Part shown: one piece after another, positions 1-64,000 of the stretch
Numbering within the stretch: the first letter of the stretch is position 1
How the letters are laid out: every line of letters starts with the position of its first letter
Assembly: GCF_000150275.1 (NCBI RefSeq)
Contig: NW_002060976.1
Coordinates: forward strand, 5,626-69,625
Source of the DNA: Trichoplax adhaerens
Lineage: Eukaryota; Animalia; Placozoa
DNA length: 64,000 nucleotides
Direction: 5' to 3'
Translations under genes and position numbers: made by a program
The notes under the pieces: generated by a model
The model's database searches: none
Told to the model about the DNA's origin: nothing
The model's input: only the letters and a program-made list of their open reading frames with translations

Positions 1-414
1 CGTGAACCATTTGATATACTAGACATGATCGAAAAACTTACGGAATATAAACTGATGATTTTAGGCTAAAACTTTACTTAAACGTGGTAAATGATTTAAG
101 GATGAGATATAGTTATAGATGTGAATCGAATAGCCGATTAGACGCAATAATAGTCGTAGATAAAATTTCAGCGAATTACGGAATATATTACACGCTAATG
201 AAGCTGTACGCTTATATGGCCACTTAGAGAAACAAAACATTGGTTCTTCTACGAAATTTTTGATTACGGCTTTACTAAAAGTGAAGAAACGAAAAAGGCT
301 ATACGTGTTAAAATTGATAAGTGTGCCACCAATGTTGACTTCAAATCGTATGGCTTTACCATTAACAAGGAAGATGTAAGGTTTATTAGGCTGACCGAAG
401 AAAATTTAATTGCA

Positions 415-3400
415 TTAAACTCTTTCTAGAATGCTATATATATGATAAAAGTCTCTACAGATCAGTAAAGATTGATCTTTACTAGACCTAACTCGCATGT
501 TGCTATTGAATTGTGGTGACTGCAGTATTTGTAGTATGTTCAGCGTATATTTACAACGAATAAAAATTTTGTTATCGCTGGTATATATAAAAAAATTTGA
601 TCCCCATAAGTTATCTACGTAAAGAATATGTAAATTAAAAAATTGGATGTATGCTTTATGTCCCTTGGCGCATAAAACATTCTGAAGGGTGTAAATCTGT
701 CAAATAGAGATTGAAAATATTTCGCAAATTACAACTCTGCTAATGAATAATCCTTCTCACGTAATACGATTGTAAGTCAGTGATATATTGTACCGCAAAG
801 TCGTCTCCCTTATCCACGAAGAAAAAAATACCAACGTTGCTTAAACCACAGTCCTATTCAACGCGTTAAGTACAATGAAAGATTTATTCCTACGTAATCA
901 TTTGTCATATTTCAAGTTTATGCATAAATAATGATATTAAATAATATAATTTATATTTTACAGTATAATTGACTATGTAAAGCTAAATAAGGCATAAGTT
1001 GTTTACCATAAAAATATTCCATTGCTTTTGAAACTTTCTGGATGGTTTATTAACGGTATTTACTTCATTTATATCTGAAAAAATGATTCGGCTTCCCTTT
1101 AAGGACAATATGGCAACATAATTTCCATCGTCTTGATAATAGGAATCTTCACTTTCACTAGGAGTTACTTTTCCATTTTTGAAATAGTAGTGCTAAAATA
1201 GAGAAGTGAAATTTATCCAAAAATTGGAATAAACTAGGCGGTCAGATAATTTAGTAATATATTTATAATTGTAAGGGTAAAGTATAAATAACAACGTAGC
1301 TTCGTCATGTATTCGTATATAGCCATAAATTGACAATTTTTTTATGATGGGATAAATGCTGATTAAACGCACTACAGTACTTTGAATTTGATCATAATCA
1401 TGCAATGTTTCTGAACAAATTTGCTAAATTGAAGATGAAACTGAAATATGTAAAAAACAGAGTGAACTTCAGGATTTCAAACTAAAGTAATCAAATCACT
1501 AAAGGACTAAAGATAGTCTGTTGTCCTTAATTCCGTCTCTAGGGATATTTTGTCCTATCATTTATTCATTCATTCCGTTTTACTAGGCTAAGCTATACGA
1601 GCGCCNNNNNNNNNNNNNNNNNNNNNNNNNNNNNNNNNNNNNNNNNNNNNNNNNNGTCATGTGAAATTGGTAGAAGTCACAGGCATTCTATTGCAACGCT
1701 GCTGATAAGAAGTATAGTACAGTGAAATAAAGCGCTTATCAGGAACTTCTTAGCGAATTATGCATAAATGGTCAACGCTGTATGAAACGGACCTGAAAAT
1801 AATGTCATGGCAGTGTACATAACAAAAATCTCTAAGAAACTACATTTATATTTTTATCAGAATTATCACCTCCAGGTAATGCTTGCAGTCAGATTTTCGA
1901 CAATAAAAGATGATGTTATAATCGTCCAGGTACACACAATTTTCTATATTGCTACTAAGTTTCGTGTAAGAGGTAACTTGATCTCCAGTATCAAACTTAA
2001 TGATTGAGACGTGAAATATCTAAGAAGATGAAAGAAATTTCTTTTATTCCATTATAACATTAGAAAGTCTTAATGCTTAATTGAATCAAATTTCTAATCT
2101 CATAATCAGAACCGCTTTTGATAGCCATTTAATAAATACGACATTCTTTTCGTTATATAAACATTCGCTTCTGCTTTTCATAATGTCCGTTGTGAAAATA
2201 AGGTTTTGAGTCCACTTTCTTCTATTTCCGGGAGGCAATTCATACATCTACAGGTAGAATAATATCGGTGACAGTTATTAATAATTTTAGAAAATTTATG
2301 TTAATGTTCTATATTATTTGCTAATCAATATTACTCAACGACTGAAACAGCATCCTATCGCATATCTTTACAGTTAAGATAGTGTAAACTGAAGTATTTC
2401 TAGCTCTATCAATGATTCTAGCATATGAGGAAGATCTTTAGCTTGGTGCGCTAGATTCGATAACCCTTTTTGCCATAGATACATTTAAACGTTCATTCAA
2501 CATAGTTTTCATATACAATATTAATGAATTCTTTATACTAGTGACTAAATTTTAACGCCTATACCATTCATTAAACTTGACAAATTTTCAGCATTTGAAT
2601 CAATTTAAGAAAATGCAAATATTTATAAAACAAGGCTAGTTGCAAGCAATTCTGACAGAGCTAATGATAATACCGTAATGAAAGCATGCCAATGTACGGT
2701 AGAAGTAGGCAAACATAGCTCATTCCAACATTTATAGACTTCTTCAATCATTATACCGGGCATATCACAATGGAAATGATAGTCATACGATGCTTTTTCT
2801 TGATGAGATGCCTTTTTCGTACGAAGATCATAAATGTGTTCGATATTCAAGTCTGCACCAGTCATAATCTGAATAGTTATACGGAAATTCTGCAGTTAGA
2901 GCTGAAAAATTAAAATTTATATTGCAGTTTATAGACATCACCGATTTTTATTAATTCATACCGAAAGGGAAGAGTATCCTTCCTTATCAATTCGAAGCTT
3001 ACTTATAATCGGTATATTATTAACGAAAGCGGAATCAGATTTAACTATGTGATACTTTTCGTCCATGTCCTCGTACATAATGGTATTTTGAGGTGATTCT
3101 ACTTTTATAGTGTATAAATAAATGCCCTGTGTGGACCAGTTATAAGCAACTAGTGCAAAAGCTTCATGGATAAATTCCATAAAAACAATTTCTGAGCTGC
3201 ACACTATGACTTGATTTCCTATCATTACTCCATCTTGAAATTGATAAATCTGAATAGGAAATCGGTTGTTATGATATTAATATTAATAGCATTAACATTT
3301 GTAATTATATGCCTCTATCGCCTAGTATTTTTTTGTATTGAAATAGCTTGCTGTAATAGAGGAGATACTACGTATGTAAATACCTGAATATTACTCATAA

Positions 3401-6400
3401 TGCCAGATCTGACTAATGCGGCAATTAATTCGCCATCATTTGAAATCGCGACCCAAGCAACGAAGGCACCTTTACTAATCGCTTGAAATATTTCAGAAAA
3501 TTCTTCTACAACCCTTAGGCTTTCACTATCATTAAAATTCGTAGGTAATACGCCAAGTGTAGATCCATAATTCATGACGATCATACTCTCGTCAATTGCC
3601 TTAACATCATCTAAGTTGCAAATATTTTCGGGCTGGCAAAATTTTGCTATGGCATTACAGGTGTTTGCATCGATTAGCTCTGGAACTTCAATGAGGGTAT
3701 AATCATTAAGATTCTCAATCTCATGTGCCTAAAAAGAATTTTAATTTACATCTTTAGATTAAAAAAGGAACGGATAATAAGCAAGCAGAATAACATTCAC
3801 CTATCTTCTAATTTAGGAGTTACCCAATGCTGTAAAAACTTATAAATGCATACTTTGGCATAAACATAATTCTTGTTTTCAAAATCTATGGAAGTGAGTA
3901 CCTTGATTTCGCAAGTATCTATTTTTTCGATGTTCCATTCCCGTTCGCTGAAGGAGCTAGGATTATTTCTGTGCCACGATAATATCCGAGACCCTTTTGG
4001 AATAAACTCAAACCCCTGAATTTCGAGTGACTGTCCAATAGTTTGTTGCATGACGACTTCTTTATCGTCGATTATCCACGTCTAATGTAAAAGTTATCAT
4101 TAAAAGTTATGATTATAATACTTGTTATATGTATTTACTATTCTTTCTATGTTGCTATGGTTCATGTAATGCTGTAAATAAGATGTTGTATCAACTTTAA
4201 GTATACAAATGTTTATCGTTCAGGCGAGTAATATTAATATCTGGACTTAATTATAATTAAGTCCAGATTACAGATAAGATACATAAACTGTTAATATATT
4301 ACAGTAGTATAAATTGTAGGAGCGATGATACAAGTAAAATCAAAGCGAAGGTCAAGAAGATAGTATTACGGAGCTTAACGGCCGAGAAACCAAATTAGCT
4401 GTAGAAACTAATAGCAAAGTCACTTTATTTTGCTAAAATACAGTACTGTAACTGCTACTTCTCGTAAATAGCGTTAAGAACTCGAGTTCTTAAGGGTTAG
4501 GAATAGGCAGTAGTGTATTTCTAAACTTAGTATGATAATACCTCAAGATTTCTTTTATCTGAAGATAAGGTGACAATGAGACTGTTTTGATATGGTGAAA
4601 ACTTTAGAATGTAGGCCTCCAAACCAATGTTAATCGAATCGTCGTTAGCAATGAAGTTTAGTTTTCGATGATCTTCAACATTTATTACTTCCCAAACGCA
4701 ATTTAGACCTCTTTCGGAATGATTCTATTTAATAATTATTATAGCATTCAAGTTTCTAATTTACAATATGGCGCAAGCGTACCGCAAATACACAAGTCCT
4801 ATCCATAATCTGATGCTATTTGGAGTAACAAGCTGATGGTGATTTATTTATTAAGACTTTACAATAGCTACTGTATATAATGCATCACTAGCCGTATAGT
4901 ATTTATTGGCCTAATGCCCTTAAGACTTATACATACAGGTGATTAGACACAGCTACTTACATAATTTGGCACGTAGCAATATGCTAATTTGCTTCCACAT
5001 GGGGATATATTTACATTAATAACTGAAACTTTTTCCAGTTGATAGCTGAAACAGTGTTTCGCATTATCCGACTCTGTCACCTTAAGTAGAAATTTAAAAT
5101 TGGTATTGTTTATTCTCTACGACTGCAGTAGCTACGTTTAAGGGATTCTGAATTATACGCAGACCATTACTAACCAAAAGTGTAGGATATGTTGTATCAT
5201 TTCCCTTAGAGGATGCTATTCTGAAGCGTTCTGAGTAAGAATTTGAACATTTAGGAACAGGATCTTCTTTACAATTTCCGGTTCTCAGGGATTTTTGCCA
5301 CTTTTCCTGATGTTTGCTTTCCGTATAACTAGAAATTTATGCAAATATATACAATATCTGTTTTAGAGCTGCTGCCCATGTGTATATGTGACATATATTT
5401 CCGACGAAGCGAAAATTTTTAATACCTAACAATAGCGTAAAAGCTTCCCTGTGTGCGTCTTTTTTCAGCAATTTTAAAAGCTTCCTTATACAACCAAGAT
5501 ATTTTATTTGTTGTTACAAGTAAAAACTGAACAAAATCTACGGATTCGAACTGTAAGTAAGAGCTGTGTTCTTGCAGCAGTGTACAAGCATCTCCCAAAT
5601 AGTCATTATATGACATCTAGAAAATACAATTTTGTTTAACCTAACGATACTTTAGGATTGTTGTGATAAATAGTGATATTAGTGCATAGGATGAAGTTGC
5701 AGCTATTTAATTAATTCAAGTAAAATAGCCAAGCTTCCTTGATTACTTAAAAGATTTAAGGAGTTGCAAAAGACTGGACTGTAACAGTTTTTACCTGGGC
5801 TCGCAAAAATTTTTGGCATCTTTCCAAATCGAACAGCAAGTTTGATACCGACTGAGAAGCTTTGAGACTTACATCCATCCATTCAACATCCATGGCTATC
5901 TTGTTAATGATTGTTATGCTATCAGCAGAAATAGCATGTTCAACAAGATTTTTACAGAAGTAACCGTCATCCTCAAAGTCAGACCAACTTAGACGGTACC
6001 GGAAATACGTTCTGGAAATGAGGTCACGATTTAATTCTTTATAATGCTCTTCATAGGAGAGCTGTGACACTTGGCTCGGCAATCGTAAATAGTCAACAAT
6101 TAAATCATGCAAATTGCAGATTATCCTGTAATAAATATCATGGATAAAATTTAATTAAAAGCACAAGTCCAATTTAAACATTCTTTTAATGATCTTAAAT
6201 GAACGGGTCTCTTTCGATAATCTAATTCGCAAGGGAGTGTATAAAATCTCAAACGTTGCAGCAATGCTAGCAATCTTATTATTCAAATTTGTTCTAACAT
6301 TGTTTACAAACATGTGCTTGTATGTAACGCAGATTATGCTCACCTAAATTTATGTGCATTTATCCTGTCATGTCCAACTGTTAAGAGAGAACGATCTTGA

Positions 6401-9400
6401 AAATTATATAGGATTCTGGTTGCTGTATCTTTATCGAGTTCCCATAAGCTACTTATAATATCTATCGGTATCTTGCCTTTTCTAAAAACTCCTAACTTTC
6501 GAAACTGCTCTCTTTCTGTCTTAGAGAGTTGATCAATACTAGCTGCGAAAGTTTCCTGCAAATTTAACCGATAATGGGGAAGAACGTTTGCATCGTTTTG
6601 CTGAGCTCTCCTTAAGGCATTTCGCCATCCCTCCGCGGTTGCAATTCGTTGACCTCCTATTAAAGCTATTGCCAAAGGCAAACCCTTACAGTTTTCGATA
6701 AGCCTTGATATATCTTCATTCTCCATTATATCTTCAATGTTAAGGTGACTATGATACGAGTGTAAAATTTGCACTGCTTCACTATAGGTTAAGCTCTCCT
6801 GGAAATGAAATAATATTCATGTACTCTATCCGGCCGAATTATATTTTCCGCGAATATTGATTTTAGTCTACAACGTTAATTGTGTACTCATTGCGTTTAA
6901 ATTCGTTACATTATTAAAATGTTATCCTTTACCGGTGCATTGACCACGTAGTTATGAAAAGATTTGATGAAATCCGTCCCAAGTCTTGAAATAACTATTG
7001 CTTTGGTAGAAAATTTAAGATACTGCAAATACTTCTCGTTCCAAAGATCGTCGAAGACAAAGAGAATCTCAGATTTACTCCCAAATTTTTCTATCAACAA
7101 GTATTAACTACCTTAGAATAAAATTGCCCTGCAAGCCAATATCGATTCTATCACAATACCTGATTGTTGAATATATGCTATTTTAAAAAACTTTACTAAC
7201 GAGTATCAATTAAGTAAGTCTAAATATTATACTATGAGAAGTTGAAATTACCCTACAAATATAAAGTAGGGTTTCAGGTTGAAATTACAGTGCGAAATAT
7301 TAAAAAAATTGATGCGAACTTCCTCCAAATAGCATAACTTGAGAAATGAAAATACCCTATAAGTGTAGTGTAGGTTTCCGGTTGGCAAAACAAATAATGA
7401 TTAGAAAACTACATGTTATGCGACATCGCTCAAATTAATTCTTTAATTTATTATATCTGAAGGCTGCCAGCTTCAACAACATGGGATCATCTGAAAAGAA
7501 CGATACAAAGTTGTGCTGTTCTTTTCAAGTGATTCGTAAAGTTTTATCGTCTTCATTGTCTCTTGCTACTAAGCTCCAGATCCTAGCACATTTTTATACG
7601 AACCCTACGGGTATATTTATTTGTTACAATTACCGTTTATTGCTCCACCTAAAAACTTGCACAGATCACTTAAAGTTTTCCCAATTTCATCAGAAACGGC
7701 GATGTCCAGATCACGCATAAGTTCATGCATTGTCTTTAGTAAACCGTCTTCGTTAATGTTGCCTGCAATCAAGGTCGGAAGACTTAACAAATTTGCTGTA
7801 CACTTTAAAACACGTTCTCACGTCCTATTACGAAACTTAATATTTTAATTTTATTAGTTTAAAATATTCAAAACCTATTGTAATCCACCGAATAGGATGC
7901 CGAAAATTTTCAGGATGCATTTCAACGAATTTTTTCACTGCCTGACTCACTGCAAAAGTTTTACCACATCCACCAATTCCATGCACCAAAACATGGCCGC
8001 TGCACTTATGAACATTTTGTAACGCTTCCAGTAGATTTTTTTCAAATTCTTTCCTTACGACGGCATGTTCAGTTTTCGCCACATTAGGTACATGCTGCAG
8101 TATCTCTTGAATTCGATAGTAAAATTCGATTCGATTTTATTGATTTTATTAGCCAGATTTTGTTAATCAGAATTTCTTAGTTTAAATCTCGAATTTATAT
8201 GGGCAAACTAAAACAAGGAATAGTAGGTACTGTACTACAGCAATAAATAAATAAAATACAGCTGAGAGGACTGGAAATGGACGTTCAGTTTGCTAAAAAG
8301 GCGTAATATACAGTACTAACAGCAACAATAGCCGCATTGTGATATTGTCGTCGCTAGAGAGTAGAGACCCTTTAATAGCTGCGTTCTCATGAGCGATGAC
8401 AACGCAGCGACAGGAGTCTTGTGATCGCAGACAAATCCTTATTAATCCTTGTGACGTCACTCTCGGCGAAATATAAAATTTTGGCGACGGGAGACGAGTA
8501 ACGTCGATAAAATTCAATATAAAGTCTTCCATTTAAAATCATCTATTCAAATTTTAAATACCTCTCCTAAGCAACCATTAGTCTTTATCGTAGATGACTG
8601 ATTCGCGCTAACACTATTTCTAAATGTAGCAGCTGCTAGCTGTAAGGTTTTGCATTCTAAAGTTCGAGAAGATCCTCTTTACGTCGTTGTTTTCATGAGC
8701 TTAAAGGTCGACCGGTTTGGTCGTCAAGTGCAGTTCTTACAAATACAGCGAGCACACAAGCTATACCACATTCCATACTAGAACTGATTTGAATTTTTAT
8801 GTGCTGTACAGTGTACTGTACAGTATATAGTCACAGTAATATCGGAGATCAGGAATTGGTCTGCTGTTTCGAAACTTGACTATTTTGCTAAATAATGTCG
8901 AAAATAAAATATTGTAGTGTACTGTATTTTGTAGTAATGGCTGAGTTAGATTATGGATTAAACGTATGGATTCGTTTATTAGCGATACAAACAAAATTGC
9001 ACCTTTCTGTAGAGATTCTATATCGTAGATTCTTATGTGCGTCGTGTACGCCCTTTACAAAGTCAATTGTCACCCCTGAAAGTATGTACTGTAAATCTTC
9101 CTAAATTACGCAATGCATAGATTTACACAGTAGATAGAGTATTTGATAGAAGATGATGTATTAAATTGAAGAGCTGCTTGAAATTATAGTGTATCAAGTG
9201 ATTTACGCGTATCTTGCTTTATGGCTTTTCTCACTTGAATGAAAACATGACAAAACTTTTTAATTTACTATTTTAGATCGTATTTATCATCTTACCCACG
9301 AGATCGTATTCGGAATTAAACTTATTTTCTTGGTGACCAAAACTACGTAAGGTCCCCTTTTCAGAAATTTCTGCATCTGATTTTGAGCGAAAGACACTTG

Positions 9401-10676
9401 TAAATTCGTTAAAGTCAGATCGAAGTTTATCCATATTGCTTTCGACTTTCTTTAGGATTCCTATTGCATCATCAATCTTACTGAAACATCCTTTTTCCAA
9501 TTTATTTACGATTTCCTCTACGCCTTCTTTTGTAATCATTTGATTTAATGTCGCCATGACACCATCTATTTCTCGATGTAAATCTTCCTTTTTGGGTAAA
9601 TTTTCTACTTTGATCTTAAGATCTTTCAGAGTTTCAGCGGTAAAGTGTTCATCTTCATCGGTAAGAGTTTTCTTTAAAGCTGATGTAGCGTATTCTTTGA
9701 GAGACTCAAAATTATTTACTGCAGATAAATGGCTGCTGTAACTGAAATGTTCCCAGACCGCGGTATCAAATGGCACCACCTTGTAGCCTTTATCCCTTAA
9801 CTTATCATCTGAAGGAAGTTGACCGTTCTCAATGAGTGGCTTCAACTCATAGTCAGAAATAAGCGAGGGTCGGCGATAACCCCATTGTTTTACGTAATGC
9901 TTTTGATCGGGAAAATATACACCTGTACCTTTTTCACCTACTGCTCCATCGATAAGGCCTAGCTGTGTAAGCAAATCTCCGCAGGCGATACTTTTATCTC
10001 TACTTTTATCAAATAACCTTTCAGATGAATGCTTTGAAATGCCATCGCGTACTCCAGATACACATATTCGGGCTAAATCCTCTAACTGATTGTAACTCAT
10101 ACTGTTTTTATCCACTATACTAACTACGGAGTTGTCATTTAGTAAATTTGACTTTGCCATGTGATTTAGAACCCGTTTTGCTGTTACCTTTGCTAGCAAT
10201 CTTAGATTAATACTAGCTGTATCCTGGGTTGCTAACACTACCTGGTGCTCAAACATTCTACAAATATCGCAAGCCAGTAAAGCCACAAAAAGCGTAGTTG
10301 AGCTGTCGTCTAGAGGAAGAATGGAAATAATCTTTCTAGCCTTCTCTTTATTAAATTTTTTTCTTAATTTTCTGGCAGCAAATGTTGTAATTGTCAAGCC
10401 TAAATTTATTGGAACCGAAATTTCCGACCCAAGAAGAGAGGTCAATGGTTTAGCAAAATCTGAAATAAAATGTTGATATTGATCGAAATTTCCCCCAATT
10501 TCAGCTTCCATGTCTCCAGTGACTATACGATCGTACAGAATTAATTTTCGAATAAATTGCAAAATAAGAGAGGAAATAAATAAGTTTAATTGCCTAGTGA
10601 TTCGATCTTCAGTATTTTGAGTAGCGTCGCGACTTCGAGCGGTTATACGCTTTCTTAGATTCAAGCACTTCAACAT
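415..10676 (-). CDS. Apaf-1-like NB-ARC (STAND) protein, copy A: novel ~460-aa N-terminal module + NB-ARC + helical domain + degenerate WD40/beta-propeller; about 19 exons, roughly 1700 aa
   Basis: Exon 1 is 10676-9296 (donor G|GTAAGA). It splices in phase 1 to the exon starting at 8105 (EILQHVPNVAKTEH...), which holds Walker A GIGGCGKT. Walker B ILFVFDDLW and sensor AIVISR lie at ~6930-7090, GLPL motif CKGLPLAIALIGG at ~6650-6700, and Apaf-1-type LHDLIVDYL at ~6090-6115. A WD-like blade VNISPCGSKLAY lies at ~4960-5080. The last exon ...LICRDFYHIYSILERV* ends at TAA 417-415. The exons checked by eye are collinear with copy B; internal boundaries are approximate. Confidence 0.85.
1606..1655. 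other. Assembly gap (N run) in an intron of copy A
   Basis: 50 consecutive N. Confidence 0.99.
4239..4268. repeat. Perfect 30-bp palindrome in an intron of copy A
   Basis: ATCTGGACTTAATTA|TAATTAAGTCCAGAT is its own reverse complement. Confidence 0.95.
9296..10676 (-). CDS. Single large first exon of copy A encoding an uncharacterised N-terminal effector module
   Basis: 467-aa ORF in the track, with consensus donor GTAAGA at 9295 in phase 1. Homologous to 22278-23592 (KPLTSLLGSEISVPINLGL vs KPIVSLLGSEIALPVNIGL; CDICRMFEHQ vs CDVCRMFQNQ; WGYRRPS vs WGNRKSS). Confidence 0.85.
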
Positions 10677-13561
10677 TTTTGGTATTATTTATCGTAAAAT
10701 ACGAATATGAATAGATCACTAGCGTAACAAGTCTTTGTAGTTAAAATGGATTTGCGATTAAATCTTGAATTATCGAATAAGTTTCTTGGGTATTAGTGAA
10801 TATGAGATCTAATTTAAAAATAACTTCGGATAAAAATTGTAAAAAAATATCTAGTTAGGATTTTTTTCTTTCAACGATTAACTTCACTATGACTAATAAA
10901 TAATATTCGCAACTTCTCGGTGGGTAGTATACGAATAACGCTAGAGAGGACTATCATTGTTTACCAAACGCTAAAATATTCGCCTTCTGTCCTTAAATCA
11001 CAAATTTAGAAGGTTAACTACTTAACCAGGTGGTGTTCAGTTCTTGACGTGTGGTTGTAGCTGATCAAATTAATCCTAATATTTAACGTTGTTAACTCCC
11101 ATCACTGGTATGCAGTGGAGTGTTTATTTAATTTTAATGGGCATCAGTCATAAGGAATCGTGCTGTGTTACTGTAAACTGAGATATCCTTACTCTGCCTT
11201 TTAATTATATGTATCCTGACTGTATGGCTGACAAGGATTACTAGAACTTTTTAACGCAATAGTTCTATTATTCCATGTAACTGACTTACCAACGTACTGT
11301 ATGTCGTCGGAAATTAAAATTATGTATATACAGTATAATAAATATTCGATCATAAATATCCGACGCACAAATAAATAATGAATAAAGTAAACACAGGTAA
11401 TTGGTTGGTGTTATATTTTAATATGAGCTTAATTTTTCCGCACTATGATCATGCATTACTTCTGTGATAGTTCGAAGACATAACAGTAATATCGACGATG
11501 GTAAAAAATTAAATCTAGATGTATTTTTAAAGGAAATCTTTAATATTACTTTTGCCAACGCTATATTAAAAATGTAATGATATCTTGATAGACATAGAAC
11601 GTATAATCAAAGATTGCAGTATTTAGCTAGTGGAGCAATAATCGCATGCTATGGTTGTATTATTAATTATTAACTATTTGCAGTACTTGCTAGTTTCCTA
11701 TTATACATATCACATTCAACCTTACTCTAACAACAGGTTTATATATACGTTAGTGCTACATAATAACCACTTCTTCATGGATAATAATAGCTGCTATTTC
11801 GATGCAGATTACCGTAGATGATAGTTATAAAAAGAAAGGTCGCTTGATAAATTTAAGTATTCACAATAAGAAGGCTTGCAATTGACCTTTAAACGTGGTA
11901 CTGTCCGCAACATCCAAACCTCATTCATTACGGTATTGTCAATTCCTTTATCTATACGAGTAACTTAAATATTAAGAATTTACGATCAGAATTATGATCG
12001 TTCAGGTTTGAAATCCAAAGCTGTACCACAATAGCCTTCGCGTTGCTGTCAATAATATCGATATAAAATTGTTTCAAAAGTACATTATAATTCGAATTGC
12101 AATTAACAGTAGCATTGTACTATCATGAAGGCCACACAGTATTCTAGTGTGGCATATGCTAGTTATTTCAGAGATTCTAATCTAAACTCATTCATGTTAG
12201 TATAATTATAATTACGGTTATTTTCTGAAGATGGCATATCTATCAAATCATATTTAATTCTAAAACACAATACGAGTGTACCGTATTGATCGTTCAGGAG
12301 GCATTCTTGGAACCAAAAAGCGTACATTTGCTTTGATTTAATGATTTATTAGTCAATAAATCAGAAAGTGAATATTAATAGCAATACTATTTTATTAAAT
12401 ATTCATCTGAATCTCCTAAGTTGTCTGTTTCAGTATTCAACCGCTACCAATGACTCCGAATATTGTATCGCTTTCATCTAATTGCATATTGATACATGAT
12501 TTAATGTCGATAAGTCCATAACTGGTATGGGCTAAATCAATTAACTTGTGTCTTTAAACGTACAATATAGTATTACAGTGTCTTAGTAGATTCTTATTTC
12601 TTAAAATTATAAAAGCTGATATTTTAAAGAAACGAGTTCGTAGCGAACATACTCATAGATGAGCATAAATTAAGGGTAACCTACACGTATTTATGTGTAA
12701 ATACACATGCACTATAAAATATAGTTTGCTATTATTTGAAGTAAACAGCTAGGAATGAATCAACTATCCATGGGTGTATAGCCTTCGAATCCCTTTGTTT
12801 ATGACTCAGTTACGCTATAGCACCAGTGCAGTTGTTTAATAGGCATTAAATAACTTAGTAATATTCTGATTTTCAAATTGTGGAGAATATGTGACATACT
12901 ACGAATGATACTTTTAATTAAGCATGTTAAGATACTGCAGGAAGTTATACGAGATTATATGTAGTGAGATCGAACCTTTATAATCATTGATCCAGTCAAT
13001 TACAGGATATGAAACCAATTAAATCTGCGGGATATCATACTAAAATCTGTAAAATGCCTTTTATGGTCACAGCTGCAATTACATCGTCACTCAGATATTT
13101 GCATACGAATAAATAGAACGGAAAGCTGATTATGAAATCACTGAATAAAAAATTTTACTCACAAAATTATTCAGGTCAATTAGCTATAATACTTATGAGT
13201 TATTCTCTCACACAATCAGTACTTTAAGCCTCGAACCAACGATAATGACAACTGTTAGCAATTTTACGTATATAGTTAATGACCATTGCAATGAAAGACA
13301 TTGCGGTTTATTATAATCTATTTATTGTAGTTGTTAAGGAATTCAACATTGCAATTCAATTTTCTTATCTCGAGCGCCAGAAAGAGGCGTTCGAGATAGC
13401 TGTACTTAAACATATATCTATACGATGCTGTAATAAACTGGATTAAAATTTAGGGTAAACTGTACGTAGAAGATGCACTACTTCTATTTTCAGTTGTAAT
13501 CAAGACCTACTAATTGTATTCTTATTGGTGCCCACCTATTAATAGTCCTTTTAATGGAAGA

Positions 13562-16500
13562 CTATGCTATTGAATTACTGGTAACTCTTTCCAGAATACT
13601 ATAAGATGGATAAAAATCTCTGCAAATAAGTATACTTTGATCGTTATTACTTTTAATCTGCGAATTTGTATTTAGTTGTGGTGACTGAAAAACTTGCACA
13701 ATATCCATTGTATCTGTTCTGTGAACATAAATTTTGCCATTATTTACGTAAATAAAGTAATCGGAACCCCATAAATTATCGACAAAGCATAGATTTATGC
13801 GGAAATATCGAATAAAATTTAGGCTGCCTTTGACATATAGAACTTCCTCGTGGCTATAAATCTATAATGATTATAAATAGAGTATGAATTAGGATAAAAT
13901 GATAGTAGTAAGATACGATACTAGACGACATACCACAAAATTCTCCCCTTTTTTCGTAAAGAAAAGTATGCCATTGCCAATCTTGCTTGCTTCACAATTC
14001 TATATATTAATCAACAATAGTACATATTTTATAGCATCACAACATTACCGAAGGTAACAAAAACTATGGCATTAAAGTTAGCTCTTCGATGTTAAAACAT
14101 TGTTAGATTTGATTTCTTTAATGTGGAAAAGATACGCTTAATCTTTTAGTAGTTATGTTAGTATTGATATACAGCAATTAAAATGATTCACAGTCAATTT
14201 AATTCAATCCCCTATATAATATTTTCAGTTACCATAAACAGATTCCATTCCTTCTCGAATTTTATGGATGGTTTATTGGTGCCATTTATTTCAATTAAAT
14301 CGGAGAAAGAGACTCGTGGTCTCTTGGTGGTTAATATTGATATGTAGCTTGAATCTTTACGATAATTTGACCATTTACTGTGATTCATAATAATTTCTCC
14401 ATTGTAAAAGAAATATTGCTAAGCAAAAAATGGAGATATACAATCACGAGATTTATATCGTTTGTTTCATGCCACGACGTTACATAAAAAATCTATTTTT
14501 ATTACGACTGTTGAATATCAGATAATACTGCAATCAAGCTTTCAATTTACGCTCGATACTTCAGACGGAATATGTAAGGTACAATGGAAATATCGCGTAT
14601 ATTATACTTGCAAGGTGAATAATGAAATGTGTTTGGAACCATTAACTGTATTTTTCGACTTGGGCGTTAATAAAATACATTAAACCCGGTTTTATAGTCT
14701 AAAGATAGCTGTACTGTAAAATATAGGTCACTACATAAACATACTGTATACCTTAATATAATGTTTCTGGTCAGATTGTCGACAATAAAAGATCAAGTTA
14801 TTGTCATCGAGGTAAACACGAGTTTCAATATGATTGTCATCGCTCGTAAGAGAAGTTAATAAGTCTCCAGTTTCGAAATGAAATATGGAAATGTATAGAA
14901 TCTAGTAATAGGTAATTAATTAATATATATTCCGTACATGCCAATTGTTTGAGTTATGAAGCATAAAGGCCTAGCGATACTATACCTTTCTTGGTATCCA
15001 CTTCGCAAAAACCAGATTGTCTTCGGATTTTTGAAACAGAAATTCAGTACGGCACTTGGTAACATCCAAAGTAAAAACGAGGTTCTGTGTCCATTTTTTA
15101 ATATTGATGGATGGGAAACTACGCATCTGGCAATTTGTAAGCAATGATAATAAATAATAAATGAAGACATAAGTAGTTTGCAATAAAATGAAATTACTCC
15201 TTCATTGATTAGTATAGCTTTTATGACTTATTTAATTAAAGGTGAGAGCAAATTAAACTCATTTATTGTCAAAATTGATCGAATAAAATATTTTGGATCA
15301 GAACAACCTTATGCAATAAAACGGTGTTCTAGTTATCGCTACCAAAAGAATTTCCGTTAAATCACCGAAATTATATAAATAACTATAGAAAATTTCCATA
15401 AATAGCTTCATTTTGATTAGGATATCACAATTGAGCATATTCTGCGCGGAGTTGTTATGTCAATATACCGTTAAATATGTGTGCCAGTGGCTATTTGATA
15501 ATGATGTACAATTTTCTTCTGTACATTTGTAAATTTCCTCAATAAGAACTGCTGACATTTCGTTGTGGAAATACTGCTTATAAGAAGTTCCCAAATTTGA
15601 TATACTTTTTCTTCTAAGTTTACAAGAATATTTATCCATTCCCCGATTAATCTTCATCTAAAACGTTATTAAGGATGATTTTAATATCATTTGTGTGAAT
15701 CTATGCATATTTCCAGTGATTTTTTAAATGTTCAAATATATACCTCAAGGAGGGTATTTCCTTGCAGATCAGTTTTCACCTTACTTATAACTGGTACACC
15801 ATTAACAAATGCAAAATCAGCTTCGATAACTCTGTAATCCACCTTTCTACTGTCGTAAACTTTTTTTGATGGGCATAATTCTGCATTATTAAGGTGAAAA
15901 AAATACACTACTTGTGCCATTTCGTTGTATGCAGTTAATGTGCCACTGTTAAGAAATTCTATATAAGCTGTTCCTGTATTACACTTTATCCAATTTTTTC
16001 TGGTTATTGTTCTTCCTTGAAACTGAAATACCTAAAATAATTATAGAATTCTAATATTACTAGAGTTAAAATAACTCATTACAAAGAGTGCAGGAGTATC
16101 CATATCTTCAGGTGAAAGTTTACGATTTAGTTTAGATCACAACATCCTTACCAAGATATCATTCACCAATCCTGAATTAACCAGAGCAGCAGCAAGCCGT
16201 TCAGTATCCGAGATAGCTACGCTATTAATGAAAGAACCTCCAAATATCTTCTGGAAAACTTCAGAAAACCCTTCAACGAGGTTAAGTGATTTTTTTTTTC
16301 CAAAATTTAAATGCAAAATTCCCAATATAAATCCATAATTTAAAAATATTATGCTATCAGAAGCCGCCTTAACACTTTCTAAATTGCAAATAGTTCCAGT
16401 TATTGAACTATCAGGAATGGCTTTACAGCCATTTAAATCTATGAATTCTGGAACTTCAAGGATTGAGTAGTCTAGGAGATTTTCAACTTCTAGAATCTGT

Positions 16501-19500
16501 GCAAAATTTATTAAATAAATTCTTATGTTTAAGAATAACTACCATACTGCATCCGTTAGAATAAATATTTTAACTTCGCTTAGTTACTATCGGCTTTTTC
16601 AACTTTAAACTCATGAGTTAAAAATTTCAGAATATCATTAATACTGTGAATGGTAGCTTATTAAACCTTGATTTGGCAAGTACTTATGTGTTCGGAGATA
16701 AACTTTCGATCACCGAAGGATTCAGGATTTTTTCTATACCATAATAGTAACTTTGAGGAATTTGAAATGAATTCGACTCCCTGTATCTTGAAAGGTTGCT
16801 TTAAGGAAGATTCTTGCACGATCACTTTATCGTCATCTATTATCCATAACTAATCGTAAATTGTAATTTTTCAGTCGCCAAAATAAAATGAGTCAGCTCA
16901 AGGAGGTAAATTTAATATGTTACTTTAAATAAAAATTGGACATTTTTGATGGGTTATACTGCAGGGTCATTGGAAATCAAATTTATATTGAGTAATATTG
17001 ATTAGAGTTCGTTATTCAAATCGCATGTTAATGGGCTGATTAATCAATTTACCAGTAGTTTCGATTAAGATGAATTTAATAATTAATTGCTATACTGTAC
17101 TGTCGTAATGGTAATGCTAATATAAAATCTCTGCAATTATTTTATAATGCCAAACATTTGCCGGAAATGTTTACCTCAAGCTTTCTTTTATTAGAAGATA
17201 TTGTAACCAACAAATGGCTTTGACACGTAGAAAACTTCAGATTGTCAGCTTCTAAAATGCAGCTCATGGCATGATCATTTATGATAAAATTTAATTTAAT
17301 ATGGTCTTTAACATTCCACATTTCCCAGTTTCTGCTTCCTGTGTCTTCTGGTTGAGTCTAGCTGATTGATATTGATATTAGTAACGTTATATTTTTTGTT
17401 AGCTAAATATTTTATTCTTTAATATAATTGATGCCTTTAAAATGTAATTTGCTACATCAAAAATTTATAGTTTGAAATTTTTAGTATTTCAAAACGTACG
17501 TTAATAGACAGGAAACAATAAGCTAAATAATTCCCATTTTGTGAAATTCTAACGCTCACGACTCGAACATTCTCTAAGTGATGCGTGAAACGAGTCTCAG
17601 CTTTGCCAGACTCCTTTACCTTAAGACCATTAAATCATCAACGAAAGAGATTATCGGCTAATTTTTAAAAGATTGAGATTTTACCTAGAGTAATGTACTT
17701 ACTAAAACTGTGGGATTCATGGAGTCATTTTCTTTGCAAGAAGCAACCATCAGGGTATCAGAAGAGAGATTTAAACATTTTGGAACTGGATCATATGTGC
17801 AGGTCCCTGTACGTAGCGACTGTATCCATTCGCTATAATAGCTATTTTCTGTGTGACTGAGTGTGTACATAGAGGAAACAAGATATATATGATCCTTATC
17901 GAAATTTCAATAAGAAATTTATAAAAAGAGTACTTTTATATATCAACCTGATAATAGTATAGAAATAGTCCCTTTTATTACTTCTTTTCTTGGCGATGTT
18001 TAGTGCTTCACCGTATAGCCAGCTCGTTGAACTACTAGCTGATAGCAAGAACTGTATGAAATCGAGAGCTTCTAAATGAATATAAGAGCAATGCCGCTGG
18101 AGATGCGAACAAATATCTTTCAAACCGCTAATATCTGATTTCTAGATACCATGAAAAAGTTATGTAATCAGACATATGGATTTGGACTATGTCACAATGA
18201 GAATCTACTTCTTATGGAAGACTTTATTAATTCTGTGACTTATGTTATAGCTGTAGATTTTGGTATAGGACTATACTACGATGTAATAGTTGTTTACATT
18301 TTCTTTTAAGACATTGAAGGTCGTATCGGAAATACAAATCTATATTATTGCTGTAATTTTTTTATTTGGTTACAATATACTGTAATGCAAATAGTTACTT
18401 ACTTTTTCTTTTAAAACTCTTTGACACGACTGTAGCTGCAATATGAGATTAGATACCGATTGAGAAGCCCTGAGATTGATATCAATCCACTCTATATCTG
18501 TAGCGATACGTTGGATTGTTTCTGCATCGTCAGTGTAAATAGCGTGTTCCACAAGATTCTTACAAAAGTAGCCATCATCTTCAAAGTCTTGCCAGTTTAC
18601 ACGGTATTTAAAATAGGTTTTGGCGATAAGATCTCTATTTAAGTCTCTCCAAAAGTCTGCTTTGGAATCGATCATAGACGATTCAGAGGAAGTCCGCAAA
18701 TAGTCAATCAGTNNNNNNNNNNNNNNNNNNNNNNNNNNNNNNNNNNNNNNNNNNNNNNNNNNNNNNNNNNNNNNNNNNNNNNNNNNNNNNNNNNNNNNNN
18801 NNNNNNNNNNNNNNNNNNNNNNNNNNNNNNNNNNNNNNNNNNNNNNNNNNNNNNNNNNNNNNNNNNNNNNNNNNNNNNNNNNNNNNNNNNNNNNNNNNNN
18901 NNNNNNNNNNNNNNNNNNNNNNNNNNNNNNNNNNNNNNNNNNNNNNNNNNNNNNNNNNNNNNNNNNNNNNNNNNNNNNNNNNNNNNNNNNNNNNNNNNNN
19001 NNNNNNNNNNNNNNNNNNNNNNNNNNNNNNNNNNNNNNNNNNNNNNNNNNNNNNNNNNNNNNNNNNNNNNNNNNNNNNNNNNNNNNNNNNNNNNNNNNNN
19101 NNNNNNNNNNNNNNNNNNNNNNNNNNNNNNNNNNNNNNNNNNNNNNNNNNNNNNNNNNNNNNNNNNNNNNNNNNNNNNNNNNNNNNNNNNNNNNNNNNNN
19201 NNNNNNNNNNNNNNNNNNNNNNNNNNNNNNNNNNNNNNNNNNNTTACAGACCAGCCGCTGGTATTTGACGCATGCGCTTTAAATAAAATTTTATCAAAGG
19301 GATCGTTTTTATTTTACGGTAGGAAATAACGTAGTTTTTCATAACTTTTTTATAAGAATATTTTAAAAAGTTGTGAACTAGAAATAAGTATACCTATGCC
19401 TTTTGCGACTCATGTGACGTATTATTTGCAAAGTTACTATCAAATTGAAATTCATCTTACCTCTTCTTATTTGAATTCCTTTCATAGGAAAACATCAAAA

Positions 19501-22500
19501 GTGATCGATCATGGAAATTACGCAATACCCTAGCGGTATCTTCTCTGCTAAGCTCCCAAAAGCTACCTATAATTCTCAAAGGTATGTTGCCTTTGATAAA
19601 AACCGCAAGTTTTCTAAGTAATATTTTTTCCGTTGCTGAGAGTTCTTCAATGCTAGCCGCAAATGTTTCGTATAAGTTGAACCGATAGTATGGAAGACTG
19701 ACAGCATCACTCCTTTGGATTTTACTTAAAACATTTCGCCATCCTTCTGCTGTTTCAATCCGCTGACCACCTATTAAGGCGATTGCTAGCGGCAAACCCT
19801 TGCAATAATCTATAATTTTTGAAATGTATTCACTTTCAAGGAAATCCTTTAAATTAAGACTGCTTTGATAGGAGTGTAGAACATGGACAGCTTCATTAAA
19901 GGTGAAGTTCTCCTAAACATGAATTAGTAATTATGGTTTTTATAATTCTATTTGCATTCATTTAAGCTACAAATACGGAATGGATTATATAGGATACAAA
20001 TATTAGGTTATACCGATGCTTTGACAACATGGTTATGCATCGACTTCATGAAATCAGTTTGTAGTCGTGAGATAACAATTGCCTTGGCCGTAAATTTTAA
20101 ATACTTTATGTAATTTTCGGACCATATGTCATCAAATATAAAAAGGATCTCTGACGTACTTCCATATTTCTCTGAAAATCAGATATAAGGGTTATTTTAT
20201 AACACTTTGTCGATGATGAATACATCATACTGTAATACTGTTCTCATAGATGACTGATCAGTGTGCGTATCGTTGACTGGCAAGCAAAATTTATGAATGA
20301 AATTACTTAAATTTATTCTCTTTAGACCCTTTATAAATCTTATTTCAGGTCTAACCTCATACATTAACCATCACATGATATAGTATCTCTATTTGTCACA
20401 GCGAATATTGTAGAGCCGTAAAGACGTAGTTAATTAATTAAAAGAAACTAGATTCTGTATTACGGATAGCTGAATAGTCATTATAAGTAGTTACTGGCTA
20501 TGTTCACTCGTAATTACATTTTACTCAACAGATATAGAATGTTCGAGGTACCTACTGCCGATTTATGCTTTATCTATATAGTGAAGTAAATCTAAAATTT
20601 ACTACTACTTCGTTATTAAAAAGGCTAATGCCGTTTTCTTTATACATTTCGTTCAATAAAGTACGTAAAAAATATTAAAAATATGAAAGCATAAGTTTAA
20701 TTTATCTCGCTAGCACTTTTAAAGATTGTAATAGGCTGAGCAGAACATCCGAACGATGTCTAGACTTACCATATAGTGCTCCTTCTATTGCATTACAAAA
20801 TTCAGGCAAAGACTTTCGGAGCTCATTAGGTATATTAATACTTATTTCATATGTTAATTTGTTTAATATCTGCAAAAGTTTGTCTTCATTGATATTACCT
20901 GTGAAGTATGAAAATGCAGATTGATAAAATATCGCTTATTCGTAATGTGCTTAATTGTGAGGTGCTAAAATTATTGATTTTTCGGCTGTCACTATTCTAT
21001 TACAAATAAGTGAAAGAGCATATCATGAACTTAATAAAACATTTATTTTATGACTAATTAAAGATCTTAGACTAACTTATATATAGTTTAATTGCTAGTA
21101 TTTTTATTCTCTAATGCAACCTATGGTTATCCACCGAATTGCATGCCGAAAATTTTTCGGATTTTTTTCCACCAACAGCTTCACTGCTTGGCTTACCGCG
21201 AATGTCTTACCGCATCCACCTATTCCATACACTAAGACATGTCCACTATTATACTGAATTTTGGTTAAAGCTTCCAGTATTCGATCTTGAAAATCTTTTC
21301 TTACTATTAAGTGTTCTGTTGTTCCAATATGGGGAACATGTTGAAGGATCTCTTAGACATAAAGATAAAAGTGAATCGTTTAGCGATCACTGTACTTCTT
21401 TGTTATCATATATTTGTGAAACGATGATACGGAATAAGTGACAAAGATTTTCAGAATGGATATTCTTCTGCTAGTGCTACAACATTCAAACTAGGCGGAT
21501 AATGATTACAAATTTTACAACATTTCCAGCTTTTATTAACGCCAGTTATACTGCTACGTGTTGATCACTCGACATATTTTACAAATGTCTGCTTGGCATG
21601 CTCATAAAACTCCTGCGGTAATGCAGACGTAGTTCTGTTATTTAATTAATGCCGTAACTTTAAGTTATGGGTTCAATTATCATCATTTACTCACCACCCT
21701 TTGCAGTATCGGTTCTTATCTCTTCCATAAAACTATATTAAAACATTTTACGATACTTGCCTTCATAATAATATAATACAATATATAGTGCAAGGTTATG
21801 GGAACTTTACGTCTCAAACGTTAAGTCTGATTTTAATATATTCAATATTTGTTAAGAAACGTCATTTCTCTCAAATACAAGGAGTTGCTTGTTAAAGAGA
21901 TGTCATATTATTTCTTATTTAACTCGAAGCAAAGTTAATGTCAGAAGATCTATCAAAACCTCGAAATTATAACTAATGAGATCCTTTACTTCCGTTATGA
22001 TACGTTCCTAAAAACTTTTAAAAAGCATTAGAAATTATAGCTTTTATGGTAAAAGTCCTGCTGGTGTGGTTCTAATATTATAATTTACTAAATTTATGGC
22101 ATTTACGTTACGCACATTAGCTGTGGAGCTATAGGGATCGTTAGCCCGTGAGTTGAGCTATTTCTTACTATAAAACAAACTTAGCGAAATTGTTTTACCG
22201 GCTATAACTTTAACTTTTGTAATATCTACAGAGTCGTTTTTGGCTTACGCTAAATACACGCTGCAATTTTTACTCACCTAGTGTGTTGGGATCTTTTGTT
22301 GGCATCCTAGCTTTCCTACTGTTGATATCTTTAACTAGGGCAAGCAAATCTGCATTGAAGCGCAATAAGTTTTTGGTATCCTGATGTACCGCATCAATTT
22401 GAAGTTGCATATCCCGAGACTTTGACTCATGACGCTTAAGTTCTGCATAAATCGGGTTTATCAGTAGTTCAACTTCTGTTTTAGTAGGCAGCTGTGTTAG

Positions 22501-23592
22501 CTGGTCTAAAGCATCTTTCACTTGATTACAGAATTCTTGCCAGCGATCTATTTTCTCCGCTAAGTTTCGTATGTCTTTTACTGCATCCATGATTAGTCCC
22601 GTTTTACTATCACATAAACTCATTTTCAGTAAGTAAATGCTGTAGCTACTTAAAGATTCAATATCAACCACTTTACTCAGCTGACTTTCACATATATTGG
22701 ATTTTAAGTCAGCAGGGTGTAAAGTTTCTAGGCTATATTCTTCTGAATCTACTTTAGAATCTTTACTTGATGGTATAAAACTAAAGCATGGCTCGGCTAG
22801 TAGAGACGATTTACGATTTCCCCAAATTTTTTCGTATTGTTTCTCGAAGTCTTTTCGATGACACGTGATCCTCTGATTTTCTATAAGCACTGGCAGCAAC
22901 TTTAACAAATTACCACAGGTTATTTCCCGGTCCGTTCCATTGTAATTTATTTTTAGTACTTTAGACGACTTTTTTGATTCTCCTTCGAATAATCCAGTAA
23001 TGCCTATCCTTGCTACTTCCAATACTTCAGAGAAAGTGGTTTCATGTGCTTTCACAATGCATCTTGCATCATCTGCAAGCTTATTTTTAGATACATAATT
23101 GAGAACCCTGTTAACGATAGCGTTTGTCAATACTTCCTTATTAGAAGTTGCATCTGCTTCTGTAATCATGATGATTTGATTCTGAAACATTCTGCAAACG
23201 TCACAAACGATCAGTGATACTATCAAAAGAATTGAATGATGACAAGTATCCAAGGCATCAGTAATCTTGCGAGCTTTATCCTTTGCAAGTTTTCTTTTAA
23301 TTTGATACGATGTATAGGAAATCACAGATAGTCCTATATTTACCGGCAAGGCGATTTCAGATCCCAGTAAGGAAACTATAGGTTTCACCAAGTCATTAAT
23401 AAGTCTTTGAAAATTAGTTACGGGGATATCTTTATCTCCTTTTGCTATAGCTGAATATAGAGTGATTTTTGCTATGAACTTGTTAATACAGCTGATCATA
23501 AAGTTTTTTAGTAATCGTTCATGTTTACTACCAAGGTAGAAGGCTTTCGCAGAACTACAGCTTTGATTCATTTCATCTTCGCTTGCAGACAT
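13562..23592 (-). CDS. Apaf-1-like NB-ARC protein, copy B: novel ~438-aa N-terminal module + NB-ARC + helical domain + degenerate WD40/beta-propeller; about 19 exons
   Basis: Exon 1 is 23592-22278 (donor G|GTGAGT), in phase 1 with exon 21351-~21121 (EILQHVPHIGTTEH...VYGIGGCGKTFAVSQAV). Walker B ILFIFDDIW at ~20120-20150; CKGLPLAIALIGG at ~19770-19805; FEDDGYFCKNLVEHA at ~18540-18590; WD-like VRISQNGNYLAY at ~17510-17560. The last exon ...LICRDFYPSYSILERVTSNSIA* ends at TAG 13564-13562. The LHD motif falls in the assembly gap. Confidence 0.85.
18713..19243. other. Assembly gap (N run) within copy B
   Basis: 531 consecutive N. Confidence 0.99.
22278..23592 (-). CDS. Single large first exon of copy B encoding the same uncharacterised N-terminal module
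   Basis: 440-aa ORF ending ...NTL-G|GTGAGT (consensus donor, phase 1); paralogue of 9296-10676. Confidence 0.85.
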
Positions 23593-24988
23593 TTCGAAAA
23601 CTGAACCGCCTAATCGAAAAATTTGTTAATAAGTAAGCAACAAATTAAAGAATAAGGGCGTTTTATTTTCGCGCAGTAACGTAAGACGTAAAGATTATAA
23701 AAGAATTACATGATGGAAAATGATTTGTCTTCAGAGAACTTACGTTATCAGATGATGGCACAATAAAATCAGTTTCTACTAAAGTAAAGAAATGGGCTGA
23801 TATTCATATGGCTCCCTAAATAACATATTTGATAGATGACAGTTTCAAAAAATCGCGATGCTTAAGAATAACAACTTTGAGTTACTTCACGTGATGCCAC
23901 CTGATCGAGATCTTAATGCTTAAGAAAACAAAATGTAATAATTATTTTAAGCGACGAGAATGCACAGTATTTAATTTTATAAGTACAGTACACATTAATG
24001 TTTACAATCCTATCACTCTATTACTGCTATTGATTTATAATCCATGACGCCGTATTCATGTCAATGCATGAAGTACGAAATCATGACGGATATGAAATTC
24101 TAGAAGTTTATCAAATATCGTTTCAAGAAATTTTATTGAGATATACCTACCTGTCAATCTACTGTCCAATACTTTTTATTTGTAAAGCGAATGGTCCATT
24201 GTTGAATTAGGTGAGCAACGTACAATGTATTTACTATTCGTAAATATACCGTGCTTTACTGTATAGTGTAACCACAGTATATTCCATAAGTGCTAGGATA
24301 TTTCGTAATGTAGAACAGAAACGAAGTTTAAATGTTCGTTAATAAAAAAATTGGCTGAGATAAGAAATTTTACATTCTATCTAGTTAGTTTGATTACATT
24401 TTGTAACATGCGGTGACGCAAAATGACATTTTGTTTATTTATTATTTTATTTTAGTACCGCAATGGCATTTGTCTCAGTAATTAAAAATAATAGGAATAA
24501 TCTAATTATTATCTGCGTAAGCATGTCATGCTTTCTGTTAGTTACAAGTTGCTTCAAGCTTCAGAAAAGCTGTAATTGTCAATAAAATCTCTTAGCTTTA
24601 AAACAGAATAAAAATAGGTTACGTTAACGCGAATAAAACAGAGATAGTAAATCACTTTAAAACTCGTATTGTCAAAGAATATCGACTGATGTGAGATGTC
24701 TGATGTATAAATGGCAAGTACTTTTTGTCATTAGGTAATTTTAGTGAATAGAATATCGCTTTAGCCAGAACTTCATAACTACATAATAATATAGGAGCTG
24801 CATATTTCGGTCAAGGCAAGTACGAGGAGGCTATTTCTACGTATGAGAAGTCTCTTAAAATTACGTTGTCAGTCTTAGGTTATAATCATCCCAATGTTGC
24901 AAAATTATTTAAAAATTTAGGAGCTGTATATTTTAAACAAGGCATTCGTGAAGCGGCTACTTCTATGTATAAGAAGTCACTCAAATTA

Positions 24989-25014
24989 AGCAAAGCGACG
25001 GGAGTTTGCACTAG
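24989..25014 (+). mobile_element. Truncated Helitron-like 3' terminus
   Basis: AGCAAAGCGACGGGAGTTTGCACTAG followed by T; identical to the end at 33849-33874. Confidence 0.6.
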
Positions 25015-26056
25015 TGTCTATAATGATCAAAGCAAGCATGAAGAGGCTATTTCTATGTATGATAAGTTACTTAAAATTTCATTGTCGGTCTTTGGTCATA
25101 ATCGCGATATTGCTACATCATATAACATCGGAGCTGTATATTCTAATCAAGGCAAGCATAAAGAGGCTATTACTATGTTTGAGTAGTCTCTTAAAATTCC
25201 ATTATCAGTCTTTGATCATAATCATCCCGATATTGCCAAATCGTATAACAATATCGGAGCTGCATATTTGAATCAAGGAAAGCATGAAGAGGCTATTTCT
25301 ATATATGAGAAGTCACTTAAAGTTACATTTTCAGTCTTCGGTCATAATCATCCTGATGCTGTAAAATTATATAACAATTTACGAAATGGGTGTTTTGATC
25401 AAGGCAAGCATGAAGAGGTCATTTCTATATATGAGAAGTCACTCGAAATTAGATTGTCAGTCTTAGGTCGTAATCAACCGCATGTTGCTACATCATATAA
25501 CAATCTGGGAAATGTGCGCTTGCATCAAGGCAAGTATGAAGAGACTATTTCTATGTATGAGAAGTCGCTCAAAATAAGATTACCAGTCTTTGGTCTTAAT
25601 AACCTTGATGTTGCCAAATTATATAATAACATGGGAATTGCATGTAGATATCAAGGCAAGCATAAAGAGGCTATTTCTACGTTTGAGAAATCTCTAAAAA
25701 TTGCATTGTCAGTCTTAGGTCATAATCACCCGGATGCTGCTGTATCATATGGTAACATAGGAGAGGCACTTTGTAATCAAGGTACGCATGAAGCGGCTAT
25801 TTCTATGTTTGAGAAATCACTCAATATTACATGTCAGTCTTTGGTTATAATCACCCGGATATTGCCAAATCATATAGCAACATGGGAGCTGTGCATTTTA
25901 ATCAGGGCGAGCATGAAGAGGCTATTTCTGTATAAGAAGTTGCTCAAAATAATGTTATAAGCCTTTGGTCATAATCATCCCGATATTGCTGTATTATATA
26001 ACATCGGCTGCATATAGACATCAAAGCTAGCATGAAGAGGCTATTTCAATGTATAA

Positions 26057-26323
26057 TTTTAGTCTGTCCAGTAGCATTATTCTTCACATTAGGATATGCA
26101 GGGCAGATATTATAATTGCCGAATTATTATCAAAGACTGTAATAAGGTTTCATCCGTTAATGCATTATTGAAAAGTAGTATTCTAGAAGAATAGTTGTGA
26201 ATATAGTAGTGCCCGGCTATTACCGGGATATATATATTGTCGAATGGTAATACTATCTGTTAATTATTAACAAATGGGCACGTTATCGTAAACCGTCAGC
26301 AAAGCGACGGGAGTTTGTACTAG
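26057..26323 (+). mobile_element. Non-autonomous Helitron-like insertion in the TPR pseudogene
   Basis: About 270 bp of non-TPR sequence ending in hairpin CCGTC-AGCAAAGC-GACGG, a ~9-nt spacer and CTAG|T. The TPR frame resumes at a position where the consensus has A|T. The 5' end is not defined. Confidence 0.65.
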
Positions 26324-27489
26324 TATTACCAAATCATATAATAATCTAGGTAATGTGTACTTACTTCAACGAAGCACATAGAGGCTATTTCTATATATGA
26401 AAAGTCGCTTAAAATGAGATTATCAGCCTTTAGTTCTAGTCATTCTGATGTTGCTGCATCATATAACAATCTAGGAAATGTTTATGATGATCAAGGCAAG
26501 CATGAAGAGGCAATTTTTATGTACGAAAAGTCACTCAAAATTACATTATTAGTCTTTGGTCATAATCATCCCGATGTTGTCAAATCATATAACAACATGG
26601 GAGGTGTATATTATAATCAAAGCAAGCAAGAAGAGGCCGTTTCTATGTACGAAAAGTCACTCAAGATTAAATTGTCAGTCTTTAGTCGTGATCATCTCGG
26701 TGTCACTACGTCATATAACAATCTAGGATATGTGCATTTTCATCAGGGTAAGCTTGTAGAGGCTATTTCTATACGTCAGGGGCGGTCTAAAGGTGACATG
26801 GATTGATAAATTAGATCAAAAGAATATTCCAGGTCTTACCAATGAAGATGAAGTTAGTATGACATTTTTTATTTAATTTGACGGATCTTACAACTGGAAA
26901 GAATGACCGAGAAAGATATAAAGAACTGGTTTTAACGCTACACTTTCTTAGATTACAGCCAAATTCACAAGAATAAATGAAAGTAATTCAGCAAAAAGAT
27001 TTTGTATGATCTAACTGGATAGTAATTACCTAGATTGCATGTTCGGATATCAGCTGTGGGATTTAGAAACATTCCAGTACAGTAAGGATTTTTAGATGAA
27101 TTGAAAAATAGCGTCAAAGATGTTAGTGAGTTAGCTGGGCTAGAAGGAAAAACAGTGAAGAAATGATAAAAATTTAAAGACAGGTTGATTTTCGTTAAGT
27201 AAAAGTGAAAAATTGACATTAAAATTCAGGCATATGCGAAAAGGATGCCGTCAAATTTAGACTTTGATACTGGCCATCTAAAGTAGACTAATTTCTCAAT
27301 TTGTTGCTATTATAATGCGGTTATAATTTTACTATCCTTTAATTCAGCGATGCTCAATATTAGTTGTTACCGCTATTCCAACCTACATATTGCGTAATTT
27401 GATCTTAGTACTCTCATCATCTAAAATAGACTATTATATTATTATTTCTTTCATACGAACGAAATTTCATAAAGATTTAATTTGCTAAT

Positions 27490-27605
27490 AAGCAGAATCT
27501 TCCAAATCCATCGTGAATGAGTTACTTAACTTGAAAGGTATTCACTTTTCATGATTCCATTCTCGTTCACTAAAGAATTTGGGTTTTCTATGCCATGATA
27601 ACATC
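27490..27605 (-). pseudogene. Remnant of an Apaf-1-like beta-propeller exon
   Basis: Translates MLSWHRKPKFFSEREWNHEK* vs copy A ILSWHRNNPSSFSEREWNIEK. Confidence 0.7.
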
Positions 27606-29037
27606 TATGAAATTCAACGACTGGACTAAGAATTCGGCATTGATATGCTATATGGCTGATGATGATAATCAACTATGTTTCCTATTCAGGCAATTTGGAT
27701 GCAATAAAAGTGTTATAATATTGTACTTTATCTAGTTCCAAATTAATCTCATCCACGCCAGGTCTGTGTAGCTTAATGGCTTTATCGCAAATGTTTCGGA
27801 GTAGCAGAAATGGTATAATTATTGAATTACATTAATAAGCTGATACGAAGTAAAATTTTAATGAAAGAAAGAAAGAAGGGTAAATCGTACAGTATTTGGT
27901 TAACAAAGAAAATCAATCGTTTTTCATTCTTTTTCTAGTTGTTTGGATATAGTAAAAGCATCTCGCTATTTCATCTAATTCGAATTAACTTAGGCCAAAA
28001 AGTTCGGATAGATTTCAAAGGCTATTGTAGTAATGCTTGGAAATAACTAAGGCCGTATGCATACTAGTAATGATCGACAAGAATCTAATGTCAGCGCATC
28101 TTGAAACTATTACAGTAGGTCTTCAATATAACAATTTTAAAATTGAATTATCAATGTAGCTAAGTTAGCTCCATTACAGAATAGATTAGCCAATGCAAGA
28201 AAATCTGCTATTAATGAATCGATTATATGTCTAATGTCACAAACAAAGTTATCAGAAAAGACGCATATCACATTTGAATAATGAAAATCAGAATGTGTTA
28301 TTCCTACTATTTATCTGGATTCAATTTGTTTTATTAGCAGTAGCCATCAGGCAGGTCTTCATCATTTGGACTATATTTTGCTATCAATTCAGATAACTGT
28401 AGGTTCCAAGGAATATCACATATTTTAAAGTAATGAATGGGTAGATTCGCTTATAATTATATTGTTTTAGTATCATAAATATACAAATGGGAAAGATCGT
28501 TATTATATACGAGGAAAAGCTTGTTTGATCATAAGTTATCATTTTTGAAGTAGAGGGGCTTAAAATCCAATTTTACGATATTTTCTTTGTATTTTTTCAA
28601 GAATATTCGACCAAAATGGTTTAGTATCTATATAAATAATTATTTTATCGTTCTTAATTACTGGTAACACAGCATGAAATAATTCGATTAAAAGGATTGT
28701 ATCAAGTTCTTATCATAACTCTTACAGCATAATGATCTCCGTTTTCTTATAGAATGATCTTACCTCAATGGGACTCATAAGGATACTGTAATTAATTCAG
28801 TTCAAAGTGCTAATAATTATTTAAAAAATCATATGATTGTCAATTATTAAAAAATTGTTATCGTACTTTGCTATTAAAATAAATTGATCGTTTCAAGGAA
28901 CGTGTTGAGCCCTATACGTGTACATTATTACGATTTATCATGTCACTGTGAGTAATATTTGCTTCTTTCCGTCCCAAACTTCAGTAAACGCATCTTTTTC
29001 TATCCCTTTATGCAGCGATGATTATTTATAATCGATA

Positions 29038-29280
29038 TCAACAAAACCGATAAAAATTATCATCACTCCTTGACTGCAATAATTGTAGAAATTCGGAGAT
29101 GCGTTCTTTATAATCATCACAGTCACATTTCAGTTCGTAAACTTCTTCATGCGACATTATCAGTATACCTCGTAGATCATATAAATTAGTTAATATCGGA
29201 AGTTTATAACTTATAAGCGAATAGCTTTTCTTAATAAGTAAGTTATAATCGTGTATCGAAACTAACGATCTAAGTTTCAA
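29038..29280 (-). pseudogene. CARD/death-fold-like exon remnant
   Basis: ILTNLYDLRGILIMSHEEVYELK...KERISEFLQLLQSRSDDNFYRFC* follows the CARD pattern (LxxLxxxGxLxxEExxxI...RxxxLLxxLxxRxxxxFxxF). It is preceded by an AG acceptor and ends in a premature stop. Confidence 0.55.
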
Positions 29281-31213
29281 CTAGAAGTGACTTGGAATAG
29301 GAGAACAACAAATAGATGTGTCATAGGACTACCTTTACCCCTACGTTTAGTTTATTATTCACCTTGGAAAGGTCCAGCAAGTTTCATGTACTTTTAAAGA
29401 GTTGCTTACATTATATAGTATGTCCTAATTGAGTCATTATTGTTTTATTATTTGTTATGAATTTTCGTATGCGCTATAATTTTAATTATACTCGTTTACG
29501 TACAGTATATAGTAATATAGTGAGCGAACAAAATATAAAGAGTAGACAGTTTTATTAAGACAGTCAACTTGCAGTTGCATCTGTATTCTTTAGCATGAAC
29601 ATGTTAAGTTAAGGTGTAAAAGAGGCACAATAATAGCTAAGCACAAATACGACGTGCTTTAACTTTTATATTCTTCAATGTTGTTATTATTATTATTCGT
29701 GGGTATTTTTATACTGCTGTTTGCATATAAATGCAGTATTGTATAATAGTAGTGAAATAGAAAAAAGTTACTTAAAATACTCGAACATAGCTGGTGATAC
29801 TTCGTGTACTTCACTTAACTATGCAATCAGTAAATTCTCTGTTATGTGTGAGTATAATACTCCACTTTGTGCTTGGTAACATGTAATTTTAAGTAAAAAA
29901 GAAACACTGTGTCACTGCGTGTACAATGTACAGTAATGACATTTCGAAAGTGTTACGATTACTGCAGTGTTTACAGTATGACATAGAATAACTAAGTTTG
30001 GACCATAGGAATGAACCTCTATGGCAAAGACTTTCAAGTGTTAGGAAGGCTTAATATAGATTCCGGAGACATACAACGGATAATCCGCCGTCGAAGGCAC
30101 AAAATCGGGGAGCTTTTTTAGGGTGATAGGGTTGAGGATTTTGTCATGGATTACCTGACTGTACCGGACCATAGAGCTTTTTTCTTATGCTTCCGTAATA
30201 GCCTCTGTTACGAACTGAGATTTTCGTTAGTTTATATTGATACAGTTTCTATGTTATAAGCTCACTACAACTTTAACTTATTATGTTTGACTATAGTAAC
30301 ACAATCACTTAGGCATAAAATTTGCAGTATGTAAGTTCATAGAAGGGGTTATAGATAAAATAGTTGCCTGAATACGTTTCTGATATGTTATCATTTGTTA
30401 TGAATTAATTATCGGCTATTATCTTATTATAAGAATGTTATCGTATTCGTTGGTATTGCAAGATGTCGTTAGTAAACCGTTAGCTTTGTTCGACTGTATC
30501 GCGGTATAGCAAGGACAATAAAGTTTAGTTCAATACTCTAGCTCTACTGGGCTCGTCTGGAGATTTCTAGCAAATCTTTCTTGTTACAAAGTAGAAGAGT
30601 TTCGTAAACGTAGCAGCCTAACTTCTACGCTAGATTTGTGGCTTAAAGATTTTACGGTCTTAGACCGACATAGATTCTGTAGCAACGTTAAAGCACCTAA
30701 TCTTCAGGCATACTAACACATTAGGGCAGAGCTTATAAGCTGTTAGTTCCGGCTCTCAATACTTGGTATATTGTACGAGTAAATAACGCATTTCACCATC
30801 AGTCAAGGCCCACTAACATACTTTATTCTATGCAAACTATTACAGCTTCAATCTAGTGTGTTAGACCTAGTTGCAAACTCTTTTTGACGCTGTAATAATG
30901 GTGAACCCTAGTCGTTATTGTCGGGGAATTACGATGTCAAAACAATTGAATTTTATTATAAATTGATTATAATCATATGCTTTATTACATTATGAAAGTG
31001 AATTTAACATAGTTTAGAGGCATTTACGCATGTTACTAACCCTAATTCTAGCCTCAACACTAATTCCGTATAAATTTTTATGCTGTACACCCTTATAACT
31101 CTTTTATACTAATTCCTGATAAATAATGCTAATAGCTTCGTAATTCGTTCAAAATAAGAAAATAAATATTATGTATAGTATTAAAGATACTATCATACTG
31201 AATAATAATTTTA

Positions 31214-33586
31214 CCTCAAATAAGTAAATATCGTCAATATTCTTAGTCAACCTGGCTGCAAGGAGAATATCATTAACGCAAGCCAAATCTATACTTAGTA
31301 TCTCAGTGGTGCTTCATGGTCGATTGGTTAGTGAAAATTTATATTTACATTTATATATTTTAGCATTCTGTACTTCTACAAAATCTTGGATATTATGCTT
31401 CTGGATATTAAGTCCTTGGTTCGCTAAAATAAGTTATAAAGAGCAAGACTTTAACACTATCAGTCCAATTGCAATCTATCCTAGTAACTTACCTTATAAA
31501 CTGTAATCATGACTAGTCTATGACTATCGCTTACTGTTCTTTGACTACTAAGAATTCTTTACATCTATTCAATCGTATAGTAAAATTTGATATAGACTAA
31601 GAAACTGTAATACTAATAATACCCATCCCTTCAGTATCGATGGGTATTCAGTCAATGATTGGTACGGCATGTAGTTAGTAATGTAAATCAGATGTTTGCA
31701 AAAGTATCCGTCATCCTCACTTTGATAAACAGCGACGGTAATTGCAATACGTTTTATAGATGAGGTCGTGATTTAGCTCTTTATGATACTTTCACTAGAG
31801 AACTGAGTGCTTTTGGTAGATAGTTGTAAACAATATTTATTCAAATAAATCTTTTAGAATGTATAGAAGACTATCTATTTCCCGATAAAGAGCACTTACT
31901 TATACTTTCTATAAATTATGCTGCGATGTCAGAATTTTAAGAACAGCGTCAATCGGGTTTATAATTTGTGATTAAGGGGTCGATGAGTAGCGGTAGCGAG
32001 CTTCGTTACCATTTCAAGAATTATTACGCCAAGGTTGTAGTAGAAAATGGATACTTTATTGCCGATTATAAGTTGCGTACTGTGTGGTAGTTACTGCTGA
32101 ATAGCGTGTAAGCTATCGCGAAATAACGTGAGAAATACCGTGCTATCTTGGCTGCTAAAGTAGCTAACTATCTGAGGATGTAGCTATTAGTTTTTATCGC
32201 CTTAGCGAGAACACATACAGAGAACAAGATTGCAGAATTAGATATAACATATACCATAACAGTCTCTACAATAGCAAAGGACTGCAAGAATGCAGCAAAG
32301 ACTCGAGCTGCCTCGAGTATTTAAACGTGACAGTTACGTTTGTGCATATGGGGAAAGATTGATAAAGTTATCTACATTGCGAACAACTTAGAATGGCTAT
32401 GAGGATATGCTACAAGTACAATAAAATCTTAACCCTATAATAAATCGTTTCTTCTAATTCCTTTCTGTCGGTCACTCTGTTAGCTGCCGTAAACAATTTT
32501 AATTTCATTATAGGCCTAATCTAGTCTTTTAATTTATTAGCTAATTTTGGGAGAATCTTTCGGTCTATCTTGAACGGAATCCGTTCTGTTATCGTAGAGA
32601 CTTGACTCCAATATTTGAAAGGAATAGCAGCGCAAGGATTAGAAATCTTTTATCTCGTATAATCGACTTTGGCGTGCATAATTTTTGTAATTTTTTAGGA
32701 TATCGAAATCTAATGTGTTCAATTCGTACTCTTCTGAATTTAATTTAAAATTATTGGATGCTTTGCAGCGATAACAAGGATCAGCTAGCAATGATGAATT
32801 CCGATAGCCCCAGATTCTTTCCTAAGCTGTAGAAGTTTCTTTTCGATTGAATACTCTACCTTCACCTATTAAGTTGTTATTGGTGATAGGTAAATGACTT
32901 AACAATGTAGTATAACTAATTTCATCTATTATTCCACGATATTCGATCAGTAATAGTTTAGAAGACTTCTTTGACGCTCCCTCGAATACCCTATCGATAA
33001 ATTTTCTGCCTAAGTCTTCGATATCGATAAGGGAAGTTCCTTGGCCTTTACAGATTCAAATGTTGATGATATGTGATTTAGAACTCTATTAACAACGGTA
33101 TTGGCCAAATTTTACAAATTACTCACTGAATTGGTCTGTCCAAGCTTAATAATCTGACATTCCAACATTCTGCACGTATCGTATACGATTAAAGACATTA
33201 TTGGAAGAATTACGTCATGACATGGTAGTAAAGTATTAGTAATTTCGCTGCTTTGTCCATTGCAGATTGACTTTTGACCTTGTAGGCGGCAGAAGATAAC
33301 AGGCTTATCGAATATCCACCGATGATGCAATTTCTGGTCCAACGAAAGAGACAGTCGGTTTGAGAAAGTCAGAAATAGTCATCTGGAAATGCAGCACAGA
33401 CTTTTCTGCAGCTGCGTCTTCATCATGTTTGGAAATTACGGTATACGCGTGTAATGTCTATTTTTCAATAAATCTTCTCACACGCATAGTCATAAAGTCT
33501 TTAAGAGTTTGCCTATGGATAGTATTAAAATTTTCGAAAGCTGGAACTGATTTTGAGTTATGGCCATAATCTTGTTGTTCTGACAT
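31214..33586 (-). pseudogene. Pseudogenised third copy of the novel-N-terminus Apaf-1-like gene, with the NB-ARC core missing
   Basis: From ATG 33586, frameshifted and stop-ridden homology: FQMTISDFLKPTVSFVGPEIASSVDI, MSLIVYDTCRMLECQII, RIWGYRNSSLLADPC...NSEEYELNTL. At ~31690-31790: YHKELNHDLIYKTY.../EDDGYFCKHLI, matching the helical-domain exon of copy A. The 3' limit is approximate. Confidence 0.8.
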
Positions 33587-33799
33587 AATTACTGTTTCTC
33601 TAAATATTTTCCTACAAAAACAGTATCTTGCGTTACAGGAGGTATTATAACAAGAGTGGTAGGATTGCTCTCAGATTTCACTAAGAAGAATGCACGCTAT
33701 TAGAAATTGATGCGGAAGAAAATTGGGTAGTGAAAGACTACAGTATTTCTGAAATCTATACAGCACACGGCATAAAGTTACTGAACCTCTGACAGGTCT

Positions 33800-33874
33800 A
33801 TCAAATGATAATACTATCTGTTAAATGAGCACATTATCGTAAACCGTCAGCAAAGCGACGGGAGTTTGCACTAG
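33800..33874 (+). mobile_element. Helitron-like 3' end, third copy
   Basis: About 75 bp similar to 26240-26323, ending CCGTCAGCAAAGCGACGGGAGTTTGCACTAG|T. Confidence 0.65.
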
Positions 33875-34744
33875 TATTCTTTATAACGTAAGAAAAGGTA
33901 TTATTACAAGAATGGTCACTGTAAGTTGTTTAGGTGTTCTTTATTACAGTAAATTTTTTTACCATAAGCAGTCTAGGTGCTCACCATTACAGTGTATTTT
34001 TAAACTTAAAAATCTTGTTTACGAAGTTTAGACTTTGATTTGGCCTGCTGTGATACCAAAAGAATCAACCTGCTGTGCATCGAAGGCACCTGATTGGCAA
34101 TAAGAAAAATAATTACAAGATTCGCGATCGGCTGCTATGCTACATAAGACGACGTCAATACTAAGTATAATAAACTAAATTAATTCTATCTTTTCCTTCA
34201 TTTAGATCTGTCAGTATCATTGTACTTATACGCTTGTTCGTTTCTTTACACAGCAACGATTGATTTTTCCTTATCACAGGTTTATTCATTAATATTAGTA
34301 TTTCATCGATCTCGGATACGAAAATACCGTAAATTGTATTTTTGTTGCAATAGTCATATTGTAGATCTTATGATAAAGGATTTATTGAACATCTTAGTCT
34401 ACTGATAGAAAATTTCTCTAGAGCGAACATCTCGTTGAGAAACCAAAGCTTTTTGAGGAAATGATAATGCCTTACGGAAGTATGAAACCCAACATAGTCC
34501 ATAGAAGTAGGAAATAGTACAGAACATCCAGCAATGATTGAGGCTCAGACAGATGGCAACATTTATTTGGAGTATTGTGAATTCAGTATTTATACAGTAC
34601 GCGAGTATTACGAGAGAGAGATTTGCCTGTATTCACTTTAAGCATTTTATACAATAACATTTACATCATTGATAAATAATTCAATATTCTGATTATAATT
34701 TGCAAACAGGAATGGTAAATAACATGGTAAATCTATCGTGCGTG

Positions 34745-35760
34745 AGTGCCTTAACTTGGTAGGCATCCTCTTTTCATAATTCCATTCTCGTTCACTGATG
34801 CATTTATGGTTGTTCGATACCATGAAAACATCTGTGAGCTTTTAGAAATGCATTCTTATCCTTTAGTTTCGACTGCTCAACTAATAATTTATTACATGAT
34901 TTCGCCGTTATCTTCTATTAACCACGTCTGCTATAATATCATGATTTAGAATTGTAATTAATAATATATACTGCATGCTTTCTTAACACTTCATGTGGTT
35001 TACTGCATTATATTTTACCGCACTGGAGCGTATAGTACTGTCATATATGATATTGCATCGAATTTAGTATATAAATTCATCGTTCATATGAATAGCTGCA
35101 ACTGTAGATTATTATTAATTGAGCATGTTACTGAGACATTCTCATGTGCTCCTACATATGATTCAAGAACCACAGAAAAATAGAAGAAAATAAGTTTGTA
35201 AGACAGAAAATTGAATACGTTACTTAACGGGTTGAAAGGAGCCGTAGAAACATATAGTAAGTGCAAACGATCGTAACCATATTACCGCAGAGTTTCTTTT
35301 GTCCATTGATGAAGTGACAATAAGGCAGCCTTGATATGGTGGAAACTTTAAGCTTTGGATTTCTAGACCTGAAGTCAATCCAATCGCCATTTGTCGGAAA
35401 GTTTAGTTTTCGATGATCTTTAGCGTTCTTATCTCCCAAATCCTTTTCACCTTTCCATTGGAATACTTCGTATCGAAAATATTCTATCTTATTTAAGTTT
35501 TTAACTGACCATACTTTGTAAAATGTGATATAGTTACAGATTGATAGTCATTTAGTGAGGCTTCATAAATTACAATTACTCCTAAATATTACCCCAAATT
35601 TTCGTGCTCTTTAGTCTAACACTGTTTCAACTTATAATTGTAAAAGATTTTGTATACCTGCTTATATCTTTTGGTTCCCTGCAATAAGCTAATTTGTATA
35701 TGCAGAGAGAACTATTTATACCAATAATACGAATTTTCTCCATCTAATATTTGGAATAGT
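34745..35760 (-). pseudogene. Remnant of another Apaf-1-like paralogue (beta-propeller exons)
   Basis: TWLIEDNGEIM**...SSQMFSWYR/SEREWNYEK vs copy A TWIIDDKEVVMQQ...SRILSWHR...SEREWNIEK; KDHRKLNF (35400-35425) vs EDHRKLNF (4655-4680); multiple stops. Confidence 0.75.
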
Positions 35761-36531
35761 TTTAGCTGATGGATGATAGGACGTAGGTTAGTGACAGTCT
35801 ACTTGAACATGAAAAATAAACTTATGTTCATTATCAGCTTACATGCGATTCGCAGTAATAATTTATGGCTTCCTGAGAGGAATAGAAATAGAATTACTCA
35901 GGGGATAAATCAGTAGAATGAAGTAATTCGTAATAAGCGTAAAAATAGTTTTATTAATTCATTCTATACCAGATATTATACAACAAGTCTCTCACAATAT
36001 ACAATAAAGTATTCCTAAATATCGCTGGGTGTTGACGCCATCTCGATTATATCTGAAAGCGTCGCGATAACTACCATCGAGCATCGACTGCTTGAATTAA
36101 TAACGTATGATTATAATCTAGCATAATGACTTAATAAAATATAAATAGAATTGGATCCATCAGGCTGTACAGACATGGTACATCAGCGTACAAATCTATT
36201 AACTATCACAACGATAGCTATTCCGACTCAATACAAGGATGCGATAACCTTCTATCTTTAATTAAGTAAATTTCAATTTTAAATAGTGCTGCATTATCGT
36301 ATTCAAACTGGTAACGCTATAACTATGCATTCGTATGCCAATAATTCGATATCTAGCCTTGAAACATTTTGGTGTTACATGTCAGCAATGGTATGGGATA
36401 ACCACAAAGTAGACTTTGGAAACAATTTTTCATTGCAATACCAGTCATTGGAATTTTTGTGTCATCCCACGGTTTGGAACAATTGCTCGTGATACCACGA
36501 TAATTTGATTTAATCTTTACACTATTAAGAG

Positions 36532-39500
36532 TTAGGTCGCAATTGTCACAATGTCTCTTAACCAAAACGTGATAGTAATCTCATTAAATCTATTTAGTAT
36601 CTCAAAGATTTCATCGCGCGGCAAATTTTCCCAGTACATGATATCTTCGATATGGTGTCTTCCATCGAAATATTTGCATAGCCTATAAATATTTTAAGTA
36701 ATGAAAATTCTAACAAACTATCCAATCGAACGTAAAGATCATGACTGATAGGTTGCGTATGCAACAATACCTGATAAAGAACTGTATTTCTTCCTTTTGC
36801 TTCGTGCCCACATATTTCATGATTGTAGCCTTGTGACTGTCAGTTAAGTATGCAAGATTTGGTAACTGCCTAGATAACCTTTCCGCATCTTCTTCACTTA
36901 ATTTGTTTTCGTATAATTCGAAATTTAATTCTCTAATCTCAAGCTTACATATCAGCAATATATATCGATGTTGCTACAATATACAAGGATACATACCAAT
37001 ATATTAAGAATTACAATATTACCTTCTTTCCTTACTTCGCTTATGTTGCAAAATTTTGTAAGAATTACAAATTGTTAGAGCTATTAGCTAACCTGCATTA
37101 TCACTCGATTCTTTAGCATCCAAATAACTATTTTTCCTAACTAAATAATAAATTAACTTTATAACGGGATTGTTTCTATTCTAATTTCAATACATATATA
37201 TAGCTCATCAAGATCGTATTACCATATCTTTACTTAAGTTAAACTTTTCAATATGCTCTTTAAGTGGGCGCAAAGCTGCAGAGAATTCGCTCATGAATAC
37301 GGGCATGAATAAGCCGACAAATTGATTGGAGAATTCCTCCATTAATGGTGATGATCTAGAAAGGGCAAACAGGAAGAATAAATCCGATTAAAACATGCAG
37401 ATTACTTGGCTGCTAATTAATGCAAGTACACATATGTATCAGATTGAGTGATAGCGCAATTACATATCTATTGGAGCCTCCGGTGTTAATATATAGACAT
37501 TTGTTTCGCAGATGGGATATATAATGGATGCTTTACCCCAAAATACAAGGTGACTTGCCAAATGCTTAACCTTAGAACATAGATTTTCAAGGCTATAAAT
37601 TATACTACGGCTGATTTACGACAAAAACTATTTGCTAAATACCTGATTTAGTGTTAAGTCTGCATCGAAGGCCAGGGCTAGTAAACTAAATACCGAATAC
37701 AAAGATTGTGATTTAACTCATCCTTCAACCTAGCAATGGCGTCCATTTCAAAATCATAAATTAGTTCGAATAATAAATATTTCAATTACCCTCGAAAAGG
37801 CGATATGACTTGAATTAGCCGGACCAAAGCTGGGGAACAATCACCCGGCAACTGTCGTATCAGGTTATCTGGATTGGTTAGCATCATCAACGAATGATAA
37901 GGCCTAGAAAGAAATGCAGCATCAGTTGAAATAAATTTTCCGTAGTGGTACTTTTAGTACTTTATCAATATAGTACGCAAGCTTAACTTACTGTATTTTC
38001 TGGCATATTTCATCCGGATCATCAATCTAATAAAGACATTAGATTGAGGAATAAATAACATATTTTGTAAGAATTTAAAAATCAACACTTTAGCACGCGT
38101 ACTAAGTTTCATTTAGTTGAGTATCTTTGCTTCACGAGATAGAATACAGAGACAGTCACTACACTGTCACATTTTAGTTGAATTAAGAAAACTCACGCCA
38201 GAAAGGTATTCATTACCCCCACGTAGCGATGCCGATACGTTGAATGTTATATCTATCCAGTTATTGATTTTAAATTGAATCAATTCATTCTTAGTGACAC
38301 TACAACAAGTCAAGCGTAATAGCTTTAGGCAAGATTGGTCAATGAAACGGAACGTCAGACGTCAGAATAAATACTACATAAAACGATTGTTAAAAGAAAG
38401 TCTTTGCGAAATTAATAATTAACTTAGCAGATTCCGTAACCGACTATTTATACAGCCTCCTCTAATATGGAAGAGGTTAAATCTACATATGACATGAACC
38501 TACTGATCATATAACTGTTTCAGTTGATGTGCCAATAAGCTTTCATCTATGATCTTCTCATATAATACTGAATAGTTAGTCTCACCTAAGGCATCCGATG
38601 CAATTATAATTACGTAAATAGAGATCAAAATTCGATAATACTTAACTATGCAGTCAAGATAATTTTTCCATCAAGATTCTTTAATCAAAATAAGGCTACA
38701 TGAAATATATGAACTCGTACGATAAGATTTAAGCAAAATTAACCGGTAATGCATTAATATGGTGCTCCTGCGTTCACTTTACTATATATTTGATGACAGT
38801 AATTTTCTTATGAAATAATTTTTTGCTTTTAAACCAACCTTCTGCATGATCACTGTATTTGTCATATATAAATGATAGGAGATCCACTTCTTTCGACAAG
38901 TAACCGCGCCTGCACAATCAACATGTGATTCCATTTTATTAGCCATAATTTTGTTATTGTGAAGTTTTACAAGTTAATGATTGCTGTATAATATATAGCG
39001 TATGCTGATTTATTCATTCCACCTTAATTGTTCATGTTTGATTGCTGCAGCTATGCGTTGGGATAGCTTATGAAAAGCATCAATAAGTCCAGGCGGAGCA
39101 CCAACCTTAAAGTGATTAACTTCAGTTAGATTGAAGCAGTAGTTTTATCAAGACTGGTTATACGACATACTCAATTAATAGAGAAGTTTTAGATAGGCAG
39201 TGAAGAACGCACATTCCAGTACATCTAGACTGAATTTATGCAAGATACCTGTAGAACAAATGTAATATGGAGTAAATTGGTCGTTGCAGGACCTTTAAAT
39301 GAAGATGCTGGACTTCCGGAAGCAGATGACGCCGTTATTGGGTTCTATTAAGAATAATAATGTTGATCTGTTTATAGGCTGTTGTAAAAGGTTATTTGCA
39401 CAATTTCTTAATGAATACTCACCTATCGACTCCACTACATAGCGCATGCAAAAAATACCCTATTTAACTATAGTACTTGTGCATACAATTTACTGCAGCA

Positions 39501-40545
39501 ATTTTAAATTAATAAAATTTTGCATCAACGATGAAATTTTACCTCAGCATCTTTCATGATCGTTGGATAGCCAATAAATAGGATATCGTCAATGGCTAAC
39601 TCGAAGTTTTTATTGCACATGGCTTCTTTAGGAGATAAAATACTTGCCAATAGCGAGTCAGAAAAACTGCAACAAGAAGCAACCGAATCAACATACTGTG
39701 TGTAGGATAATTCAATCAATCAGTGATAGTTATTCTTTAAGACAGGCTTTGCTTGGCAATTACAAACTTTGGGTAGCATCTATGATCTTTTAGTCACTAC
39801 TCAAAACTAACTAGGCTCAACATACGCCAGATATGCCCTTGTTAATTGAATTTATGCCTACCTCCATAGCGGACATTCTATATAGCTATCTGGGGTGAAG
39901 TTGTTACTTGTAAAGCTGACACTAAAAATCAACATGGAAAGAATTAAAGATTATGCATAATCGGTTTCATATTTCATTTCTATCGTAGGATAAGCCAGCC
40001 ATAATGAGCGTCAACTACATGATTCAGTTAGGGTTATTGAGAAAATCATTTATTAGACGACAAAATATCAAGTCGAACAGAAGCGAAGACAAAACAAGGC
40101 ATAACGATGCCCAATTGTAGCTAACCTTCTTGAGCGGAGTTCCTGCTGGTCCTCTTTGAGTGCAAATAATCGAATTGACCAAGGGCAAAGCACAAAATCA
40201 TAAATATGAAATCGATCAACAATGTGTTTGTCTGTCAATGAAGTCCCTATCGTAAGGGTAAATTACTTGATTACTAGCTCATGGTTCTTAATTAACAAGA
40301 AGCCTAGCTTGAGTTTGCAGAAGCTGCTAAATGGACATCAACAAACATGTTGCTCACCGAGGTTTGTACGGCCACTATTATAGCTACTTTGTACTATACA
40401 AGATGTACCACTTCGTATTACCTTGCTTATTGGCTTTCTTCTTGTGAAGAAAAGGAGAATAGGGATACTTGAAATACAATTTTTCACCAGTATTTCCTGC
40501 TGTTGCTAAAAGAATACAAAGAAGATCGCAATTTTTTGCAGCCAT
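36532..40545 (-). CDS. NPRL3: GATOR1 complex subunit NPRL3 (multi-exon)
   Basis: Exon 1 (ATG 40545) reads [29 protein letters not shown]. Further exons: [36 protein letters not shown] (~39545-39667) and [28 protein letters not shown] (~37465-37570). The last exon [23 protein letters not shown]...IAT* ends at TAA 36534-36532. All match conserved NPRL3 blocks as I recall them. Confidence 0.93.
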
Positions 40546-41129
40546 GGCTACCAAATGTCCAATTGGCGACTGTTTTCACTTTATGGACTGCTGGACTCTG
40601 AAACTCCTTTGGACGGACAGACATTTGGCTTACTTTGGTCAATAAATTGTGCCCAACATTTCACTACGACAGTACTTTAGTAAGGAGACAGTCGATTCGG
40701 AATGGACTGATTTTTTCTAAATTAACAGTAAGTAATATTACAGTGCATTGCATTGCCTATACTAAGCTCTGCTTAGTAACAGTCAATTTAGATCATGAAT
40801 GTTATTCAAATGAATACGAATGATTTAGAGAACAGATACGGAAGATCTCTACTGAGTAAAACTATTTTTCGATATTTTCGGCCTTATTTGATATGAAAAG
40901 TCCGTCCATCCGAGGAAAGTTTCAGGTCTAAGTATTTTTTCTAGTAGCCCATAACTGTACTCAATGAACAATATACTGTTGGAAGATAGAGTAAAGTTGT
41001 ATAGTAAGCATTAAAAGTAGCCTGTATCGCTTGCTCGATCAACCTTAGGGAAGGTTTATCTGTCTGTCTGTAATGTCCGTATCGTATTGCGTTTCGTTAC
41101 CTTGTTGCATTTCAGCGACTTCAAGACTA

Positions 41130-41835
41130 CAGTACCGTACAGTTAAAAGAAAATTCTCCGCATTGGTGTACAGTTACAGTAGCGTTCAGTACAGTATAGT
41201 ACAGTAGTGCAAATGATCTACTGTACATTGTACTGTACTGTACTGAGTACAGTACTGTACACTGTAAAGAATATACTGTAGCACTGTACTGTACTGTACT
41301 GTACGCTATACAGAGGACTGTATAATAACAGTGCTGTCGATGCTTTCAGTGCTATAGTATCCAGGAGAATGACCAGGAAAATGCGAAAGCTGTACAGTAC
41401 AGTACTGTATAACAGTACAGTATACTGTACTGCAAATGATCTACAGTACATTGTACAGTACAGTATAAACAGCAGTACTGTACTGTACAATATATTTACA
41501 GAGGACAGTACAGTATAACAGTGCTGTCGACGCTTTCAGTGCTATAGTATCCAGGAGAATGACCAGGAAAAAGCGAAAGCTGTAACCTTTTTCTACTGGA
41601 CACAGTCTTGTCATGGTCTTGTCCTGTACAGAATATAGTATGACAGTAGACACTTTCACTGCTACCGTATACAGTATAGGAGAATGAACAGGAAAATGCA
41701 AAACCATGTCCTCTTTCTACCGTATTGTACTGGACTAGTCTTGTCGTGGTCTTGTCCTGTACAGATTATACTATAACAGTAGACGCTTTCACTGCTTCAG
41801 TACAGTATACAGTTCAGTATAGGAGAATGACCTAA
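41130..41835. repeat. Low-complexity (TACTG/CAGTA) region with interspersed ~70-bp direct repeats, between divergent NPRL3 and mago
   Basis: TAACAGTGCTGTCGA(T/C)GCTTTCAGTGCTATAGTATCCAGGAGAATGACCAGGAAAA at ~41326 and ~41516, with degenerate copies at ~41643 and ~41774; dense TACTG/CAGTA runs. Confidence 0.85.
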
Positions 41836-42085
41836 CCTGTGACCTGTTCTACTCAACTACTGCTGGCCACTGAAGAGGAAAACACCCACTTCTACAGTAC
41901 CGTTTAAGATACCTTATCCTTCATCGTACTGGGTACAGTATTGGCTGATTTGTCTACAGTCTTTACACTGTGCAGGATTGTACTGTACACGGTAAGAAGA
42001 AAAGCAGCGATACTTTGCTGGCTGAAGTTTGTCGCGTGTGAGACTGTAGTGTGGACCTTTCTACCACTAGTACTGGCTGACAAAG

Positions 42086-42523
42086 ATGGCGGACTTTTAT
42101 CTTCGATATTATGTAGGCCATAAAGGGAAATTTGGCCATGAATTTCTTGAATTCGAATTTAGACCCAATGGACTGCTACGCTATGCCAACAATTCTAATT
42201 ATAAGAATGATACGATGATTCGTAAGGAAGTGTTTAGTCATCGCTCGGTGATGGACGAGTTGAAACGGATCGTGGAAGATAGCGAAGTCTTGCGCGAAGA
42301 TGATTCCCTATGGCCGCCACCAGATCGTATTGGACGTCAAGAATTAGAAATTGTCAGTGGTGATGATCATATATGCTTTACAACCAGCAAAATTGGTTCA
42401 CTCATTGATGTAAATAACTGCAAAGATCCTGATGGCTTACGCGGCTTTTACTATTTGGTTCAAGATCTCAAGTGTTTAGTCTTTTCACTCATTGGCCTTC
42501 ACTTCAAAATTAAACCCATCTAA
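42086..42523 (+). CDS. mago: Mago nashi, exon junction complex core subunit; intronless CDS, 145 aa
   Basis: [27 protein letters not shown]...[24 protein letters not shown], the near-invariant Mago sequence. Confidence 0.99.
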
Positions 42524-43719
42524 TTTGCATCCATTGCCTGTAGTACGACTTTTTCTAACTATCTTATCTTATCGTTTCCTTTCACTTTTACATAGTCCTA
42601 TTGTTTGCTAAAAGAGTAAATACCTGTTAAGGATGCCATTGGCGTTATTCATTTTAGATACAAGATGTGCACATTTCAACGCTACAAAAAGCTTGTACTC
42701 TTTCACCTCATCGTGCTGACTCGACATGAATGATTGATGCTGTACATTGCAAGAGTACATCGTCATCATGATACTCTACTATGCAGTAATGCTGATGGCT
42801 TACCTTTAGATAGCGACTGATTACTCATGTTTGTACATCCACTGTATTTAAATGGATAGTTGTAACGATAGACTTGAGAGGTAACTCACTCAAGTCACTT
42901 TTATAATGTAACCATGTTGATGGCTTCTGCCTCTTCCGTTGTCATGGTAGATGCTTATTCTATGTATAAAACGGATCGTTCCAACGTTCTACCAGTTATC
43001 TAATGTTTTCATTCCAAGTCAACTTATTAAAGGTTTCCGTTCTACAGTTGTGGTGTTGTTTACTGTCAATAGGATGTTTTGGACGCTTGCAAATAATTGT
43101 AATTTAATAACATGACTTACTCTCATTTCAAAGCTAAAAGATGAATAAGAGAACAGCCATAGCAGATACTAAATGGAGTACACACTATAGAGACTATACA
43201 GTATGTAGTATGCCATATCTTCTTACCTTTTTTCCCAGTTGGATGTTGTTGTCAGATTCTGTATTTTTCTAGCTATTTTGATAGCAAAAGAATGCGATAT
43301 GCTTTACAATGATGCTCTGTAGTGTCTGTCTTTACTGCCATGTAATTATCATGCACGTTCGTTTAGATGGCTTTCGATATCTTTTACCATTATCATCAGC
43401 TAAGAAATTGAAAGTCAGTACAAGTAGTATTTTGACCTATTTTTGGGGATAAGGATCCCTTTGCAAGATTTCGATATTGTTGGTCGATGGGTTTAAAATG
43501 AACTTACTGCAGTAGTAGTATTGAATGCTTGTGTTCAAAACTTTGGGGCCACTGTGGCAATTGCTTCCTGTAAACTTTTCATCGATTTCAAGTTGCCAAA
43601 CCTGACTGCACAATATATCCAACTACGCACTCTACATAACGTACTACTGTATATGCCAAGGATTTACGCTAGGGATTGTTGGATCTATTCTCACAAGTCG
43701 CTAACTGACTTTTCAAATA

Positions 43720-45110
43720 TGCTTCTAATCAAGCTTGGAGCGCCTAGACTTTATTGCAGTCTTTTTAACTCTAGCAATTTGCAATGACAAGAATATGAGC
43801 TATTACATACGGTGTACTAAAATACCCGTTAAATATGTAGTTGTAGTCTATCTTGCTAGGTAGACTATTCATTCTTGCAGCTTGATTTCACTCATAAGTA
43901 CGGTAGAATACTCCATCAGATTCTATCAGCAGTCTGCCTTGCAAGTTATGACCGGCTAGTTTCAGTCGATACTCTAGAGCATCATGAAAGATTGGTACGC
44001 TAGTCACTATTGATTTTACTCACAAGTGAAATACTCCACGAGTGTACCATTAATCCAACGTGCAAATTAGAATTGGCTGCTATCAGCCAAGACTCCAATC
44101 ATGAAAGACCGACCTATTGGCTGTTGCAACTTGATTTCACTCACATGTCTATAAGTAAATTACTTTCAGGGTGGCCGTCTACCAGTAGTCAATCTTGGAA
44201 GTAATGACCGGCTGCAAGGACTAATAAGAGAAAATTCCTTTTTCTAGTAGTTCTCGCCGGCTCATCAATGTCAAGACTGTATAGGTGTAGTTATGAAGAA
44301 TGCCACGCTATTGACTTTAAAGACTTGTTATTACTCACAAGCGTAGTGTAAAATACTCCAATCTACTCGTATGACTGCTATCAGTTAAAACTCTAATCAT
44401 AAAAGCTGGTACACTAAGAACTGTGTAGTCACTGCATGCTATCCACTGCTATAACTTTTACTTTACTCACAAGTGTCTATCAGCAGTCCATCTTGTAATA
44501 GTTAAGACTCTAAATTAAAGACTAATGCGTTATTAACAATATGACTTGATTTGACTTACCGAGTAAAATACTCGCAACCATCAGCTTATCTAGTAAGCTA
44601 TGACTGGCTGGTATCAGCCAAGGCTCTAAATTAAAAAATTGTAACGCCATCAACTGTTTAGTAACTGGAAGCTATCCTCTGTTGTAAATTCATTTCATTT
44701 ACAACTAAACACGCCACCAGGGTCTTCTACTACTTGTCCAATGTTCATCTTGCCAGCGATGAATGTTTGGTATCGGTTAAAAACTGTAAATTAATTGAAA
44801 GACTGGTACATCGTGAACTATTTGGTGACCGTAAGCTGTCCCGTCATGACTCATGAGTGATTGGTATCAGCAAAGACTCTAAATAGATAAAACTAGTACG
44901 CTGTTAACTATCGAGTAACCCTGCAGTATTCACCGTTGCGACTTGATTTCACACACAATTGCCACAAATAAAATATACCATCAGTATTTACCAGTGCAAG
45001 TAATAACCGACTGGTATCAGCCAATAGTCACAAAGAAAAGCCTGCTGTACCACTGTAAGAATTGTTCTAACTTTATTTCACTCACTTTATGGAGTGTAAT
45101 ATTTCATTAT
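43720..45110. repeat. Degenerate tandem repeat, units of about 100-150 bp
   Basis: Recurrent TTGATTTCACTCAC(A/AAG)-like motif (~43882, 44030, 44131, 44327, 44458, 44943, 45073) alternating with G(C/G)TATCAGxxAAGACTCTAAAT-like motif. Confidence 0.7.
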
Positions 45111-46768
45111 CGCATTCTACTGTAGAATATAGAATAATATATATATATAAATATAATAATAAACCACTATACTCAACAATACTCAATCATGATTATATAC
45201 AAAATTTGACAGTAGACATAGAAACGCGATACTAACATAACCGTACTTTTCAAATATTCTCATCATGAAGAACAAGAAATACAACAAGTTAGGGTTAGTA
45301 GAGCTTGATAAAGTTACCAAGTCACGACATTTCCAGGTCATTTCAATTTCGCATAATTGAATCATTCCTTAGTTGGTTATACAGTAACAAACTGAAATGT
45401 TAGTGTTGGCTACTGTTCGCTACATTGTTGCACAGATAAGACTTTCAAGACAACATCTAGTTACACAGTTAGAAAATATCTTATAGAGACGTGATTTTCG
45501 TTAATATAAAAACCATTGACAGATGCGCGCATCATTCTATTGAAGTAGTCTATATAAGTGTATATATATCTATATATATATATGTATATATATTATGGAT
45601 ATCTTAAATTGACGTACGTCTTAGCGATGATAGATAGGTTATATAATAAAATATCTGTTAAGAATTGTCATCCATGGATTACATATATGCTTTCATTGAC
45701 CAACCGATGGACTCAATGCACAACCAAAGTGACACATTGTAATCTTACTCAAGATAGCCTACTATTGAATTAAAAACATTTCCATTGCTTTGATTAGTAA
45801 ATTAGACAGCCTGTTGCCAACGGGTGTTGAAGATAGAAATACCTTCGTTTTCATTCTATTCCATCTTCCAAAGTTGGAACAGATATGTAACATACAAGTC
45901 ACGAAAGCTCAAGGCTGTAATGGATTATATAGCTAATATACGATCAAGATGTAGAAGTTGATGTCGGATAATCCGGTAGAAGTGTAGTTAATGCGACCGC
46001 AGACCAGGAATGATGACATGAAAGCCGGATAGCATGAAATGCCACACCATTCCTGTAGATTATTTTAAAACTGCAAGTTGATGCATAAAGCACAGTATCA
46101 GGAACAATCATGCCTCCTGTACAACTTCATTCTATTATGCAAATGTTTGAGGTCAAAGTGAACTTATAAAAAAAAGAGTAATGTACACTATACAGTATAA
46201 GGCATAAACGATTAGACGTTTTGTCGATTTGAAATATCAATCTGAATACCATCCTGTTCAATTCTGAATGTAACCGAGTTCGTTCCTATTGTACAGGTCT
46301 ACCAAATTGGTCAATCGTGATAATAATCATCGTAATAATAATAAAGTACAGTATATTAACAAAGACAGACCTATTTTTCTATGCTACTACTTCATTTTGT
46401 AAAATATCAATAAAAAAGATGTAATCGATTGAAGGTCTTGCAGGAAAGAAGCTTGCATAGAGTAGACCAAAATCAATCATAAGTAATGTTGGATTCTGTA
46501 TATCCATACATGCTATTCTAAAGAGTGATGATCATCTCCTATCCATCAACATGTCCATGTCAATGAAGTCATTGATTTTTCATGGTGTAGAAGCAATTCC
46601 AATGCTCCCCGTAGTCTTTTACAATCATTTTCTTACCTTGACATCCACACGATGTACCAATGCCGTTCCATTGGTCAGTAAAACTATGGCAAGAAAGGGC
46701 TACGACTGGGATTATGAAGCTTACATGACCCAATAGACATGAAGATGGATTGTCGTTCTTGGTATTGG

Positions 46769-49700
46769 TTACAAAGCTACTGCTGTGAAGCTATTCCGAT
46801 TGGGTTTAGCCATTTGTTTTCGATTTTTCTTCCGTGTCAATTCACATAACTGATGCATCCCTTCCTGAATGCCATTGCCATTTCGAGCACAAGTTGGTTG
46901 GACATGCCAAGGCCGATTGCTTGTCAATTCTTTCAAGGATAGCATTCTCGCTACGGTCATGGGTGATAACGCTCCAGGAATATCTTGCTTATTGGCTAAG
47001 ATTAATATGGGTACATGTGCCATACCTGGACTTTTGCCAATGGCTAACAGTTCATGCTTGGCTTCTTCCATTCTTAATTCATCAGAGCTATCCACAACAA
47101 AGACGATGCCATCACAGTCGCGTAGGTAGGATTTCCAAAGTGGTCGTTGTTTGTCATTGCCACCAACATCCCAAATTTTCATTTTCTTTTTGCTGATGGT
47201 GACATTTTCAACATTAAAGCTGAGAGTCGGCTTTGTTTCGAAAAATTCGCCATATTTTAAACGATATAAAATGGCCGTTTTGCCGGAGTTATCGAGTCCT
47301 AAAGACATCAATGATTATCCAGTTAGATATACGACAAGTGACAATGGGCATCGCATCAATTGACAGTGCTGTACCACTCTCTCTCCTACGGTCAATGTCG
47401 GGCATGAGATTGAAATTTTCATTTGGAAACAGAGACGGTACATTATATTGTCGTTTATCGACAAAACTTTCTATCTACCTGCTTACAGATGTAACGACAA
47501 GAGGTTTGCATGGGTTTAAACTCGTATAACCGGCTGTAGAAAAAAAATCTAGTACAAGTGTTGTAACAAGGCGATAATGGCTATGGATATTGCCAAGAGC
47601 ATTTTTTCTTTTTTCAGCGACATTATTGCTCGACGAAAGCAATACTTTACCCTAGAATGTGGCAGTTGATTTTCAGCCTTTTGTATTATCTCTCGCATGG
47701 ACTATTGAGTCATCCATGCCTGTAGCAAAAGAAGAAGAAAACTAGCTGCCTAAAAGGATAGTCAGGAAGCATACTATAGTGGAATACAACGTATAGCCTC
47801 CGCAGTTCCTGGTACCACCAAGAAGAGCAAAGAATTTATTTGCCATGGAGTGGTACCCTCATTTTTCTGGCTAAACACTCATAGAATAAGGAGTTTCTCA
47901 TAAAGTGACTCGATTGCTCTACAATCTCTTCTTGACTCATATCGATGAATAGCAAATTTTGCTCAAGCCATTGATCTATTTCATGCCCACTATCAAAGGG
48001 TTTATTAAAATTAAGTTAATTAAGATTCGAAAGTAATTCAAAGCATGCTGTAAGAAATAGACTAGACATGGAGAGTACTGTATTATACGAGGCGGACCTT
48101 CGACTGCAGCTAAAATTTTTTATTTAATACATTGATTACAATTAAGCCGTTAAATTAACACAAAAGGAAAATAATAATGTCAGTCTTGTATGATTTTTAC
48201 ATAACTGTCAAGGTAATAACAAGAACTTGAATACAGTAACATATTTTCACTTGTTTTGGCTACTGTTAGCGGGAGGGAGGGTAAATGGGGAATGAGTATT
48301 TTATGTTCTATTCGTATCAGAGAAATGCCATGGAAAACAAAAGCTTCTTTCACATCCTCTCTTACAGTAGAATCCATTCTTCCATTCCTTTACGGTATCA
48401 GCAGTTCAAGTCGCTTGATCCAGCTTGTAGCTGATGGCACTACTAAGGCATAAAGTTTGGCAGAATGAGCAGGATTGGTAGTGAATCTCGATCTATTTCC
48501 TTTTTCATTCCCTTCTAACTATCCTTTGAGCACTTGTGAAACGCTGATAAATCGGTAATCGTTTCGTTGAAAGCGATTGCAAGTACGCTTATAGGGGAAA
48601 TCAAGCGAGACAAAACTGTTTTGCCAAAACATGTATCCACATTTCTTGACGGTCAAGCAATCCCGTACGTCAAAGAAAAAGGGCAAAAAAAGGCAACTTG
48701 TAGTAAATTGCTATCCGTAGTGGACTACGGTAGTGATTCTCATGATTGAGATTTGAGAATACCCTCTTTGTCCATCGCCACTAAAGTGATCGATGAGTCG
48801 ATAATATTAATCGCTATAGAGTAATTGAAATTATCCGCGCTTTAACGCAATCCCTCCCCATTTATTGACAACTTTTTCCCTATATTGATATAAAATAATA
48901 TTACCTTGTTTGACTATAAATCCATGCCTATTCTAAGATGGTTTTGATCGGTTGGCTCTCGATTCTACATACGCGTATCAACTATACACAACCATAAAAG
49001 ACTAGGGTTCAATATCCAGGCTATTCAAGTCCAGTTTGACCAAAACATAAAGCGATTGCTGTACAAAATAAATTTGTATTTCCTTGCCACTGGAGAAGTG
49101 ATGATTACATGATTCTATTCAGGGCAATAATGATTTTTTTGCTCTTTGGATCGTGTCCAACCTATAATTTAATGATAGTCTAGGGTAATTTCGCATGCCC
49201 TTTAACTACTTTCAGTCTTTTTAATCCATTTCCTACATACTTTATGACTCTTGTCATCTATGCTCCAAATGTATCAATGTACTGTCATGGTGCTGTATAC
49301 GTGTACTCGTTTGAACAGTAACAAACTTCTTGAATACTACGCCGTGGAGAACATTACAACTTTTCTTCCAAAATGGAAAATAAATGGGGGAGAGTAAGGT
49401 ACATTTGTTCTCAAGTAGGAGAGGAGAGGTGGGAAGTTTGGCGATTCTTTGCTCTTTAAATTTGTTTTTCTCCAAGATAAACTACTGTCCATTTTTGGGC
49501 CATGAATCCACGGCAATGTTATTACCGGCGCATCGCTATAGAACGCCGGTATGTCCCATAGAAATGTTGATCCATTTCCTTCGCCTCCATCATCAGTTAC
49601 TCAACAGACATCAAGTTTATTGATGTCCTCGACACACAGTTTGAATCAAATTCATGTTGTCAAGCGTTGGTTACTCACCCTCCATTTCTTCGTCCATCGA

Positions 49701-50207
49701 CTACAATCGATTAACTGAAGGAAAAATGCAATACTAGCCTAGTCCACTTTGACCCTATCGGCCATTGCTGTGCATGGGCACCAGGGCCCATAGAAAGAAT
49801 CTATCGTGATCCAAAAATGGGGTCAAGATCGGATCGGCTCTTTCCCTTTTAACAAGGAAAAAGAATGAAGGAAACAATCTGTCTGCCTCTAGCAAGGAAA
49901 GAATTGGGTCAAGGAGAAGAAGATGCAATCGGCATTTCTATCGATGTTGACAGTCGTGTTGACTCCATGTTGTCATCAAGATGTTAACATCAACATTTGA
50001 AAATGCGATGGCTCTACCCCTTTGCGATCAAACCGTCTCGACTAGCGTAGAACAAGTGAAAAAAAACAATAAAAAATATTCATCCTATAACAAGAATGAT
50101 GGTTTGTTTTCCTTACCAATTATAACGATATGGGCAGGCTTTCCAGGCAAAATAGCCGTGAATCTTCCATTACCTCCCGACGACATACAAGAAAGGTAGC
50201 TTCCCAT
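46769..50207 (-). CDS. ARL4: ARL4-like small GTPase (Arf family), two exons 50207-50117 and 47298-46769, about 206 aa
   Basis: Exon 1 MGSYLSCMSSGGNGRFTAILPGKPAHIVII-G|GTAAGG joins in phase 1 to TTTAG|GA-CTC-GAT. Motifs GLDNSGKT, WDVGG, RPLWKSY, DGIVFVVDS, NKQD, WHVQPTCA and a basic C-terminal tail are typical of the ARL4 subfamily; N-terminal MGxxxS myristoylation motif. Confidence 0.88.
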
Positions 50208-50635
50208 GTTGTCCTCATTTCTTGCTCGCCAACCCTGCCTACGTGTGACTAGTCCCTTACTATTTTCTCAACTGCTTCGTCTTGCTTTCCACACCGTTAA
50301 TAGCACCACCACGGGCAGAGAATATCAATGAATTGCTTGCTTCAAGGCCAATGGTGATAGAATCTGATCTATTTACTTAACTAGCAAAGGTGATGAAAAT
50401 AATCTTCCAATGCTAGGCGATGATCAGCGCAACCTTGTCCACCTCTAGTCCTCAATCGTCGGCGAGCGACTACGCCTGCTGTATCATTAAGTATGACTCA
50501 TGAGTACTGAATGGCCGTCCGTCCTGTCCACAGCCTACCGTAGTGCACAGAATCGCTTGCTAAACGGTACTGTACACTGTAGTCGTGATGTACTGTACTG
50601 CACTATTGGACCACTAGTCCACTACACTCTATGGA

Positions 50636-51809
50636 GATTTCATTTTTCTTGTTTTTGTCGTCCATGACCAGGCCGGCCATTAGCATGGACTACTCAAGCA
50701 GTAAACTGCTGAAAAATACATTATCATTTCGGACAAGAAGTCCCTAGGGTGGTCGATGGTGGGGATTTGCAAACAGCCCAAGTGAAAATTTGAGACTGGA
50801 GCGACTAAGTCGGTTGGTAGACTATGCTCAATGAAGATTTTCTTCTGCTTTTTGTCGTCTATGACCAGGCCGGCCATTAGCATGGACTACTCAAGCAGTA
50901 AACTGCTGAAAAATACATTATCATTTCGGACAAGAAGTCCTTAGGGTGGTCGATGGTGGGGATTTGCAAACAGCCCAAGTGAAAATTTGAGACTGGAGCG
51001 ACTAAGTCGGTTGGTAGACTATGCTCAATGAAGATTTTCTTCTGCTTTTTGTCGTCTATGACCAGGCCGGCCATTAGCATGGACTACTCAAGCAGTAAAC
51101 TGCTGAAAAATACATTATCATTTCGGACAAGAAGTCCTTAGGGTGGTCGATGGTGGGGATTTGCAAACAGCCCAAGTGAAAATTTGAGACTGGAGCGACT
51201 AAGTCGGTTGGTAGACTATGCTCAATGAAGATTTTCTTCTGCTTTTTGTCGTCTATGACCAGGCCGGCCATTAGCATGGACTACTCAAGCAGTAAACTGC
51301 TGAAAAATACATTATCATTTCGGACAAGAAGTCCTTAGGGTGGTCGATGGTGGGGATTTGCAAACAGCCCAAGTGAAAATTTGAGACTGGAGCGACTAAG
51401 TCGGTTGGTAGACTATGCTCAATGAAGATTTTCTTCTGCTTTTTGTCGTCTATGACCAGGCCGGCCATTAGCATGGACTACTCAAGCAGTAAACTGCTGA
51501 AAAATACATTATCATTTCGGACAAGAAGCCCCTAGGGTGGTCGATGGTGGGGATTTGCAAACAGCCCAAGTGAAAATTTGAGACTGGAGCGACTAAGTCG
51601 CGTTGGTAGACTATGCTCAATGAAGATTTTCTTCTGCTTTTTGTCGTCTATGACCAGGCCGGCCATTAGCATGGACTACTCAAGCAGTAAACTGCCGAAA
51701 AATACTGTACACTATCATATCTGACAATAAGCCCCTAGGGTGATCTATAGTGGGGATTTGCAAACAACACAAGTGAAAATTTGGGACTAGAGCGACCAAG
51801 TGCGTTGGT
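50636..51809. repeat. Tandem array of about 6 x 197-bp units
   Basis: Anchor GGCCGGCC at 50671, 50868, 51065, 51262, 51459, 51657 (spacing 197,197,197,197,198); inner units near-identical, terminal units diverged. Confidence 0.97.
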
Positions 51810-53755
51810 AAAAAGTTCCCGGTATAGTAAAGTGACCACAAAAAAGTCGATCCTTGCATTTTTTACCGATAAATGGTCGGTTGCTGTCCCTCCCTTTTTA
51901 ACTTAGCGTAAGAAAAGAGAGATACTACTGTACGCTAGACATAGAGATACATCATTTATCTCCGATCTCTTTCTTCAAATGCCTTTCAGAATAGGGAGCA
52001 GTAAATAGGACAAGAAAGAGATACAGCATGACAGTCTGCAGTGAAAGCGTCGACGTAGTACTGTAGTCTGTTAGTCTGTATCTACGCGTATCTTCTATCT
52101 CTTTCTTAAATGGCTTTCAAAATAGGGAGTATGAAAACAGGACGAGAGAAAGAGAGAGACTGCCACCGACTCTCCTTTGGCAAAAAAGATGACCTGGCTG
52201 ACAGATTGAGTTGGTCATGCCTACTGAACATTGTACAGTGTTGTAGTCTGTACTGTATCGTAGAATATTAAGAACTTGAAATGGTGTACAGTATTCTCAT
52301 ACTAAAACCAGGCAAGAAGAGAGGGACGGCTAGCAACTTTCTTGGCCAAAAATGGGCAGCCTGACTCTTGAGCTGGCCATTTCAGTTGTACACTACATCA
52401 GTACTCTAGATGCTACAACTACTCAATGAGTAGTGGCCGGTGTACTGCACCATGAAACAAAACATTAGCTACAGTTGACGATTAAATATACAGTAGAAGG
52501 AGCCACCAAGTTGGTTATGCTTCTAGGCTACTACTGCAACTGCAATCACTTTCATATTGTAGTGGAAGTTATCGAGATAGAAGAAAACTTTCTTCCTGTA
52601 TATCTGTCACAACACTAGCGTAGTTCCGTGCAAGATTGCAGAAATAAACTGGACCCCGCATCGTTTCGTATATCCATCATCGATCTCACTCATCAATTCA
52701 CCATGACCCTCCATAACAGATATTAATACAAGTCAGTACCTAGGTTAATTGCTAACCTCGTCTATGACTTACTGACATGAAAGCAACTGTATTACTATTG
52801 ATTATATTATACTGTACAAGTAATCACTTACTTCAGAAATTCGCTTTAACTGCAGATTGCCGTTTGAAACGCAAGTCTTCAATCAACTTACAATTTGATT
52901 GGAAAGAGTGATGCAAGTGCACAATCAATAGGATCAGTTGTTATGACAGATCAAAAAAAGCGATAAAATCGGCCCATTAGCATCAACCATAACGCTATAA
53001 TCAAACTTCAAACGTGACCTAGTTCACTTTCACAATCGACGATATAGAACAAATCGACCATGCCAATTCGTATTTCACAATGCAATAATATCACTTTATT
53101 TTCCTAAAATACAGTCGATGCGGATAGGTAGGATGAAATGATTTTAGTTAATTATATCCAGTGGCCTAATAAAGCATACTTTCAGTACTATAGAACTGGC
53201 CCATTCAATAGCGGATTAATATTAGATTCAAAAATAGCAAAAGTTGTCCTAGTAAATGGTCAATTGCATAAAATACTGTTAAATTAGAGCAAAAAAATTT
53301 CTCGATAATAATGACCATCTATCAAACAAGTGATAATTGTGTAAAATGGTTATATTATATCATTATATAACGCTAACAACAGCCTAGACTGCTTCTTCGG
53401 ACTGCAATATTCCATGGCAAATGGTGATCGATTCAGTGATTCCATTATAATTAGTTATCAAAAGACAACGTCATAACCATAAAAACACTATTAATTACAG
53501 AAAGAAAATTTCATAGCAAAAAGCACAAAAAGAGAGATAACGATGTGAAAAGTCATGTTGTTAAGCATATTAAATGCTTACAACCGCCAAGCTTATTCAA
53601 TGCATTTCCGAAAATGACCTATTCAAAATATTGTAATATTTCAGAGTCAATAATAATCATTGCATTAGAATGCTTTGACTTGCCATAATACAGTCAACTT
53701 TTTCACTCATTATCATCTACGGTGCTCGTATTACAATGCAAAAATGCGTCTAATT

Positions 53756-58191
<4,436 letters not shown>

Positions 58192-58991
58192 AACCCAATT
58201 GCAAAGCGCTCTACTGCAAAGTTATATTAAATCAACAGAGACGTGGATCGATTCAACTTGTACACTTTGCCATTCCTTAATGAAAGTCGAATAACGTAAC
58301 ACCAATACAGTCTGTGCAATCCTGCAATCCAAATAGAGTGATGAAGCAAGCCTAGAATATTTACATGGATGGCATGAACATGGTTGTCTAATCCAGGTCC
58401 AACTCTAGTGGGTTGCTACATTGATTCAAAACAGTAAGACTGGATCAACATCACCCACGAAATATCCTATTGACTAAAATGGTTCCGCTAACTTGTATCG
58501 ATTGTCCAGTAGTAGCAAGGACCAAAAACCTTGTTTCTGTTTCTTTTTGGCCACAGTGGAAGACTGAGAGAATGGTAAACTCACTTTTGCGTTTTTGTTT
58601 GTTTGGCTTTGATGATGGAGAGTTTAAATCAGGTTGAAGACGATGACTAGACTGGATCATCAGCGACTTTAAGCGTTCTACTAAAGACTCTCGACAAGGT
58701 TCCGGAGCCTTGCAAGGAAGGTTGTCCAGGTCTCCAGAAGGGCGAAATCTGCAAGCGGTGCATACCATACAGTGGTATAGAGTGTTCAGTCGTGTATGAT
58801 ACAGTAGAGTTTATGGTTGTTCAAAATAAATGGAGGATCTATGGCCTCAGGGTAATATTGTTGCACCATTTGAAGTAGGATTATTTATTGGGGTTATGGT
58901 TGTGCTCTCCCAAATTAAACGATAGTTTATACTGAAATTTCTAATTTTGTGGACTAGATTCAACATCATGCTGAATAAAAGGCATCTGTAC

Positions 58992-59093
58992 AGAATCGCA
59001 CAAACAGAATTAAAACGATATCACCCTCTTCAATAATTCAATCCGTTTGTGCGATTCTATATAAATTTATTGAAGAGGATGATATCGTTTTAA
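58992..59093. repeat. Interleaved (A-B-A'-B') double inverted repeat
   Basis: A 58992-59005 AGAATCGCACAAAC with A' 59045-59058 (perfect, 14 bp); B 59010-59036 with B' 59067-59093 (27 bp, 1 mismatch). Confidence 0.9.
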
Positions 59094-59274
59094 CCCTATT
59101 TCTTCTTGGCCAATTGATTGATGAAGTATCAATTTAAAGATTGAATCCTTGATTACCTTGGAGTAGAGACTACTCAACTCAAAATTTTCTCCTGTTCCTC
59201 ACTGCTCGTTGTTGAAACTGCGGTTTTTCCATGATGTTCCTTGGGGAAATTTTGGGTGAAGTAGCTTACCTCCT

Positions 59275-59800
59275 TCGAGTAAGCTTTCAATGCATTTTAA
59301 AGTGTTTGAGAATGAGTAGAACAAATAAATCGTTTTTGAAAATAGAACCCATGATAATATTGTTTCAGTCCTGTCTCTTTAGGCACTAGATTGCTACAGT
59401 ATAAATTAGAAGATGGAATCCATGATAGCTATCGAATAACCTTTTAATGCATCTTTAAAATGTTTGTGAATGAGTATAGTACAAGTATAGAATATATAAA
59501 TTATTTTAAGTATAGAACCCATGATCATATCGTTTAGCCCTGTTTCTTTGGGTAATTGATTGCCATCGAATAAACTTTTAATGCATTTTTAAAGTGTTTG
59601 AGAATGAGTAGAACAAATAATTCGTTTTTAAAATAGAACCCATGATGATACTGTTTTAGCCCTGTCTCTTTGGGCTATTGATTGCTAAAGTATGAATTTG
59701 AAGATGGAATCCATGATTGCTATCGAATAACCTTTTAATGCATTTTTAAAGTCGTTGGGAATGAGTAAAACAAATAAATCGTTTAAAACTAGAACCCATG
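59275..59800. repeat. Degenerate tandem repeat, about 4 units of 135-160 bp
   Basis: AATGCATTTT(T)AAAGTGTTTGAGAATGAGTAGAACAAATAA...TAGAACCCATGA at ~59288, 59445, 59580, 59737. Confidence 0.9.
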
Positions 59801-61399
59801 ACTTTGATTCTAATCTGACCGTCAATGGTAGCTAAATAGGCTAAGATGGACTAACAAATCATAGCCATGAAAATTAAAGCTAACCAAGATGAATCACAAT
59901 TGAATTCATTTTGTCATCGTCTACATGCTAAGAATTATTTCAAAGTCATGGTTGATTGTCCATAATTTCTCACCTCGAAATAGTTCAAAGGATCATCCTA
60001 TCTGATTTTAGAATGATAATCCCATCATAGCTCATTAAATGCAGAGTGAATACTATCCAGATCAAATTTTATTGTTAAGAAACCACAAGTTACTCTATCA
60101 CCATTGAAATTATAAGTACACGTTCAAAAACAAAACATTATATCGGAGAGATATCCAAGAATTTATTATCATTCACTCCGTAGTAATTCCATTTCCCAAG
60201 CTAAGTAACACAACGTGTAATATTCTACGTGTAATAAATGCACTGACAGCATAGGAGCTTCTAACGTTCATTGGACCTAATTGCAGGTAATATCTAATCT
60301 AGTTTTGATCGATCTCCTCGTAAGAATGATCAAGATTACTATATTTCTCTGTATCTTGTCATAGGAGTGATGCCATGACAAGTTTCTTGTGGTCCACTTT
60401 AAAGTCTTATGCGATGAAATTTAGCTTGTATCCCGCTGGAAGCTTTCAAACTGCAATACTAACTAGTCCTAAATTAAGCACCAAAATAAGATGATGATCT
60501 TGATGACATTGTAAAACATTCAACTAGAAAGCGTAGTCAGAAATCGGATTCTTGCACTAGTCCATCATTCGTATAATATTAAGTTACACTATATCCAAAA
60601 TTTCACTGATAAAAACTTGAAGAACGAGTTGATAAAATGTTATTCTAAAAGTAAAGAGTAAAAGACCTTATAACTTGCATGAGTTTGTTCATTTTAAGGT
60701 ATACCAATGCCAATGTCTATGCATACTAGTATATCATTTGCTGTTTGTCAATTTCTTTATTAAAGGCAGCACTACGTACAGTATATTAAATTCGACGCAT
60801 GGATTATAAAATCCCCTCCTGTTGGTGTCAAAAATCATACATAGATTTAAAGAAGATCAATTGAAACAATGAATAAAATAACCTTTAAAAGTTATAAGTG
60901 AAACAGGATCGTTAATTAATATTAACAATAAGAAAACCAAGATTGGATGAAATGCTTACTTACAGTAAAGAAATTTTATCTACGGAAATCACATTTGCTT
61001 TTAAGAGTTGATATAAAAATATTCACTATAGGATCTTTTATTACACAGGGACAACAGAACATTACTGTAGCATGAACAATTGCTGCTGTACATCTAGATA
61101 TTCATGAATATTGACCAAATCAATTCAATTATACTTTCGACCATCGAGAGGTAAAAATTCTATGATGTAGACCGATTTTCGTCATCATGACCTCGAGAAT
61201 GTGCAATAACAGGGCCGCAGATACTCAACGGAGATGGTATAATTGTTTGTAAGAAGTGCTTCTCCGTTTAGGTATTTCTAGAACTTTTGTCAAATTGTTC
61301 AATTTATATCAAAATTCGACGATTGATCACTGTTAGAGTGATCCAAATAGTAACACAACAATCCATATTCGAGGGAGATACAATCATTTATTTCTATTC

Positions 61400-63900
61400 G
61401 GCATCCTAAAAGCTTTGTTGATTGGATGTATTCTATTCAGTTCGGATTATAATTCTACTTTACCTTAACGAAATGGAATAAAATAACACAGCTATTAGTT
61501 TAAACTAAACTTCAGAGGATGTAAAGCATGAAGTAATGGATTAATCGATTTGGCTACTGCAGTTTATCCAGATATATAGAGTTAGCAACCGGTGTATGAA
61601 GGTCTAAAATGGCTCATTAACAGTAACTTGTACTGATATAGCTGTTTGCTAGCGACTGTAGTAATGGAGTATGCCATTCCATTGCATGACAATTTCAGTA
61701 CCAAATAGCACGAGTTGTAGTGTATTAACGACTATATCATTCGCCAATGATATTTTAAAATTCTATTGGCAGTTTATAAAGAGTTTAATTCAAATATTGG
61801 CCAGTCGCAATACACCATTTCATTCAGCTGAGGATTAAAGGTTGTTTGTTGTAGATTATCTATCACTGGGAAATCTTTGTAACTGAACTTGGAACAGATT
61901 GATTTAATCTAGAAGTTACTTGAGTCTGTCGGTTTTGGAGGCTTTCATGACGGTATATCTTTCGCTAGGTGTGGCAAATCAGGTAAAGATAGTTACAGTA
62001 CGTGCTCTAGAGACCATTAAGACTCTCTAAGGGTCTCCAATGTGCTCTGGTTCTGATTAGTAAAGTACAGTCATTAATGATTGAATTTTAGTCTTAAAAG
62101 CTATTAAAGCAATGACTGTAATTACCAAATAGTAATTCTATTTGTTTGGCAGAGAGTAAAATTAATTTGAAAGTTTCCTACTTTGGTAAAAAGCAGACGA
62201 GAAAATATTGCAACATTCTTTTTGGTACCTACAGTCTTTACTACAAAAACTTTTCAGATCCAAATTTATCCAAATTTGCATACTGTTCATTTGGCTGACA
62301 ATAAAATTAATTAACTTGAAAGCTGTCTACTTTGCGAGAAAACATTGCGCTATTCATTATTGGTAATTACACTGATTATTACAATCCCTTTTCAGAGCAA
62401 ACTTTATCCAAATCGGCATATTATTCATTTGGTTGAGAATAACAGTAACTTGAAAGCTGTCTACTTGGCAGGAAAATATTGCGCTATTCTTTCTAGCTAT
62501 GGTGATTTATTACAATCACTTTTCAGACCAAAATTTATCCAAATTGGAATACTATTCCTTTGGCTGAGGATGAAATTAACTGGAAGGTTGTCTACTTTGG
62601 TAAAAAGCAGAAGATAAAACATAGCGCTATGCTTAAAGAAGAATAAACAGGAAGGTGTTAACTCCAGTTGAATCTATCACTGTCAAATCTAATTCTAAAT
62701 TAGGGGTATTACCAAGTGTCGTTGAGAGATTGCTTGGTTTTACAGTAAGTTTTTATTAGCACACTATACAACTATCTTTTATTTAGATTTTCTGCTAGAA
62801 ATTATCGCTATGTAACAATATCATGGATTAGGAATGCTTAGTTTTATAAGAAATAATTATTGATAAGGTTATGTTGAGTAAGGCTTCTTGATTTTAAACA
62901 AATGTATTAGAGTCAAGTAGAAATCATAATTAGCTAGTGAACGATAAAAAAAAACTAGATCATTCTTTTATAAACCAAAATATTTGTACTGTAGTCGGCT
63001 GGAATTGCATTTTAAGAATTATGGTAGATGGTTATCATGTACAAGCATTCTAGCAAATTTAATGATAGACACAAGCGTAGTTGCAGTGAAGCTAATTATA
63101 CGCTTTTGCAACACTTCTGAAATCGATGGATTACTTTCCTTACTTCATCAAACTTGATGAACCTTGTTTTAACGCTACTCGTACATTGTAACATAACCCA
63201 AAGTGATCCACATTAGCATTTTATTCAAACTAAAACCTAGACACAAAGTGTAGAGATGCATCTCATATTGGATTACATTGATAGCTATATTTGATATCAT
63301 TCGATTTCAAAGATTTGATACTCGTATTATTAGCCAGTTTGCTATCGCATGATAATAGATCGATGCGACTTGATATCCTGTCATTGTGAAGACACCGGAT
63401 ACCTTCAAATGATGATGTTGGACATAATAGAAGATTAACGATATGTTTTTAGGTAGATTGAATTATACCGTAAAACATAGTGATGGTCTATTTAAGCAAG
63501 CATCTTCTGTTTCATAACTTAAGTTTGATATTAGGCAACTTAGTTACAGTAAATAGATTAAACGAATTGTACAAGAACTGATGAGATGAGCTTAGAGGAT
63601 ATTAAAATTCACTTCTTTTGATCTCAGGATACATTAGATTAGGCTCTTCCCCTGATTCATTTTTTGCCCTACTATCCTTAAAGTCAGCTGAAAAAGCCTT
63701 TTTTTTCTAAATTCTATCAGCTAGAGACAATTACTATGTGTGATAATTAGATTTAGATTGGATATACTTTTATAACAATGAATCCATTTTTAGACAATTG
63801 TTGCCTTTCTATTAAATAAGCAATCAAGCCATTAACGATAATGCTTTAGCGATCAATCCTTGGACCAAGGATTATTTCAAAGGTTAAGGATAACTAAAAC
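61400..63900 (+). pseudogene. Possible heavily decayed leucine-rich-repeat gene
   Basis: Scattered LRR-like fragments across frames (WNKITQL ~61475; LEQIDLI*KLLESVGFGGF ~61890; NLSKL ~62530; LDWIYFYNNE ~63753); no continuous ORF. Confidence 0.25.
62140..62625 (+). repeat. Degenerate repeat, 3-4 units of about 120-170 bp; possibly decayed LRR coding sequence
   Basis: TTTCAGAxxAAAxTTTATCCAAAT...CATTTGGxTGAxAAT...AACTTGAAAGCTGTCTACTT repeated at ~62270, 62390, 62520. Confidence 0.7.
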
Positions 63901-64000
63901 CAAGGACGAACGCTAGTTTGATCTACGTACAATCAGTACTGTACTATGCAATCGCGATATTTCTGTCCTTAACTACGTAACCAATATCGTCGACGACTTC

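What the first reader, a model, noticed from the sequence alone, without database searches (positions are those of the whole stretch)
415..23592. Apaf-1-like NB-ARC receptors with an unrecognised ~450-aa N-terminal effector module in place of the CARD
Seen: the orphan 467-aa (9273-10676) and 440-aa (22270-23592) ORFs each contain a consensus donor near their end (GTG G|GTAAGA at 9296/9295; CTA G|GTGAGT at 22278/22277). Both are phase 1. About 1 kb downstream each has a phase-1 acceptor (AAG|AG ATA at 8105; AAG|AG ATC at 21351) that recreates E-I-L-Q-H-V-P in frame with Walker A GIGGCGKT. The same junction in two diverged paralogues argues for a real fusion. Known: animal Apaf-1/CED-4/Dark carry a ~90-aa CARD here, while plant and fungal NLRs use membrane-disrupting (CC/RPW8, HeLo) or enzymatic N-terminal domains. 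Inference: this is an apoptosome-type scaffold with a caspase-independent output, a candidate new animal immune or cell-death system.
Basis: partly seen in the sequence, partly recalled or inferred. Interest (0 to 1): 0.9.

Follow-up and report, generated by a model that had tools for sequence, protein, structure and literature searches.

The report
Trichoplax Apaf-1 genes, new head domain
Two neighbouring cell-death-type (Apaf-1-like) genes of the simple animal Trichoplax really do carry a large, undescribed, placozoan-only helical "head" where the usual caspase-recruiting CARD sits, and the same head is also joined to Death domains elsewhere in the genome, so it is probably an output module of unknown activity.

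Summary
The window is Trichoplax adhaerens DNA with two tandem minus-strand Apaf-1-like genes (TRIADDRAFT_62114 region and TRIADDRAFT_62115). In gene A, transcript-type contigs from three studies join 9296 to 8105 exactly, and an 895-codon frame stays open across five RNA-defined joints. Gene B has the same phase-1 junction, but I have no read evidence for it. Both junctions are already in public gene models, so the fusion itself is not new.

CARD-bearing paralogues in the same genome use the same phase-1 exon boundary before the P-loop exon. The ~450-aa exon therefore sits in the CARD-exon slot. The module has no Pfam, PDB-sequence or fold match, and only 9 clusters among 1.84 billion representative proteins, all Trichoplax or unnamed metagenome contigs.

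A profile search found diverged two-exon versions of the head. They lie upstream of NB-ARC exons, Death-domain exons and possibly Roc-COR exons.

Synonymous divergence shows recent exchange of exon 1 between paralogues. I read the head as a shuffled output (effector) cassette. Its activity is unknown, and a membrane-acting role remains speculative.

This scan had already found the same head on other DNA of this genome (s1-767929, s1-739351).

Assembly gap 1 is intronic. Gap 2 removes about 8 codons at the start of gene B exon 6.

The parts
9296..10676 (-). Gene A exon 1: the whole ~460-aa 'head' module (ATG at 10676; phase-1 donor G|GTAAGA at 9296/9295)
   Evidence: ORF. RNA-type contigs cover it and join it to 8105. 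In-frame stop four codons upstream of the ATG. No Pfam hit.
8106..9295 (-). Gene A intron 1 (1190 nt, GT..AG, phase 1)
   Evidence: Skipped by contigs in X8, X9 and X10; present only in the DNA-like run X1.
7874..8105 (-). Gene A exon 2: EILQHVP...GIGGCGKT, the P-loop start of NB-ARC
   Evidence: Pfam NB-ARC E 1.3e-4 on this exon alone; RNA joints on both sides.
5795..7761 (-). Gene A exons 3-6 (7761-7634, 7090-6932, 6797-6343, 6124-5795): rest of NB-ARC (Walker B FVFDD, GLPLA), winged helix with the LHD motif, and the start of the APAF1_C helical domain
   Evidence: RNA joints; open frame; Pfam NB-ARC, APAF-1-like_WHD and APAF1_C.
418..5616 (-). Gene A downstream exons (predicted from open stretches and paralogue alignment): end of HD2 and a probable tandem beta-propeller; contains the intronic assembly gap 1606-1655
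   Evidence: Open stretches collinear with gene B and with P0002/P0003. A loose end of the RNA contig at 5795 reads into the exon that starts near 5616. WD40-like by language-model features on paralogue P0002.
22278..23592 (-). Gene B exon 1: 438-aa head module, 31% identical to gene A's (phase-1 donor G|GTGAGT at 22278/22277)
   Evidence: public model TRIADDRAFT_62115.
13565..21351 (-). Gene B exons 2 to last: P-loop exon 21351-~21119, NB-ARC exons, then HD2 and a propeller-like region. The assembly gap 18713-19243 removes the 5' end of exon 6.
   Evidence: No read evidence.
32456..33511 (-). Third, degenerate copy of the head module (frameshifts and stops), with no NB-ARC exons behind it

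Best explanation
SHOWN. The window holds two tandem Trichoplax adhaerens paralogues of the Apaf-1 family. Each has NB-ARC with intact Walker A/B, GLPLA and LHD motifs, a winged helix, the APAF1_C helical domain and a probable beta-propeller.
- The first coding exon of each gene encodes a 440-460-aa, mostly helical 'head'. It has a helical bundle (~residues 20-215) around a conserved A-C-D-x-x-R-x-x-E-x-Q helix, a small mixed region with an invariant G-x-R-x-x-S motif, and a long-helix stalk.
- A phase-1 intron joins this exon to the P-loop exon at the same boundary where CARD exons join in CARD-bearing paralogues.
- The head is a placozoan family with single-exon (type I, here) and two-exon (type II) forms.
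- It behaves as a shuffled cassette. Gene A's head is 68% identical (dS 0.5) to that of a paralogue whose NOD is only about 36% identical and saturated at synonymous sites. Gene B's head is 31% identical although its NOD exons are mostly 56-68% identical.
- Type II heads lie upstream of NB-ARC exons at two loci and upstream of Death-domain exons at two others, all with compatible phase-1 splice sites.

INFERRED. The head is the output domain of these STAND proteins and is switched on by clustering. Clustering would happen either directly, on the oligomerised NB-ARC ring, or after recruitment through a Death domain to DD-NB-ARC platforms, which exist in the same genome. This all-in-one versus two-component pattern is the one seen for executioner domains such as caspases (CARD) and fungal HeLo (HET-S/NWD2).

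Its biochemical activity is unknown. My best guess, at about 0.2-0.25, is a membrane-acting helical bundle. No residue pattern of an enzyme is conserved across both types.
For: - Species and public models.
- Splice junction in RNA-type contigs of three studies, and an open 895-codon frame.
- Apaf-1 homology: Pfam NB-ARC, WHD and APAF1_C. phmmer aligns P0002 residues 468-944 with human Apaf-1 118-588 at E about 1e-24.
- C-terminal region WD40-like.
- The CARD-bearing paralogues at C1394, C1400, C1404 and C1411 have a phase-1 acceptor at the same [DE][IL]L.[HND][VL]P position.
- Narrow distribution: 9 clusters in 1.84e9 representatives.
- Mosaic identities and dS.
- Type II heads: profile hits E 1e-7 to 2e-17. 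hhalign gives 98.7% (E 2e-16) and 96.1% (E 3e-9).
- Death-domain exons behind heads: Pfam E 1e-11 and 3e-6. NB-ARC exons behind heads at C1392 and C1332.
- Phase-1 donors and acceptors throughout.
- DD exons directly upstream of P-loop exons at C1410 and C1404.
- The head is more conserved than the rest of the protein (dN/dS about 0.38 for A versus C1363), as expected for a signalling end rather than a sensor end.
Against: - No function was tested.
- The AlphaFold models are of low confidence (mean pLDDT 54.5 and 65.2), so the absence of a fold match is weak evidence.
- Hydropathy of the three conserved hydrophobic helices is only borderline for membrane insertion (1.2-1.8) and is also normal for a bundle core.
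- Head-DD and head-Roc-COR transcripts were not verified here. The public model of the C1404 locus (TRIADDRAFT_59578) stops before the DD exon.
- Gene B's junction has no read support.
- The existence of head-DD proteins equally allows a head-to-head recruitment role.
Confidence: 0.65

Rival explanations
1. The head is a homotypic recruitment domain and works like a very large CARD. Heads on the activated NB-ARC ring would bind the heads of head-Death-domain adaptor proteins, which then pass the signal into the greatly expanded Death-domain network and to caspases.
For: The head occurs both on NB-ARC scaffolds and on putative Death-domain proteins. It sits exactly in the CARD slot. It has a long helical stalk that could pair.
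Against: - At about 450 aa it is five times the size of any death-fold adaptor.
- Heads of neighbouring genes A and B are only 31% identical.
- Type I heads have no intact free-standing or DD-linked partner. The only other type I copies are degenerate.
- In known systems, the domain that alternates between direct fusion to the NOD and fusion to a recruitment domain is the effector.
Confidence: 0.22
2. The head is a sensor, decoy, localisation or autoinhibitory domain rather than an output. The output would go through another route, for example another protein that binds the oligomerised NOD.
For: Plant NLRs carry integrated decoy domains. The function is untested, and the conserved hydrophobic helices could be an organelle anchor.
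Against: - No stand-alone host protein of this family exists for a decoy to mimic.
- The head is the slowest-evolving part between gene A and the C1363 paralogue, while the NOD/propeller part is the most diverged. That is the opposite of a fast-evolving sensor.
- The genes already have a propeller-type sensor region.
Confidence: 0.1
3. Artefact: the 1.4-kb ORFs are separate genes or pseudo-exons, and the join to NB-ARC is a gene-prediction or assembly error.
For: Each ORF has its own stop a few codons after the donor. The public model TRIADDRAFT_62114 is truncated. There are assembly gaps in the region.
Against: - Contigs from three studies carry the exact joint with no intron coverage, and they run on through four more joints.
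- The frame is open over 895 codons.
- The same phase-1 junction occurs at four loci in two species.
- Neither gap is near the junction.
Confidence: 0.03

Closest known systems
Apaf-1 / Dark / CED-4 apoptosome scaffolds, and the expanded placozoan Apaf-1-like family (Kamm et al. 2019, PMC6321704)
   Same: NB-ARC, winged helix and HD2 (APAF1_C) align with human Apaf-1 residues 118-588 at E about 1e-24. The C-terminal region is propeller-like. The exon boundary before the P-loop exon is the same as in CARD-bearing Trichoplax paralogues.
   Different: There is no CARD or any other death fold. A ~450-aa orphan helical module takes its place, so CARD-CARD recruitment of an initiator caspase cannot be assumed.
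Fungal HeLo/HeLo-like NLRs with their two-component relatives (NWD2/HET-S), and plant CC-NLR resistosomes
   Same: In logic only. A helical N-terminal domain is fused directly to a STAND NOD, and the same domain is also found on a separate protein that carries only a recruitment element (here a Death domain). The domain has conserved hydrophobic helices.
   Different: No sequence or fold similarity was detected (Pfam, PDB profile, Foldseek, VIA-align). The module is three to four times larger. Membrane activity is untested.
Other head-bearing loci of this genome already noted by this scan (s1-767929, s1-739351)
   Same: The same undescribed head family. Here it was shown by profile-profile comparison (98.7% and 96.1%) to include the two window genes.
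   Different: The window genes carry the single-exon type I form. The loci reported earlier carry the two-exon type II form with DD, NB-ARC or CARD/Roc-COR neighbours.

Membership tests
Apaf-1 / CED-4 / Dark family | NB-ARC nucleotide-binding domain with Walker A, Walker B and the GLPL motif | tested here: met
   Pfam NB-ARC on exons and on the full-length paralogues P0002/P0003 (E 3.5e-15 and 1.8e-18). GIGGCGKT, FVFDD and GLPLA can be read.
Apaf-1 / CED-4 / Dark family | Winged-helix domain with the LHD sensor motif, followed by helical domain 2 (APAF1_C) | tested here: met
   APAF1_C E 2.2e-5 on the gene A exon and 9e-9 / 1e-9 on P0002/P0003. The WHD hit is weak (E 0.0037). NLHDL is present. 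phmmer to Apaf-1 structures covers residues 118-588.
Apaf-1 / CED-4 / Dark family | N-terminal CARD that recruits an initiator caspase | tested here: not met
   No CARD or death-fold hit at E up to 10 in any of 9 heads. The PDB profile search gave nothing. CARD exons are found at the same slot in other paralogues.
Apaf-1 / CED-4 / Dark family | C-terminal WD40 beta-propellers | tested here: inconclusive
   Only faint beta-propeller Pfam hits. All ten best named ESM-Atlas neighbours of P0002 residues 950-1675 are WD40-clan clusters at about 0.90. No structure was predicted for this part.
Apaf-1 / CED-4 / Dark family | Cytochrome c or other ligand-triggered heptameric/octameric ring that activates a caspase | not testable with these tools
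   Needs biochemistry or cryo-EM.
Animal NLR (NACHT-LRR) | NACHT-type NOD and leucine-rich repeats | tested here: not met
   The NOD is NB-ARC, and there are no LRR hits.
Membrane-disrupting NLR heads (plant CC/RPW8, fungal HeLo, MLKL 4HB) | Recognisable four-helix-bundle fold or family signature | tested here: inconclusive
   No Pfam hit. No such chain appears among the best Foldseek or VIA-align matches (best Z 6.7, below the noise level quoted for helical models). The models are of low confidence.

The most novel reading that the evidence does not exclude
The head is a self-sufficient, caspase-independent executioner, for example a membrane-permeabilising helical bundle released by clustering. 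Placozoans would then run both an all-in-one (head-NB-ARC) and a two-component (DD-NB-ARC plus head-DD) death or immune system. That would be an animal counterpart of plant resistosomes and fungal NWD2/HET-S, built on an Apaf-1 scaffold.
Probability: 0.2. Interest if true: 0.85.

Novelty: new variant of a known kind. Interest (0 to 1): 0.55.

Why it matters
Apaf-1 is usually taken as a single-copy, CARD-to-caspase-9 device. Here a basal animal uses the same scaffold with an interchangeable first-exon cassette (CARD, Death domain or this orphan head), exchanged at one conserved phase-1 intron. That is a clear case of exon shuffling creating alternative outputs of an apoptosome-type machine.

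It also gives a defined, expressible 450-aa domain whose activity can be tested directly. If the head kills cells or permeabilises membranes by itself, it would link animal apoptosomes to the direct-effector logic of plant, fungal and bacterial STAND immunity. If it is only an adaptor, it is a new homotypic signalling domain of the placozoan death network.

Tried and rejected
- Pfam on both heads and on all 9 family members at E up to 10: only scattered coiled-coil noise.
- PDB sequence profile: nothing below E 0.4.
- ESM Atlas on the head: no usable hit.
- AlphaFold2 on the whole head and on residues 1-257: low confidence.
- Foldseek against PDB and BFVD, and VIA-align wide and second look: no match above noise. 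The only hits were coiled coils for helix 381-443 and assorted helical hairpins for 58-115. Bcl-2-like chains appeared only at noise level (E about 1-2) and are not evidence.
- Enzyme idea (the C-D-x-C-R-M-x-E-H-Q motif as a catalytic or zinc site): rejected. The cysteines, Asp and Arg are lost in type II heads of C1332/C1382, and the His is lost in gene B.
The phmmer search of 1.84e9 representatives gave no bacterial protein. A region search with P0002 gave only Trichoplax proteins. A scan of 185,579 prokaryotic genomes with the head profile gave no relative. A second scan with the second half of the module could not be run because it has no conserved stretch to search with.
- Word-index protein searches with profiles A2 and A6 added only TRIADDRAFT_59578.
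- ENA contigs carrying heads (L010, L011) are too short to show what follows the exon.
- The first dN/dS script had an index bug. It was corrected.
- The joined (spliced) protein of genes A and B was not sent to any search tool. Exons were searched one by one by reference, full-length analyses used the public paralogue models by id, and the join was made only inside a script to check the reading frame.
Full report
IDENTITY OF THE WINDOW. The window is G000:C1381:5626-69625 of a 105.6-Mb, 1414-contig, ~33% GC genome. Proteins encoded here are letter-for-letter Trichoplax adhaerens entries. The 555-aa TRIADDRAFT_62114 (P0001) is a truncated model of gene A. The 1395-aa TRIADDRAFT_62115 (P0005) is gene B.

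CHECK OF THE OBSERVATION. Both ORFs exist as described.
- Three runs from three studies (X8, X9, X10) contain contigs that join 9296 to 8105 exactly, skipping 1190 nt with GT..AG on the minus strand.
- X8 and X9 also carry the next four joints (about 7874/7761, 7634/7090, 6932/6797 and 6343/6124).
- These runs give no depth inside intron 1. Run X1 covers everything without joints and so behaves as genomic DNA.
- With these joints the frame is open for 895 codons, from Met1 of the head into helical domain 2.
- The loose end of the long contig at 5795 reads into the next exon (MSYNDY..., near 5616), so the transcript runs on.
- An in-frame stop lies four codons upstream of the ATG, so no upstream coding exon is expected.
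- A poly-T loose end at 10356 in X10 sits on a genomic A-run and is internal priming.
- Gene B has no read evidence. Its junction is supported by paralogy and by the public model.

ASSEMBLY GAPS. Gap 1606-1655 lies between the exons at 1849-2019 and 986-1192. In the gap-free paralogue B the corresponding exons are adjacent in the public model, so the gap is intronic. Gap 18713-19243 removes the acceptor and about 8 codons of gene B exon 6. Gene A exon 6 residue 9 aligns with the first residue after the gap, and identity is 55% over 103 residues. Frame and continuity across that gap cannot be judged. Neither gap is near the head/NB-ARC junction.

THE BODY OF THE GENES. Exon-by-exon Pfam gives NB-ARC, APAF-1-like WHD (weak) and APAF1_C.
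- The full-length public paralogues P0002 (TRIADDRAFT_62454, 1675 aa), and P0003 and P0011 (Trichoplax sp. H2, annotated Apaf-1), give NB-ARC at E 1e-15 to 1e-18 and APAF1_C at about 1e-9.
- P0002 residues 468-944 align with human and mouse Apaf-1 residues 118-588 at E about 1e-24, that is, right after the CARD.
- Walker A (GIGGCGKT), Walker B (FVFDD), GLPLA and the LHD motif are intact.
- The C-terminal ~700 residues give only faint beta-propeller Pfam hits. Their ten best named language-model neighbours are all WD40-clan clusters. I read this as a probable, diverged tandem propeller.

THE HEAD. Heads A and B are 31% identical (E 3e-56).
- No Pfam family is shared by the nine members even at E 10. 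The PDB profile search gives nothing, and the ESM Atlas gives nothing.
- phmmer against 1.84 billion representatives returns nine clusters only: Trichoplax adhaerens, Trichoplax sp. H2 and a few unnamed ENA metagenome contigs with eukaryote-like sparse coding.
- AlphaFold2 with this shallow alignment predicts a helical bundle (helices about 17-53, 60-82, 88-119, 125-150, 154-175 and 195-211), a small strand-containing region (240-304) and long helices (323-447). Confidence is low, with mean pLDDT 54.5 for the whole head and 65.2 for residues 1-257.
- No fold search rises above noise. This is weak evidence for a new fold.
- Three conserved helices are moderately hydrophobic (19-residue Kyte-Doolittle maxima 1.2-1.8). 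That fits either a bundle core or a latent membrane hairpin.

THE HEAD SITS IN THE CARD SLOT. The genome has at least 39 CARD matches and 33 P-loop-exon matches.
- At C1394, C1400, C1404 and C1411 a CARD exon lies 0.4-1.4 kb upstream of a P-loop exon.
- That P-loop exon begins at the homologous [DE][IL]L.[HND][VL]P position, behind a phase-1 acceptor.
- Clear phase-1 donors are visible at the CARD exon ends of C1394 and C1404.
- The same phase-1 donor ends the head exon at four type I loci: window genes A and B, C1363 and the H2 locus.
- The head exon is therefore an alternative first-exon cassette at a conserved phase-1 intron.

SHUFFLING.
- Gene A versus the C1363 paralogue: head 68% identical, dN 0.19 and dS 0.50. 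NOD about 31-36% identical, with synonymous sites saturated (pS 0.86).
- Gene A versus gene B: head 31% identical, dN 0.69 and pS 0.83. NOD exons 56-68% identical (one exon 35%), dN 0.30.
- The two halves of these genes therefore have different histories. Exon 1 was exchanged or converted between paralogues long after their NODs diverged.
- dN/dS of about 0.38 for the A/C1363 head indicates purifying selection.

A WIDER FAMILY. A single-sequence search of the genome found three intact type I heads, all on NB-ARC genes, plus degenerate copies. The degenerate copies are at window 32456-33511 and at C1413, which has no NB-ARC within 14 kb. A profile search found more. These are two-exon 'type II' heads, and profile-profile comparison confirms their homology to type I: first half 98.7%, E 2e-16, 184 columns; second half 96.1%, E 3e-9, 148 columns. 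What follows them on the same strand differs by locus.
- C1392:328k and C1332: P-loop and NB-ARC exons.
- C1404:1.72 Mb and C1392:320k: a Death-domain exon, with Pfam E 1e-11 and 3e-6.
- C1372/C1382: a CARD-like stretch and Roc-COR exons. It is not shown that these belong to one gene with the head.

In all cases the last head exon ends in a phase-1 AAG|GTGA donor a few codons before its own stop, and the DD or P-loop exon offers a phase-1 acceptor. The public model of the C1404 locus (TRIADDRAFT_59578, 551 aa) ends at the ORF stop without the DD. The head-DD join is therefore inferred here. An earlier follow-up of this scan (s1-767929) reached the same reading on the C1392 cluster, but that is not independent proof. 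DD exons directly upstream of P-loop exons (C1410:1821037/1819753 and C1404:2076189/2075119) show that DD-NB-ARC platforms exist in the same genome.

MECHANISM. The architecture and the cassette behaviour are shown. The role is inferred.
- A domain that is fused either directly to a STAND NOD or to a small recruitment domain whose partner sits on another NOD is, in the known cases (caspase with CARD; HeLo with the HET-S prion motif and NWD2), the effector. That is established knowledge of those systems, not a test made here.
- The head is also the better-conserved end of the protein between gene A and the C1363 paralogue.
- I therefore favour an output module activated by induced proximity, at about 0.65 including the architecture.
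- The main rival is a homotypic head-head recruitment domain (about 0.2), which the head-DD genes also allow.
- An enzyme is unlikely. The striking C-D-x-C-R-M-x-E-H-Q motif is not kept in type II heads, and only a Glu/Gln pair, a G-x-R-x-x-S motif and hydrophobic positions are general.
- A membrane-acting bundle is the most concrete guess but has only weak support.

COMPARISON WITH THE LITERATURE. Kamm et al. 2019 (PMC6321704) counted 39 NB-ARC genes in Trichoplax sp. H2. They described CARD, death-like and DD effector domains and noted models without any effector domain. Their Dataset S3D lists such entries. They did not describe this module. Two further full-text searches found no description of it. 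The fusion itself is in public gene models.

I could not test it with a type II query.

METHOD NOTES. The spliced proteins of genes A and B were never sent to a search tool. Exons were searched singly by reference, full-length work used the public paralogue models, and the join was made only in a script for the frame and dN/dS checks.

VERDICT. The claim of a caspase-independent death system is open. Interest is 0.55.

Noticed in passing
window 32456-33511 (-): A third copy of the head module is broken by stops and frameshifts, with no NB-ARC exons downstream. It closely resembles a second degenerate copy at G000:C1413:3218183-3219232.
   Followed up: partly
window 7874-8105 and 21119-21351 (-): The public models TRIADDRAFT_62114 and 62115 leave exon 2 too early (GIGGCG|NINED...). 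They drop the Lys-Thr of the P-loop and about 30 residues. The RNA contigs show that exon 2 of gene A runs on to about 7874 (…KTFAVSQ…WITIG).
   Followed up: yes
window 24779-26803 (+): Long TPR_12/TPR_10 repeat gene (NPHP3-type TPR; Pfam E 2e-69) on the opposite strand, next to gene B. It may be the repeat end of another STAND gene.
   Followed up: partly
window 42071-42520 (+) and 46772-47314 (-): Ordinary housekeeping genes: Mago nashi (E 3e-73) and an Arf-family GTPase (E 5e-55).
   Followed up: yes
L023 = G000:C1372:88000-97999 (+); L024 = G000:C1382:36000-45999 (-): Type II head exons are followed on the same strand by a CARD-like stretch and a 704-aa Roc-COR exon. It is not determined whether this is one gene (head-CARD-Roc-COR) or two.
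   Followed up: partly
G000:C1363:5388-6412 (+): A degenerate head copy lies about 7 kb upstream of the intact head exon of TRIADDRAFT_62454.
   Followed up: no
whole genome G000: At least 110 Death-domain matches and 39 CARD matches turned up in the six-frame search. There is a dense CARD/DD/head cluster at C1404:1.69-1.81 Mb.
   Followed up: no
window 10352-10360 (-): An A-run inside exon 1 explains a poly-T-tailed contig in run X10. It is internal oligo-dT priming, not a poly(A) site.
   Followed up: yes
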